In this document: piece after piece, positions 1-64,000 of the stretch | Position numbering within the stretch: position 1 is the first letter of the stretch | How the letters are laid out: each line of letters opens with the position of its first letter | DNA from: Chiloscyllium plagiosum | Taxonomy: Eukaryota | Assembly: GCF_004010195.1 (NCBI RefSeq) | Contig: NC_057720.1 | Span: 74,833,220 to 74,897,219 of the forward strand | DNA length: 64,000 nt | Direction: 5' to 3' | Notes under the pieces: model-generated | Database searches by the model: none | What the model was told of the DNA's origin: nothing | Seen by the model: the letters and a program-made list of their open reading frames with translations, nothing else | Position numbers and translations under genes: made by a program

Positions 1-1015
1 TTACTACCCTTGAGGACCTCCTTTATAAATTTCTATCTAACTCTCTGTAATCTCCCTTCAGAGTCTCAACCTTTTCCCTTCCAATGTTGTTGGTTCCAAT
101 GTGGACAATGACCTCCTGCTGGCCCCTCTCCCCCGTGGGAACATTCTGCACCGTCTCTGAGACATCCTTGATCCTGGCACCAGGGAAACAACACACCATT
201 CTGCTTTTTCTCTGCTGGTCACAGAAACGTCTGTCTGTACCTCTGACTACAGAATCCCCTAACACAATTGAACTCTTGGAAACCGACATACCCATCATTG
301 CATTAGAGCCAGTCTCAACACCAGAAACTTAGCTGTTCGTGCTATGTTCCCCTGAGAATCCATCACCCCCTACATTTTCCAAAACAGCATACCTGATTGA
401 AATGGCTATATCCACAAAAGACTCCTGCATTAGCTGCCTACCTCTCTTATCCTTCCTGGAGTTAACCCATCTATGTGACTGTATCTGAGACTTTTCCCCC
501 TTCCTATATCTGCCATCCATCACATACTGTTGCTGTTGCAAATTCCTCATCGCTTCTATCTGTCTCTCCAACCGATCCACTTGATCTGATAAGATTCACA
601 TCCAACAGCATTTATGGCAGAGAAAATCCACAGTTACCCTTAAACTCTCTTTAAACTCCCACATCTGACAAGAAGTACATATCACTGCAAAGGCCGTTTT
701 TGCTCCTTCACAATCTACAGACCCAGAAAATAACACCGTCTTATTCCTCTACAAACACTGTCTCAAGTTAAATTAATACCTATGGCTTATATTTTAAGTT
801 TAATCAAGAGACTTATCTCCAAAAACATATAATCAAGAAAGAATCCACTATACTCACTACTGCAGCCTTTCTCTTGGACAGACTTAAAACAACAATTAAC
901 CTATCTGATTCTGTGCTGTGAACTTCGCCCAACAGTTCCTCCAAGATTAGTTGTGAATTTCACTGTTTGATAATTTTCCCAGATGCACTCCGATGTCCAG
1001 CGATACACGAATTCA
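1..1015 (-). mobile_element. CR1/HER1-type LINE 5' part: 5'UTR and disrupted ORF1 (Cys-rich, coiled coil, SGNH esterase); continues beyond the window start
   Basis: ORF 23..298 reads IVLGDSVVRG..MVCCFPGARIKDV..VIVHIGTNNIG, the GDS/GxN esterase motifs of CR1 ORF1p. ORF 329..580 DRLERQIEAMRNL is coiled-coil-like. Stops split the frame. Confidence 0.85.
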
Positions 1016-1082
1016 ACCAGTCAGCTTATAGATGGTGCACACTGCTGCTTCTGAGCTTCAGTGGTGACAGATGTGGATATCT

Positions 1083-1216
1083 AGGAGAAAGTGAGGACTG
1101 CAGATGCTGGAGATCAGAGCTGAAAAATGTGTTGCTGGAAAAGCGCAGCAGGTCAGGCAGCATCAAAGGAGTAGGAGAATCGACGTTTCGGGCATAAGCC
1201 CTTCTTCAGGAATCTT
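1083..1216 (-). mobile_element. 134-bp Penelope-derived non-autonomous element with hammerhead motif, flanked by a 15-bp TSD
   Basis: CAGATGTGGATATCT occurs at both 1068-1082 and 1217-1231. The body is homologous to copies at 3636-3763 and 8914-9195. Confidence 0.85.
1177..1214 (-). ncRNA. Minimal type I hammerhead ribozyme motif
   Basis: Minus strand GATTC-CTGAAGA-A-GGGC-TTAT-GCCC-GAAA-C-GTC-GATTC. Core intact, 4-bp stem II, stem I with one U.U mismatch. Confidence 0.75.
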
Positions 1217-1405
1217 CAGATGTGGATATCTGTGGATGTGGTGTCAATCAAGTAGGTTGCTTCTTTCCAGTTAGTGTCAAACCTCTCGAATGTTGTTGAA
1301 GCTGCACTCATCAAGGCAACTGGGGTGCATTCCATCACACACCAGACTTGTGCTTTGTAGATGGTAGACAGCTTGACGGAGTCAAAATGTGAATTACCCA
1401 CTACA
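1217..1405 (-). mobile_element. Fragment of a second CR1-like LINE family (host of the 134-bp insert; also 1017-1082)
   Basis: ORF 1216..1401 (LSTIYKAQVWCVMECTP..) matches the + strand copy at 57650-57800 (LSTIYKEQVRSVVEYSS). Confidence 0.7.
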
Positions 1406-1422
1406 AGTAACTTAGAAGAGGC

Positions 1423-1755
1423 TGTGGTGTGAGGGTAATGTCACTGGACTAGGATCCAGAAACCCCAGGTTAATGTTCTACAGACATGGGCTTGAACCTC
1501 AAGACGGCAGACTGTGAAATAAAGCCTGGAATAAAGAATTGGCCTAATAGGGACATGTAACTCGTGTCGATTGATATAATAATTCATTTGGATCACTAAT
1601 ATCCTCTATGGAAGGAAAGCTGCCATCTTACCTGCTCTGGCCTACAAATGATTCCAGACCCACAAGAATGTTAACTGCCCTCTGAGCAATTGGGCTTGGG
1701 CAATGAATGCTGGCCTAGTCAGTGATGTCCACATCCTGTGAATGAATAAAACAAA
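1423..1755 (+). mobile_element. tRNA-derived SINE whose 3' tail is shared with the second CR1-like LINE family
   Basis: Head with A/B-box-like sequence. Tail aatgctggcctagtcagtgatgtccacatc..aatgaataaaa resembles the LINE end at 58130-58170. Homologous to 8452-8745. Confidence 0.65.
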
Positions 1756-1759
1756 AGTC

Positions 1760-2900
1760 TCTTAGCCTTTGACTTTGACTTAGTCACAGTACTAATACGA
1801 CATAGTCCAGTTCAGTCCCTGGTCAATAGTAATCCCTAGGATGTTGATAGTGAGGGATGGTGATACCATTAAAGTCAAGGGATGATGGTCAGAGTATCTC
1901 TTATTAGAGACAGTCATTGCCTGATAATTGCGTGTGGCATGACTATTACTTGCCACTTGTCAGCCCAAGCCTGGATATTGTCCTGATCTGAAGTTGCATT
2001 TGAACATGGACTGCTTCAGTGTCTGAGGATTTGTATATGGTATTGACTATTGTATAATCATTGGTGGATATTCCCCCCTTCTGACCTTATGATGGAGGGA
2101 GGGTCACTGATGAAGCAGCTGAAGATGGTTGGGCTGAGGTGACTGATTTCCAACAACCACAACTATCTTCCTATGTGGCAACCTTTCTGTTAGCTTCAGT
2201 TTTGCTGTAGCTCTGAAGCCACATTTGATTAGATGGTAGTGGCTACAATTTTGAAAAACACTGTCTAACGGCCTTGGTGATTTATTGCAGTGCACTTTGT
2301 AGACAGTACCTATTGCTACAACCATGTGCCAGTGGCAGAGACAGTAACTATTGAAGGTAGTGGATGTGACGCCACTAAAGTGGATTGCTTTGGCCTGGAT
2401 AATGCTGAAGCATGCTGAGTAATGTTGGAGCTGCATTTGTCCAGGCAAGAAGAGAATATTCCTTCATATTACTTGTGCCTTGCAGATGGTGGACAGGCTT
2501 TGGGGAGTCAGGAAGTGAGCTCGTCACCAGTGGATTTCTAGTCTCTTATGTGCTGTTGAAGCCATTGTATTTATACAGCTGGTCCTCTTCAATTTCTGGT
2601 CAATGGTAACCCCCAGGATGCTGGGGAATTCAGCTGTAGTAACTTTAAGGACAGATGGTTAGATTTTCTTTTGTTGAATGTGGTCATGCCTTGGCATTTA
2701 TGTAGTGTGAATGTTATTTACCACTTGTCCAATTCTTGCTGCATTTGAACATGGACTGCATCAGTATCTGAGGAGTTATGAAAACTGCTGAATGTTGTGC
2801 AATCATCAGTGAACATCCCCACTTCTGGCCTTATGATGGAGGGAAGGTCATTGACAAAGTAGCTAAAGATGATTGAGCCTAGGACACTACCCTGAAGAGA
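1760..2900 (-). mobile_element. Decayed CR1-like LINE ORF2 fragments (two overlapping pieces)
   Basis: The block gcatttgaacatggactgc..ccttatgatggaggga recurs at ~1995-2110 and ~2740-2850. Reverse complement matches 57200-57800. Confidence 0.7.
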
Positions 2901-3635
2901 TCATTTAAAGAGCTGAGAATTTAAATAACTAACATAGTGAATGTTTTATGGGTCTTATCAGCCCTCCAAAAGCATTCCCATCTATTTCAAGAATTTGTGT
3001 ATTCCAAACTGTAGATTAAGGTCTTTGCTAAATTGGGTCTGCTTGAAGTCAGTACTGTGTTCTGACAACCCAATAACAGTCACACCCCAGAAACTTATGC
3101 AAATAAAATCACAGTTGACTCACCATTTACCACATTAGTTACCTTTCTCATCTCTTGAAGCAAAACTGAGAAATTGTATTCAGAAACGCAATTACAGAAT
3201 AGTTTCCTGGGATGCGCAGGCTGGATGAATTACCCAAGGGAGATGCCGGGTGACAGGAATATGGTGAGGGGTGGGGGCTGGGTGAGCGTGGGATACTCTG
3301 CAGAGGGAAGGTGTGGACTCAATGGACCCAATGGCCTGCTTCTACACAGTTGGGATTCTATGAACCTATAAAATGGGTCCGCATACTCACCTAAAACTGA
3401 GATGAATGTATCAAATTTCCCATTGGCATATTAACTTCAAGGCAGTGATAAATAATTCACCACTTGATTGACGTTGGCTCTGTGCCTCTGGTGCAGGATT
3501 TTTAAGTACAGAGAAAACTTTTTGAAACTTGTGAGTTGAGCTAAATGTGAAGAAGGTTCAGGAGAAATGAATGGCTGTAGTTCCAATGACAAGATGAGGC
3601 AGAAACAAGCTGGATGATTAACAGTACCGGGAGAT

Positions 3636-3763
3636 AGTGAGGACTGCAGATGTTGGCGAGTCATCGTGGATAAAGAGTGGAGCTGGAAAAAAGCACGGCA
3701 GGTCAAGCAGCATTAGAAGAGCAGGAGAGTTGACGTTTCAGGTCAGAACCTTTCATCAGGACT
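3636..3763 (-). mobile_element. Penelope-derived short element with hammerhead motif (motif 3728-3763)
   Basis: Minus strand AGTC-CTGATGA-A-AGGT-TCTG-ACCT-GAAA-C-GTC-AACT. Body homologous to 1083-1216. Confidence 0.75.
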
Positions 3764-4899
3764 TCCTACTTGAACAGTTAGGTTTACTCTTAAAGCAAAT
3801 TATGATTCAATTAAATATATTAAAAGCAGGCAGTTGTCATAATGACAACTGTTTCATCGATGCCAGCTTAAAACAAGATTTCTTTAACTCATAATTTTTA
3901 AAGTTGCAACAAGGGAACTATCATACTTAACCACAGTTCTGAAGAAACCTCCGCTAGCTGTTTTGTTTCTTGACCTCAGTCTTGAATGTCTTCTCCCCTC
4001 CCCCTTTCTCAAAATTCTGAGAACATGGTTCTGCGCAAACTTTGGAAGTCAAGGTGTCAAGGGACTCTTTCAAATACATTTATCTATAATTGTTTTTCTT
4101 TGTAAAATTATCAAGAAGTTACTACAAACGCTCGGAATATAAAATGTGGAGCAGAGGCAGAACATACCGCCCCTTGAGAAAGTAAAACACTTTAGATCCT
4201 TATCCTGAAGTTTTACTTTAATAATTACAAACTAGATTGGAGCTAGCAGATACAAAATTACTTTTTATTAATATAATTTTTCAAAGTTGTGAAAGATATT
4301 TCAAAGAGTTTAAGATGCCCTCGCAATACTATGAGATACTATGAAAATGCCGACTTGACTTGAGGTTACCAATTGACTTATTTACACTTTATGTTGTCTG
4401 GAGGTGTAGATAATGAACATAGGTGTCAGTCCATAATGGATCTGAGACTGGGGAATGGTCCAAGAAATTGATCATTTGAAACAAATTGGGTCCAGCAGTG
4501 AACAAAGCAAAGGCAGTGAAAATGGGTATTTTGGATACAGTGCAAAAATGTTGCTGCTGTTCTTAAAGCTGCATAGTCTTTTCTCCGTGGGGACATGGCT
4601 GCACACTAAAGATAGATGTGCTTAAGACAGAACACAGCAAAGATGGCTATTTTAGCTTGGGAAGATAAACATTATCTGCCTTGTGTGTTGGCATGGCAGT
4701 GAGTATTCTCACACACAGCGGTGGTTGAATGCTCTGCCTTTTTTTATCCATTTTAAAATGGATTGAATTCAATTGCAACATTTAAAACAGGTGATAAAAT
4801 ACCAACATAATTAATTATTCTGCATCAATATTGGATATGCTATTCTAAATGCCTCTATCACTTTATTCGACTCCAGTGAGGCTGTGGTGTGGAATACTG

Positions 4900-5245
4900 T
4901 AGAAAGGAAGAGCAGGTTTGATCCACAGAACCTACTCCACCATTCAATATGTTCATGGCTGATCTTGTCTCTCAATGCCATAGTCAGCAACTTGTCCCAC
5001 TCTGCTTTTTGTGATAGAGAATTCCACAGATACACTACACTCTGAATAAAAAGAAATTTTCTTCATCTCAGTCCTAAATGGCTGGCCATATCCTGAGACG
5101 ATGAGCCCTTGTTCCACACTGCCCAGCCATGGGGAGCATTACCCTTGCATCCAGTCTGTCCAGCCCTGCCAGCATTTTATGCACGTCAATGCAATCCCTT
5201 CTTAATCTTCTAGACCACTGTCGGCCCAATCGCTCAACATCTGAT
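4900..5245 (-). mobile_element. CR1 LINE 3' end fragment
   Basis: ORF 4811..5035 (YLWNSLSQKA) and a 3'UTR resembling the other CR1 ends in the window. Confidence 0.7.
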
Positions 5246-5455
5246 AACCCTGTTCACATGTACCTGTCACTGAAAGTAAGTGTGGCAGTAAAGAAAGCAA
5301 ACTATATGTTGGGCTTCATAGCGCGTTCTAGACCACTGTCGGCCCAATCTCTCAACATCTGATAACCCTGTTCACATGTACCTGTCACTGAAAGTAAGTG
5401 TGCAGGTACAGCAGGCAGTAAAGAAAGCAAACTATATGTTGGGCTTCATAGCGCG
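5208..5455. repeat. Tandem duplication (118 bp + 130 bp) spanning the junction of two oppositely oriented CR1 fragments
   Basis: 5208-5325 matches 5326-5455 except one substitution and the 12 nt caggtacagcag absent from the first copy. Confidence 0.9.
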
Positions 5456-7060
5456 AGGATTCAAGTGTAGGAACAAAGATGTCTTGCTGCAATTATACAG
5501 GTCATTGGTCAGGCCACACCTCAAATTTTCTGATTTGGTCTCTTTATCTGAGGAAGGCTGCTATTGCTATGGAGAGAATATAGCGAAGGTTTACCAAATT
5601 GATTTCTAGGATAGTAGGATTGATGTATGAGGAGAGACTGAGTTGGTTCGGATTATATTCTGTGGGGTTTAGAAAAAGGAGGGGAAATCTCATAGAAACC
5701 TATAAAATTCTCACGGAATTAAACAGGTTAGATGTAGGAAGGGTGTTCCCAATGGTGGGGGACTCCAGAACTAGGAGTCATAGTTTAAGAATCGCCTGCA
5801 ACTGTCCATGATATAAATAAATGAGTTGGAAGAGGAGACCAAGTGTAACATATCCAAGTTTGCTGATGACACTAAATTGAGTGGAAAGGCAAACTGTGCA
5901 GAGGATGTGGAGAGTCTGCAGAGAGATTTAGGAAGATTAAGTGAGTGGACAAAGGTCTGGCAGATGGAGTACAATGTTGGCAAATGTGAGGTTATCCACT
6001 TTGGAAATAAAAATAGTAGGTTAGAGTATTATTTAAATGGTGAAATATTGCAGCATGCTGTTGTGCAGAGGGACTTAGGAATGCTCATACATGAATCGCT
6101 AAAAGTTGATTTGCAGGTTCAGCAGGTAATCAGAAAGGCAAATGGAATATTGGCTTTCATTGCTAGAGGGATTGAATTTAAGAGCAGGGAGGTTCTGCTG
6201 CAATTGTACAAGGTGTTGGTGAGACTGCACCTGGAGTATTGTATGATATTCTGGCTGACTGACTTGAGGAAGGATAGACTGGCTTTGGAGGTGGTGCAGA
6301 GGAGGTTCGCCAGGTTGATTCTGGAGACTGGGTGGGGGGGTCACCTATGAGGAGAGGTTGAGCCACAATGGACTGTACTCATTAGAATTTAGAAGAATGA
6401 GAGGAAATCTTATAGAGACATATTATGAAAAAGATCAATAAGATAGAGGCAAGTAAGTCGTTTCTGCTGGTGGGTGAGACTAGGACTAGGGGTCATGGCC
6501 TCAAGATTAGGGGGAGTAGATTGAGGACAGAAATGAGGAGGAGTTACTTTTCCCAGAAAGTAGTGAATCTATGGAATTCTGTGCCCAAGCAAGCAGTCGA
6601 TGCAGCTTCATTAAATATATTCAAGACCCAGTTGGATGGGTTTTTGCATGGTTGGGGAATTAAGAGTTATGGGGATAATGCAGGTAGGAGGAGCTGAGAC
6701 AATGGATAGATCAACCATGATCTTCATGGCGGAGCAGACTCAATGGGCCAAATGGCCTACTCCTGCTTCTGTTACTATGAAATGAAGAAGAAGGAGCGAA
6801 CCTCTTAGCACTGAGGTGTGGAGAAATATATTCACCAAGAGAGAGGTGAGCCTGTGGAATTAATTACCACAGAAAGTGGCTGAGGCTAAATCATGGTGTG
6901 TCTTCAGAAAGGAGGTAGATATATAGCTCTTGTGGCTAAAGGGATCAAGGGATATGGAGCAGGGTGGGAATAGGCCATTGAGTTGGGTGATCAGCCATGA
7001 TCGTATTGAAAAGCAGAATGGCCTACTCCTGCTACTACCTTCTACATGTTCACGTTTCTA
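5250..7060 (+). mobile_element. CR1 ORF2 C-terminus and 3'UTR (5250-5792 plus ~6790-7060), interrupted by a younger CR1
   Basis: Reads QQAVKKANYMLGFIARG..LQLYRSLVRPHL..RTRSHSLRI, and homology resumes after ~6790. Confidence 0.75.
5793..6785 (+). mobile_element. 5'-truncated, relatively young CR1 LINE (RT C-terminal half and 3'UTR)
   Basis: 174-aa ORF 5826..6350 has ISKFADDTKL (RT YADD-type motif) and WQMEYNVGKCEVIHFG. ORF 6425..6697 has RTRGHGLKI..VVNLWNS. Confidence 0.9.
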
Positions 7061-7100
7061 TGTTTGTGTTTGGAATTTATTTTCTTTGGAAAGAGGGGAA

Positions 7101-7382
7101 TGTTGTGCATGTGTTGCAGCTGATGCACTGATGATGTCATCACCGTATGATGACATGTGACCTAGTGACATGAAGCTTTCAGTCTCCACTGTAATAAGCT
7201 CTGTCCTCTTGGAGCATGACATACTGACAAAGGCATGCTGCAGTACAACTGAACTGCTTATCCTGAGCCTAGGTAGGCAAGTGGCTGTGATTGTAATGTG
7301 CATATCTAGCTCTCACAAGCTGGAATAAAAGTTTCTTGTATTCTTCAGTACTATATGGCCCACTCCCTATCCTTATGTGACA
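7101..7382 (+). mobile_element. Candidate LTR preceded by a polypurine tract
   Basis: GGAAAGAGGGGAA (7088-7100) directly before TGTTG; AATAAA at 7324; ends ..TGACA. Confidence 0.55.
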
Positions 7383-7523
7383 GGAGCTTTGTGTCTCAAT
7401 GTAATAATGAAAGATCATCAATACATCAGCTACCACATCACCTCACCTCACCATAGCATATCACATGAATACTACTGGTGTAGACCCACCCATACAGCTG
7501 TGCTAAGACATCCATGTTCCATC

Positions 7524-7887
7524 CCTAACCTGGACATCTTTGGACTGTGGCAGGAAACCGGAGCTCCTGGGAGAAACCTATGTACACACAGGGAGAAGGT
7601 GCAAATTTGGACGGTCGCCTGAGGCTGGAATCGAACCCGGGTCCCTGGCACTGTGCACGCTGTCTCATTTATTCAAAGGATTTCACATTACTGGCTGGTC
7701 CAATATTTATTTCCCATTCCTAATTGTCCAGAGGGCAATTAAGACCCAACAATATTGCATTGGTCTGGATTCACACGTAGACCAGATTAAGTCTGGATGG
7801 CAGTTTCCTTCCTTCAAGGATATTAGTGAACTATCTATTTTTTCCCCAACAGTAGGCAATGTTTTCATGGTCATCATTAGATTCTTA
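7524..7887. repeat. Left arm of near-identical inverted duplication (partner 8524-8886)
   Basis: Reverse complement of 8524-8886 with about 4 substitutions and 1 indel. ORFs 7540..7920 (+) and 8523..8957 (-) share sequence. Confidence 0.95.
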
Positions 7888-8913
7888 CAGTCAAGGCCAA
7901 TGTATCATTTGCCTCCCTAACTGCATTGGCTTGCTGAAGTTAGGAAGGAGTAGAGTGAGCGTTATACTACCATAAGAGTATAGCTCCTCTGGACTAATTT
8001 TATTAATTTGGATTTCACATGAATGTGAATTTTATTCTTTTGTTGGGAATGTTTGGTTTAGTTGGCATTGTCCCCTGACTCTGGATGGTGAGGTCCAAAG
8101 CACCCCTCTAATATGGGACCATGGACCTCATTTCGAGCAAGCCGTGAGCTGCAACAGGCAACTTGCCAGGGAAGTGAGCCTGAAGAACAGCTTACTGTGA
8201 CACCAGTAACAGACCTTGGATAAGCGGTGGAAGGGGATGAATGGAAAATGGAGAGGTTCACGATGTGGAGGCATTGAATGTGGGAGGAGGCAGCAATGGC
8301 TGAGGTGGATGGGGCGGGGAGGGACAGGTACTGGGGGCTGTGGAGTTGGTTTTTATGGGTTGCGGGTTTTAAATTCTGGTAATGTGTTTCAAAATGTATC
8401 TCAGCAAACATATCACCCAAAGAAGGGGTGTTGATTATCTGAAGACCCAGGTGGTGTTCTGGGCACCCAGGTTCAAATCCTCTCATGGTGAAATTTTAAT
8501 TTGATTAAAAATAAATTTGAAATTAAGAATCTAATGATGACCATGAAACATTGCCTACTGTTGGGGAAAAAATAGATAGTTCACTAATATCCTTGAAGGA
8601 AGGAAGCTGCCATCCAGACTTAATCTGGTCTACGTGTGAATCCAGACCAATGCAATATTGTTGGGTCTTAATTGCCCTCTGGACAATTAGGGATGGGAAA
8701 TAAATATTGGACCAGCCAGTAATGTGAAATCCTTTGAATAAATGAGACAGCGTGCACAGTGCCAGGGACCCGGGTTCGATTCCAGCCTCAGGCGACCGTC
8801 CAAATTTGCATATTCTCCCTGTGTGTACATAGGTTTCTCCCAGGAGCTCCGGTTTCCTGCCACAGTCCAAAGATGTCCAGGTTAGGTGGATTGGCCATGC
8901 TAAATTATCCGTG

Positions 8914-9195
8914 GTTGAAACTTTATTGCTGGAACAGCACAGCAGGTCAGGCAGCATCCAGGGAACAGGAGATTCGACGTTTCGGGCACAGGCCCTTCTT
9001 CAGGAATTGTAGAGAGAGGCAGAGAGCTTCTTCAAGGAAGGCATCCTTGTAAGAGGATTCGCAGTAGGTTGAAATCTTCGAGGAGAAAGTGAGGTCTGCA
9101 GATGCTGGAGATCAAAGTTGAAACTTTATTGCTGGAACAGCACAGCAGGTCAGGCAGCATCCAGGGAACAGGAGATTCGACGTTTCGGGCACAGG
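8914..9195 (-). mobile_element. Tandem Penelope-derived unit: two identical 79-bp direct repeats, 203-bp period
   Basis: 8914-8992 is identical to 9117-9195. One complete and one half hammerhead motif. Confidence 0.85.
8972..9007 (-). ncRNA. Minimal type I hammerhead ribozyme, fully paired
   Basis: Minus strand ATTC-CTGAAGA-A-GGGC-CTGT-GCCC-GAAA-C-GTC^GAAT. Stem I ATTC/GAAT, stem II GGGC/GCCC, palindromic ACGU helix III, GUC cleavage triplet. Confidence 0.85.
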
Positions 9196-9384
9196 GGAAA
9201 GAGTCTTCAGAGGGTCATATAGACCTGATGATCCGAATGGCCTCTATTTGCACTGTAGGGGTTCCACGTTTCCATGACTGTCAGGAGATGCAATTAATCA
9301 AGGTTACTTCTTGCAGAAAACAAGATGTCCAATAATTTGAATTAAGCAATCACATTGAAAAGTAAAAAGTTACAACTGAAAGGT

Positions 9385-9605
9385 AAAAATCGAAAGAAGT
9401 GCGGATGCTGGAAATCAGAAGCAAGAACAGGAATTGCTGAAAAAGCTCAGCAGGTATGTCAGCATCCGTGGAGAGAAACCAGAGTTAGCATTTTGGATCC
9501 AGTGAGATTCTGAGGAAGGGTCACCTGACCCAAAACATTAACTTTGATTTCTCTCCACAGATGCTGCCAGACCTGTTGAGCTTTTCCAGCAATTTCTATT
9601 TTTGA
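9385..9605. mobile_element. Palindromic (head-to-head) Penelope-derived element with decayed hammerhead (9508-9542, +)
   Basis: Arms aattgctgaaaaagctcagcagg..tggagagaaa and tttctctccacagatgctg..agcttttccagcaatt. Centre CTGAGGA-A-GGGTCA-CC-TGACCC-AAAAC. Confidence 0.75.
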
Positions 9606-10754
9606 CAGAAATTACTTCTTGAATGAAGAGGAATGGAATATTGACAAACCTGTAATTTCTGGTAGTTATGTTTGGGTAGCAAGGTGAGAAGTTCATAACT
9701 GAGATGTTGAATGAAGGATATCTATAGCATTCTATACATCAGGTTTTTTTTATTGTTTCAGGCACTCTAATAGTTTTCTTCGTGCTAAGTATTCACTGCT
9801 GAATCTAGCGTAACCTTTTTGCACTAATACTTTGTAAAGCTTTTAACTCATCCCTCTACTTACCGAGAGGTGGGATTAATAAATGTTGATGAATTTTTTT
9901 TTAAGGATCATGACCCATGCATGCTTTAAGAAATTGAGACCTGCCATTTCCTTTCGGCAAAGCTGTGGGAAAATAAAATTCACTTTGTATATCTGTGTAG
10001 GTTTCCTTTTACTGCATTGTTTTTCAAAAAAAGATTGGACATGGGGGTCAATCAAATGGTTCTGATTATGGTAATCTCAGAATCTTTGGTGTGGCCTATG
10101 AAGTCAAGTTGATCCCTACTGAAATAAACAGTCTTTTGTCAGGTTTAAATGCATAACAAGCATCAGTGGCATGTCATTTTGAGTCTTGCCTGTCTTTTCC
10201 AAATTAACGTTCTGAGAAGGCTTCTATTATACTTTTTGTTAGGTTACCATGGATGGAGAGGAGGCCAAACAGCTAACTGAAGAAAATGGAAACAAGAAAT
10301 CGATTTTAATTTATATAGCGTTTTTTCATAATCTCAGGATGTTCCAAAGCAATTTACAGCCAAATAAATCATTTCACTTAAATAACAGTGGTTGACTTCA
10401 TGGGAAGAACCCAAGAACGCACCAACACTTCACTGTAGCACTGAAGATGTGCTGCAGTGACAAAGGTGTCATCTTTGAAGGAAAATCTTTGAGTACAGAG
10501 TAAAGATACCTTGCTGCCATTGTATACAGAGTCTGGTTGAATCACTTACCCTGTGCATTACTCTATGGATATTAGGGGAGTCATGTAGCTCTTGACAATG
10601 CTATAGACTTTAAAAAGCTCCTGTAGGATCTTGCTGTTTAATTTGCACACTGATCACTATCAATCTGGCACAGGACACCAAACCAATTACATACTAACAC
10701 CCTGACTGGAATTGAAACCTTATAGTTATGGGTAGCAATGGTTTGTATGAACCG

Positions 10755-11700
10755 GGTGTATAAGGAACTGAGGACATTGCTGCTAAATTTATCGATGACA
10801 CAAAGATAGTTGGAGGGACAGATAGCATTGAGGAAGTGGAGAGGCTGCAGAAGGACTTGAATAGGCTTGGAAAGTGGGCAAAGAAGTGGCAGATGGACTG
10901 CTATGGGGGAACGTGTGAGGTTATGCACTTTGGTTGGAAGAATAGAGGCATAGACCATTTTCTCAATGGAGAAAGACTTCAGAAATCTGAACGACAAAGA
11001 GATTCGGGAGTCCGTATTCAGGATGCTCTTCAACTTATCATATAGGTTCAGTTGGCAGTTATAAAGACATGCAATGTGAGTATTCATTTTGGGAGGGCTA
11101 GAATACAAGAGCAGAGATGTACTGCTGAAGCTGTATATGGCCCTGGTCAGACTACACTTGGAATATTGTGAGCAGAATTGAACCCTGTATCTAAGGAAGG
11201 ATGTGCTGGAATTGGATAGGGTCCAGAGGAGGTTTACAAGAATGATCCAGCGGATGAAGGGCTTGTCATACGAGGAGTGGTTGAGGACTCTGGATCTATA
11301 CTCAATGGGGTACAGAAGGATGAGGGAGGAATCCCATTGGGCCTAACAGAATACTGAGCAGCTTGGATAGAGGGGATGTGGAGAGCATGTTTCCACCAGT
11401 CGGCGAGATTAGGATCCAATGGTATGGCCTCAGAGTAGAGGGACAGCCTTTCAGAACCGAGATGAGGAGGAACTTTTTCAGCCAGTGGATGGTCGATCTG
11501 CAGAACCCATTGGCACAGGGGGCTGCAAATGCTGAATCATTGAGCGATTTTTTGACAAAAATAGATTGGTTCTTGATTAATAGGAGGATCAAAGAATGCA
11601 GGGAGAAAGTAGGAGAATTGGGTTGAGAAATATATCAGCTGTGATCAAATGAGCTGACTGACTTGATTCTGCTCCTTTATCTCATGATCTTATGGTCATA
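10755..11700 (+). mobile_element. 5'-truncated decayed CR1 LINE
   Basis: ERLQKDLNRLGKWAKKWQM..CEVMHFG and FRTEMRRNFFSQ; frameshifted. Confidence 0.85.
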
Positions 11701-14620
11701 CCACCATGTGTACATTACTACTGGAGTGAAGGACAGTAAAACCCCTTGCAAATCCCTCTAGGTGTCTCTTGGTGACCAGGGATTCCATTCTGGGCTAAAA
11801 TTGCTTCTCTGCTTTGGCTGGAGTAAACCTCTCACAATTGGACCACTAGTTATAAACATCAGTAGCCATGCCAGGCTTGTGATACACCTGTCTGATCAGG
11901 GCAGTCATCTTATCTGTCACTCGGTGTTCTGTTTGACCAAGAGCTATCATCAACACAAGACACTTCAGACTCTCAGACAGGATGAGTTACTTCACCACTC
12001 TTTATCCCTGTCATGAATTACCCAAAAGAGGACTCGATCTCCTCCCAGCTGGCCTTCCAACACCTCAACATTTTCCATGCTGGTTTGGACTCCCCCATCG
12101 TCTGGTGCTGGGGTTGGTGGATATTGAGCTATCCAGCAATGCTGTCTTCTACGGATGTCCACATGAATCAGCTGAAGCTGTCTGAGGTCCTCTTTACAGA
12201 TAGATGAAACCACAGTGGGGAAACCTGGCTAGACTTGGTTCGAATCTCACTCTTAAACACACCAGCCACAATCTGAAGAATCCCAGTTCAAATGAAATAG
12301 TGAATTGGGGTCGGAATGCCATCTTTGAAGTGGGGCACAGGGGTGGCATTAGCCACAGATTCCTCCTGTCCGCAAGGGGGGGCGGTGTGGGGGGAGGGGG
12401 GGGGTGGTGCCTCCTGTGGTCAGTCTTCCAACTAAGGAGTTGCATTGTTTTTACCTGACCTGTTATGGATCTGGAATCAAAACAGTGTGGATTCAATGGC
12501 CCATTGGGTCACTGTTGTTCCCAGCTCGGCAGATGTTTAAACGTAGCTGAGACAGTTGTTATCTGTAAATATTTCAAACCCTGCACTCATTAGAATGTCT
12601 GTGAACCTCTGGGAAATAGACCTCCTTAAAGCCAGCAATCCAAGTTTCACATTGAAGTAATTCTCTTCTGATTCAACTTGAGATTCTGATTGGCTGAAAC
12701 AATAACCACATTTGGTCTTCCCTTGAACCACTCCTGGGCCAAGGAAATTGGCAGCAGTTTCCAGGATGAAAAGGAGTTGAAAATCTGGGTGTCCAAGGAC
12801 GGATAATGAGACAAGCTTCCACTTGAAGGTACAAAAGGAGACTTCCCATGCTGGAATCCATCTCCTTGTGATGCCAGGCGAAGTATCATGCCTTTTACAG
12901 CCGTTCCCAATCAGTCCTGAATTAATCTCTAGTTGTCTAGCATAAATTTGGAGTGGAATGGCCAACTGTGCACAGTTTTGCACAGACTGCAATAGTAAAC
13001 ATATAGACTAAAGGATCCAGACAGTTCTCTCCCCATCTTAGGCTGGAGTTACTCCACTGTGACTTGGAATTTTTCATTGTCAGAAGTAATGTTTTCTTTG
13101 GCCTTGAACTGCCCCAAGTATCATAGTTTTGTCAGGAAAAGTTGACACCTCTCTGGTCTGACTTCCGAGTTGGACTCCAACAAGCGATCAAAGATGGTAG
13201 CCAGTTTTTCCTCCAGTTTGTTCACTGTCCGTGGCAGTAGCAAATATATAGCCATTCTGGGCTGGTGGCAAACATCTCTACTGCTGAAATTGACAATCTG
13301 TATGGGGATCATATTCTTTTCTCATATGGTAACAAAGGTGACTACTTGAGATACACTAAATAGGAGATTTGCTATCAGTGATATTGGACACTCTAGCAAG
13401 GCGCAACGCTGCTGACCAGTCGAAGACACTGGTGTGAGCCTTCAAGAACAATGACAGGTAAAAGAACAACCAGAGGTACTGCCACCCAAATAGTGTCAGG
13501 TCCTGTACAAGGTGATACACCTTCAGTGTGTGGAGCAAGATGCCTGTGTAATGTCTCCTCAAATATTGATGAGTATTGCACCCAGTTACACAGCTGGAAT
13601 TTAGGGTCAGCAAAAGCTTTATCCATCCCAAGCATGACAGTAGCAGGGACATTACAGAAGCCAAATTGCATTCTCATGTATTCGTGATGTCCACCCAGTT
13701 TGTCTGTTTGACCATGGACATCTTCAACGTCCTTATTTCCAATGGAGTGTTGACTGGGTCACCAACCGTAAGAAACTGCAAGTGATGAAGCATGTGATGA
13801 TTAGAGATAGGGAGAGCTTAATGCAATATGATAGGGAATGCCATTGGTTTAATACCTGAACGTGAGAAGGGAAGGCTACAGCCCTGGATGGAATCGCTTG
13901 TGCCTGACAGTAGTGGTGGCAGTAGTTGTTAAGTGCAGTCTTGTTTGAAATGCCCAACCCTATCAGAATTCTATCACCTCTTTGGATCAGCCCTTGAACA
14001 GGTTTTGCGACAAGGCTTAATGTGGAGATAGGACAGCAAGAACTAGATTAACATTTACTGTGTAGCAACTTGCTTGGCCGGCCCTTTAGCCCGATGTCTA
14101 AATCCCTGTCTGCACTGATCATCACCTCACTTATGGTCACCTCTCTCCTGGTCTTAGATGTTCAATCCTTGCATATGATCTGAATGATGTGGTCCCACAC
14201 TTCAATGAGCAGCGATTATGGTTTGTCATTATTAAGTATCTTTGACTTTATCTGGACATTCTCATCCTTCACTGCTTCTACCAGGTGATCTTTCAGTATC
14301 TTGCCGCTGGTTAATCAATAGGAGCAATCCAGGAGGACGATGCGATTGAATGACCCTTCACCAACTCAAAGGACATGGAAACCAGATCCTCCCATCACCA
14401 TTATCGCCACTTGCTGCTCTGGAGGTGCAATTACATATTGGTAACAAAGTACTTGGTGGGCCCATGTTGGAGGTAAGCACCCCTTGAGGCTCATACACTC
14501 AAAGTCCATCTTGTTCTCCTTGTTTTTTATGGAATGCCCTGTGGTTTTGGAAATAAAGTTACAAATGCACAGACAGTGCAGAAAGAAACCTCCAGGTTCA
14601 TCCAATGCCCCAGAGAAAAT
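11700..14620 (-). mobile_element. Highly decayed Ty3/Gypsy pol (RT, RNase H, probable downstream integrase-side sequence)
   Basis: GHHEYMRMQFGFCNVPAT resembles the RT motif MPFGLCNAPATFQ. YSSIFEETL and RPERCQLF fit RT. DFQLLFILETAA..EENYFNVKLGLLAL..FEIFTDNNCLSYV resembles Gypsy RNase H (ILETDAS..NYS..KLELLAL..TDNNPL). Outer boundaries approximate. Confidence 0.8.
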
Positions 14621-14639
14621 CACAAAATCACAGAGGTTA

Positions 14640-15595
14640 TATCAATAATTTGGGTGTGAATACAGGAAGTGTGGTTAGTAAATTTGTAGATTACCCCAAA
14701 ATTGGAATGGTAGTGGACAGCAAAGATTACCTCAGAGTACAATGGGACCTTGATCAGATGGGTCGATGCATCACATAATGTCAGATGGAGTTTAATCTAG
14801 ATAAAGGTAAAGTTCTACATTTTGGAAAGACAAATCAGAGCAGGACTTATACACTTAATGGTAAGTCCTGGGGAATGTTAGCAAACAAAGAGGGTTGGAG
14901 TGCAGGTTCATTGTTCCTTGAAAGTGGAGTCACAGATAGAAAGGATAGTGAAGAAGGCACTTGGTATGCTTGACTTTAGTGCTCAGAGCATTGAGTATAG
15001 GAGTTGGGAGGAAATGTTGCAACTCTACAGGATATTGGTCAGGCCACTTCTGGAATACTGCATGCAATTCTGGTCTCCCTGCAACATAGAGAGATGTCGT
15101 GAAACTTGAAAAGGTTCAGAAAAGATTTACAAGAATGTTGCCAAGGTTGGACAGTTTGAGCTATAAGGAGAGACTGAATAGGCTGGGGCTACTTTCCATG
15201 GAGTGTTGGAGGCTGAAGGATGAAGTTTATAAAATCTTAAGTGCATGGATAGGGTGAATAGCGCAAGGTCTTTTCCCTGGGTAGGGCGAGTCTAGAAATA
15301 GAGGGCATAGGTTTAAAGCAAGAGATGAAAGATTTATTAGAGACCTGAGGGGCAACCTTTTCACACAGAGTGGGGTGCATGTATGGAATGAGCTGCCAGA
15401 GGAAGTGGTGGGGGCTGGTACACTTACAACATTTAAAAGCCATCCGGATGGGTATATGAATAGGAAGGGTTTAGTGGGATATACCGGCGAAATGCTGGCA
15501 AATTGGACCAAATTAATTTAGGATATTTGGTCAGCATGGACGGAGTGAACCGAAGGCTCTGCTTCCATGCTGTACATCTCTATGACTCTATGATT
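14640..15595 (+). mobile_element. 5'-truncated decayed CR1/HER1 LINE
   Basis: MEFNLDKGKVLHFGK and LQLYRILVRPLLEYCMQFWSP; ends in tctatgactctatga repeats. Confidence 0.85.
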
Positions 15596-15654
15596 GTCAC
15601 AGTGCAGAAGAAGCTATTCAGCTCATTATGTCTACACCAGCTCTCCATAGAATC

Positions 15655-15955
15655 CCTCCAGTGTGGCAGCACTGAGGCCCATTGAGTGTGTACCAACCCT
15701 CTAAAGAGCATTCCACCCAGACCCACTCCCGTATCCCTGCATTTCCCATGGCTAATCTACGTAGCTGCATATCTCTGGACAATTTAGTATAGCCAATTCA
15801 CCATCTTTGGAGTGTGGGAGGAAACTAGAGCACCCAAGGAAACCCACACAAACATAGGGAGAATGTGCAAACTCCACACAGAGAGTCACCCAAGGCTGGA
15901 ATTGAACCCGTGTATCTGGTGCTGCGAGGCAGCAGTGCTAGCCACCATACCGCAC
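15655..15955 (-). mobile_element. HE1-type SINE
   Basis: Reverse complement matches 43172-43502. Confidence 0.8.
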
Positions 15956-17144
15956 GTGATTATCCAAATGATCATTATGTCTTAGTGCCAATGTCCTGCT
16001 TTTTTTAACCAGTAATTTTGCTTATTGACTCTATTTAAATAATCCTTTAATGACACCTTGAATGCTTCAATCAAAGGAGCCATGTTAAACTAGAGATTCA
16101 CAGGCTCAAAATGGGATATGGGGCAGTGCAAACTATAACAACTTACTTATGTAGAGCTTACATATTTTTGGATTGTACCCAATGGGCCTATACTTGAAAA
16201 ACCCACAGTGCAGACTCCAATATTATATGTTACTCTGCAATTGGACATTTACTGAATAATCTCAAGTGTGCAAAGGATTGTGCTGACAACCAATTTAAGA
16301 TTATCAGTTGGGCTCATGGTGTGGTTCATTTGCATGTACGGACACTACATTTATTAATACATAGGAACCTATTCTTTGCAAACAGCAAGAACATGTACAG
16401 CACTGCACCAGTTTCAACTCAACGAATAGCTGATGGCAATAACTGTTTCACCTCTCAGGAAAATGCCCTATCCAATAAGCACCTGCCTGATTTCATTTTT
16501 TAAAAAAAGCCTAACAGTTAACTGTCAATCTTTAACAACAGTGCATTCTCCATGGTAATGAAGTTTCTATTCAGAGACTGCTTGCCAACCAATTCAAAAA
16601 TCTCCTCTGACTCAATATAAATGTTATTTTATCCCATACATTGTGTTCTCAAGCATTGTCCTTACAAGTGCAAAGTGAGAAGCTCGACAAGATAAGACCT
16701 TTTGCAGCAATATATAGAGTTTTTTTAATACAATCATATGTCCTCAGGGCTTCCCAGTATCCCTAGGTCACCTGATTTGACATCAAACCTCATAAGAAAT
16801 ATGAAGTCACATGTCTGAAAGCTTGATGAAAAATGTTCGTTTTAAGAGGCATCTTAAAGGATAAAGGTAAAAAGATGGAGAGGTTTGGGCAAGGAATTCC
16901 AGAGACAATGGGCCATGGAGCTGAAAGAATCACTGCCAAACGTGGAGCAATTAAAATTTCCAAATATTAGAATGTGGCAGGGGTGGGGGTGGGGCTTCTT
17001 TGATACCATCAAGGGTTGCGTAGGCCTACGGGGTTATTGAAATGGGGAGGGGTTTGAAAACAGGTGTGCAAATTTTAAAATTGAGGTATTGCTTAACCAG
17101 GAGCTATTGTAGGTCAGTGTGCGCAATTGGACTTTTTATTTAGA

Positions 17145-17325
17145 TTTTAGATTAGATTCCCTACAGTGTGGAAACAGGCCCTTTGGCCCAAACAATCCAC
17201 ACTTGATCCTCCGAAGAGAAACCTACCCAGGCCTATTCCTCTACCTTATATTTACCCCAACTAATACACCTAACACTATGGGCAGTTTAGCATGGCCAAT
17301 TCACCTAACCTGCACATCTTTGGAT
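17145..17325 (-). mobile_element. HE1-type SINE 3' half
   Basis: (ttaga)n tail followed by ttccctacagtgtggaaacaggccc. Confidence 0.75.
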
Positions 17326-18257
17326 TTATTAGAGTTATCGTATGAATGCCTGGGGAGATGGACCCAAGTTTGAAGAGCCAAGTCTGGAGATTACAAAGAC
17401 CCATATGAGGCTTTCAGCAGATAAGTGAGGCAGGATGATGTTCGATGGTGCCAGATGAGAAAAAGACATTCTTGGTCCTATTCAGGGATATGGGAGAAGT
17501 GCAGGAAATTGGGATTAATTCATTTTTAGTGCTAGTTCTGTCAGTGCAGATTCGAAGGGCCAAAGGGTGATGTATAATTTCATTCCAGGGCTTTCATCGC
17601 ATGGTGAGATATAGCACAAGATTACAATCAGCTTCAGGGTCAGACAGTTGCCGTGAAGAGGAATAGAGTTGGAAGTAAGGAACAATGTTTGTTGAAAGTA
17701 CAACGGCTTTGGAGCTCCCAATAGATAGTTGGAGGAAATTTCTATTTGTTCACTAGGAGTCTGATAATTTAGTGACAGTAGAGGAGAGGTGTTAAAGGTG
17801 GATAGTGTGGACAACTAAAGAAACAAGCAGACCAAGATGGACAGCTAGGAGAGATGGTCAATGAGAAGTTTTTTACGGTATTCTTTCACAGGATATGGGT
17901 ATTGTTGGCAAGTCCAGCACTTATTGCCCATTCTGATTGTCCCTGAATTCAGGGACTTCCTGAGCTGCTTCAGAAGCCACTACTGGATATGGAGTCAAAG
18001 AACAAACACAATACAGCACAGAGCCCTTCAGCCCTCTAAGCCTGTGCCAACACATTTTACCCTTCCATACTAAACTGTCGTCACTTACAGGATCTGTATC
18101 GCTTTATTCCCATCCTATTCATGTGTTCGTCCAGGTGCTTCTTGAATGCTGCTATTGAGTCACGTGTAGGTAAGAGCTACATGTAGGCCAGAGCAGGTGA
18201 GGATGGCAGATTTCCTTTTCTAAAAGACAGATATCAACCAAATGGGTTTTTATGAAA

Positions 18258-18412
18258 CCAAAACAGAAATTGCTGGAGAAACTCTGCAGGTCTGGCATCA
18301 TCTGTGGAGAGAAAGCAGAGTCAATCTCTCGGGGTCCAATGACCAGCTGAGTTTCTCCAGCAACTTACGTTTTTAACTTCAGATTTCCGGCATCCGCAGT
18401 TCTTTGTTTTTT
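18258..18412. mobile_element. Internally deleted palindromic Penelope-derived element
   Basis: Inverted arms ttgctggagaaactc and gagtttctccagcaa; same family as 9385-9605. Confidence 0.65.
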
Positions 18413-20634
18413 GTAGGGGATTTTCTATGAGAATTGTTGATAGTTTCCTGGTCACCATTTCTGAGGCTAACATTCAATTGCAGATTTCATTGGTTGGATT
18501 TAAAATGCCACGAGCTACCATAGTGAGAATTAAACCTGCATCGTAACAGCCTCAGCCTGGACAGTTGGATTACTACACAATTCCCCCCTAGGACACCATC
18601 TCACCCTTAAACAGAAGGGAGTGAACAGCACAGAAAAGATAATAACACTCTTTCATGTTAAACCATGGCAACAGATTTGAGGTGCATGTTGCAACTGGTA
18701 AAAGGCAAATCTAAGCCCAAGGACAAAAACTTATTTTTCAGACAATTATTCTGTTGTTAGAGCACCCTTGACTTTGAGTTAACTGTTGTGGACTGAACCT
18801 ACACTTTAAGTACATAATCCAAGTTTAGGCTTCACTGTAGGACTGAGAGAAATAAAAAGTTTTGATTGCATGTTCAACTGAAGCCTCCCCTCCCTGTGAA
18901 TGTACAGAGAAAGATCCCACAGCACAGTCCAAAAAAGAGCAGGGTTATCCTGGCAAACATTTAAACTGGTCATTGAGAAGCAAAACGAAATGTTGGAAAT
19001 ATCCATCAGGTCAGATGACATCAAAGGAGAGCGACAATATCTGATGATATTTCAGATCAATAAGCTATCATCAGAACTGGGAAAAGTTTATTGGCTTGAG
19101 AAATTGATGTTTTCTGTATCTCTGTTTGTGAGGTTAGTGTAGCCCATGAAATCTGTACTCTGTGGAGGGTGTTTGAGTGGACAGATGAGTCACTTCCAAA
19201 CTGTTTGACAGGAAATGTTGGATTTGTAGATAGTCATAGATTACACATTCCCAGGGAGCATTCCCCAGGTTTCTAATCCACTACTAGCATGGAGATAATG
19301 GGCTGAAGGACCTCCTTCTGTGCCATGATCAATCTGTGATTCTATGATTTTTTTTAGTCAGCTTTGAAGACTCGATTCGAAACCACTGCACTGTAAACGC
19401 AATGGGTGGGTTTTGTCCCTATTTTCTTTTCATAGTTAGATATTGTTCCGCATCGTATCAGTTTGGGTGTGTGTTCAGATGCAGGGAGCTGGCTGCAGTT
19501 TTTATCATGGAGGTGCAAACTTGGTGCTGCCTCCTCATTGATCTAACTATAGTTTTATTATGAATGCAGTCCATGGAATTGGCTACTTCAGTACTCAGCA
19601 AGGGCTTGGGTAACCAGCAAATCTGTATTTCACACCCAATGGGTTAAACATGAACTTGTACCGTCTTGTGAAGCATCAAAAGTGAATCGACGGCTCATTC
19701 ATCTCCCTCCCTTTTTTTTAAGTTAAGCAAAGTGGCAATGAGTGGGGAGAGATGTAAAATGAGTTGCTAACACGCCATTCGGTTTTACACGAGGGATATA
19801 GAGTCAATATTACCCTCAAATTCCCCGCTCGTTCCACGTGAAATTCTAGCATAAGGAGCAGAGAATTTAGAACCAGGAAACGTCTGCTAAAAACCCACTT
19901 TTATAATATTGTTGCAATACTATTTATTTATATTCACATTGGTATAATTTTACATCTATAAGAATATATAAGTAACCTTTGTTTTAAACAAATAACAATT
20001 ATGAGTCTCAATGTACTTCAGCTTATAAAAAGATCTGAAGTTAAACATATCATCCTAGCTGTAATAAGAAATAAGGATGCCTTCAGGTTTTGAGTTTAAA
20101 CTTGGAGTACAGTTTACTGTATATGTTGACTATGCAGCTTTCTATTGTTCAAAATTATTTTATTCTAGCCGAGACAATTACTTGGAAAGCTGAAAGGGCT
20201 TGCCAAAAATTTTAAGAATATGCAAACTCCCATAAAAGAACCTTTCAATGCATTTCTCAGCCAGAGACTGGGCTTTAATCTCCAGAATCAAAAGACTAAA
20301 ATAAATGCCTTCTCATGTAGACCTTTTCAATCTTTCCCCTCTCTTATCTCTCAGCTGCAAGCTGAACCACCTTAGCACAAGCAGAAAGCCTCCCTTCCTC
20401 CTTCTTCTCCCTTCCCCCTCCCGTGCCAGATAAATTTTGTATGTATTCTAAGGCTCTGAATGCAGTACTGTCTCGAACAAGGACACAGAAGGAGCTTGGT
20501 ACTGGGTCTGCCCTCAGAGACTGCAGGAGCCAACAATAGCTAGAGCTTGTTAGGATGCAAGACTGGCATACGGGCTGCTCCCCCAGTGAGACTTAAGTAG
20601 AGACAGAGCAAGCAATCTGGCTTTACAAGATCTG

Positions 20635-20751
20635 ATGTACCAAGAGATACCTGACAGTTTTATTCAGAGCATTCCTGCTCCAGTGCCGACCACCGACTGT
20701 AAGAAAAGCCATTTTAGAGCTTCATTTACATTGTTTGCAAGTGCCAGAAAG
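20635..20751 (+). CDS. rgs8: RGS8-like gene, putative coding exon 1 (MYQEIPDSFIQSIPAPVPTTDCKKSHFRASFTLFASARK)
   Basis: ATG with in-frame upstream stop (20587). 117 nt, strong donor AAG|GTAAGC in phase 0, compatible with the exon at 38555. Not similar to mammalian RGS8 N-termini as I recall them. Confidence 0.6.
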
Positions 20752-21549
20752 GTAAGCGTTACGCATTAATTACTGCCTTGCAGTCTTTCAGTGTGAATTC
20801 AAATGTGATATTACTGTAGGAGATAGTCCTTTACTAAGATAATCCTTTATTAATGTAAAATAATGTATAACAACAAACCTCTGACAGACTCCACTTCTTC
20901 TGTTACACCTTGCTTGGTACGAATAATATCTATTCATTTTTCAATCTAACATGGATGAATCTTGGAATGCTGACTTTGCTTATTTTTCTTCTTGCATTTG
21001 TTAATATAAATCATAAAAGCAAACTAATTAGATGCTTGACAGCATAGTGGATAATGGATCTTAATTAAATAGCTTTCTTTAAGAAATCAAAATAAATATT
21101 GTGTATCTGAATGTATATTTTTAAATAATCTTTTGGATTCATTTCACCTCATTCTGTGCAATGGCAAAAATGCACTAATATAGATCACCCGTACTTACTG
21201 GCCTTCTGAGAAAATAAGGCAATGCACATTTGAAGTCAGACTAATACAATCTAAATATGCAGACTGGCATCACTCATCTATTAATTAGAAATGAACAGCT
21301 GGAATGAATTGTGTAATGTTTCCCTACTGTTGTCTGAATGAGCATAAAAACAAACTTGGTGTTTAGTGTACTGTTTATCAAGACTTAATGAGACTCCCAC
21401 TCTAAGCTGGGTTGTCCAGGTCTGTATCAAACATGCTTAAAATTTTGAAAAGAGTGGCTTATTTCAGGCAGTGGCCAGGACCGATTCTCAGATCCCAGTT
21501 ACATTTACCCTGGCCATCATAGGCAAACACACATGGATTTCCAGAGAGT

Positions 21550-22190
21550 AAAGAACTTGCATATATACACTACTAACAAACACAAGGACATCACAACTCC
21601 TTTTCAACTCTATGCACTGTTCCAACATTGGAAAAATAACAGCCAATTTGCACATAATGGGGTTCCTGAGGTGACAATGCAGTAAATTTCTAGATAATAC
21701 TTTTTATTATTGAAGTAATATTGACTGGATAAAATATATTTATGTTACTATGGGGAGAATATCCTTCTGTTCTTTTGATATTGGCTCTGGTACGTCAAGT
21801 GGATGGGGAGACAGGGCCTTGGATTAACTTCTCATCAAAGATATGGAGGTGTCTGTATTGGACTGGGGTGGACAAAGTTAAAAATCACACAACACCAGGT
21901 TATAGTCCAACAGGTTTATTTGGAAGTACAAGCTTTTGGACCACTGCGCCAGACCAGCTACCTGACAAAGGAGGGGCACCCCGAAAGCTTGTACTTCCAA
22001 ATAAACCTGTTGGACTACAACCTGGTGTTGTGTGACTTTTAACCCTCTTCAAAGAGACAGCACAGCCTCTCTCAATATTGCACTGGGCTATCAGCTTGCA
22101 TGATGTGTTTTAATTGTCTGCAATGGGGCCTGAGCCCATCATTTCCCTGACTCACGGGTAAGAATGCTGCCAACTGAGCCAAGACTGACA
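21550..22190 (-). mobile_element. Old tRNA-headed Deu-domain-like SINE, interrupted at 21842-22048
   Basis: Minus strand begins TGTCAGTCTTGGCTCAGTTGGCAGC (A-box-like). Central GCAAATTGGCTG. Tail ..TATATGCAAGTTCTT. Confidence 0.55.
21842..22048. mobile_element. Palindromic hammerhead-bearing element (second family), 60-bp inverted arms, 7-bp TSD
   Basis: 21877-21936 versus 21984-22043 are 58/60 complementary. TCAAAGA occurs at 21835-21841 and 22049-22055. Confidence 0.85.
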
Positions 22191-23924
22191 TTCAGAAGGT
22201 GAGAGCATGTAGAACTGAATAAAATGCAGGTGCACACCAAAGGTGAAGCACACCTTCACCTAGCATGGCATTTAACCATACAGCTGCCAGACCACACCCG
22301 ACAACAGTTCAACCAGGCACTCGTTAACCTCTACATAAGTTCCACTGAAGTGCGCAAATGACAGAGCTTTGGTTTGTGAAAAGTAAATGAACGGTCTTTG
22401 TGGAAGTAACCCTCGCTTGGTAACAACCAAAGCAACCAGTATTTATTAATAGTACTGCATGGGAAAAATGAGAAAATTCCAACACAGTTACAAACTGTTA
22501 TTTTTAACCCCCTGCCCCCAACACCAAAATAACAGTTGATAAAGTGAAATTGCTTCACAGCTAAAGCATTGCCACAACGCAAGGCTAGATTATGAGGCAG
22601 TGCTTTGGCAGACGAGCTGCTCTGGAATAAATCCCACTGTTATAACTCTAGGGCTATTAACATTCTCAGCTCTGGCTTTCTCAAAAGGAAAACAAATGGC
22701 TGAGTTTCTGAGTGATGGAGCATATCATCATTGAGACATCTGCACAGCGTTCCATCCTGTTCGATTTACAGAACCTTTTCAACCCAACTCTGATTGCATT
22801 CACTGCACTTGGTCCACTGCCTGCACAACGTACTCATTCAAAGCAAAAGGGGATGATTTGATTACATTCAGAGGCTTTCACACAGATCATCTCTGCCACT
22901 CTTTCCAACTGTGTTGCTTCCAGTCATTTGCATCCTTCACATGCTTAACTCCAATTCTTGTCTTTTCTAAAAAGTTTGTCAAACATCTTAATTTATGAGA
23001 GCTTTATACTGAAACTTAACGTGGTCAAATTAATTTACTCCTGAACTTTCAGCTTGATCTCCTCTTTAACTGCCTCCTCTCCCATCAACGACCATGCTTT
23101 GTTCATGGTTTTTTTGCAAAGCCTCGATCACCACCCTTCACTGGCTGTGCACCGTGACTTGGCCTTTGAAACATTCACAGTGTGGCCAACAGCCTCTCTG
23201 ACTTTGTTCTCTTGTATGTGGGCGGTACTCAGTCTCTGCTGAATGCCTCCGCTGAAAGCTGTGACAGGAACTCAGTAAATTGAGAATCCCGAGTGTCCAC
23301 TGTATTGTGCAAAAGTGTACATTCATGAGGTTCAAAACAGCATAGGTCATCTGGAGCATATAACACAGGATATAATAGCTTGATTAAAGCTGGACCTTTT
23401 TACATGATGCTTAAGTAAATACATTCTCCATTTCATAAGGTTACATTAAGCCATTATATTGTTAAAGTTAACTTTACCGGTTAATGACATTTGCGTTGGC
23501 GTCAGATGGATAACAACCATTTATACAAAGGTGTCCTTTAAGGTGAACTGGCTACTGGATCACAACCTGCTAAGCATCTATACCTTTGCTTCAAAGACTA
23601 CTGCAAGTAAGGTATGAAGATACTTTACAATGATACAGCCAACTGGGAGACAGCTCGTGAAGGCTATTGCCTGTGAGGGCCGACTATTTGAAAGGGCAAT
23701 GGAAAAGGAGGGCAGGAGCAAAAACCCAGCTGGTCCAAGAGAGGATCTGGAAAAGTCAGAGGCCAGCAGATCATGCACCTTCTCAGCCTACTATCTTGTC
23801 CGGCATTGCAGAGATACCTGAATTGGGCTCCTAAATTACACCATGCAATGTTCAACACAAAAGTGACCATCATGGCACAAACCATCATCTTACAAGATGG
23901 AAGTTGCCTCTTGCTTAGATATGA

Positions 23925-24042
23925 AGGTGTTGGTGCTGGACTGGAGTAGATAAGGTCAGAAGTCACATGACACCAGGTTATAGTTCGTCAGGTTTATTTG
24001 CTATCACGAGCTTTCGAAGCGTTGCTGCTCCATCAGGTGAAG
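23925..24042 (-). mobile_element. Single-arm copy of the second hammerhead-bearing family (motif 24005-24039)
   Basis: Minus strand CAC-CTGATGG-AGCAGCAACGCTTC-GAAA-G-CTC-GTG. The arm acaccaggttatagt is shared with 21877-21936. Confidence 0.7.
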
Positions 24043-26264
24043 TGTTTTTTGCTTAGTTGGTTATTTTGTTGATGCAAAACTCTCTTATCTGCAAAGTAAT
24101 TCTGCTCTGGTCTCAAAGATAGCTCAGCATGATCCTATTGAGATCCAAAGGATTAAGGAAACAGTTTGTGATCTTACCAAGCTATAAACAGGAATAAAAT
24201 CATCTTGGGACTATGTACATCACTGGCTCTTTCACTTTTGATGGTTAACACCCCATCTGAGTGCAGTCACCATGCATTGTGTACTTAGTCTAAATGCAGG
24301 ATTGTATTTATCTGCAATTGTTTTGTCTCATATCTTTGATAAGCCAGCTAAGTGTCTTAAATGTAGACAAAAGCAGAGGAATTTCAGACAAACAAATGAG
24401 CTAGTGCACTGTTTATATCTGCAAAATGAGATTTCAAATCAATTTTGTTCTCCAATCAGAAAAGGCTAAATGATCCCAGTAGTTGCCATCTGCACTGCCA
24501 ATCAAAACTTGTGAAAGAAGAAATGATATAGTCAGTGTACATCATAAATCTCAAGCATTTGCCTCATTTGCAAGGTGATACATTCCATTCCTCCTGAGCT
24601 TCTCACATCTTGACTTGCTAATGTGCTTCTTCCTGAGAAGATATTGACGCACTATGAATTCATGAACAGATGAACTCATCTTTGTAATATAATGTAATAA
24701 CAGGTTATGTAGGAGTCCTCACATAAATGTAACTCATTCTACACTTCACGGATGAGCTGCTGGACACCATCAAATGGTAACAACTTTCCTCACAAATCTC
24801 TTTGTACAGAATAAAAAGTGCCAGACCTGTCAGATAAGCCACGATTGAATCACATGGCAATAAATTGACAAAATTAAATGTCTAATTTGTGACTTGTCCA
24901 AAACAAGAAGCATTTCTCTACATCTAGCCCATGGCCTCTTTCATTATCTTAACCATAATCCATTAGGCCACTTTCAGCCTTCTCGGTTCCAGAGGAGAGA
25001 GACATCAGTTGTTCTGCCTAACCTGCCAAACAGTTTTGATGTAATTCATGGAGATTTATTGCGCAGTCTGTGGATTTTTTATAAGGTAAAATCTCCAGCT
25101 GTGCACAGTACTAGATATATCTACCTCACTCTTCTGGATGCACTGGCTTCTATTTCATTAGATTTTCACTGTTTCCACACCCTTTTAATGTGGGTGCTGC
25201 TGTTCTTAGAGTTTCAATGAGCACAAATTAGTTGCTGTGTTCATAACACCCAAAATACTTGCCTGAAGATGTGAAAGGTGCTGTATAAATGTGCATCTTC
25301 TTTGCTTTCTCTTTAACTGTCGAACAAGCACTTGATGGATAATGTAATCTCTCCATTTGACAGCAGGGAGTATCAAAGCCCAAGTCCACTCTATCCTCAA
25401 GCTATAGGGACACTGGTTAAGAGTCAGGTTCACAAGTGCTAACTGATCTCTCGTCTCCCTGCCCCGGGGTAATCGAAAGGCCATCTCAGTTATGGATGGG
25501 ATCAGCCAGTTCAGCACAGGCTTTAGACCAAGCGTTAGCAACCATCTAGAATTGCATCAAAAGCCTTTTATCTTCATCTCTGACTGTGGACAGTGAATGT
25601 CAGTGGATTATTTAGCAGTGAAGGGTATCAGAGTTAAGCTCATTTCTGTTCTGGAACGTATGCACACTTGCCAGCGAGAATCACAAAATACCAACCTGAG
25701 GTGGAAATAATCCCTGATCTAGTGTTCAAATTTCAAAGTAACTGTTAGAATTTTATACAGTTTGAAGTAAATAAAAAGGGCCGACTTAATTACAAAACTA
25801 TTGAACAATTTGTGAACTCAAATGACCAAATAAACATTAACTGCAGGAGCAGAATGCAGAAGCTTACATCATATCTAGGTCACATTTGCATTACAAAAAC
25901 ACCACATTTTTGACACAGTGCTCATGGGACTACGCATGACTTGTCATTTCTATTGCTTGCACATAGTAAAACACTATAGACTGTCATCTTTCAGTGCAGG
26001 GCTGAGATCTTTAGACACTGCAACGCCACATGACCAAGCAAAAGAATTCTCCAATTAATCTTGAAATCAGGAGGAGTATGATGAAGAGCAAGGAAACATG
26101 GAAGTGTGATATCTTCCAGCGTTTGAGGCATTAGCCAGAATGATATCCCTGTTCTTCTTCAAAGTAGCCATGTTCTGTCTCTTTCATCCTCACAAACAGA
26201 TAGTTGGGAGATGGCACCACTCCCTCAAGGACTGCAACGGTACAAGGAGGCAGCTCCCAATTAA

Positions 26265-26365
26265 CTGTTCTGAAGAAGGGGCATTGCCAAAATGCTAACT
26301 GCTTTCTCTCCACATATACTGCCCAGACCTGCTGAGTTTCTTCAGTAACTTCTGCTTTCGTTTCA
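26265..26365 (+). mobile_element. Decayed Penelope-derived hammerhead element inside an old SINE
   Basis: GTT-CTGAAGA-AGGGGCATTGCC-AAAAT-GCT-AAC followed by tttctctccaca..gacctgctgagtttc. Confidence 0.6.
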
Positions 26366-29300
26366 CCACCATTTTCTTCAGGCCAAGGCGTATAAGCAAT
26401 GAGCATTGGGACAGGCAGCAACACTCACAAATCAGGAATAATTTTTTTTTTAATTGCAGCACTCCCTTGGCAATATAATGGTGCATCAGACTTAACTTTT
26501 TGCACTTGAAACTGGAACCGTGTGACTGAACCAATTAAGCTGTGGCTGAGAGAACAAAAAAAAATTCTTGACAACTTTTCTTTTCCCATTCTAGCACCTA
26601 GACCTGGAAAGCAGGCAAATCTATGTCGAATGAAACAGCAAGATGGAGGCCATTCAGCCCATCTTGCCTGTGCCTGTTCTCAAGAAATACTATCCAATTT
26701 CTCCTACTATCACACATGGAGGAAGAAAGCAATGGCTAGTTGGTCCTCTACTTGAAGTTAAATGTTTAAGTAAATGTAATGGTGACAAAGCAAGCTCCTG
26801 GTCGACGTGAAAAAATTAGAAAGAAGATAAATCCTCGCCACTCAGTGAAAGAAATATTTAGATTCACATAAATATGCCATCAATTTGAATAAAAAATAGT
26901 TTATATTGTAGCTGTTGAAACCAGGCTGTCATCTCTCTTACAAGACAGAGTGCTTCAACTGCTTGGCTTTTTTTAAGTGGAATGTATGGGGTGTTACATA
27001 ATTGTTGAATGAGTAATGATACAGAAAAGGCTTGCACCATTGTAGATACAGTAATTCGTGACTGAGTGATCTAACCTGCAAATTGCTGCTTAACCCAGAC
27101 TCGGAGAACATGGAATGAATTGTATTTAGGGAAATCCAATTGTTAACGCTCAGAAACAGAGGTGGTCTTTGTGGAAAATTACATCAAACCTGCGTGATTT
27201 GGACCATCAAGGCATTTGACTTACAGTCATCTGATTACCACTGGGTAAGTAGAAGGGCCAACATGGGCAGAAATAAAAGAGCTTTAGAAGAAGTCTATCT
27301 CAGCAATGCTAGGGGCATCATTAAAACATCAGGGCCTAAAAGTGACTAAGAGATTGTCTGTGTAGTTCATACTTCCAACGTTAAAAGGTCAGGCTTAATT
27401 GCTGAGATTATTCTAGTTAACCACCTATGTTCGCATAGAAACTGCAAGAACAACACAAACATTTGCACACTTCAAAATAAATGCTGCCGTAGTCTATAAA
27501 ACTCTCTGTGTTTTACTGGGATGAGTTTGATTGCAGATGCAGGTAACCTTGCAGAACCATCTCTTTATGAATTACGTTGTGCTGTGCATTCATGTTTAGT
27601 TAAAGTGGTCTCGCTTTCTCATTAATATCACATATCATTAAGGCAACACTATGAAAGATTATGCAAATTTTAAAATCCCAAGGGGCTTGTTAGTGTGGCA
27701 CATCTGCATTCTGGAGATCAATTCTCATGGGAAGATAAGTTTAATTAGCTCTGTACAGGAGTGTCCACAGATTGAGCTGAACATTTAGACATAAATTCAG
27801 TTTTACATGAGGCACTGCTTGTTGAATGCTCAATAAGTTCGCACTCTGGCCATGATACTATAGAGGTGATGACATTTTCGGTTTGCCAAATCCAAATACA
27901 AAGGTAGAAAATCATTCTTCATGTTATGTTTAACTGTTTGTCGATTGAAGCAGTTACAATGAGGTGATGAGTTATGTTTCTTCCAATCTTTATATTCCCT
28001 GCAAGTACTGCTTTATTAAGGTGGAAATATCAATGATACTACATAGGCATATGTTTGAATCAGACTCCTGGCCATGTGCAGCACAACATAAGAACATTGA
28101 ATAAGGTGAACATTCAAACATATCCCAAAAATCTCACCACGGTCATTCTACAAATTCTACTTGGTTTCCTCAATTTCTGAAAGGAATATTAGATCAGGAG
28201 GAGACTTTCTATGTCTGGTTCCCTTTAAACATCCAACACCAGTCCTTCTCTAACCTCAAGCATGTAGGCAGAACAAGAGAGGTTTCAGATGACCAACTGA
28301 TCTGACCTTGTTCACTCTCACTTACTGGCACAAAAAAGCTCACCACAAATTAATTGAATTCAAGGAAACTGAATATTCTGTTACCTTTAGTGCCTAAATG
28401 TGAGAAATGTATTTATGTACATTTTTAAATTAAATAACATAAATTGATAACTCATGTCAGAAACAAAGAAGACGTGTTCCGATTGTGAGCATTTATGCTG
28501 CTAGAGAAGACATGTATTTGAAACTTGGTAGTATGTGTTACAAGATCATCACAGTGGGATGACAATCATCTGGGAAACTAACTTACACTCGTCATCAAAC
28601 ATAATCAACAGAAATGTAACTCTTATTTAGAAAACTACATTGTTGTTGCTCAAAGTTATGACAATTTATGCTGCTGATAGGAATTGAGTTTAGTTCTGTG
28701 ATACCATCCTGGGTTGGTTGGTCTGACCTCCTGTGTGGCCTTGGCTGGAGTTGTACACTAGCGACCAACTCTTGGGCCATCTGGACCCTGAAGGATCTTG
28801 ACAGATCACCAATCGTCCAGGTATTACACTTGGAGAACCACTGTCCTACAGGATCGTACAAACGGGTCCAGGCTCTGGCCAGAATAGTTAATCTCCTATT
28901 GAACCCAGAGCAAGGGTAGAGAGTGATCCTATTTCCTTCCATTTGTGCAGAATCAATAAGCAATAATGGTCTCGTTATTTGGCTGTTGGTGCACAGAAGA
29001 ATAAGTCAACACAAAAGGAGTGACTAAAAAAAGTACAGTGGGCCTAAATGTCTTTGAACAACGTTGTGCATCAGGCTTCTTGCCTTGCTGCTGAGTTACA
29101 CAACACACGATAAATTCATTTGTTTTGGTGGCATTAGCTGCTTTACGTTTTCAACAACAGTCACTGTGTCTAAGACCCTACTTGAAACATGTTTGCTTTT
29201 AACTCTTTGTCAGGGGAGCAATGTTGTATAAGGACACCATTTTGGTGACACACCTTCCAACAATGAATAACTGTGCTGAGCAGTTCATGTGTGCAGATTT

Positions 29301-29699
29301 TGTGATTAGAAACATTAAAAAGCACATGCACTTATTGAAATACTTGGTGTTTTTCATTTCCATAATGAGATCATTCCAAGGATTTAATCAACAGCGTCTC
29401 TAAAAATATAACCGCTTCAAGCAGCAACAGACCAACATTTGTGCAGATCAAAGCCTGGCTGGTCTTTCCAAATAATATTGCTGTTCACTCCAGATGTAGT
29501 GCCCTATTTTAGATAACATTAATTGTTTTCCCTGATGGAGTTGAGGAAACAAGCCATTCTGATTCATTGTATATTCCCAGCACAGTCCATCATGAAGGGA
29601 CATGATTTTCAGTGAAAATCCATCCGCCAATTTCAGTAAGTGTATTCAGTGAGTGCTTGTAAACTCTGCACTTTGGAAATCAGGCCAGTGGTGCATACA

Positions 29700-30500
29700 C
29701 ACACAACATGGTCCTGAACTGATCCTTTATAGCGCATTCTTCCAAATCTGCCAAGCAAACCACTGTTTCACCTGGAAGGAGTATTTGGTGCCAATTTGGA
29801 TAGCGAGAAGGGAATTGGTTCAAGGAGCAGTCTTTAACCTTCTGCATTTTGGAACCAGGGGATCACAGACAGAAAAGTGCTTTTGAAAAGTTGGATGCAA
29901 ATATATTCTTGGTGTTGGCTTCAAGTTAGAGAGAGTGGAAATGGTGGGGACTCATCCATTGAATACAGGGGTTGGTGAGCAGACGGTGAGGGCAAGGGGA
30001 ACACTATCATGGTTCAGGGACAGAGGATGGGGGTAAAGATAGAGCTGCTGAAAATGAAACAGACAAATTAAAATGAATTAAGGAGCCTTATCAACCACAG
30101 TGCAGGTTGACGTTGAGAAGTGTTAATGCTAAGGAAAAGGGAAACTATCAAATGTGCTAGCATAGAAGGTAATGTCACCAGAACAAATGTAACGGAGATT
30201 GGGAAACTTGCAGAGTGGAATGGGATGTGAGGAAGTGCTATCAAGGTATTTGTGAGTGAATATTGGTTGAGAGCTTATTGCCTTTAATGGAGACAGAAAG
30301 GGAAGAGTCAGAGATGGATTATGCCAAAGTGAAGGAAGGGGGGAAATTGAAAGCAAAATTGATTATATTTTACAGTTCAGCATAACAACAGAAAACAATG
30401 TTAGCATGCAGAAAATATTAGTGAGCAAGGGGTCCCAAGTAAGACTGGAACAGGGTATCTCCAAATAACCTACCACAAGGCACATTTCTGGGACACATGG
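29700..30500 (-). mobile_element. Very decayed Penelope-like RT C-terminus/linker
   Basis: ORF 30129..30356 THKYLDSTSSHP..LRYICS resembles the PLE motif HSYLDYTSSHP..RLRRICS. 29760-29850 resembles 47090-47190. Confidence 0.55.
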
Positions 30501-32564
30501 CTACCCACAGCAAGATCTTTTGTTGTGTATGTTTTATCAGATTCTCCTTAAATGTCAATAACACTAACTGCTGAATACAATTCCCGGAGCTAACTCAGCA
30601 CAGCACCGTTGCAATGCTCAACTGTGTTGCCTTGTAATACTGGACTAAAACAGTCTCTTTCCTGAAGTCCATTGACTGCTCATTTTTCAATCGCCCTCCA
30701 ATTTTACTCCAGTCCTTTCAGGTAAAATACCTAATTTCTATTTTTCATTAATTCATTTGATGTGGGTGTTTCTGGCTGGGTCAGTCTTTGTTGCCCTCTC
30801 TGACTGCCCAGAGGGCAGTTAAGGGTCAACCAGATTGCTGTGTGGCTGGAGTCACATGTCGGTCAGACTGAGTGAGGAGGGCAGATACCTTTCTCTTACT
30901 GACCCAGTCTAGGTTTTACAACAATCAACACTGTTTACATGGCCAGCATTAGACTGGCGTTTAATTCCAGATGTTTATTGAATTCAAATTTCACCACCTG
31001 CCATCTGCTGATCATGGACGCCTGCAGTGTCCTCAGAGACGCAAGGCAAGAGGCCATTCTTCCAAACTGAGCTAAACAATTGAATGAGAAAGATCATCAT
31101 ATCCATTTCTCCACTAGCTACATCCATTGAAAGAAAGCTGCTGCATTAATATAGCACTTATATCCCAACATCATGCCATTCCAAAAAAACTTTGCCATCA
31201 ATGAAGTAATTTTTGAAAGATAGTCACTGTTGTCAAATAATGTTTTCCAGAAATGAGTTACTGCATGGCAAGTAGAAGTGGCAACACTGTTAGATATTTA
31301 CATATCCTAACACTTGAATAATTAGGTCAATTGCTGTGCCTACTGAAGCTGACAAAACCAACACTGACCACAAATTGTTTTTTTTAAATTTTTCACTGTA
31401 AAACGCAACAGGCAATGACTTTACCAGCTAAGTCATAGGGGAAGGAAAGAAGGAAGATTTACAGTGATTGTTCTTGAATATTGTTTGTTAGACATGGTCT
31501 GTAGGCAGATATGATGTTTCGATTAATACCATGCATAGTGTCATCAGCATTCACAAAGCCACTGGAACAACGTGTCATCATGATCCATTAAAATGTCTTT
31601 GATCATGCTACTTTAAGCTATCATTTCAGTTGTGACAAAAGATGAGGCCCCAGCAAGTGTCAACATCTCTCCTTGAGTATGACTGCAGTTTTATGGAGCT
31701 ATTCACTAAGTATACTTTCCATTTAAGTGCAGAAGAGAAGAGCTGGAAAGATGCATCACCTTGACATTGGGTGAGATACAAGTGAAAGGTTCACCCATGC
31801 CCTTTGCGTGTAGGCAGTTTGATGAGACTTTTACAATTAAATTATACATTTCTAATGCAATGTGGCCAGTTAGCTCAGATGGCTAGTTTAGAATGCAGTG
31901 ATGCCAACAGCTTGAACCAGCTGTGGTTACCGCAAAAGACTCTCCTTCTCAACCCACCAGTCAAGACCCTCTGACTTAACTCGTGTGCTGCCTTGACCTG
32001 AAAGATTGAGGGAAGTGTGTCGGGAGTTGTGCTGAAATTGTTTGGGGTCACAAGTCTGTCACGGTTGAGTAGCTGGCAGTGTGAGCGAGTGGCAAGATGT
32101 GGGTATGAGGATTCAGCAGTGCCACTTGTGTGAGGGCAAGGTGAAGCATATTAAGTACTGAATTATTTATTGAGATCATTGATAGACGAGTGTTGTGGCT
32201 GAGGTCAATTGAGCAGTAGTATTTACTGACCTTGATCACTCATGTGAGGTCACTGAGCCACAACATGGCACCTAGATCCTTGCAGTTTGGACCTTAGCAT
32301 CTCTGTCACAGCCATTGGGTCCTACAACCAGACCCCAGTTCCCTAAGTTATTACAGTAACAGAGAGGATACCCAAATTTGTTCAGCTACCAGTTGAGGAA
32401 GAGGGATGAATTTGCTCCCCTTCTTTATTCACCCACCCCTTCAGGCGGTTACAATAAAGTTAAGTTACCAAGGAATTTCTCCCTGTTGATGCCTTTCTCC
32501 CTACCCGACTAACTTCTGTTTTAAAAGTAGCCAATTTCAACTTGGCTTTCTCAGGTTATAAAGT

Positions 32565-33025
32565 CATACAGCACAGAAATAGACCCTTTGGTTCAACTCA
32601 TCTGTGCCGACCAAGTTTCCCAAATTAAATTAACCCCATTTGCTCACATTTGACCCATAGATCTCGAAAACGTTCCTATTTATGTCCCTGTCCAAATGCA
32701 TTTTAGTCATGTAACCGTACCGACATCACTTCCTCTGGCAGTTCATTCCACAAAAGCACATATGCACCAACCCCTGTGTGAAGATGTTGCCCCTCAGTTC
32801 CCCTCTCACCTTAAACCTTGCCATCTAGTTTTGAATTCCCCTAGTCAAAGGAAAAGACCTTGGCCAATCACTTATCTATACCCCATAAGATTTTATAAAC
32901 CTCCTATGCTCCAGAAAAAAAAGGCTCAGCCTATCCAGCCTCTCCCTGTAACTCAACCCTTACAGCTCCAGTAACATCCTTGTAAATATTTTTGTGCTCT
33001 TTCCAATTCAATAATATCCTTCCTG
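32565..33025 (-). mobile_element. CR1/HER1 LINE 3' fragment
   Basis: Reverse complement resembles 15150-15590. Confidence 0.75.
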
Positions 33026-34169
33026 AACAAAGAAAACGAGTTATGTAGTGGCTAAAAATTTGAAAAAACAATGATGCAACACATTAATACACCGACTAAA
33101 AGTGAGAAATGAATCTGAAAAATGATAGAAGTTAAATGATATAAGAAAAGTCTCTTTGGAATTTTTATGAAGTGTAGTTTAGTGGAATCTTAATAGCTGG
33201 GAAGTTGATTTCAGGATTCTTGGCTTGCTAGGTTTGTTGTAATTGTTTTGTCCTGATTTCCTTTGATGGTGATTTACTGACGGCACTCAGAATTAGAGAA
33301 CCTTTCCATTATCCTGTTCTCATTTGACTGGCTTGTTGGCTGACTTATAGCTCTCAGTCTTCTACCTGCATGACAGGAATGACTAGGAGGCAGTTCTTCA
33401 TTTGTGACCTTCAAAGCACAATAATTCACGAACCCAGGCTATTACACATGAGGTCCTTAGACCACTGGTACACGCAAGCATCTCAGCTCACTAGCACATC
33501 TAGTGATTTTTAAAGACAGTTCTTATGTACTCTTTAAACAGGAAGATACAAAACATATCTCTGCAGTCTTCTCTCTCATCATGTTGACAATATGAGACAC
33601 CTCCCAGGAGATTACAGATCAACTTGTAATGCATTTATCCCCTTTTTAAGTTCACCCCTTTGAAGCTTTCTCATTGGGTGTGACATTCCAAGGTCTCTCT
33701 CTCTCTCCAGTTCTGCCACTGAAATTACATTCATAGCTACTTTGATTGTATTTGTCCTCTTTTAAAAACACATGGTGGAATTAAAGTTTGATATATCCAA
33801 GGTGATGCAGGGTCATGGTGTTCTGAATGTGCATCCTGCCCTATTGCTTCTTCCATTCTTCACCTCCTGGACCATAGTCTCCAGTGCAGCTTCGGAAACT
33901 ATCGAATTGTACTCTTTTCCATTTTGTGCCAATTCTGTGTGTTTCTGAGACCAGAATTAGCTGTAGAGTCACTTCCAGTCATAATCTATCCTGCATTTAG
34001 GAAGCAGTCTATGTAATCAGCCATAATCTACAAAGGATCATAGGCATTACTCTCCAGTCGAGAGATACAGTGATTATTTAGTTTGAGAGGTGGCATTCTG
34101 CATGAAGAGTGGAGTAAAGTAAGAAAGCAGACCGCTTACCATAGCTAGTACAGGATTGAATCTGTGCTG

Positions 34170-37100
34170 TTCGTGAGCAGCCAGAAGTTGTGGTCCATGT
34201 TGGTACGAATAACATAGGCAGAAAGAGAGATGAGGTCCTGCAAAGAGAATATAAGGGGTTGAATAGAAAGTTGAAAACCAGGACCTCTAGGAATTACTCC
34301 TTGTGCCATGTGCCAGTGAGATCAGAAAGAGAAAGATAATACAATTGAATGTGTAGCTAAAGAGCTGCTGTAGGAGAAACGGCTTCAGATATCTGGATCA
34401 TTTGGGATCTCTTCCAGGGCAGAGGAACCTGTAAAAGAAGGATGGGTTGCACCTAAACTGGAGGGGCAGGAATATCATTACAGGGAGGTTTGCCAGTGTC
34501 TCTTGGGAATGTTTAAACTAGTGTGGCTGGATGGGAAGGTGCAAACCAGAACAATAGATCAACATGTAAAGTGATTGAGGAGAAGGTAGAGGTTAAGGCT
34601 GGTAAGTCTCATTGGAAGAATAGACAGGATTAGGTTAATGAATACATTGGGACTGGAGGTACGGAATATATTTATTTTGATGCAAGGAATATAACAGATA
34701 AAGCAGATGCATTTAGAATCTGGATTAGTACAGGGACTACGATATGGTAGCCATTACAGAAACCTAGTTGAGAGAAGGGCTGGACTGGCAGCTCAATGTT
34801 CTAGGGTTTTGATGTTTGAGGTGTGATAGAGAGAGATGTAAGAGGGAGGGCGAGGTTGAATGACTAATTAAGGAGACTGTCACAGCTACTCTAAGAGAGG
34901 ACACCTTGGAGGGCTCATCCAGCAATGCAACAAGGGTCAAACTCAGGAATAAGGAAGGTGCAGTCACTACTCTGAGGTTATGCTATACGCCTTCCAATAA
35001 CCTGTAGGAATTCGAGGAACAGATATGTAAGCAGATCAGCGAAAGATGTAAAAACAGTAGGGTTGATTTCAATTTCCCCAATTTTCACTGGCACTCTCTT
35101 AGACCCAGCAACTTAGAAGGAGCAGAATTTGTTAGATATATCCAGTAAGGATTCTGGAAACAATATGCAGATAGACCAACAAGGATCAGAGCTGTATTAA
35201 ACTTTGTGTCGGGAATGAGCCTGGCCAGGTGATCAAAGTTTCAGTGGGGGAAGATTTGGGAACAGTCATCATAGTTCTATACATTTCAATATAGTTATGG
35301 AAAATGATCAAGACCTCAAGTGAAAATGGTAAGTTGGGGGGAAGGCTAATTGCAACAGTATTGGACAGGAATTGAAAAAATTGGATTGAGGGCAGCTGTT
35401 TGAAAGGATGTCCTTTAAAAGCCAGTTGACCAGAGTTCCGGACCAGCATATTCCCGTGAGGTTGAAAGATAAGGATGGCAAGGTTCAGGAACCTTGGATG
35501 ACGAGAGTTGGTGTAAGATTAGTTAAAAAGGAAAAGGAAGCATATGTAAGGTTTAAGAAAGAGAAATCAAACAAGGCCCTTTAGGAGTATAAAGGAAGCA
35601 GAAAATAACTTGAAAAAGAAATTAGGAGGGCCAGAAAGGGCCAGGAAATTGTCTTGGCAAATAGGATTAAAGAGACTCCCAAGGCATTTTATAGTATATT
35701 AGGAGCAAAGAAGGCAGCTTGGGAAAGGGAAGGCCCATTCAAGGCCAGAGGATAGAATTTACACGTGGAGCTAGAGGAAGTAGGTGAAGTCCTTAATGAG
35801 TACTTCGCATCAGTATTCATCAAGGAGAAGGACATGGATGATGGTAAGATTAGGGAGGGGTATGTTGATGTTCAAAGACATGTCAATATTAAGAAGGAGG
35901 AGGTGTTGAGTGACTTGAAAACATTAAGGTAGATAAGTTCCCAGGACCTGATGGGATCTATCCTAAGATATTGAAGGAAGCAAGAGAGGAGATTCCTGGG
36001 GCCTTGAGAGAGATATTTGTGTTCTCTTTAGCCACAGATGAGGTCCTAGAAGACTGGAGTAGCCAATGTTGCTCCTCTGTTTATTAAGGGCAACAGGGAT
36101 AATCAAGGAAATTAGGTATAAATCTGTGAGCCATACTTCAGTGTAGAGAAATTATTGCAGAAGGTTTTGGGGGCAGGATTTACTCACATTTGAAAAAGAA
36201 TGGACTTTTTAGGGCTGCCCTGCTATGAGGTTTTTGAAGAAGTGTCGAAGATGATTTGTGAGGGTGGGGCAGTAGACATTGTCTCCATGGACGTTACTAA
36301 AGCATTTGGCAAAGTCCTTCATGGTAGGCTAGTCCAGAAGATGAAGTCACCTGGGGTCCATGGTGAATTGGTAAGATGGATATAGCATTGGCTTGGTTAT
36401 AGAAGATAGAGTGTAGTTGTGGAGGAATGATTTACTGACTGAGGTCTGTGACCAGTGATGCTCTACAAGGAACTGAGACCTCTGTTATTTGTTATACTTA
36501 AAAATGATTTGAATCAAAATGTAGGTGATCAAATTCGTAAGTTGTCAGATGCATGAAAATTGACGGAGTTGCAGATAATGAGGGAGGTTGTCAAGGAATA
36601 CAGCATGATATAGATCAATCGGAAATTTGATGGAGAAATGGCAAAGGGAACTTAATGTTGACAAGTGTGAGGTGATGCATTTTGGGAGGTCAAATGCGAG
36701 AGAAACGTACACAGTAAATGGCAAGGCATGTAGGAGGTACAGAGGGATCTTGGGGTGCGAGTCCAGAGCTCCCTGAAAGTGGTAACACAGGTGGACACGG
36801 TGGTAAAGAAGGCATACCGCATGCTTGCCTCCAATTGGCATCTTGGAGACTTGTGGAAAAGGTGCAAAACAGGTTTACCAGAATGTTGCCTGGATTGGAG
36901 TGTATTAGCTATAAGGAGAGGTTACACAAACTTTGATTATTTTTTACTAGAGTATTGGAGGCTGAGTGGGGACCTGATACAAGTATCTAAATTATGAGAG
37001 GCATGGGTAGGGTAGATAGTCAGAGTCTTTTTCCCAGGGTGAAAATGTCAAATACTTAGGGGAGTAGGTTTAAGGCAAAAGAGGGAAAGTTAAAAGGAGA

Positions 37101-37355
37101 CACGCAAGGCACATTTTTTACACACAGAGTGACAGGTTCCTGAGCTGGTGATAGAAGCAGATACAATAGCTTCTGTTACATTTAAGAGGCATTTAGGCAG
37201 ACACATGAACAAGCAGGGAATAGAGAGATACTGATCATGTGCAGGCAGATGGGACTAGTTCAGAATAGCATCGTAGTTGCCACAGACATGGTGGGCTGAA
37301 ATGCCTGTGTCTGTGCTGTACTGTTCGATGTTCTATGTTCTATAATCTATGTTCT
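34170..37355 (+). mobile_element. Long decayed CR1 LINE (ORF1 esterase C-terminus, APE and RT ORF2 with stops and deletions, 3' tail)
   Basis: EQPEVVVHVGTNNIG and DGLHLNW (ORF1). YDMVAITET (APE). AVDIVSMDVTKAFGKVLHGRL (RT). Tail gttctatgttctat. Confidence 0.9.
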
Positions 37356-38554
37356 AAAAGACATCAGAATATCACCTCCTCCCTGCCCCCCCGCCACCCC
37401 AACCTCCAATTAGAATGCAGCCACTTTATGGTCCACAACCATATAGTGTCATCCAGCAAAGGGTTCTCCATAGTTTATGTGAAATAAGTTGTCCCGAATA
37501 GAAAACACTCTTACATGACTATCTAGTCTGTGACATTAATGTGGAATAGCAGTTTTAACATTAATGCTTTCTTCGGCATAGCAAATCTCTTGTGTTGTTC
37601 AATTGTAATAAACCCTGCACGGCCCATTTCTTGCTATCTTCTAAGTCCCCAAGAGGCCAATAGCATTTGCAGCTAATCACAAAATGCTTGTGACTGATGC
37701 CCGAGTGTTAGCTTCAAGCCATTTTCCATCAAATCTTTTATGTGTTCGTTATGAATCTCTCTCTTTTTGCAGTTGAGCTTTGAGTCTGGGCTATATTTAG
37801 CCATGTTTTTATCTCAGTGTTTTAGCCTTGAGGGAACAGTGATGTGATGGTTGACTTTTGCTTAATTAAGAATCTTCTCTCAGTTAGTGATCAACTCTCA
37901 GCATTGCTGCAAATCTGTTCTGCACAGCACTGCTGTCTACCTTACATTTTGCTGATGACATTCCTTAGTAAAGCAGCATTATCTTTATCTGATATAAATC
38001 CCAGCAAAGGGCACAATGGCTTCGGAACAACAAAATATATTTTATTCTGCAGCAGGACACAGAATGTTCTTGCTTTGAATACCATAAGAAGCTAAACTAT
38101 CTATTTTGGCTAGTGTATGAGATACTGCTAACCTCTTGCAGTCCGGGGAGGAAAAACACAAATTATTCGGCATTCAAATGCAATGCAATTCATCCTGAAA
38201 ACACTGATGAAAACAAATTGTTCCTATCCTAACTTCTGTCTATATAGCTGACAAGATCCAATCATTTTCAATAACAATAAAGCCACAGGATAAATAAAAG
38301 ATCATGCGCCGTGGTAGGATAAGCTGCACACCGATCCCAGCAACTGAAAACAAAAATACACACAGCAGTTGGAACGGGTAATGTGGGGATAACAAACATT
38401 GTTGCGTTCCAGACAACACAGTGCCTTCCTCTCGTCAGTTGACATTCCTGTCGAGCGGAAAGCGCTTCAGAAAAAAGACTGCACTTGAAACCGTAGGCCG
38501 ACGGGTGAGTTGGTGAGAGAGAAATCACACATCCTGCTTCTCCTATCTCCACAG

Positions 38555-38643
38555 CTCAGCTTGTCGCAGCTTCATACAGACAGCTTGCCCGACTGCAGAG
38601 TTTGCAGAGAGAAGCCCATCGAGAAAAGGAGCAGCGCGAAACA
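38555..38643 (+). CDS. rgs8: RGS8-like gene, putative coding exon 2 (LSLSQLHTDSLPDCRVCREKPIEKRSSAK/Q)
   Basis: Pyrimidine tract plus ccacag acceptor, 89 nt open, CA|GTGAGT donor. Phase 0 in and phase 2 out bridges exon 1 to the exon at 48564. Confidence 0.7.
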
Positions 38644-40157
38644 GTGAGTCCGTTTTATTTGGCTTGCGGCTGACCTTTCCCGATATGACAGCGTGTGGGC
38701 GCAGGTGTTGCTTTGGCTACGTCTGCTGCCCTCCCATTTCAATCAATTCTCCCAGAGCCAGGACAGGGCACTTACTCGGAACTGGCATCAATCTGACTGG
38801 GTCAAGTGTAATTCTGTATTTGACTAGATTCCCTCGTTGTCACTATATGAGCATCAGGCATTCAGTGGCAGATTATTCAGCTTTTCTTTTTCAAAGCTCA
38901 GTAGAAAATTTGGTGTCAAAAAGGCCAGGGAGCCCTGATTACTTAATATTCACTCAGTCTTTAACCAGGGGAATATTTTCTTTTAAATGTGCAAACTTAT
39001 ATTTTACATGCATCTAGCAAAGTCATTGTAACTGAACAGCATGTTGAAGGATGGCTTGATTTGCAGTTTGAGCTAATCATAACAAGGGAGATAATCTGGG
39101 CACGAGACTTGCCCAATACTTTAGCATAACGAAATCCAGTTGTGAGCTAGGGACACTTGCTGGCCTACATGTAGGGAGAACAGAATTGGGCTCAGTCATG
39201 CTCACTCTAGGTCAAATACTTGCTGGCAAGCAATATGGAGATTGATGCATGACGAATGGTCAATTCAAAATTATGTTGGGCAACAGGTAATATCATGTGC
39301 CCTACTAAGGAACATATCTAGTGAGAAAATCAAACACAAACTCTACAAAGATTATTAAAGCTGATGAAGGGATACGGATTGCGAAGATAATAGCCTATTG
39401 AATGAAAAACAAGTTGTGCGTGAGCAGCGTGCCAAAGTTAGGGACAATTTCCCAGTGATTATCCCATGCTGTGCTCACACTGGGAAGCAAGGATTCAGAT
39501 ATAGACTGATGAGGTTCGCAAATCTGTAATTGGTACCAAAATTGGGGGGCTACTAACTAATTCTGAGATCCAAAGAAAATTATTTTCAGCTAGTGATAAA
39601 GTAACAACTGGGCAAAACATATACAGCAGACAGAATCTCACATCAGTCATTTTGAGACAGTAAAAATAGCAATGTTTGCACCTACAATGCAGGAACATTG
39701 TATGGAAGACAACAGTTTTGAAAGAATTTAGGTCATACGATATTAAAAATATCACCTCAGTGAATGAGGCCAAAAAGAAAATAGTGGAATATTGGGTTTA
39801 AGGCAAGAAGTGTAGAATATATAATCTCAAACATAATGGTGAATTTATATTATATCTTGGTACGCTCACAAGAGGAGTGTTGCGTTCAAATTTAGAATCT
39901 ATGGTAGAGACAGGATGCTGAGAAAATAGAAGGTGAGTATAGGATTGATTCAATAGGCTGCTATCTGCTATGAGGAAGTACAATTATGAAGAATGACTGA
40001 AGTTATTGTGGTTGTTTGCATAAAAGCGGAAGAGATCAAGGGATGACTCAATAAGAAGACATTAACAAATGGGAAGGGAAATTAAGAAGGAATGCTTTCT
40101 CACCGAATGTAAGCACAGGTCATATCGGATCATTTAAAAATAACAAGATGTAGTGAG

Positions 40158-40382
40158 TGTAACAAGGTCAGCCAGGTGGACTCATAGAATATGAGTTCCC
40201 TGATTGGGGCTGTTAACCTGATCCAATCAAGGACTCCTGGTTGACCGATATAGACAGGAGTGTCTGGGGTTCCGTTCACTCTGAGGCCTGGCTCTGAGGA
40301 AGCTGGATCATTATCAACGACTCTCCACTTGTGAATGGAGGATCACTTGGTGAGGGGATACTGGCTCTGTGGAGTTATTTTA
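40158..40382 (+). mobile_element. Candidate solo LTR
   Basis: Starts TGTAACA, CCAAT motifs in both orientations, TATA-like gatatagaca, ~225 bp. No canonical CA end seen. Confidence 0.45.
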
Positions 40383-43171
40383 TAAGTAATTGAAAAAGAA
40401 GGTGTATGGGAAAAGAGCAGGGAAATGAGAGTAAGGACCTGCAAGACTGCACTAATAGATACAATACTGTCCTGTCCTCAGGTATTAATGATTTTACACA
40501 AAAATGTTGTGGGGCCAGAATACTCTGATGGAGCAGGACCCAATATACAATAGAGTTATGGTTATGTTAATGAAGATCCGGGTTACATAAATGAGGCTTA
40601 GCTGTCTGGGAATCATCTGCAAGTGACCTTAAATTCTGACAACAAATCAATCACTTTTATCGAGCTAACAGTGATTATGTTACCAATGTATCTCCTTTGT
40701 CAGTCTTGGTCAATCTTAAAACAGCCCAGCATGCAATGGACAGGTGCATGTGCTTTAGATGAAGATTCTTAGATGAACTTGCTCATTCAGTATTGTCAGG
40801 CTCCTTTGTGACTGCTGAGATTTCTTAGCCTATGTCCCTTGGCTAGGAGTCTGCAACCGGTCAGGTAGTGAACTGGGGTTGTAGGTGCTCTGGAGAGGGA
40901 GTGGGCTTCTGGCAATGGGATGCCATACCCATGGGACTCACCCAGTGGAAGGAGCGGTCTGCAGGTTGAGAGAAGTGGGAAAATGTGCTTGGAGATGGGG
41001 CTGATGAGATCCAAGGACTTCTTAGGGTGTGAGGGGGCAAAGAGGTAGTGAAGGTCTGCACCAAGGAGCTCAGAAAGGCCATATTTTAAACACTGATCTC
41101 AGTTCTTTTCTTGCAAGACCACCCTTACTTTAACTTCATATTGCAAAGTTGGACTGTGAGATTTGAATGTTAAGTAGATTTCCAACTCGATGGAACAGGA
41201 GAATGTCAATGGCCTCATTACAAATTTGGTGAATTGGAGCCTGAAAACTGTTTTCAGATTTTAAAAGCACATACACAAGTACGTATATGCACTCACAAAC
41301 AAACATATGTATACGCATGCACACACACGTAAAAAAGTACATAAACATATGTACATGCAGCACACAAGCTTTGCTTAAAAATATAATTCTCATTTTCTAA
41401 CAGCAAACACAATAATGTTTATCATCAATGATAACAGTTAGTTCTTTGAAGATTAAAGCTGCTTTTCTCCTCTACATTGTCTTGCTTAGCTTTCTTAGAG
41501 AAGCTTTATTGAAGCTGACTTGGTTTGGTCCCTTGAGAGTGGACATGAAGGCGAGGGAGAGAAAGCCAGGAAAATAGGGCTGAGCCAAATTGAGATGACC
41601 AACACATTCCCACCACCAGGGGCAGGGCTGGTAGAAGTGTATTAGCACCCGAGGTGACCACTGATTAAAGGAGAAGTTGATGAACAACAGTAGATCAAAG
41701 CTTTGCATTTTCACCACCGAAATCAGTTTGTTTACTCAGTTGGTTTCTTGAATAGTTCATTGAGTTCCCCAGTGGTTCCACTGGCCCAGCTGGAATCCTC
41801 AGAAGTAGACCACCACTACAAATGTGTAAGGCCTCTGACTAGGGTGCTCTGAATACAGCACCCACACACCACCCCAGGTAGCCCATCCCTGCAATAGCTT
41901 GTGGAGAGTCATCAGCCATCCTGCTCCACTTCCAAAAGAAGGGCCCACAATCTGCAAGGTGACTCCCAAATGATTCACTTAGAGGGGATTAAGCTATTAA
42001 ATTTTATGCCCCTTATAATTTTGCAGTTTAAATGTCTGCCTTCAATTGCGTCTGATTTTAAGATGCCATCACGGTTCCCAATCCGTCTCAGCGGTGTCCA
42101 TCTCTACAGTTGGAGATGCCATGGCTGCAGAGCTACCTGCCCTCTGAAAGGCCTTGCCAATTTGATGGGCACCTCCAAGAGGATGGTGGAGATGTTCTCA
42201 TGGTCAAAGCCCATGGTCAGGGCTCCGATGTTGTGGGAAAATCCAATGCTCAATCTGTTTCTAACAAGAAAATTGTGTTTCACTTAAAACTCCAAGTACT
42301 CCAGAGTTGTGGCTTTGGCCTGCACCTTGTCTCTGAGCTACAAGTTCCAGCTCATCACTCCAGAACATGATGATCAAGTTATGTATGTTCATAATGAGGC
42401 AAACAGGTTTACATTTCTACATAAACCTCTCTGTTGTCTCTTCGTTTAAACAATCCTTAAAACATTGTTATTCCCAACATTCTAAGCACCTGTCCAAATA
42501 TCTCCTTCCCAGATTCCTAACTCTAATGCTTCAAATGAAATACCTTTGGGTTTTTTTTTAATCTAAGATGCCACAGACATCTTGTAATTACAGTGTTTAG
42601 AAAATGGCCTCTTCGATGAGAATCTGTTATTGTGAGAGAGGTGATCACCCTGACAAGAAATGTTTAAGTAGTAAGAAAGAGAACCAAGAACCTTCTTCAT
42701 TGTGACCTGATCTTTCTTTAGTTCATTACTGGATAGTCAAAGCAGTCTAGTCTATGCAGGATTTGAACATAACATGCAACCGCAAGGATATTTGAACTGG
42801 TGTGTTCATCTCTACTCAAACTTGTTTGGCCAGCAGAGTGTTAGACACATTCAGAAATTCATTGCCATACCAAGTATGCAAATCAAGTTATCCAGAAATT
42901 TGCACCATTGTCCATTGGTTAACTGCTTCCCCCACTTCAGTAAAGAGCCTAATTTTCTCCAAACCACAGATTTAAAAGCAGATTGGCAAAGGTCCATACC
43001 AATAAGTTTCCATTTGGATTTGCAACTGAAAAACAAGTTGGTGAAATGGTAAAGTTTACCAGTGTGACACAGATCATCTTCCCATTGCATCTCTGGCCAC
43101 ACTACACATTCCTGTGTTGACCTTGAAGCATTGACCAGAACCAAATGCTGCTATATTTATGATATTATAGA

Positions 43172-43502
43172 GGACGGTGCGATGGTTCAGTAGTTAGCAC
43201 CGCTGCCTCACAGTGCCAGAGATCCGGGTTTGATTCCAGCCTCGGATGACTGTCTATGTGGAGTTTGCACATTCTCCCTGTGTCTGCGTGGGTTTCCTCT
43301 GGATGCTCCGGTTTCCTCCCGCAATCCAAAGATATGCAGATCAGGTAAATTGGCCGTGCTAAATTGCCCATAGTGTTAGGTACATTAGTCAGGAGTAAAT
43401 GTAGGGGAATGGGTCTGGGTGGGTTACTCTTCAGAGGGTCGGTGTGGACTTGTTGTGCCGAAAGGCCTGTTTCCACACTGTAGGGAAGCTAATCTAATCT
43501 AA
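43172..43502 (+). mobile_element. Full-length HE1-type (V-SINE) tRNA-derived SINE
   Basis: A-box tggttcagtagttagc, B-box ggtttgattcc, V-domain tgtggagtttgcacattctccc..ggtttcctcc, (ctaat)n tail. Confidence 0.9.
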
Positions 43503-44267
43503 ATGTATTACCAAGCAATCTGAAGGCAGATCAGAATCAACAGGTGCCTGATGCAGTAAGAGATCAAGCACTTTGATTCCCCTCGTATCATTGCATTAAC
43601 CATCATTATTATCCAATGATATCAAATAATTGGCGACCATGATGGTCAAATTCCAGCACAGTTCAGGTCAAGGCTTTCTGTCTTTCCCTGCTCTCTCTCT
43701 ACTGGACTTATTCAGTATCCCAGGGCTACTTAGTGTTACAATTTTAACCTAGCCTACAGGACTATAATGCTGAAATATAATTTTTATAGCCCAGTCACTA
43801 CCGATATCATCAGGTTCCAGACTGTCACATTTGCTTAAAATTAACTCCTTGGTGTCTGCCAAGGGGTAATGTTTACCATCTCCCTTCTCCAAACATGCTC
43901 CTGAGATTTGCTCTTTGATTGTGGTGAAATTGCATTTGCAATTCATTCCATCTCACATTTGATCTTTTTGCTTTTATATTTTGTTATCCTTCTTCTCTCA
44001 TGCTGTCACCTCTCATTCTCTCTCTTGTTGTAATTTGGTGATCTTACTTGCTGTGGCTTGCCAAGTCATTTCTTCCATGTGTCTCTTCTTCTCACAGCTG
44101 GGCAGACCAATTCTTTTGACTGTATGCCAGAAAATATGGAGAATATATTGCCCTATGGAGAATGCATTTGCCCCAATGCACTGCAGCAATGCATTGCTCA
44201 GGCCTTGGGGTTCCCACAACCAAAGTCCCAGTAACAATCCAGGTCTGAGGTGCTGAAACCAAGGCTT

Positions 44268-44398
44268 ACATAGAACATAGAACATACAACAATACAGCAC
44301 AGAACAAGCCCTTCGGCCCACGATGTTGTGCCGAATATTTGTCCTAGCTTAAGCACCTATCCATGTACCTATCCAATTGCCGCTTAAAGGTCACCATG
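44268..44398 (-). mobile_element. Short CR1 3' end
   Basis: (catagaa)n tail followed by tacagcacagaacaagcccttcggccc. Confidence 0.7.
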
Positions 44399-45574
44399 TG
44401 TCCGTCAAAGACCACTATAAAAAAAAGCAGTGTCGTCAAATGTCTGGGAGCTTCCTGATTGGGAAATGTGCATGTTAAATGGGCAAAAAATGGTGGGAAA
44501 CTGTAGGAAGGGAGGAAATGGTGCATCATTAAGAAAATAACAAAAATACTCACAGAACCCAACACAGAGCAGCTGGTATGAAATATCATGGCTACTGTTT
44601 TATTAATTGCTAAGGGGAAATGATATGTTACATAAGGCATAAGAGGATGTGCACAACATGAAACATATTAATGAAGGGAACTCAAGCCAACATGTGCCAA
44701 GTTCACTAAAAAAGGGAATGTGAAGTGGATTCAACCTGCAGTATAAACAGTGCTTCATTGTTCAGCTGTCTCCCGACCTCTTCCAAAGATATGTTTTCAC
44801 ATTATATAATCACACTTGTCGCAGGCTTCAGCAATTACCATTATTTTTGAGGTTAAAAGCACAACTGCTTTCATTCCAAGCTGGTGGGATGGGACTAAGA
44901 AAGTACACAGAGTTCACAGTGAGGCCAGTCATTACAATTTAAAACTAACAAAAACAAGATATAATGCTTTTTGTACTTGTCATTTTCACCCTTCCCAGTA
45001 ACCAAGCAAGATGCAGGAAATATGAAAATGCAACTCTCACCCACATTACTACTCCATTGACATTCAATATATAATTAAGTGACTTGCTCCTTTGTATTAC
45101 ATCCCACGTGCAGTTCATTAATCTTCCAGTATTCATTTTTCACATTCACATCAAACATCTACTCAGCCACTTGAAGGAGCAGCAATGAAAATCAGATACT
45201 GTGACATGGTAGGGTCCACAAGTGTTCTCAAGGAGTTGGCTGTCACTATGATACCAAAAAGGATAGACTTTATACTGTGCGCAAAGCCCTATGCCTAGTT
45301 AGTGCCAAGCTCCTTTGGCATCCTCGACATTTCATTTCATTTGCTGGCAAGCCAGCCAATGCATCCGGCATACCCAGCAGCTTCATTCAGTAGCCTGTCC
45401 CATCGTAGTGATTCAGTACATGCCCTGAATCAGAACTCCAACGCAACCTCATCCTCTTGAGAGTTGGCACCTTTCAAATCTTTGGTTTTAGCTGGCTTGA
45501 TCCAGTTGTTCTATTGCCTGCAGATCACACCTATATGCCATCATCTAAAGTACATGCAGTCTTAGAGTCTGAGA

Positions 45575-45865
45575 TTACCTACAGTGTGGAAACAGGCCAT
45601 TTGGCCCAACAAGTCCACACTGACCCTCCAAAGGGTAACCCACCTAGACCTATTCCCCTTCATTTACCCCTGACTAATTCACCTAACACGACGGGCAATT
45701 ATAGCACGGCCAATTCACCTAACTACAATCGTTGGACTGTGGGAGGAAACCCATGCAGTCAATGGGAGAATGTGCAAACTCCACACGGACAGTCACCCGA
45801 GGCAGGAATTGAACCTGGGTCCCTGGTACAGTGAGGCAACAGTGCTAACCACTGAGCCACCATGC
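45575..45865 (-). mobile_element. HE1-type SINE
   Basis: Reverse complement matches 43172-43502. Confidence 0.85.
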
Positions 45866-46234
45866 TGTCTGTATAGGTGGAGTGTAAGATTGAATGACAA
45901 TGTTACATCATCAGGCATTTTATTCTCATGGTACACTGTCTGGGTGGTAGCAGTGAAAGAAGAAAGGCAGAAGGTTGGAGGAAGAGGAGGCAAGAGGTAT
46001 GTGCCTTAGATATTGTGCACTGAGGGAGAAGTGGGAAGTGAAAGTGTGTAGTTGGCAGGAACACTTCAATATGTTCCCTGGTATTGTTACTGGCAACAGC
46101 TTTTGGCTAGGCCACTCCAATGGTAGCGAATGCTATATCCTCCACTAGGCTTTCAGCATGCAATCGTATAACAAAGACTGTCAGCAAGAGTGGTGCTATG
46201 TGATTGGGGAAATTGGCCGTCATGGTTGATTTTT

Positions 46235-47015
46235 CTATTCATTCTGAGAATGTGGGCTTCGCTGGTTTGGCCAGCATTTATTGCCTAGCCCCAGTTGCCT
46301 TTCAGAATGTGGTGGTGAGCTGCAGTCCATTTGGTGTAGGGAGATCTACAATGCTGTTAGGGAGGGAGCTCCAGGATTTTAACTCCGTAGCATTGAAGAA
46401 ACAGCAATATATTTCCCCATTAGACTGTAAATGTCTTGAAGAGGAACTTTCACATGGTAGTATTCCCATGTATTTCCTGCCCTTGTCCTTCTCAGTGGTA
46501 GCGTTTGTGGTTTGGCAGGTGCTGTCTAAATAGGCTTGGTGAATTTTTGCAGATAATAGATAGTATACACTGCTGCTACTGATCATCTGTCGTGGAGGGA
46601 GTGGATATTTGGGGATGACACGCCAGTTGAATGAATTGCTTTGTCCTGTTTGGTGTCAAGCTTCTGAATGTTGGAGCTACACCCATTCAGGCAAGTGGGG
46701 AGCATTCTACCACACTCCTGACTCATGCCTTGTCGATAGTTGATAGGCTTTGGAGAGTCAGAAGGTGAGTTATTTGCTGCAGTATTCCTAGCCTCTGACC
46801 TGCTCTTGCAGCAACAGTATTCATACAGCTAACCCAGTTGAATTTCTGCTCAATGGTAGCCGCCATGATGTTGATTATGTGGTTCAGTGATGAAAATGCC
46901 TAATTGAATGTCCAAGGATCATAGTTAGATTCTCTCTTGTTGGAGATGGTCATTGCCTTGCACCTGTGTGGCACAAATGTTACTTGTCACATGTTAGCCA
47001 AAGCTTGGATGTTGC
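46235..47015 (-). mobile_element. Second-family CR1-like LINE 3' fragment
   Basis: Reverse complement of the 57380-58170 region (KSWSSLPNSIVDLPTPNGLQ). Confidence 0.75.
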
Positions 47016-47342
47016 CCAGTCTCCCCAATGTAGAGGATACCGCATCGGAAGCAACGTACACAATAAATTATATGAGTGGATGTGCAAGTAAAACTTTGAT
47101 GGATGTGGAAGGCTCCTTTAGGGCCTTGGATGGAGGTGAGGGAGGAGGTGTGGGCACAGGTTTTACAGTTCCTGCGATGGCAGGGGAAAGTGCCAGGATC
47201 CAGGGGCGTTCTGTCCTTGTTATGGTTGGAGGGGTGGGGTCTGAGGGCGGAGGTGCGGGATATAGACGAGATGCGTTGGAGGGCATCTTTAACCACGTGG
47301 GAAGGGAAATTATGGTCTCTAAAGAAGGAGGCCATCTGGTGT
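47016..47342 (-). mobile_element. Penelope-like element fragment: RT thumb end, Cys-rich linker, start of GIY-YIG endonuclease
   Basis: ORF 46994..47383: MASFFRDHNFPSHVV..PGTFPCHRRNCKTCAH..FTCTSTHIIYCVRCFRCGILYIGETG (xIY..YIG motif). Confidence 0.9.
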
Positions 47343-48563
47343 GATATTTTTCTATGTATATCACCGGCCATGTAATCCTTCATGGTGAATAAGTTCTCAT
47401 ATATCTCTCCAGTATGTGTATGTTTTTAAATTTAAATTAAACTTACTTATATTCAGCCCTCAAAGGCTAACTGCTGAAACAGATGCTGTCAAAAATTACC
47501 TGGCATCTTGTTAATTCCCCAAAACAATTTTAACAGAGGTTGTTTCTGCGATACTCACAAAAGTCAGGTACCCTACTGTGTTGAAATGAGCTGATGCATA
47601 TTTATCACTCAGTTAAGTGATGTGGAGCATGAGACAAAATGAGCAAATTCAGTACAAAGCACTTTAGAGGTGGTTTCACGTACTGCACAACCCAATGGAC
47701 ACAGATCATGCTATAGAACAATGATATTCAGACCTTCAACAAAGGAATTTCACTAAGAAAGGCCATGGTGAAGGGCATTATGTGCCACGGGGCTGCTAAC
47801 TGATATAACTCATGGTAGCTTATATTAGAATGTAAATAGTTTTTTAATAGTGTTCCCATTTTTGCATTTCGGTGGAGGTACTTAAGAGTACAACGCTGAA
47901 ATGAGAAATTTGATACTGTTATTGTTTTTGCTGTAATGTCCAACTTGAACTGTTTTGCCAGGTACTTTATAGATAATTTCTGTATATCTTGAAAATAAGG
48001 GACAGAAAATCTTTTTGTAAGTATTGTATTGATTTGATTTATAAATCTGTTTGGCTTGTCTACTGCCTACTGTGCAGTAATAATCTAAAAGGTCTATACT
48101 TATCTCTCTTGTGATAGTACCACAGATTTAACCATGCCTTTTATCTTTGCATTCAAACCATGTTTACGAACGTTGTTACAAACAGCAATAGATTTTAGAT
48201 AATGGTTCTTCTGTACATATTGTATCTAGTTATTCCTTTGCTGATTTGAATGCTATTTCTGGCTAATTTGAGCAGGCATAGAGGGTGACTTCGCAGATTA
48301 ACATATAAAAACCCAGCCTGTTTAACATCTCTTCTTGTATTGCTACTGAAGTACAAAAATATAGAATAAGCTGCCGTCTGGTCCTCTCCCTCATTTATAC
48401 AATGGGACAAAATCAAAATTTACCCCAGGCGCATTCATGACTTCATAATATTTCAGGAGCTTTGAAGCAAACCTTATGAATCTTATTTGCTCGTGAAAGA
48501 TATCATGTTGCAACTCATTGGCAATGCCTTTCAAAGGTGGATTGTTGCTGTGTCTTTCCACAG

Positions 48564-48674
48564 GGCCAGAGCAATGAAAACCCGACTGGGCTGCTTATCG
48601 CAGAAGTCTGACTCCTACAGTGATTTCAGCTCTTTTCTGCCCAATAAGCACGAGAAGCCGATGAGGTGCATGAA
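48564..48674 (+). CDS. rgs8: RGS8-like gene, coding exon 3 (ARAMKTRLGCLSQKSDSYSDFSSFLPNKHEKPMRCM/K)
   Basis: tctttccacag acceptor and AA|GTGAGT donor, 111 nt. Matches recalled RGS8 MRTRLGCLSHKSDSCSDF. Confidence 0.93.
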
Positions 48675-51600
48675 GTGAGTGATATTTTTTTAAAAATTCG
48701 GGATGGAGTCAGGGTGGGCAGAGAATAAATCAACAATTCTAACTGTACAAAGAGGCTTTTGGCATTCCTGGGAAATTTGCTTTGTCAAACGGCAGAGAGA
48801 AGTGGGCATCATTTTCAATGCAACATCATGTTCTAGTGCTGACAGGATATCGTCCAACCAGTTTGCATCAGTGCGCCAATTGTTTGTCAACAGAATGAGG
48901 AAAGGCTTGCCAGGCCATAACACAGTGCCTCTTTAGAAGTGACTCAGTTGCAGTAATTCATTGCCATTCATTAAACCACTCATAACTTATAGCTGTAAAG
49001 CCGGTCTCTTCACTTCAATCAAGCTCATCACTTTATTTTAACATTGAAACCGCTCAGTCGGGGGAACCTGGAATTCGCTGCCAATTTTGAGTCAATTGAC
49101 ATTTCTCAAGTCAAGAACTGAAAAATATTGTTAGCTAGCTATCTCAGCTGATGTGGATCCAAAGCGAATGAGTTAAAATGAGGTGGAGATCAGCCATGAC
49201 CCGATTAAATGTTGGCAGGAGCTAGATGGGCTGAAAGGCCTACTCCTATTCCTCATTTTTTATTTTTCCTTATGAGTGCAGAACTCAAATTTTCTTAAAA
49301 GACACAGATTGACAAGTTAATAAACCAGCCAGGGAAACAAATTCTGGAAAATTCTGAGCGCTGTTGAATCTGAATCTTCAGAAATGGATGTTTTCTTTGC
49401 CCCATCAATCATTCCTGTCTGTGATGAAAGGCAGAGCTGAACGAAATTAGTAAAATAGGAGTCACTTCTCCTTCAGTGATCAGAAGCAGATGTACAGACT
49501 GTAATATGCAATAATTCTCAGTCATTAGTCCTTTCGGCAACAACAGAAAATGGAAAGTTCTGTCTGACAGGCCATCAAATTATAATATTATGTTTGAGAG
49601 ATAATAGAATATCAGGTTCACTGTTAACACCACTGGGCATGAGTGTATGGGAGCAGTAATTGCAGAGCAGAATAATGCAGAGGCAAGTCTGTATGGACTG
49701 GTTGGATTGCAATTGGGTCAGCTTACCCGGAGAAAGTTTCGGGGAGCAGCTACTGTACAGACTGAGGTAAAATAAAAACACAAAGACCATCTCGCACTCA
49801 CCCCTCCTCCAGTCCCAGCCAGGCCACTTAATGCTGCCCAAACAACCCCAATGGCTCCTTATGCCTCTCATACCCCTGTGATACCCTCCCACCCATTCAT
49901 CATTGTCCGTCATGCTACTTATGTCAGGCTATGGCACTTACAAGCCCATTCACCTGTATTGTTGTGTTGCCATAGTCTTGTGCTCTCTCATTAGAAAGAG
50001 ACAACTGGTAGTGATTTAACCTGAGGGCCAGCATATCTCAGGTGAGGGAAGAGGTTGAGAAGGAGAGTCCTTCATGGCATCCTCAGCTAGTTATTGAAGC
50101 TGTTGGTATCAACTGCTTTGCAAACCAATCATCCAGCCAAGGGTAGAGTGACAATAAACTGCAGAGTGACGGTTGGGGATGTAAAGTAAAGCTCATTATA
50201 TTATAAAAGTATTTATATGCACAATAATGTTAATAAACCCCTTTTCAATGTAACCTAATGGAAGTGTCAATCATCCAGATGCTTTGAAGTTTCAATAGCT
50301 GAAATTGGAAGCACTTGATAACTCTTAACTTTGTGAAAGTAAACTTTGTGCAATTGATAATAGAAATCAGATAACCAAAGATGGCACTCGAGCAGGAGCT
50401 CACATATTTCAAGAGAATGATTCGTAGCTGGTCTCTCAGCCTTGAATACATAATGAGGCATTGCAGGATAAGGGTTCATGGGTGTGGAACAACATAGTCT
50501 CATATGAAAAGGCATAAGGGTAGATGGAGAGGCAAAGCCAGGCCTGGCGAATCATAAGGGACCATCAAATGGGGGAGGGGAACAGGCTGGCAATGAAGAG
50601 GATCTTGTGAAATTACCTTCCAAAACATTTGCTGATGCGGACAGTGGTCCACAACAACTCAGAGGTGCTATGAACCATGATTCTTAAAAGTTACCCTGAC
50701 TCTGTGGAAATCAATGGTGCAAGGACGTGTTTAGCTCTGTATTGGAGCTGGCCAGATCAGCAGTGCTAGCTGTAGATTTGTGACCCAAACCGACCTACAC
50801 CCTTAAAGGGTTCAAGAAAACTGGAAAGCCCAGGAATGGTATGGGGGATCCTTCTTCGGAACAAATTAAATGTTTATGATTCAAAACAATGAAAGATACA
50901 AATGAGAAGCTAACTTGATGATCAGGGCTGGCACTGGAACTGAAAAGTCATTGTTGCTGTCAAAGAATTTCACTAAATGTACAAAACAGAAATACAGTTT
51001 CAGAAAAGCAAGACGCCAAATAGCTGGCCAAAAAGAGGCGAAGGATGTAGAACAGTCTATAATAGAAGAAAAATCTAATACTTCCCTCGGTGAAGTGATT
51101 GATCCAGGCCTTATATTTTAACAAGGCAATGGTTATATCAAAGGTCATGTGACAAATTTCAAGTTAGTCACGAGGGTATGTGTCATTTTTTTGACATGAC
51201 CATGGATAAAAATTCCTGAGGACCTACGGACATATTGAACTTTCAATTCCAGCATTTTGTTTTAAAGGACATACAGCCCAAAGGTTCAGTGGTAAATTTA
51301 CTAAATGGAATAAAACAACAAAAGCACAATGTCATTAATGAGATAAGAGCTTGATAATTCTGAGGACTGGCATTAAGTACCACCCACTATCAGCATCTTA
51401 GAACGTGTGAGACCTAAGATCTGGTTCTCCTGAAAGCCTCTGGAACACTCTATTATATCAATGTAACCTGTAACTGATTGCTAACAAGCAGCAAAATGTA
51501 TTGTGTAAACTACAAAAGAGGAAGTGCTTTTATTTCTATCAACTTACATCAAACGGATCCTGTAGTTGAATGATGGCAGCTACCTTCATCGTGAGCAGTG

Positions 51601-52193
51601 TAGTGAGCTGGCATACCCACACAACAGAGCTGTGGCAGAATGTGAAATGTGACATGCAAAAAATGCACAGAAAGCACATGAAGAGGGAAGGCTTTTTTTT
51701 CACAAGAACAGAAACAAAGTCAAATGTATGAAAATAGTTAAGAATACATTTACAGACCTGCACAACACATACAGCAGTTTTTAGAATGCATTGTAATTAT
51801 TAAAATTGGAAACCATTGTCACAACATACTATTACCCGTGCAACTAAGGTAACAAGTGCTTTAAGTAGGTATGTTTATTTTCCTCACATTCAATGTAACT
51901 TAACATAAGGCTCAATAAGTGCTTGAGGGAGATAAGAATAGAAGGACTTATTGATAAAGTGAGGTGAAGTAAGATGAGTAGGAGACTAGCATGAAGAGTT
52001 AACAGTGGCTCAGAGCTGTTTCTGTGCTATAGAATTTTGTGCAACATCTTGAGTTAAGAAAAGGATACTCAGTGGATGCTGCAAGTATATTACATGACAT
52101 ATTAGCATAGGAATTACGCTTGCTGAAAAACTGGTGCTAAATTAGGATGACTTTCTTGGATAATAATTATTATTCTCCTCTGGATTTTCCAAG

Positions 52194-52255
52194 GCTGTCC
52201 ACAGAAGAAGCTGTGCAATGGACTGAATCATTCAGTCTCCTTCTGGCTAATAAGT
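52194..52255 (+). CDS. rgs8: RGS8-like gene, coding exon 4 (LSTEEAVQWTESFSLLLANK/Y)
   Basis: ttttccaag acceptor and T|GTAAGT donor, 62 nt, phase 2 to 1. Matches RGS8 LSTEEATRWADSFDVLLSHKY. Too short for the ORF track. Confidence 0.93.
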
Positions 52256-52669
52256 GTAAGTACAATAATGCACCATCTGGAACAAATGTACAAAGGTAGT
52301 AATGAGGATTAAAGCTTCATTCCAGAACTGATCATAGCAATATAATGAAAAGAGAATGAGCTCAAATGAGATGAAATCACTCCTAAACACATTTATAATT
52401 TTATTGTACTTTTATGATTAAAAAAAAAATTATATGCTTTTACGTTTTAAAATCTTTTTGCCTTTTCTTTACACAATGGGAGCTCTTAACTGTTCGAAGT
52501 GAATGCTGGTGCCTGGGATGAATGGGACGGATATTTAGATCTGAATCCTGACAGCAATGCAACACAAATGCAGCCATTTCTTGTTCAATCAGTGTGTGTG
52601 ATAGGTGTTGGCTGATTATTTAAGAGCCAGGTCTGAAGTTTAAAAATGAGATTGGGACTCACAGTTTAG

Positions 52670-53200
52670 GAAAATAGAAAATGGGAGCAGGAGTGGGATC
52701 AAATGGCCTTGCCATTCAATATAATCGTGGTTATTCATCCAACTCAGTACCCAGTTCCCAATTTCTCCTGTAACCTTTGATCCCATTAGCCCTAAGAACT
52801 ATATCAAAAGTCTTCTTGAAAACATTCAATGTTTTGGCCTCAACTGCTTTCAGTGGCCAAGAATTCTGTAGGCTCACCACTCTCTGGGTGAAGAAATTTC
52901 TCATCTCAGTCCTAAATGGCTTACCTGTGAACTTAAACTATTACACCCGGTTGTGGATTCCGGAAACATCTTTCCTGAATCTACCCTGTCTAGTCCTGTC
53001 AGAAGTTTACAGGTTTCTACAAGACTTTCCTCCCCATTCTTGTAAACACCAGTGAATATAGCCCTAACTGATCCAGACCCTCTTCATACATCAGCCCACC
53101 GTCCCAGCAATTAGTCTGATAAACCTTCATTGCACTCTCTCCAGAACCAGAACTTCCTTCCTCAAGAAAGCAGACAAAAACTGCATACAATACTCCAGGT
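52670..53200 (-). mobile_element. CR1 LINE 3' fragment
   Basis: caccactctctgggtgaagaaatttctcatctcagtcctaaa is the reverse complement of FRTEMRNFFTQRVV. Confidence 0.8.
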
Positions 53201-56200
53201 ATCTTTACATTATTACATGATGATGGTGATGATTATTTTTATTACACGGGTTAGAAATGGTTAACCCTCGAGTGGCCGTGATGCAGTGCTGACCTGTGCA
53301 ATGACACTCTAGAGGGGTTTAGATCTGGCAGTTTAGCGGCCATGTGAATTTGATGGCTGTCAAATGGGTTTATAGGGCTGGGGAGCTGAAGACTCTTTTC
53401 CCTGATTCCTCCTCGAGGAATATCAGATCACACCTCCCAATCATGAAAGACCTCTGGGCTGGATCTTCCCAACCTCCCACCCCAGGCCAACTGTCCTTAG
53501 TCACCAGGTTGGTCATCCTGTCTCAACACTTTCCAGACTTACCCATCCCTCTTATCTCTCTGATGAACACCCCTCCACCAGCAATCTGGAGCCTCAGCCC
53601 AGCCCTCCCTATACATATTGTCACCCAGAATGATTTCGGAGATAGATCACACCAAAGAAATTTGCATTTTTAAGATTAGGCAACTGAGAGACAAAAGAAA
53701 TTAAACAAATACAAGCCTTTGCAGTATACAAATAAATTATGGAAATAACTATTATGTAGCTCAACATGCATAAGTGCAGGCAGATCCAATTTTTGTCTGT
53801 AGGTAGATATCAGTTCCACAGAGAATATGTTTTCATGCTCTATTGCAAATTGCCCTGCATTTTCCCATTTAACTACACCTGAAAAATTACAGGCACCTCC
53901 AGGGACCAGGCTCACACAGTTCCAGGACTGAAACCAGCAGCAAGATAGCAAAATTAGTTGTAAGTGAAATTTAAAAGTGATGGGGACAATTAAAGAAGAA
54001 CTTTGTGATCTGAGCAGCAATTTCTGGAGAGTTCACAAAGGCATTTCATAATTCTTTGGCAGTCTTTGACAAACCCATAGAAGTGGATTTTAGAAAGGGT
54101 AGATCAAAGGAAAGAGGACACTGAGGCATAGCCCTAAGTTTATGGACAAATGGTAGAGCAACCCAACAACTGTTATCCTGTTTCCATGAACTGTTCTCCT
54201 CCAGAGTGTCATTACATGGATCAGCACTGCATTAGAAGGTAGAGGCCAGTGTTAGGCCTGCACTTGATCATCTCTGACCCACATATGTGCAAGCTATCTG
54301 CTGCAGGATTCCCACATTTTTACTCCTGCACCTCTCGAGCCAAAAGAAGCCCTGGAAAAAGGCATTTACATTGGCGAATGAGTAGTCCCTTTAACTACTA
54401 ACTAACTTAGAGTCATACAGCACAGAAACAAACCCTTCGGCCCAACTCAAACATGCTGACCAGGTTTCCTAAATTGAACTAGTCCCATTTGCCTGCAAGT
54501 GGCCCATATCCCTCTAAACCTTTCCTATTCATGTGCCTGTCTAGATGTCTTTTATTTATGGTAATGGTACTTACCTCTAACACTTCCCAAAATGTAAGAA
54601 AACCACACAGCAATAACAACATTTAAATCAGGCACCAATATTGGAGCCCCAGTATAACTTACTTTTCTGGCCCTGCTATTGTCCCTTGATGCTGTTCCTT
54701 ATGGAGCCTACATGCAAAGATGGTGGAGGCTGTTTTGGAGAGGTGAGAACCCTCTTTTGTACTCCATTGCCTTTTCTTTCTGGTATTTACACCACTTTCA
54801 TTTTTCTTTCCCTCCTTTTCCTGCAGAATTCGAACTTTACTCCTGAACTCCTCTTTTGGTCTTGACAGAATCTTCTTCACTAAGGCTTTTCTCTTCTTCT
54901 CAGTGTGACAGGCGTTTTTGCTTCCACGCAACCTAGCCCACACTGTTATCATTGCACTTCTAACCAGCTTCTTAGTGAAGGTTTGACTGTGGAGTGCTGA
55001 ACTTGCCCTATTGCTGTTCCATGGCTGCTGATGATCATTTGTCAGTTTTCATATTTCAGCTACTGTCTGACTGTCTTCTGAACATAGCACAGCTCTTAAA
55101 GTTGTGTATTTGCTGTTTCAAAGCAATTTTTTCTTTTTACTTCAGTGACAAATAGACTCTGTCTGCCAATCGCCAATCATCATCCCATTTGGTTCAACTA
55201 AATGGAATTCTAATCTGCTCCACTAATCTGCACCACTGCTCACCATTGTCATTCTTGCCAATATATGGTATTCTATTTTAGATAGTCCACTGCCAGCAAT
55301 CTTCTTTTCTCTATATTGAGCTTAGGGCTTGTCTAATTATCAGTGGTAGAGAATGGACCATTGGTAAATTAAAACACAAGAGGCATTTGTCTTCTAGATA
55401 AGGCAGTTGTTGCATAATGGTAATATTTAGTTTACATTACTATTCAGGCATTAGTACTAAGCACTTGTGAGGGCTGTACAAAATACAGCTCTGTGTATTT
55501 GTTCAGAATTCAACTGTCTCCACCCAAAGACTATTTACCATTACCATCAATTAATTGGAGCTCAGTGTAACATGAATATTAAGTCCTTCAGAATCACTAT
55601 CTTATACAATGTGTTTGAAGCTGTACAGAACAATAAGGCAATTGGCAAACTTACAAAGCAGTATTGAATTCCAAAGATATTATTTCCTGAGAGGAAAATC
55701 TGTGTTTCTCAAACAAAACTATCCAGGGATCCTAACAATGCAGAGATATTTATCCAGAAACAACTTCAGAAGTCAGAAGAATTATGAAAAATATATAGAA
55801 TTTTCCCTTCTTTACTGGTTACTGCAGTGATTGAGGGAAAAGAAATTGTAGACAATGTTAAGAGTTCAAGTCTGTCTAAAAATTGGCTCACTGTACGAGG
55901 TCTTGATATGAAAACATATTATAGTAGAACGTGTGGCCAAGCCTTAAAAAAAATTAGTCAGTTCATGTCCAAATGTTCTGAAGCCAGCTGGATAATGTAA
56001 GCAGAAGCCCAGCTACAGCAAGATTGCAAAAGATGGAGAAGTTAAATTACTGGAGCCTGTCCCATTGCCCAAGAATCCCAGAGCATGGCTCAGATAAAGG
56101 GTCAATCCGAGGTTGTGTTACCAGGATTAGGCCATGGGAAAAGTGCTCCTATCATATGCATGGTTACGTTTCTCATGAAAGCAATTTCTCATGCATCTTT

Positions 56201-56376
56201 AAAACATTACCGTGCGATCCTTATTTGAAGGTGGTTTTTGAAATGTTACCCTGCGGGGTATCAAACTTTAAAGCTGGAACTTTCTGCATGTACAAAGTGA
56301 TCCTTTGAATTTAGTGAGGGGTACAAGCAGAAGATAGCCATAAAAAGCTCTTGACCTAGATATTTAGTAATCAATT

Positions 56377-56933
56377 GGTGGTTAGTACTGCTGCCTCACA
56401 GTGCCAGGGATTTGGGTTCAATTCCAGCCTTGGGTGACTGTCTGTGTGGAGTTTGTACATTCTCCCCATTTCTGCATAAATTTCCTCTGGGTGTTCTGGT
56501 TTCCTCCCATAGTCCAAAGATGTGCAGGTTAGGTGAATTAGCCACACTAAATTGCCCATACTCTTCAGAGGGTCAGTGTGGACCCGATGGGCCGAATGGC
56601 TTTCTTCCACACTGTAGAAATTTGATGATTCTCTGACCCTCTGAAGAGCATCCCACCAGATCCACCTCCCTACCCTATCCCTGTAGATCTACATTTCCCA
56701 TGGCGGATTCACCCTGCCTGCACATCCCTGCACACCATGGGCAATTTAGCATGGCCAATCCACCTAACCTGCACAAATCTGGACTGTGGGAGGAAACCAG
56801 AGCATCTGGAGGAAGCCCATATAGACACATGGAAAATGTGCAAAACTCCATACAGTTCAGTTACCCAAGGCTGGAATTGAATCCAATTGAACTTCCTGGT
56901 GCTGTGAGGCAGCAGTGCTAACCACTGAGCCAC
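56377..56933. mobile_element. Two HE1-type SINEs tail-to-tail (56377-56635 +, 56636-56933 -)
   Basis: Both match 43172-43502, in opposite orientations. Confidence 0.85.
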
Positions 56934-56934
56934 T

Positions 56935-58170
56935 AACAGCCAATAATCTACTCAGTGCCGCCAGGGCTAGCCAGCTCCTGACTTCATTACAGCCTTGGTT
57001 CAAACATGGACAAAAGAGCTGGATTCCAGAGGTGAGAAGAAAGTGACAGCTTTTGACTTCAAGGCCACATCCGACCCCAAATGGCATCAAGAAGCATTAG
57101 CAAAACAGGAATCAATGGGAATCAGAGGCAAACTCTCCACTGGAGTTCTAATTGGCACAAAGGAAGATGGTTTTGGTTGTTGGAGATCCTCAGCACCAGG
57201 AAATCTCTGCAGGAGTTCCTCAGGATAGAGTCCTAGGCCTAACTTTCTTCAGCAGCTTAATCAATGATCTGTATTCCATCATAAGGTCAGAAGTGGGGAT
57301 GTTCGCTGATGACTGCACATGTTCACCATCATTTGCAACTCCTCAGAATACTAAAGCAGTCCCAGTTCAAATGTAACAAGATCTGGACAATATCCAGTCT
57401 TAGGCCAACAAGCGACAAGTAACATTCGTGCCACACGAATGCCAACCAATGACCATCTTCAATAAAAGACAATGTAAGCATCAATTCTTGACATTCAATG
57501 GTTTTACCATCAGCAAATCCCCCACTATCAATATGCGGGGAGTTTGCATTAAATAGAAGTTCAACTGGACCTGCCATATAAACACAGTGGTTACAAACGG
57601 GTTAGAGGCTAGGAATGCGGTGAGTAACTCACCTCTTAACTCCCCAAAGCCTGTCCACCATCTACAAGGAACAAGTCAGGAGTGTGGTAGAATACTCCTC
57701 GTTTGCTTGGATGGGTGCAGCTCTAACAATATTCAAGAAGCTTGACACCATCAAAGACAAAGCAGCCTGTTTGATTGGTACCACACCCACAAGCACTCAC
57801 TCCCTCCACCACCGATACTCAGTAGCAGCAATGTATGTCATTTTAAGATGCACTGTGGAAATTCATCCAGGTACCTCAGACAGCACCTTCCAAACCCATG
57901 ACCACTTCCATCTAGAAGGACAATGACAGCAGATACATGGGAACACCACCACCTGCAATTCCTTTCCAAATGAATCACCATCCTAGTTTAGAAATATATT
58001 ACTATTCCTTTACTGTCGCTGAGTTAAAATCTTGGAATTCCTTCCTTAAGGGCTTAGTGGACCAACCTACAGCACTTGGACTGCAGTAATTTAAGAAGTC
58101 AGCTCACCACCACATTCCGAAGGGCTACTAGGGATGGGCAAGAAATGCTGGCCAGCCAGTGGTGCACATA
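56935..58170 (+). mobile_element. Second-family CR1-like LINE, RT to 3' end, decayed
   Basis: SAGVPQDRVLG..FSSLINDL..VGMFADDCT (RT motifs); FKKLDTIKDKAACLIG. Confidence 0.85.
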
Positions 58171-58884
58171 GAGTCAAAGAATCATAGAGATGTACAGCAC
58201 GGAAATAGGCCTTTCAGTCCAACTCGCCCATGCCAACCTGATATCCTAAATTAATCTAGTCCCATTTGCCAGCACTTGTCAAACTACAAATATAAAAGGA
58301 AAGCCCAAAGCTTAAAAACAGGGAGAGTTTCCAATGGATTGAAGCAGTGATTGGACATTTCCAAAATATTGAGAGCTAATGAAAATGTGTTCTTTTCCAG
58401 GAAATCAAACAAAATGCTTGACCAACTTATAGTCATGACATTTTGATTGTAGATGGCACAAAGACACAAGAGCAAGTTTTCAAAATTTACATTGAAATGC
58501 AAGCTATATCTCAAATCTGCATTCAACCAAAATGCTCACCCAGTTAATTTTGATACTTTTAAGATTTGGAAAATCGCTTTGGCGTCTCTAATCCTACCTG
58601 AGGGAAAAGGTCACGGAAAGGATCACATTAACAAAATAACAGTGTTCTTAAGCAGTCATTAAACTCTCCGCATTCCAATGTCAACATTTCATGCACGAAA
58701 TTGAAGTTCCAGACAGAATTGCGCTTTAAAACATTACTGCATGCAGAAATTTATATTTACAATTTGTTATAGGAGAATCTTTGGACATGACATGTTTAGA
58801 TAATATTGATCCTAGCAACAGAATCACCAAGTAGAAAAAATGTTTAAACTATGGTAACCTCTTGGTATAATTTTCCCTCACCAG

Positions 58885-59051
58885 ATGGTCTATCTGCCTT
58901 CAGAGCATTTCTCCGTTCGGAATACAGTGAGGAGAACATTGAATTCTGGCTGGCCTGTGAGGACTACAAAAAAACCAAGTCTCCTGCAAAACTCACTTCG
59001 AAAGCTAAGAAGATCTATTCCGAGTTTATAGATGTTCAAGCTCCAAAAGAA
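58885..59051 (+). CDS. rgs8: RGS8-like gene, coding exon 5 (RGS domain: [55 protein letters not shown])
   Basis: ccctcaccag acceptor, 167 nt, [12 protein letters not shown] signature. Donor is GAA|GCAAGT (GC type). Confidence 0.95.
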
Positions 59052-59094
59052 GCAAGTATTTGTTTCTTTCAGAAAAACACCTCAATGAGATAAA

Positions 59095-60200
59095 GACCAT
59101 AAGATATAAAAGCAGAATTAGGCCATTCAGCCCATCGAGTCTGCTCCACCACTCAATCATGACTGATGTTTCTCAACCTCATTCCCCTATCTTCACCCCA
59201 TAACCTTTAATCCCCTTAATAATCAAGAACCTATCTCGATCTTAGATACACTCAATGATTTTGCCTCCACTGTGTTCTATGGGAACGAGTTCCATTGATT
59301 CACCACCCTCTGGCTGAAGAAGTTCCTCCTCAGTTCTTACGGGTTGTCCTTTCACCCTGAGGCTGTGGCCCCGGGTCTTCATCTCTCTTACTAGTGGAAA
59401 CATCTTCTCCACGTCTACTCTATCCAGGCCGCTCAGTGTCCTGTAAGATTAATTGAGATCCTCCCCCGGCACCCAATCTACTTAAATTAATTCAAGTACA
59501 GACCCAGGATCCCCAGCCCCTCCTCATACGACAAGCCCTTCATCCCCAGGATCATTCTTGTAACCCTACCCTGGAACCCCCTCCAACACCAGCTTACCCT
59601 CCTTAGATCCACAATATTCCAAATGCAGCCTGACCAGAAACTTATAAAGTCTCAGCTGTACATCTCTGTTCTTGTATTCTAGCCCTCTCAAAATGAATGC
59701 TCACATTGCATTTAATTTCTAAATGCCAACTGAATCTGCATGTTAACCTTAAGCGAATCCTGAACTTGGACTTTCTTTGTGTTTCAGATTTCCATAGACT
59801 TTCCCCATTTAGAAAATAGTCTATGCCTCTATTCTGCCCACCAAAGTGCATAACCTCGCACTTTCCCACATTGTATTTCATCCGTCACTTCTTTGCCCTC
59901 TCTCCTAGCCTGTCCAAGTCCTTCTGCAGCTTCCCCATCTCTTCAACACTATCTGTCCCTTCCCCATCTTTGTGTCATCTGCAAACTTAGCAATAATGCT
60001 CTCAGTAGCTTCATCCAGATCAGTAATGTATGATGTGTATAATGGGTAGAGTGTACACTATAGTGTAATCTAATGTATAATGTACCATTCATAGCTGTGG
60101 TCTCAATATGGACCCCTGTGGAACTCCACTCATCACCAGTTGCCATCCGAAGAAAAAAAATCTCTTTATCCCCACTGTCTGCCTTCTGCCAGTCAGCCAA
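59095..60200 (-). mobile_element. 5'-truncated CR1 LINE in the last intron
   Basis: SGVPQGSILRPQL, KFADDTK and MKYNVGKCEVMHFG on the minus strand; (ataaga)-type tail at ~59090. Confidence 0.85.
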
Positions 60201-60782
60201 TTAAAATCCCAGAAAACAGGTGAAACGGTGCAGAAATGTAGCATCCTGAGGTAGTTGTGTTGTAGCCATGTGCTCATTGCCTGGAATGAGATTAAAGCTG
60301 TGACTGCTTGCATACTAAAGTGGCTCAAAACAAAAATGAAAGCTCATTTCTACTTTACTCTGAATTTCATGATAATGCATCATTATATTACAGACTGCGG
60401 TCGAGATCATTTGGCCCATCCTATCAATGCAAGCTGACAAGTAGCCATCCTGCCTAATCCAAATTCCCAGCTCTTGGTGTGCAATCTACCTAGGCTATGG
60501 CACTTCAATGGCAGATCCAGAAACCTCAAATCAAAAAATCAAATGCAATTTTCTGCCATTCCCAAGCTTTGAGACAGTGAGTTCCATATGACCGAATCCA
60601 TGCTACCCTCTGGGTGATTGCATTTCCATCCTCAGTTCCAAAGAAAACAATTCTAGTGTATCCAAAAATAAAATTCTTCAATCCAGGCAGTATTCCTACC
60701 AGCTTCTATCTCATACGATACATCCTTCCAATAATGAGATGACCAGAGCTGAATACCGTTGACCAACTTGAGGCAATCTCAA

Positions 60783-60881
60783 ACAACAACAGAAATTGCT
60801 GGAAAAGCTCAGCAAGTCTGGCAGTATCTGTGGAGAGAAATCAAAGTTAACATTTCAGATTGAGTGACCCTTCCTCAGAAC
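60783..60881 (-). mobile_element. Penelope-derived short element with decayed hammerhead (60846-60881)
   Basis: Minus strand GTT-CTGAGGA-A-GGGT-CACTCA-ATCT-GAAA-T-GTT-AAC; same family as 9385-9605. Confidence 0.7.
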
Positions 60882-61110
60882 AATCCATGCTGACTTGGCC
60901 CACACAGGAAGTCCTGAATGTGTACTTGCCCTCTCAGAAAGTGTTTTTTTTAAACAGCCAATATGATGCATGGCTCTTCTCTCACACCAGCCCCATGTCC
61001 CTGCAAATGGTGAGTGAAGACAAATCGATCTCCAGCAGAAATGTGACTCCCTTGATGGTGTTTTTCCTGATGTCAGTACACAGCAGTTAACATTGGTTTC
61101 TCTTCCACAG

Positions 61111-61311
61111 GTAAACCTTGATTTTCAAACTCGGGAGCTGACCAAGAAGAACCTTCTGGAACCAGCCCAAAGCTGCTTTAATGACGCACAGAAAAGAATC
61201 TACAGCCTGATGGAAAGGGACTCTTACCCCAGGTTCCTGAGGTCAAAGGTTTACTTGGATGTGCTAAACCAGACACAGAGCAACAGCCAGACACAACGAC
61301 GGTTCAGCTGA
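61111..61311 (+). CDS. rgs8: RGS8-like gene, last coding exon (VNLDFQTRELTKKNLLEP..LMERDSYPRFLRSKVYLDVLNQTQSNSQTQRRFS*)
   Basis: tttctcttccacag acceptor in phase 0. DSYPRFLRS signature. DFQTRE and the QRRxS ending are RGS8-like. Confidence 0.95.
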   Translation, partial: VNLDFQTRELTKKNLLEPAQSCFNDAQKRIYSLMERDSYPRFLRSKVYLDVLNQTQSNSQTQRRFS

Positions 61312-61889
61312 GGAAGACTAAACAGAACAAAGGGTACAGAGAGAGAGAGTTTTCTCTTATTCCATTCTCTGTGCCCTCCCGCTCATGAATTTTACTCTGC
61401 TGTTGTATATTATTGTTGCAGTGAAGATGGGATAGATGGAAAACCTTTCCTCGTGGTGTTCCCTTGTTCTTGATTTTCAACCATTACATGGAATGCAGCT
61501 TCTCTTGACAGCAGGTCTTTACCCAAATGGATTGATCCCAGTGCCAGTCACCTATACCCCAACTTACCTTTGCCATCACGTTATTTGATGACAGTTCAGA
61601 TAATGCTTCTGTTTCTTTTAATTATCTGAGGCTTGTTGAAACAGCTTTACTGACCCTTACATCATTGAGGTGTAAAGGCGGTGTCAGATCAAATAAATGT
61701 TCTAGTACACATGCATTTAAGTGTTTGAAGTGAAAATAGTTGTTTTAAATCTAGTGTTTGTAATGCAATAGATATTTGTTGATTGAATACTGTGTTTGTG
61801 AAAAAGGTATTTTTCTTAAATGCGTTTTCACTTGTATATTTATCATCTCCACCCATGCAGTCTGAGTGTATTTATTAAATGAGATATCA

Positions 61890-61895
61890 AATAAA
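61890..61895 (+). promoter_or_regulatory. Candidate polyadenylation signal of the RGS8-like gene (a second AATAAA lies at 61692-61697)
   Basis: AATAAA at the end of an AT-rich, repeat-free stretch after the stop codon, followed by GT-rich sequence. Confidence 0.5.
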
Positions 61896-62039
61896 AAGTG
61901 TTTGTGAGGAATCAGTGGGCTGAATCTCACCATGTTTTGGCAAATTCATTTTCATCAAATTTGATGGAGGCTTTCTCTCCTTGAGGCCCAGTGGGGGTTT
62001 CTCATGCTATTAACCATGCTATTAACCATTTCTCATGCT

Positions 62040-62346
62040 ATTAGCACTGCTGCCTCACAGCGCCTGAGACTTGGGTTCAATTCCTGCCTCAGGCGACAGA
62101 CTGTGTGGAGTTTGCACGTTCTCCCCGTGTCTGTGTGGGTTTCCTCCGGGTGCTCCGGTTTCCTCCCACAGTCCAAAGATGTGCAGGGTCAGGTGAATTG
62201 GCCATACTAAATTGCCCGTAGTGTTAGGTAAGGGGTAAATGTAGGGGTATGGGTGGGTTTCGCTTTGGCGGGTCGGTGTGGACTTGTTGGGCCGAAGGGC
62301 CTGTTTCCACACTGTAATATAATCTAATCTAATGTAATCTAATCTA
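62040..62346 (+). mobile_element. HE1-type SINE, well preserved
   Basis: B-box ggttcaattcc, V-domain with CpGs retained, (taatc)n tail. Confidence 0.9.
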
Positions 62347-63039
62347 AAAACCCAAACTTGCCTCTTTAACTACCTTTTCCGCCCCTCTCGCCCGATGCTG
62401 TTTTGACTCTCCTGCTCAGCATTGTAAATAGTACCTACCACTGCCAGGATATGCTGGCATCCCTGGTGCCGGTGCCATCTTAGAACATCAGCCATGCACA
62501 CGGTCAAGTGTTTACTGTCCAGGGTTACCCTTCAATGTCATGGCACGGCAATCTTTCTCACGGCACAGAGGTGGTATGACTAACACTTGCAGTACTTCAA
62601 CTGCACAATTCTACACCTGTCACTGTTTTAAGCCCCAAGACACATAACTTACCTGATCGTAGCCATATTCTATTCTCAACCATCTCTCAGTCACTGTTAC
62701 TCTTTCCCCAGTGCTCAATACGGTGCCATCACGTACAGGGAACCCTTCAGTCATCTCAAAACAAAATCACTTTTATTAACAAACACCAAAAGGAAACAAA
62801 TGTCACCCAAAGAGAAATTGCACTTGCCTCCAGGAGTAGAAACAAAACCTCTTATGCAGAGTGCCAATGTACAGTCAATTAGTGTTCACTGCACTCAGCT
62901 CTCGTCAACTGGAACTGGGTCTCACTGGAGTTCTGTGTGGCTTGTAGCGCCCAACATTTTTGGCTGTTCTCATGCCCAAAGTAATGTTCCTCCTGCTCTA
63001 TGTCATCACACTCCTCCTAGTAAGACTGCTCCCACTCTC

Positions 63040-63720
63040 CCACTTTGACAGGATCCATTGCGTCCCCTCATTACCTTCTCCCTATGTGCAGAGCACAGCA
63101 TGCTAGCATTGTGCATCACCTTCTGTCTAGAGTATACTGCAGTGCCCCACCAGATCAGTCCAAGCCTCATCTCCAGCCGACCTATCACTTGCACCACAAT
63201 GGTCCTGGTCAGTGAGAATGGTTACATTGTACCTCCACTCTGCCTCAGGCGTGTGTGTGTGTGTGTGTGTGTATATAGGATTTGGATTGCATAATGGAAT
63301 CAACAACAATTCACAGTGTCCTCACTCCAGCAATTGTCCTTGTAAGGCAAGTGGGCCCTCAAACGCAGCAGCAACATAAGCGTTCTCAACAATGTAGGTG
63401 CTGTGGCTGCTCCCAGATTAACTTCTAAAAGAGGTGGAAAGATCACAAATGTCTTGCATATTGGTGGAATGAGACTATTTTTTGCTGATGAACTCAGCAG
63501 TGCTATAATCTGGTCCTCTGAGAGCATTGTGTGTACAGTCTATTGTGTCCCGCGACTGGGCGAGCCGGTGATATTGCCAAACCTTACTGTCCAGTCTGCA
63601 GCACTGCCGAAGCGCAAAGGAGCCAGTTGTGTAACAGCTCCAAGTGGCTGTCACTTTGACAGCCATTAAGATAGGATGGCCACCCACTCCTTCAGGTTAC
63701 AGGGCCCACTCCAGCTGTTG
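63040..63720 (-). mobile_element. Decayed PIF/Harbinger (HARBI1-like) DDE transposase
   Basis: GGHPILMAVKVTATWSCYTTGSF resembles LxFYATGSF. TIDCTHNALRGP..FISKK*SHSTNMQDICD resembles IDCTHV..NRKGFHSINVQ.VCD. TRTIVVQVIGRLEMR resembles TR.VVE..IG.LK.RF. Confidence 0.8.
63251..63272. repeat. (GT)11 microsatellite
   Basis: Direct reading. Confidence 0.9.
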
Positions 63721-64000
63721 ATGTTGTTCAGTGACAACTGTCCTGGGACAAGCTTAGACTGTATTGACATGGCATGAAGAATGAAAGATCCTAGTCCTGA
63801 GAGAATCTTTAGCTGTGATCTCTTCATCTGTTCGGCATCTGCTGGTCTTGGGCTTGTTGGTGCATCTGTCCCTCCTGCTCTTCCCTGCCGCTTCATTATA
63901 TTGCAGCTAGATTGATGATAACTCCTGGTGTGGCTGGATCCATCATATACTCTTGCAGTGAACCTATGAAGGGAACATAGGGAACAGAACATTTCCTTCA

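Follow-up and report, generated by a model that had tools for sequence, protein, structure and literature searches.

Introduction

Among described elements, the insertion reported here resembles most closely the EN+ Penelope-like elements (PLEs) of the Neptune/Nematis type. These encode an RT followed by a GIY-YIG-like domain with a CX4CXXC linker (PMC8557442, from which we also take the definition of the EN+ PLE endonuclease), carry a hammerhead in the pLTR, a one-sided tail and a head-to-head partner, and insert with duplications of variable length and no poly(A) (PMC8557442, PMC3846280, PMC2377424). Each of these traits recurs in the family described below, in which the tail is 37 nt. The family differs in that copies of ~130 nt dominate, in that its duplications peak at 14-16 bp as against 8-10 bp in the rotifer EN+ PLE examples, and in a nucleotide-sharp 5' edge with an extra G, of which we found no description in the portions of the PLE literature used here.

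In PAc (Poseidon of Anolis carolinensis), the PLE protein cuts and extends both strands, reverse transcription starts internally at two sites that bound the tail, and cleavage by the hammerhead, which lies upstream of those sites, is unnecessary, the RNA template being uncut (PMC11167929). The same layout would apply to the present family. The ORF of PAc starts in stem II, whereas that of the present family begins beyond the tail; the sections of PMC11167929 on which we draw deal neither with the 5' ends of genomic copies nor with a cap-derived base. The minimal hammerheads of metazoan PLEs, whose definition we use for comparison (PMC4209133), share with ours the core boxes, a bulged base before stem II, a G-C closing pair, a palindromic 15-16 without loop III, a short stem I and an occurrence mostly as single dispersed motifs; their stem II has 7-8 bp vs 4 bp here, and cleavage here is predicted.

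Two further systems bear on the locus. Non-LTR retrozymes are likewise short, non-coding and PLE-related, with a type I hammerhead and duplications of >4 bp; they are described as tandemly repeated units that have canonical hammerheads and form circular RNAs, whereas the unit here is a monomer with a minimal hammerhead (PMC7229834; bioRxiv 10.64898/2026.07.22.740005). Full-length L1 copies carry an untemplated G at the 5' junction, which has been attributed to the mRNA cap (PMC11702581, PMC9341517). A G of this kind is found in the present family too. Retroviral minus-strand strong-stop DNA is a short cDNA that runs from an internal primer site to the RNA 5' end. Unlike L1 or a retroviral strong-stop product, the product here would be primed by nicked target DNA and integrate unchanged, with no tRNA primer and no poly(A).

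The insertion and its target site

The window, that is, the whole stretch of DNA analysed, comprises 64,000 nucleotides of Chiloscyllium plagiosum contig NC_057720.1. Positions within the insert are given on the minus strand, from u1 (window 1216) to u134 (window 1083). The features of the locus are as follows.

1018..1405 (approx.), minus strand: host LINE fragment (RT C-terminal region), split by the insert
1068..1082, plus strand: target-site duplication, left copy, abutting the 3' end of the element
1083..1213, minus strand: 131-nt PLE end module (u4-134: hammerhead, pLTR segment, tail)
1083..1119, minus strand: 37-nt tail between two putative reverse-transcription start sites
1176..1213, minus strand: minimal type I hammerhead, from motif anatomy
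1214..1216, minus strand: three junction letters, absent from the parent, which has CTC
1217..1231, plus strand: target-site duplication, right copy

In a window-wide search, CAGATGTGGATATCT stands at 1068-1082 and again at 1217-1231, exact in both cases, with no third site even when up to two mismatches were permitted (chance mean 0.16); two sites were reached in 0/100 shuffles. The repeat stops at 15 bp and extends neither way. The final 2 nt of the left copy (1068-1082) also agree with the continuation of the parent RNA: read on the element strand, the duplication begins with AG, which is also how that RNA goes on, and the 3' boundary of the insert is therefore ambiguous by 2 nt.

The host LINE fragment is ~80% identical to its paralogues, at loci that encode RVT_1. 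A left-flank BLAST match was obtained in 13 of 19 such loci, and 12 of these 13 place 1068 exactly in register with 1217; in the remaining six the flanks are collinear, judged by eye. Because the LINE paralogues carry the site once, the 15-mer was duplicated on insertion, and their single site serves as a proxy for the empty site. The initial annotation had described a perfect 15-bp duplication around 1083-1216 and an insert that interrupts an older LINE fragment, and both descriptions hold. Its 134-bp unit stands for the 131 nt (u4-134) that match the family; u1-3 are junction letters.

More fragments of the host LINE family lie at window 1804-2900, 46550-46608 and 57620-57791. Directly left of the LINE fragment, at window 700-1010, is another high-copy repeat, with very high contig depth.

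Anatomy of the insert

Read on the minus strand, the hammerhead consists of the 5' strand of stem I (1213-1210, u4-7), the core (1209-1203, u8-14), a bulged A (1202), stem II (1201-1190, 4 bp), GAAAC (1189-1185) and GUC (1184-1182, u33-35). A palindromic ACGU stands where helix III would be. CUGANGA, the bulged base, stem II, GAAAC, GUC, the palindromic 15-16 and a short stem I, which together make up the minimal PLE hammerhead, are thus all present, and the cut is predicted to fall between 1182 and 1181. An Rfam scan of the window gave nothing at gathering score and the folding energy of the unit, compared with shuffles, is unremarkable (z -0.05), so that the hammerhead call rests on motif anatomy. 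When two copies were cofolded, the designed dimer was not the minimum (-24.1 vs -18.9 kcal/mol for a partial dimer), and this result therefore neither supports nor opposes dimer cleavage.

The insert carries no poly(A), and its minus-strand start lies within a few nucleotides of the hammerhead, the 5' strand of stem I being u4-7; the initial annotation was right on both counts. The ATG in loop II of this hammerhead opens 10 codons only. The junction letters 1214-1216, together with 1176-1177, add two stem I pairs that the parent lacks, probably by chance.

The parent is a Penelope-like element

We are highly confident that the insert is an end-piece of an abundant PLE and was inserted directly. 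A search of 3.56 Gb of genome sequence yielded, as its best 30 matches, copies that are 95-99% identical across u4-134, and seven of these 30 extend upstream into a common body. At two loci (L243 and L251) the module lies downstream, on the same strand, of an RT or an RT+endonuclease frame. The frame at L251 matches RVT_1 (E 8e-9); at L243, RT motifs are followed by a CX4CXXC linker and a GIY-YIG-like core, which is C-terminal to the RT and has two cysteines within it. The linker suggests Neptune or Nematis. A Pfam GIY-YIG match at a third locus, L128 (E 0.013), is below the cut-off, and a protein-neighbour search (Atlas) placed the parent ORF among animal RT proteins. A pLTR-ORF junction, an inverted partner and a tail of 30-40 nt, as expected of an EN+ PLE, are also found in the family. 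Both in its origin and in the way it works, the insert belongs with the EN+ PLEs. The family may already be named in Repbase/Dfam.

At 20 loci the parent runs on past u134 with AG and then the ORF start. It follows that u134 does not mark an end of the parent RNA but lies within it, and that priming of the copy took place in the interior of a longer RNA. The idea that the minimal unit was itself mobile is therefore not one that we retain, the unit being the end module of an autonomous PLE; on the other hand, the retrotransposition of the 134 bp as such through staggered nicks, also proposed at the outset, is supported by the single site in the LINE paralogues and by a duplication of family-typical length, and the sharp common ends and intact duplication indicate that the insert is no erosion remnant of a long element.

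Eight long-frame loci were examined for an intact full-length element, and all are broken by assembly gaps or other inserts. These loci bear on the reading of the insert as a solo pLTR, left when the two pLTRs of a full-length copy recombine and the original duplication is kept. Recombination or deletion has been invoked for the solo pLTRs on record (PMC3846280), and recombination would leave a duplication as well. However, no long copy with two direct pLTRs was seen at the loci examined, where assembly gaps limit the view; the short head-to-head pairs that dominate the family cannot arise by pLTR recombination; and a 5' pLTR that starts at u4 would still be required. We regard this origin as extremely improbable.

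Copies across the genome

The 38 nt at 1083-1120 have 16,844 exact matches in the genome, and short end-pieces of this kind number in the tens of thousands. When 664 kb were surveyed, 37 kb of them N, 110 BLAST pieces of the family were obtained, from which we extrapolate to several hundred thousand loci. For anatomy we used the first 90 of 100 listed exact-tail matches on one contig (C1). They comprise 59 head-to-head pairs, 24 solo copies and seven copies beside gaps. Duplications of at least 11 bp flank 52 of the 90, compared with 0/90 in a shuffled-locus null; by class, they occur in 47/59 inverted-pair, 5/24 solo and 0/7 gap-adjacent copies. Among the 47 duplications of inverted pairs, 36 measure 14-16 bp, within a family norm of 13-18 bp, and a duplication of 15 bp is the modal value of the family. 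The solo form with a clean duplication, to which our copy belongs, is a minority outcome. The insertion itself is an ordinary one for its family, and of a known class.

The inverted partner begins at u92-101 in 43 of the 59 head-to-head copies, which defines the tail of ~37 nt. The base that follows u134 is A or C in 76/90 copies, and in 20/90 the module is followed directly by AG (p 4e-7).

Very high copy number, common ends, a duplication and a hammerhead could also describe a stand-alone retrozyme or SINE-like family, whose 134-nt unit would be transcribed, would cleave itself and perhaps form a circle, and would be mobilised in its own right; animal retrozymes do derive from PLE pLTRs (bioRxiv 10.64898/2026.07.22.740005). 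Such a family should have ends set by the cut site and should form tandem arrays. Instead, of 3,048 copies read through the GUC cut site, the first 100 include one that ends there and three that end within 13 nt of it, and the 90-copy sample holds single units, with no tandem array of the unit and with the 59 head-to-head pairs. Furthermore, the parent sequence extends beyond the 3' end, the copies form a continuous series that reaches into the ORF, and the junction letters vary between copies. The retrozyme reading is, in our view, very improbable and already largely refuted. The count at the GUC site (1/100) likewise gives no support to a role of ribozyme cleavage in setting the ends of the copies.

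Many of the loci L131-L149 consist of the module, 80-230 nt of ORF start and then a second module or a piece of the 3' body; we read these as internally deleted mini-copies made by jumps. The window itself holds a tandem pair of family pieces at 8918-9191 (minus strand), joined via ~75 nt of the parent ORF start, the second of which begins at u4, as after a template jump.

The 5' edge at u4

The initial annotation had asked where the ends of the copies lie relative to the GUC site; they pile up at u4, just 5' of the hammerhead. Pattern matches that reach u4 number 29,284; the next base differs from that of the parent in 7,092 and agrees with it in 22,192. Of the latter, the first 100 were read by eye, and 28 depart from the parent within 12 nt. 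From these two counts (7,092 and 28/100), about a quarter of the pieces stop exactly at u4 and ~45% stop within 12 nt. Over half of the pieces that reach u4 continue upstream, and thus a second template (a 3' pLTR or a read-through RNA) is also used. At the edge the parent reads TCATTCC, of which u4 is the A. Judged against the initiator consensus, this is an initiator-like motif.

Hairpin joins of the CC/TC type being left out by the pattern, the next base on the element strand is G at 3,336 junctions and A or T at 2,038, so that G makes up 3,336/5,374 informative junctions (62% vs ~27% expected). When 100 rows with a non-parent base at u4 were read by hand, 58 had G; after hand cleaning, in which 43 rows were dropped (partner, slip, mutation, duplicate), G accounts for 33/57. 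A script count on fetched loci is noisy (G 14, T 15, A 5 and C 17 of 51) and gives 14/24 for G only once the C rows, and 10 T rows that belong to an older subfamily, are dropped by eye. A positional control at u10 consists mostly of partner-templated joins, and its ~19 unexplained rows, eight of them C, are too few to exclude a general bias.

Three other origins of the edge or its G were considered and rejected. A splice junction would require an AG before u4, which the parent lacks, and the upstream letters are not common to the copies; in D. virilis an intron does end at helix I of the hammerhead (PMC4209133). If the enzyme had slipped back onto the AUUC that is repeated behind the cut site, CG should come next, and CG is found in 8/100 rows. 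A point mutation of the parent C would leave the parent sequence beyond it, and just 1/58 G rows continues as the parent does.

The G that adjoins the module in our own copy is a candidate cap-templated base. In this copy the target end and the three junction letters repeat the 7-nt hammerhead core; a slip would account for these letters as well, so that this G need not be cap-derived.

In eight of 19 other loci where the parent continues, a second module that starts at ~u4 follows an ORF-start piece. These joins, together with that at window 8918-9191, are as expected if the enzyme were to jump templates at an RNA end.

The main alternative is that the insert is an ordinary 5'-truncated PLE copy, made with the 3' pLTR in a long transcript as template by an enzyme that stalled, on structure or a bound protein, just past the hammerhead, the G being due to terminal-transferase bias or repair. 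PLE copies are typically much truncated at the 5' end (PMC8557442), more than half of the pieces here run upstream past u4, the weak u10 control has some C rows as well, and the junction of this copy can be read as a slip. However, by the time of the stop the hammerhead has been copied down to its last base, and stem I is weak (three pairs and a U-U in the parent). It is also nucleotide-sharp, sits at an initiator-like motif and has the 62% G bias, and the eight of 19 loci with an ORF-start piece and then a module from ~u4 fit a jump at an RNA end. We consider truncation by stalling unlikely, and the likely reading is that the 5' edge marks the capped start of the element RNA rather than the ribozyme cut site.

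An older subfamily (L063, L065, L088, L095, L102, L110, L186, L201 and others) has a different sequence upstream of u4, and this sequence still reads as an initiator-like motif. The 3' UTR of the parent (the L017:1570-1700 region, and L002, L008 and L013) has a polypyrimidine tract and an AG ~20 nt upstream of u4, a possible splice acceptor.

Proposed mechanism

Bearing in mind that the Penelope transcription start sits inside the pLTR (PMC2377424), we think it probable that the insert is a PLE end module whose synthesis was primed internally on uncut RNA, at a point ~130 nt inside the RNA start, and continued off the capped 5' end. The small share of solo copies with a duplication of at least 11 bp (5/24) and the endonuclease match below the Pfam cut-off count against this account. 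The GIY-YIG endonuclease would nick both target strands 15 nt apart, and a nicked 3' end would pair with 2 nt of RNA and prime synthesis at the pLTR-ORF junction. The template would be the uncut 5' leader, with the hammerhead copied whole; u4 would be the Pol II start, where synthesis would run off the capped 5' end, the extra G being copied from the cap. The cDNA would then be joined to the other target end. Priming at both nicks would yield the commoner head-to-head form (59/90 copies), and our copy would represent the one-sided outcome. The anole PLE protein needs ORF-start sequence on its template (PMC11167929); because the insert is without this sequence, we predict that it is a dead end.

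More tentatively, and with rather less confidence than an even chance would warrant, we hypothesize that these observations describe a strong-stop-like cDNA of PLEs, in which run-off at the cap is followed by an obligatory jump. The enzyme would start in the 5' leader and copy the uncut hammerhead up to the cap, from which it would have to switch to a different RNA end. Were this the 3' end of the message, the pseudo-LTR would be rebuilt; a failed jump would leave the ~130-bp stubs and hairpins that fill the genome, their extra G recording the transcription start. To our knowledge, there is no established mechanism for the rebuilding of the pseudo-LTR. Among the papers listed in a literature search, none explains PLE 5' ends by a cap or by run-off, and none concerns PLE hammerheads in sharks.

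The PLE transposition cycle is known in part only. To judge from the junction record of the family, the ends are not set by the hammerhead, which is copied uncut; the record also points to a transcription start that can be tested and to a run-off step at the cap. If the run-off product were the normal first step, it would offer a route to pseudo-LTR regeneration.

Age of the insertion

We compared sequencing runs under three species labels (A, B and C), all of which hold the stretch. Contigs that cross from the insert into the right flank were obtained for each label: X1 (A; 3 of 507 bases differ from the window), X5 and X6 (B; 2/263 and 9/516) and X9 (C; 15/509), so that flank divergence from the window is ~0.6-3% across the three labels. 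With a junction threshold of 31 letters on each side, X6 alone qualifies, the other three having 23-25. The left junction is crossed by an X9 contig (1037-1098, with 16 insert letters within the compared stretch), and X7 (B) has read depth across it. Run X16 has no contig over 1070-1078, a hole that carries no weight. An empty site is represented by the single site in the LINE paralogues, but not in the runs from related species: no joint that skips the insert was present among the 15 of 254 joints examined, or at the left-junction check.

The junction contigs fit an orthologous locus with just these 134 bp, which would go against the solo-pLTR reading, but they do not span the whole insert. 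Because they occur under three labels, the insertion is probably older than the split of the three species, to judge from these contigs. The initial annotation had called it recent, a view that the shared junctions and the ~0.6-3% flank difference do not support; the insertion is probably much younger than the host LINE, yet not recent in the polymorphic sense. Junctions common to species would make such stubs usable as presence/absence markers among relatives. Related hammerhead modules that are older or partial, 76-91% identical, lie elsewhere in the window at 3630-3761, 9400-9592, 18270-18403 and 60796-60828.

Follow-up and report, generated by a model that had tools for sequence, protein, structure and literature searches.

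Penelope-like insertions in the window and in the genome

The window, meaning the whole stretch of DNA analysed, comprises 64,000 nucleotides of Chiloscyllium plagiosum (assembly GCF_004010195.1, contig NC_057720.1, positions 74,833,220 to 74,897,219 of the forward strand). Its hammerhead motifs lie in short, truncated terminal repeats (pLTRs) of coding Penelope-like elements (PLEs), whose longer copies carry reverse transcriptase (RT) and GIY-YIG endonuclease sequence upstream. The insertions and one coding remnant are as follows.

1083..1213, minus strand: tailed pLTR stub of family A1 with an intact core; C3 at 1209, predicted cut after 1182, U-U mismatch in stem I
3630..3763, minus strand: tailed pLTR stub of family A2 with an intact core and an AGGT/ACCT stem II, in which CpG decay has abolished the first pair of stem I
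8914..9195, minus strand: family A3 partial tandem; 5'-truncated module, body piece and whole module
9388..9604, head-to-head: family B insertion; inverted arm with tail 9506-9388, direct arm 9508-9604, hammerhead with G12>A
18254..18411, head-to-head: two B-type modules lacking the first half of the hammerhead
21844..22043, head-to-head: family C insertion, with a tail on the inverted arm (21950-21844) and a G8>A hammerhead in the direct arm (21955-22043)
23922..24039, minus strand: tailed pLTR stub of family C, its core short by 2 nt
26263..26364, plus strand: old stub of family B with the changes G12>A and U16.1>C
47015..47344, minus strand: family A PLE coding remnant; RT-endonuclease linker and start of GIY-YIG, pLTR not attached
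60775..60882, minus strand: family B stub; core letters kept, stem II and helix III decayed

The A1 stub is flanked by a 15-nt target-site duplication (1217-1231 and 1068-1082) and has copies elsewhere in the genome that are 95-99% identical, and the family C insertion at 21844..22043 has an imperfect duplication of about 11 nt. In the A3 partial tandem, the 5'-truncated module with its tail (9195-9081) is joined to 73 nt of element body (9080-9008) containing the ATG of the ORF (9044) and 12 codons, and this in turn to a complete tailless module (9007-8914) with a fully paired hammerhead; the junction occurs nowhere else in the genome. Pfam gave zero matches with the coding remnant itself, whose identity came via its relatives.

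All eight hammerheads claimed in an earlier note on this DNA could be located, although the core is broken in half of them. Catalytic letters are preserved in the motifs with C3 at 1209, 3759, 9003 and 60878, all on the minus strand, whereas G12>A affects the motif at 9510 (plus), G8>A that at 21962 (plus), a 2-nt loss at A9 that at 24036 (minus), and G12>A together with U16.1>C that at 26270 (plus). Nine insertions (13 segments), or one per 7 kb, compare with a density of about one per 8 kb given earlier, when neither the inverted arms nor the 18254-18411 pair had been noticed. With a strict descriptor that required an intact core, at least 4 bp in stem II and at least 2 bp in stem I, the window gave three matches and 200 dinucleotide shuffles gave none; when a single mismatch was tolerated, there were four matches against a mean of 0.125 across 40 shuffles. 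The CpG decay suspected from the window was evident across copies, as in that at 3759, which the strict descriptor excludes because its first stem I pair was lost in this way. Hammerhead families were absent from an Rfam scan of the window at E<=5; the top match, MIR860, was below the gathering score and was rejected, the sequence being the family C palindrome.

A systematic sample of 80 x 10 kb (800 kb, 769,634 called bases) yielded 266 segments and 58 head-to-head pairs, compared with none in the reversed sequence. On average, one insertion occurs every 3.7 kb; about 6% of the bases sampled are derived from PLEs, and 43 of 72 alignable copies retain the core. Exact patterns detected at least 99,766 perfect cores genome-wide, and the total can be put roughly at 0.7-1 million insertions.

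Anatomy of the insertions

Module 3' ends fall at two fixed positions separated by about 35 nt, and exactly one 35-nt tail was found in 62 of 64 head-to-head pairs. Target-site duplications accompany 42 of these 64 pairs and 11 of 40 solo stubs, compared with 8 of 777 for mismatched flanks. The three marks of PLE insertion, an optional 30-40-nt tail, an inverted 5' copy and a target-site duplication, were all found; these duplications, head-to-head arms and one-sided tail are textbook PLE anatomy, described likewise in the available parts of PMC8557442 and PMC3846280, and in PMC11167929. Stubs terminate exactly at the 3' ends of their family, and so are without the downstream stretch needed by the one PLE studied in vitro. 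For a stub truncated at the ribozyme, full-length and mini-element RNA templates are indistinguishable, which counts against the explanation favoured below.

At the other side, 5' ends cluster 1-10 nt before the ribozyme core, and 55 of 273 segments extend more than 20 nt upstream of it. Of 143 copies in the sample extending to the front edge of the core, 81 stop within 10 nt, and 7 of 62 in the next 10 nt; some end and flank counts contain one array several times, and figures from the sample alone are given wherever they could be had. No pile-up was seen at the cut site (5/273 at +27..33), and self-cleaved templates were therefore rejected as the source of the 5' ends. An artefact from a missing subfamily was rejected too, since 70 of 76 flanks were unique and the other six were one locus counted several times.

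Terminal modules of coding Penelope-like elements

The Penelope origin proposed earlier proved right, the module being identical with the 3' end of coding PLE copies, as did the assignment to minimal type I hammerheads and the proposed mobilisation by PLE proteins. In family A, GIY-YIG/ORF sequence on the same strand stops 80-228 nt short of the core at 20 natural loci, and Pfam GIY-YIG and RVT_1 are present in frames of family A loci; in subfamily A2, upstream coding sequence was found at 4 of 30 loci (L245, L248, L263, L268). Same-strand PLE coding matches end about 270 nt upstream at 17 of 20 family B loci (three spanning RT to endonuclease, best E=6e-87) and about 620-750 nt upstream at 7 of 20 family C loci (with RT matches in L224), fractions that are not population rates, as the long B and C loci were chosen for upstream similarity. 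RT followed by a C-terminal GIY-YIG domain upstream of the terminal repeat is the arrangement of an endonuclease-positive PLE.

The longest gap-free RT-endonuclease frames span 449-518 aa. All frames seen are partial, the long ones entering assembly gaps that interrupt them, and no intact full-length ORF was seen among the loci inspected. The ORF start is joined to the RT by homology only, and an ESM Atlas search with it returned nothing at 0.9. Two longer 'ORFs' (1509 and 806 aa) were rejected as assembly gap runs.

The proposal that non-coding families had amplified in the manner of SINEs does not hold for the bulk, every family being the terminal module of a protein-coding PLE lineage. Instead of the traits of a SINE with its own master, lengths run continuously into the GIY-YIG/RT region and flanks and junctions are unique, small mini-element groups excepted. 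Very probably, then, at least three lineages of coding PLEs produced the 90-130-nt pLTR stubs via their own RT and GIY-YIG endonuclease, as likely dead, 5'-truncated and often inverted copies.

Conservation of the hammerhead fold

The compensatory stem changes noticed in the window extend to the families: both sides differ at 7 of 11 pairs between six groups, a comparison comprising few independent events. Together with the CUGANGA..GAAA..UH core and stems I and II, this stem covariation characterises a minimal type I hammerhead. Helix III is palindromic at the family level, ACGU in A and B and AGCU in C, and the AGGT/ACCT stem II is a true subfamily trait, with A-U in 22 of 23 copies against the canonical G-C. 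The ATTC/GAAT pairing reported for stem I applies to the copy at 9003 only; that at 1209 has ATTC/GATT, with a U-U mismatch common to its whole subfamily (66/75 copies). Exceptions in stem I amount to one U-U pair in A1 and old A and one C-C pair in C.

Covariation between lineages suggests that the fold was maintained in the source elements. Cleavage there would be weak, in dimeric form or aided by protein, and genomic stubs would decay after insertion. Dimer cleavage was reportedly treated by Lunse et al. in 2017.

That the hammerheads are instead catalytically dead relics, retained solely as part of a PLE RNA promoter or protein-binding site, is rather unlikely, yet has several observations in its favour. 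Stem I of the most abundant subfamily comprises just two consecutive pairs, the basal pair of stem II in A2 is not the canonical G-C, and the helix III self-duplex is worth a mere -3.1 to -4.5 kcal/mol; moreover, anole PLE insertion in vitro was unaffected by core mutants (PMC11167929), and eight of nine frog dimers showed no cleavage in the accessible part of bioRxiv 10.64898/2026.07.22.740005. Yet in each of the six groups the 11 core letters are, CpG decay aside, those found in most copies, while stem pairs change on both sides. Core columns also vary less than downstream ones in old A (0.039 vs 0.108) and B (0.071 vs 0.184) and slightly so in C (0.078 vs 0.088), figures biased by the clean alignment required for inclusion.

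A tentative model for copying

By analogy with the anole PLE in vitro, copying would start at the two fixed 3' ends within the RNA and then run back through the hammerhead. We tentatively propose, as a model somewhat more likely to be wrong than right, that the 5' end of the PLE RNA is set by an initiator-like site at the hammerhead front edge, and that RT, starting 90 or 126 nt further in, reaches the RNA 5' end and must jump templates, as in retroviral strong-stop DNA. Stubs would be failed jumps and seamless long copies jumps to the 3' repeat, while tandem retrozymes would arise at insertion from jumps that landed on element RNAs that were short or broken. The model is based on the front-edge stops described above, on ORF fragments of many lengths joined to the same front edge, seen too in an independent DNA data set, and on a cap-like enrichment of G just before the start (15/26, p=0.0009; several inside the target duplication). 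Counting against it, the old A subfamily mostly reads through the front edge (14/21). No such model for PLEs was found in the literature searched. A splice-acceptor origin of the 5' edge was rejected, AG occurring in only about 5 of 15 G cases as judged by eye.

Tandem mini-elements

The retrozyme-like system envisaged in the earlier note describes a small minority, about 1% of insertions (2 of ~208 sampled, plus 8914-9195 in the window), and not the bulk. No window copy has two or more complete tandem units, that at 8914-9195 having one whole and one truncated motif, and elsewhere such units are a minority (L093, L137, L301).

Could non-coding mini-elements or tandem units nevertheless be the main masters, their RNAs self-cleaving as dimers, circularising and being copied by PLE proteins into dispersed monomers? 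We consider this improbable. Tandem units that each contain a hammerhead do exist (194-421 nt), one diverged gap-free insertion (L093) contains one junction three times and shares it with L376, and stem I is fully paired in all 114 copies of the youngest subfamily; but an ORF-start spacer occurs in only the two sampled insertions mentioned, most junctions differ between loci and inside arrays, that in the window being unique, and ends do not accumulate at the cut site. One 320-nt junction has 83 exact matches, compared with 295 for the uninterrupted ORF, but 17 of 30 inspected loci meet an assembly gap exactly 168 nt upstream and four more at 422, positions whose recurrence suggests that many gaps were filled with a single repeat contig. 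As an amplified family, this mini-element was set aside, its count being probably inflated by gap filling, which likewise renders a 197-nt junction (10 loci) doubtful. In a poly(A) single-cell run, a library ill suited to the question, 518 reads were from both strands, none listed crossed the junction and no pile-up of starts or ends was found.

Spreading did occur for a small number of mini-elements: two gap-free loci on different chromosomes, L378 and L379, share two junctions at 96.7%. The favoured reading of the bulk as stubs of coding PLEs thus leaves a small minority as tandem mini-elements keeping the ORF start, whose remobilisation in trans could follow.

That the motifs are chance matches or assembly artefacts is next to impossible, even with young copies surrounded by short-read assembly gaps, given 81,303 exact family A cores among those counted genome-wide (control 0), 48 strict matches in the 800-kb sample, 47 of them within these elements, against none in five shuffles, and matching sequence in other public data sets; such an origin is refuted for the motifs and could apply solely to shared junctions.

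Comparison with known systems

Comparisons with PMC4209133, PMC8557442, PMC3846280, PMC7229834 and bioRxiv 10.64898/2026.07.22.740005 refer to the parts of these sources that were available. The minimal hammerheads of metazoan PLE pLTRs (PMC4209133) resemble those described here in the bulged base before stem II, the short stem I and the palindromic helix III, and in forming several consensus families per genome, mostly as single motifs with some opposite-strand pairs. Single motifs were ascribed there to truncated PLEs, in fish, coelacanth, frog and reptiles. They differ in number, coelacanth having about 4,000 and Xenopus about 9,000 compared with at least 99,766 exact cores here, and in that one subfamily here has A-U in place of G10.1-C11.1. 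Sharks are not among the groups named in the results and discussion of that paper, and no shark-specific description was found in the literature searched, although supplements of the 2014 paper and the 2026 preprint may name shark families.

Neptune-type endonuclease-positive PLEs (PMC8557442, PMC3846280) share with ours RT followed by GIY-YIG, heavy 5' truncation, partial tandems, an inverted 5' copy, a one-sided 30-40-nt tail and target-site duplications. The CX2-5CxxC linker, one of the marks of the Neptune clade alongside RT phylogeny, is present in A, B and C. An extreme excess of 90-130-nt stubs ending at the ribozyme front edge is not described in the portions available of those two papers. 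In Poseidon of Anolis carolinensis (PMC11167929), two internal 3' ends located 3' of the hammerhead similarly define the tail, and neither genomic nor RNA ends lie at the cut site; its ORF starts at stem II, whereas here the first long-frame ATG, known from sequence alone, is 162 nt after C3.

Non-LTR retrozymes (PMC7229834; bioRxiv 10.64898/2026.07.22.740005) likewise comprise short tandem units derived from PLE pLTRs, each with a type I hammerhead, and monomer derivatives. They are known from one cartilaginous fish, with a mean unit of 363 bp, and motifs reach 120,000 in axolotl. Here their counterparts, recognised by sequence, make up about 1% of insertions, with units that keep the ORF start and varied junctions. 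The kind of element is one described for vertebrates, in tandem form for one cartilaginous fish according to the available text, and minimal hammerheads in truncated PLEs are in themselves an ordinary catalogue item. The scale is unusual, and makes this genome a large natural record of how PLE copying starts, stops and jumps, and of the birth of retrozyme tandems from PLE ends.

Hammerhead repeats of the window

All eight hammerhead motifs reported in the window by the earlier note were found at their positions, each at the head of a 90-130-nt repeat belonging to one of three families (A, B and C). Four retain all catalytic letters, and the other four are broken by G12>A (two), G8>A (one) or a 2-nt loss (one). 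A strict hammerhead descriptor gave three matches in the window and none in 200 shuffles. Altogether, 13 hammerhead-repeat segments make up nine insertions.

Repeat families in the window (window coordinates)
1083-1213, 3630-3763, 8914-9195: family A
9388-9604, 18254-18411, 26263-26364, 60775-60882: family B
21844-22043, 23922-24039: family C
8914-9195: partial tandem of subfamily A3 (module, 73 nt of body, module)
8755-8915, 15837-15947, 43190-43482, 45572-45859, 56378-56844, 62037-62316: SINE-like family

The SINE-like family is abundant, distinct from the hammerhead families and, by eye, looks tRNA-derived. A 341-nt inverted duplication (7524-7864 and 8546-8886; 99% identical), comprising a SINE end plus flank, ends 28 nt from the A3 insertion and may be linked to it or be an assembly artefact. 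Near-identical short tandem duplications with 118- and 130-nt spacing lie within a LINE-like fragment at 5208-5455. As a subfamily, A2 (e.g. 3730-3763) closes the base of stem II with A-U, a position that G-C occupies in almost all hammerheads; this natural variant is of interest for assay.

The repeats are terminal modules of coding Penelope-like elements

Starting from a coding remnant at window positions 47015-47344, frames for reverse transcriptase (RT) and GIY-YIG were located at other genomic sites. Upstream of the family A hammerhead, Penelope-like element (PLE) coding sequence on the same strand ends 80-228 nt away in 20 loci. Among loci chosen for long upstream matches, same-strand PLE coding sequence was present in 17 of 20 for B and 7 of 20 for C, some matches spanning RT to endonuclease; for A2 it was present in 4 of 30 loci. 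The Penelope origin proposed earlier is thus borne out, and the repeats are therefore terminal modules of coding PLE lineages, not the SINE-like non-coding families that had also been proposed. All three families have the CX2-5CxxC linker, a trait given for Neptune and Nematis (PMC8557442), and protein relatives occur in Hemiscyllium (87% identity), Chiloscyllium (65%) and Rhincodon (62%), which suggests that the host is a carpet shark. The annotated C-terminus of a whale-shark acid phosphatase isoform (P0003) is a PLE ORF N-terminal region, either an exonised fragment or an annotation error.

Abundance and covariation

Eighty 10-kb stretches at fixed positions on 31 large contigs (769,634 called bases) yielded 266 segments (152 A, 68 B, 46 C), with 58 head-to-head pairs and ~208 insertions, one per 3.7 kb, against none in the reversed-sequence control. 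If each module is counted together with as much as 400 nt upstream of it, and coding remnants are added, these elements cover 47,491 of the sampled bases. The strict descriptor matched 48 times, 47 of them inside A, B or C elements, and not once in five shuffles. Exact cores in the whole genome number 81,303 for A (including A1, 33,157; A3, 12,477; old A, 18,175), 229 for B and 18,234 for C, with zero for controls. Extrapolation from the sample puts the exact A count ~1.4-fold too high (from ~25 matches, counted by hand), and we therefore estimate 0.7-1 million insertions genome-wide.

In a gap-free alignment of 407 copies in six groups, from all retrieved loci with flank duplicates removed, every group has the core letters in the majority, CpG decay aside. 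The compensatory stem changes claimed earlier hold for 7 of 11 pairs, changed on both sides across groups (three each in stems I and II, and one in helix III), and fail at an unpaired U-U in A1 and old A and a C-C in C. Because the core is intact in only 13/51 B and 14/69 C copies, these changes, which amount to few events in few lineages, suggest selection on source elements rather than on copies.

Insertion anatomy and 5' ends

Measured from the core position C3, 3' ends fall at two sites, ~+90/+126 in A and B and +82/+115 in C. In the sample plus bystander copies, exactly one arm is long-ended in 62 of 64 young head-to-head pairs, and target-site duplications accompany 42 of these 64 pairs and 11/40 solo stubs, versus 8/777 controls. 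In the anole PLE the two 3' ends are RT start sites, and the RNA requires ~55-60 nt further downstream (PMC11167929). By analogy, a stub stopping at the presumed start site would not be copied a second time, which is the strongest reason to doubt SINE-like self-amplification. We infer an internal RT start, dead stubs and, in the source RNA, weak dimeric or protein-assisted cleavage.

Segment 5' ends pile up just before the hammerhead: among 273 sampled segments, 81 start 1-10 nt upstream of C3, seven at 11-20 nt and 55 farther, with five at the hammerhead cut site. Of 95 exact-core copies taken in genome order, 49 start within 10 nt before C3 (A1, 22/31; A3, 15/22; C, 8/21; old A, only 4/21). 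The sequence at the 5' edge of A and B fits a putative Pol II initiator. When the start is not preceded by the templated C, the preceding base is G in 15/26 (27% expected, p=0.0009), an enrichment that is suggestive only, as several of these bases fall inside a target duplication or inverted arm. In a strong-stop and jump reading, RNA would start at the hammerhead front edge and RT, on reaching the RNA 5' end, would have to switch template; our literature search found no published account of this model, and it is the part deserving experiment.

Tandems and mini-elements

The spacer of the A3 tandem (8914-9195) is the PLE ORF start, with ATG at +162; frames from it reach up to 326 aa and link by homology to the RT-bearing frame. 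Its junction occurs once in the genome. At loci across the genome, the ribozyme front edge is fused to ORF fragments that differ widely in length, and contigs of another DNA run contain four such joints. One diverged insertion (L093) contains the same junction in triplicate and shares it with L376, and L378 and L379 have two in common; these loci are small non-autonomous groups, matching the PLE-derived retrozyme model (bioRxiv 10.64898/2026.07.22.740005). The retrozyme-like system envisaged earlier fits only a small minority: the ORF-start spacer is present in 2 of ~208 sampled insertions.

A 320-nt junction has 83 genome matches, yet this apparently large family is suspect, since 17/30 of its loci reach an assembly gap at an identical distance. 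In L309-L330 and L358-L367, identical young repeat junctions sit a constant 168 or 422 nt from an assembly gap, a caution that junction sharing in this assembly may reflect gap filling. In ~2% of a poly(A) single-cell run, 518 reads fell on the 320-nt unit, on both strands; neither their starts nor their ends pile up, and no listed read crosses the junction. Another run gave no reads on the unit. The pattern of the first run fits passive read-through and is not informative on cleavage.

One insertion (L301:874-2362), flanked by a short direct repeat, carries six hammerheads spaced 224, 194, 194, 224 and 559 nt, its last unit including a deeper ORF piece. At L354, L337, L240 and L118, the body sequence of one PLE family runs straight into a module cut short at about +32 to +47, which in two loci belongs to another family; jumps between families are possible.

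Comparison with known systems

Hammerheads of this kind have been published (PMC4209133), as have PLE-derived retrozymes, one cartilaginous fish included (bioRxiv 10.64898/2026.07.22.740005); our literature search found no shark-specific account of such repeats. The one-sided tail and inverted-copy arrangement is the insertion pattern described for PLEs (PMC8557442, PMC3846280). The internal promoter of Drosophila Penelope contains an initiator (PMC2377424, PMC4209133), but there it sits well upstream of the hammerhead, whereas the candidate initiator here lies at the hammerhead front edge.

Follow-up and report, generated by a model that had tools for sequence, protein, structure and literature searches.

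The stretch of DNA analysed here (the window; 64,000 nt of contig NC_057720.1 of Chiloscyllium plagiosum) has a GC content of about 42% and contains many copies of a tRNA-like SINE together with LINE fragments. An insert at positions 8914–9195, described below on the minus strand, interrupts a SINE (Table 1). Its two 79-bp blocks, 8914–8992 and 9117–9195, are identical at 79 of 79 positions with a start-to-start spacing of 203 bp, and the identity ends exactly at those limits, which confirms the identical repeats and the 203-nt period reported in an earlier note on this DNA. The insert amounts to 1.39 units of 203 nt, in line with that note's proposal of a retroelement origin and of a permuted layout longer than one unit; Tandem Repeats Finder called no array in 8500–9700. 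As a match, the 79-bp repeat is far beyond chance, yet both copies come from a very abundant family. The insert starts at 9195, the last base of the 5' arm of stem II and effectively the stem II loop, and its upstream copy retains GAAACGUC at 9186, both as had been described before. Neither end of the insert coincides with a ribozyme cut site, and both outer ends depart from the main 3' end and the front edge of the Penelope family described below.

The host SINE continues on either side of the insert in the same orientation. Its 5' part is 75–79% identical to window paralogs at 43209, 56397, and 62056, and alignment against five of five window paralogs placed a gap of 33–59 bp at the insert (47, 33, 47, 59, and 51 bp). 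The earlier note had the insert inside an HE1 SINE that had lost its middle: SINE sequence does occur on both sides, but the loss is limited to these 33–59 bp. The name HE1, used in that note, is a presumed one, the comparison made here being with window paralogs only. HE1 is described as a tRNA-derived SINE whose hosts include elasmobranchs (PMC2911107). No target-site duplication (TSD) was found at the insert, the best match being 2 nt.

A 364-bp inverted duplication (7524–7887 and 8524–8886), whose copies differ at five places, lies close to the insert. The right copy is the donor, because it joins the SINE on its right and, on its left, a repeat also present at 30769–30996. At the divergence of this inverted duplication, the probability of finding no difference in 79 bp is P = 0.34, so that the inverted duplication and the tandem repeat can be of the same age. 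Palindromic pairs of a related pLTR-like family also occur in the window, at 9400–9604, 18254–18333, 26268–26354, and 60772–60880. A match to mir-577 at 9467–9560, below the gathering score, was rejected as merely an inverted pLTR pair.

Table 1. Features of the insert and its surroundings, in window coordinates
Feature	Position	Strand	Evidence or remark
Upstream pLTR piece, 5'-truncated, from the stem II loop, with GAAACGUC and the cut-site equivalent 9179^9178	9117..9195	-	Lacks core box, helix I, and helix II
Remaining pLTR up to the family main 3' end (9081/9080)	9081..9116	-	Solo copies 1080–1116 and 3630–3659; loose ends
Leader (5' UTR), pLTR end to predicted ORF start	9045..9080	-	High-copy in contig depth
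Predicted first 12 codons of a Penelope-like RT/GIY-YIG ORF (MPSLKKLSASLY)	9009..9044	-	N-terminus comparison
Sole non-family junction, ORF codon 13 to hammerhead front edge	9007..9008	-	Loose ends
Complete minimal type I hammerhead (predicted), cut 8976^8975	8972..9007	-	Explicit pairing
Second 79-bp copy, ending 36 nt short of the family main 3' end	8914..8992	-	Repeat; loose ends
Host SINE, 5' part, HE1-like	8755..8913	+	Paralogs at 43209, 56397, 62056
Host SINE, 3' part	9196..9260	+	Alignment; no TSD
Donor of the 364-bp inverted duplication	8524..8886	+	Ends 27 nt from the insert's 3' end
Inverted copy of 8524–8886	7524..7887	-	4 substitutions, 1 indel; no TSD

Composition of the 203-nt unit

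Two relatives of the insert were found in the window, at 1080–1213 (87%) and 3630–3764 (73–75%). Each of these solo copies matches both 8914–9007 and 9078–9195, so the terminal repeat (pLTR) of the family spans from the hammerhead to about 9081. The hammerhead motif is also present in both solo copies, at 1209 and 3759. The solo pLTR stub at 1083–1216 (87%) has an intact minimal hammerhead, is flanked by a 15-bp TSD, and starts 7 nt before the core box. The other stub (3630–3764) is older; its core reads CUGAUGA, and its helix II is a different one that pairs in full.

Data on the family came from four public runs compared with 8960–9400 at 88% likeness, a range that runs from inside the insert to the flank on its right. 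X1 and X5 are DNA contigs, X16 consists of contigs that we guessed to be RNA, and X21 is about 2% of a raw polyA single-cell run; the individual records, joints, and loose ends cited below are among the best 24 of 67,632 matching pieces, the best 15 of 84 joints, and the best 24 of 691 loose ends. Among the loose ends listed, the main 3' end of the family fell at 9081/9080 (589 + 202 contigs in X1 and 298 + 118 in X5), with 318 reads at 9081 in X21. Summed contig depth in X1, which is not a copy number, reached 323,000–388,000 in the bins of 9035–9079 and 225,000–388,000 in those of 9020–9079, against 5–15 on the unique flank. In the two DNA runs, the depth of every bin of the unit exceeded that of the unique flank by four to six orders of magnitude, so the spacer between the 79-bp repeats is family sequence, not unique DNA. 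The 73-nt segment 9008–9080 had 0.4–4% of the depth of the pLTR body across the four runs. Family motifs gave no matches in metagenome and viral contig collections, and nine genome-contig matches were treated as chance, all being bacterial and only 20–27 nt long.

Within the spacer, an ATG at 9044 opens MPSLKKLSASLY, and the frame stops two codons past the junction, after 14 codons. That MPSLKKLSASLY might be the start of a Penelope ORF was tested by comparing N-termini. Homologs were retrieved through the RT region of a Penelope fragment in the window (46997–47425) and their N-termini were then aligned; among 75 proteins of at least 780 aa, 44 were used, 23 being dropped because they lacked the anchor motif and 8 because they had no Met 34–41 aa before the anchor. 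The 12-codon peptide shares 6 of 12 residues with the N-terminus of P0033, in which RVT_1 and GIY-YIG are both above the cut-off, and with that of P0014, and it outranked all 1,496 of the 1,496 other Met-started 12-mers of the window (six frames) in both best match and top-five mean. A search for a shark protein continuing the 12 codons (query P0124, four candidates) gave none at E ≤ 10; the shark matches (e.g., P0002, P0003, P0006, and P0007) lack the N-terminus, and the ORF assignment rests on non-shark homologs. The comparison makes a strong, if indirect, case for reading 9009–9044 as the start of a Penelope-like RT/GIY-YIG ORF. The 203-nt unit is then a pLTR with its predicted leader and 12 predicted codons, and the only new sequence in it is the 9008/9007 junction. 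There is no intact RT-GIY-YIG ORF at the locus, which is a dead stub encoding no protein.

The Penelope fragment itself (46994–47425, minus strand) comprises an internally deleted RT C-terminus, a Cys linker, and the start of GIY-YIG. It has protein matches in Chiloscyllium punctatum, two of them at 85–88% identity over 34% of the query. A CX2-5CxxC linker motif was found in the fragment (46997–47425) and in P0033, and the tie of either to the pLTR of the insert is the 12-codon match only. Such a linker before GIY-YIG is given as a Neptune/Nematis feature in the account of Craig et al. (PMC8557442), and the parent element is putatively an EN+ Penelope-like element of the Neptune/Nematis type. 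The insert has what is expected of a Penelope-derived insertion, namely a pLTR with a minimal hammerhead, a leader followed by the predicted RT/GIY-YIG ORF start, and a 5'-truncated partial tandem. A TSD, which is optional for the EN+ Penelope-like class, is absent from the insert and measures 15 nt at the solo stub 1083–1216.

The 9008/9007 junction across the family

The junction sits 4 nt upstream of the core box, with an ambiguity of about 1 nt. Loose ends behind 9007 were frequent among those listed (94 contigs in X1, 79 in X5, 27 in X16, and 142 reads in X21), and past 9007 the first eight letters of their consensus were the same in all four runs and unlike the window, with an agreement of 0.38–0.53 over 30 letters. 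Read cover in X21 was 231 at 8999, 8 at 9015, and 9 at 9020, and the family letter, not that of the window, was carried by six of the eight reads at 9015 and seven of the nine at 9020. In X16, the window letter at 9020 accounted for 0 of 209.1 contig depth. In two ORF-start records of X16, the match to the window ends at 9008 and 9011 and is followed by other sequence, and the ORF-start records among the pieces listed end at 9007–9011. In these reads and contigs, most family copies do not have the 9008/9007 junction.

A few records come nearer to it. Record 17 of X5 covers 8993–9066 at a depth of 26.2, with 8 differences in 74 nt, and extends 15 nt past the junction; record 18 (9001–9077) extends 7 nt past it, both overhangs being below the 31 nt taken as the rule for bridging. 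A similar junction may therefore be present at another, diverged locus. A joint from 9066 to 9009 occurred in one contig each of X1 and X5 among the joints listed. At 9015/9020, 5.6–17.5% of the depth in the DNA contigs is without the majority letter, a share within which a subfamily resembling the copy in the window could fall.

Other joints of the family run head-to-tail from 9005–9007 to 9075–9082 (27 contigs in X1, 4 in X5, and 1 in X16, among the best 15 of 84 joints), with sides of 24–33 nt and, in several, unknown letters between them, and such short sides call for caution. On this evidence, a range of 3' points seems to have been linked repeatedly to the hammerhead front edge in the family. 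The same joints point to pLTR dimers of roughly 130 nt at other loci, which would be better retrozyme candidates than the insert locus if both of their hammerheads are complete. Separately, record 23 of X5 matches 9117–9193 with 4 differences in 77 nt; its match ends at 9117, the point equivalent to the 3' end of the insert, and 376 further letters follow. It may be another copy that shares this short end.

Hammerhead motifs of the insert

By explicit pairing, the downstream hammerhead has its CUGAAGA core box at 9003, an additional A ahead of helix II, and GAAAC, and its cut would fall after 8976 (8976^8975). Helix I has four consecutive pairs and helix II has 4 of 4 (GGGC/GCCC); the description "fully paired" in the earlier note goes too far, because helix III is no more than the loopless palindrome ACGU. 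On its sequence, this is a predicted minimal, dimer-dependent hammerhead of the Penelope type. The minimum free energy (MFE) fold of 8960–9015 has −7.8 kcal/mol (z = +0.16) and forms helices I and II. Rfam gave no match at the gathering score in the whole window, and its eight matches at E ≤ 10 in 7000–11000 include no hammerhead.

The upstream motif has 1 of 5 pairs in helix I and 1 of 4 in helix II, i.e., both helices are absent. A minimal hammerhead requires a partner for helix III, and the two ACGU words of the locus can pair at 4 of 4 positions. In a modelled cis-dimer, the downstream 5' half could at most cut the upstream copy at 9179^9178, the single site able to form; because the upstream 5' half is absent, the cut at 8976^8975 cannot form there. 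With one complete ribozyme only, no 203-nt monomer can be released from the locus in cis. The proposal made before of an RNA bounded by two cleavage sites thus finds no support at this locus, and the site that the model would allow is 9179^9178, not the 8976^8975 put forward in the earlier note for a cleavage assay. An antisense CUGAAGA in the host SINE (9204–9210, minus strand), just outside the insert, was considered as a restored ribozyme and rejected, since it gives 1 of 5 pairs in helix I and 1 of 4 in helix II; its occurrence at 9210, near the expected place of the lost core box, is probably due to chance. For Penelope minimal hammerheads in vitro, inactive monomers and dimers of low activity are reported in PMC4209133.

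Origin of the insert

The insert joins a 5'-truncated pLTR, leader, and predicted 12 codons head-to-tail with a hammerhead front edge and partial pLTR. We think that it is probably a trimmed Penelope partial-tandem insertion made by way of a template jump, and that it is single, young, and dead. The earlier note had mentioned a Penelope partial tandem as its alternative, and the high-copy spacer, the ORF-start peptide, and the head-to-tail layout make this the better-supported reading. The Penelope RT, primed at a nick in the SINE, would have copied the pLTR toward the 5' end of its RNA and run out of template 4 nt before the hammerhead core. By a jump or by re-priming, it would then have moved to codon 13, either on that RNA or on a sister molecule, recopied the leader and pLTR, and halted in stem II. 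One template copied about 1.4 times could in this way leave permuted identical repeats with neither ribozyme cleavage nor ligation. The absence of the last 36 nt of the pLTR, the absence of a TSD, and the 33–59 bp SINE gap would be accounted for by one deletion during or after integration, possibly the repair event that also lies behind the nearby inverted duplication. The inner junction is at the hammerhead front edge and codon 13, not at the cut site, which fits the copying of uncut RNA with a template jump.

Several of these elements have been described for Penelope. A pLTR that includes the first 12 codons and an optional tail, as well as partial tandems, are described by Arkhipova et al. 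(2013, PMC3846280), and truncated partial tandems are presented as typical of the Penelope-like class by Craig et al. (2021, PMC8557442). The same two accounts mention junctions with microhomology and no TSD, and microhomology deletions. Reverse transcription that initiates inside the RNA, within the ORF start, and insertion in vitro that does not need hammerhead cleavage are reported in PMC11167929. Template jumping by the Penelope RT is what we infer here. Several observations count against the partial-tandem reading: X5 records 17 and 18 may represent a similar junction at another, diverged locus, the DNA-contig depth without the majority letter could belong to a subfamily, the unit extends 73 nt past the family main 3' end, whereas the tail described for the Penelope pLTR in PMC8557442 is 30–40 nt, and the 3' end of the insert is off that main 3' end, so that an extra deletion is required.

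The absence of a TSD, in contrast to the 15-bp TSD of the solo stub, the two outer ends away from the usual ends of the family, and the inverted duplication with five differences only 27 nt away and possibly of the same age (P = 0.34) would also suit a rearrangement at the DNA level, in which an ordinary Penelope stub, or two young stubs side by side, was duplicated or pasted at a break, through slippage during replication or through template switching mediated by microhomology, and the same complex repair event deleted the SINE middle and made the inverted duplication, with no second reverse transcription. This is a genuine competitor, but we regard it as unlikely, because the inner junction coincides with the hammerhead front edge, an RNA-defined point at which the solo copy also begins (7 nt before the core) and other head-to-tail joints of the family land. 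A plain tandem duplication would moreover need later trimming of both ends, and the inverted copy lies 1 kb off and contains no Penelope sequence.

The permuted layout of 1.39 units, the 79/79 identity, and ends that fall at neither the main 3' end nor the front edge are also what a small non-autonomous retrozyme-like family would leave, if a master locus with at least two complete 203-nt units gave a transcript that was cut at each hammerhead, ligated into a circle or retained as a multimer, and then reverse-transcribed in trans by the Penelope RT. A length of 203 nt falls in the 170–400 nt range given for animal retrozyme circles (PMC7229834), retrozymes are described as pLTR-derived and as found in the one chondrichthyan sampled (10.64898/2026.07.22.740005), and the unit retains the ORF start that reverse transcription needs in the account of the Anolis element (PMC11167929). 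X5 records 17 and 18, which overlap the junction by 15 and 7 nt, and the 9066-to-9009 joint in one contig each of X1 and X5, among the matches listed, point the same way. However, the single complete ribozyme of the locus leaves the 8976^8975 cut unformable in a cis-dimer, it is minimal where the characterized retrozymes have canonical type I ribozymes (PMC7229834), and the minimal type is reported to be inactive as a monomer and only weakly active as a dimer in vitro (PMC4209133). Window letters occurred in at most two of the eight or nine X21 reads at 9015/9020 and in none of the 209.1 depth at 9020 in X16. X21 also showed no pile-up of molecule ends, a weak point because polyA libraries lose molecule ends and miss circles, and, in the 2% of that library read, no reads on the unique flank.

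Animal retrozyme circles are described as highly self-paired (PMC7229834). The modelled circle (9178–8976) had an MFE of −38.2 kcal/mol against −35.8 ± 3.8 kcal/mol for 200 shuffles, 45 of which were as good (z = −0.62), and 59% of it was paired, against 52% in shuffles. Judged against shuffles, the predicted fold is thus not that of a highly self-paired circular monomer. The unit itself is in the size and composition range of retrozymes (150–450 nt, non-coding, and GC below 50%), with 203 nt and 49% GC, but the locus lacks the run of two or more units in succession, all with complete type I hammerheads, by which retrozymes are recognized in 10.64898/2026.07.22.740005. The insert locus itself is not a non-LTR retrozyme. 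For a ribozyme to make the circle, a master locus already carrying the 9008/9007 junction would be required, so the circle model survives only with such a master locus elsewhere, and we rate it as rather improbable. In its most specific form, the locus would be a permuted copy of a low-copy 203-nt shark element, in which pLTR, leader, and 12 codons are closed on the hammerhead front edge, and which is cut into a circle by its ribozyme and mobilized by the parental RT, i.e., a retrozyme at birth that keeps its parent's RT-loading region and minimal ribozyme; this we consider doubtful. If a circular-RNA family that shares the junction does exist, it would tie Penelope terminal repeats directly, by structure, to animal retrozymes, a connection for which the arguments have until now been co-occurrence and trees, and it would offer a compact substrate with which to test cutting by minimal hammerheads in vivo.

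Finally, an assembly artefact, in which a high-copy repeat led to the wrong joining of reads that belong to separate copies, is very improbable even though perfect repeats of a very high-copy family lie beside a near-perfect inverted duplication, none of the pieces listed covers the region from end to end, and in X5 the flank contig begins at 9205, short of the outer junction, because record 8 of X1 (9167–9398) runs from the unique flank to 29 nt inside the element with 1 difference and a flank-like depth of 7.68 (29 nt being below the 31-nt bridging rule and X1 possibly being the source sample), X1 and X2 contain 0.80 and 0.76 of 66 sampled words of 8700–9400, and the inverted copies differ at five places.

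The insert adds another truncated Penelope copy to a genome that has them in abundance, and it works like the Penelope insertion types already described. No literature on this shark family or on this junction was found in a search that had subscription papers and Repbase outside its scope. As far as EN+ Penelope partial tandems are described in PMC3846280 and PMC8557442, the insert resembles them in its 5'-truncated unit lying head-to-tail with a second unit, its strong truncation, its terminal repeat that reaches the predicted first 12 codons, and its TSD-less junctions. It differs in that both units are stubs with no ORF body, the extension is 73 nt rather than 30–40 nt, the downstream unit lacks the last 36 nt, and the target has a deletion. 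In Poseidon of Anolis (PAc; Frangieh et al. 2024, PMC11167929), the ends are likewise set by internal RT starts near the ORF start and a hammerhead is located in the pLTR; PAc belongs to a different clade, however, and has its ATG inside the hammerhead, whereas the ATG of the insert, at 9044, comes 134 nt after the cut-site equivalent at 9178.

The predicted hammerhead shares with the minimal hammerheads of metazoan Penelope-like elements, as presented by Cervera and de la Pena (2014, PMC4209133), a 4-bp helix I, an extra unpaired base before G10.1, the G10.1–C11.1 pair, a palindromic loopless helix III, and the location in the pLTR, whereas helix II of the Schistosoma ribozymes is 7–8 bp in that source and 4 bp in the motif predicted here. 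In the descriptions of non-LTR retrozymes (Cervera and de la Pena 2020, PMC7229834; Li, Clavereau and Pollet 2026, 10.64898/2026.07.22.740005), a direct-repeat unit about 200 nt long that bears a type I hammerhead, derivation from a pLTR, the lack of coding capacity, and a GC content below 50% (49% here) are points of likeness. Those retrozymes have at least two complete units and a canonical ribozyme; the shark insert has 1.39 units with one complete ribozyme of the minimal type, no TSD, and no unusual self-pairing.
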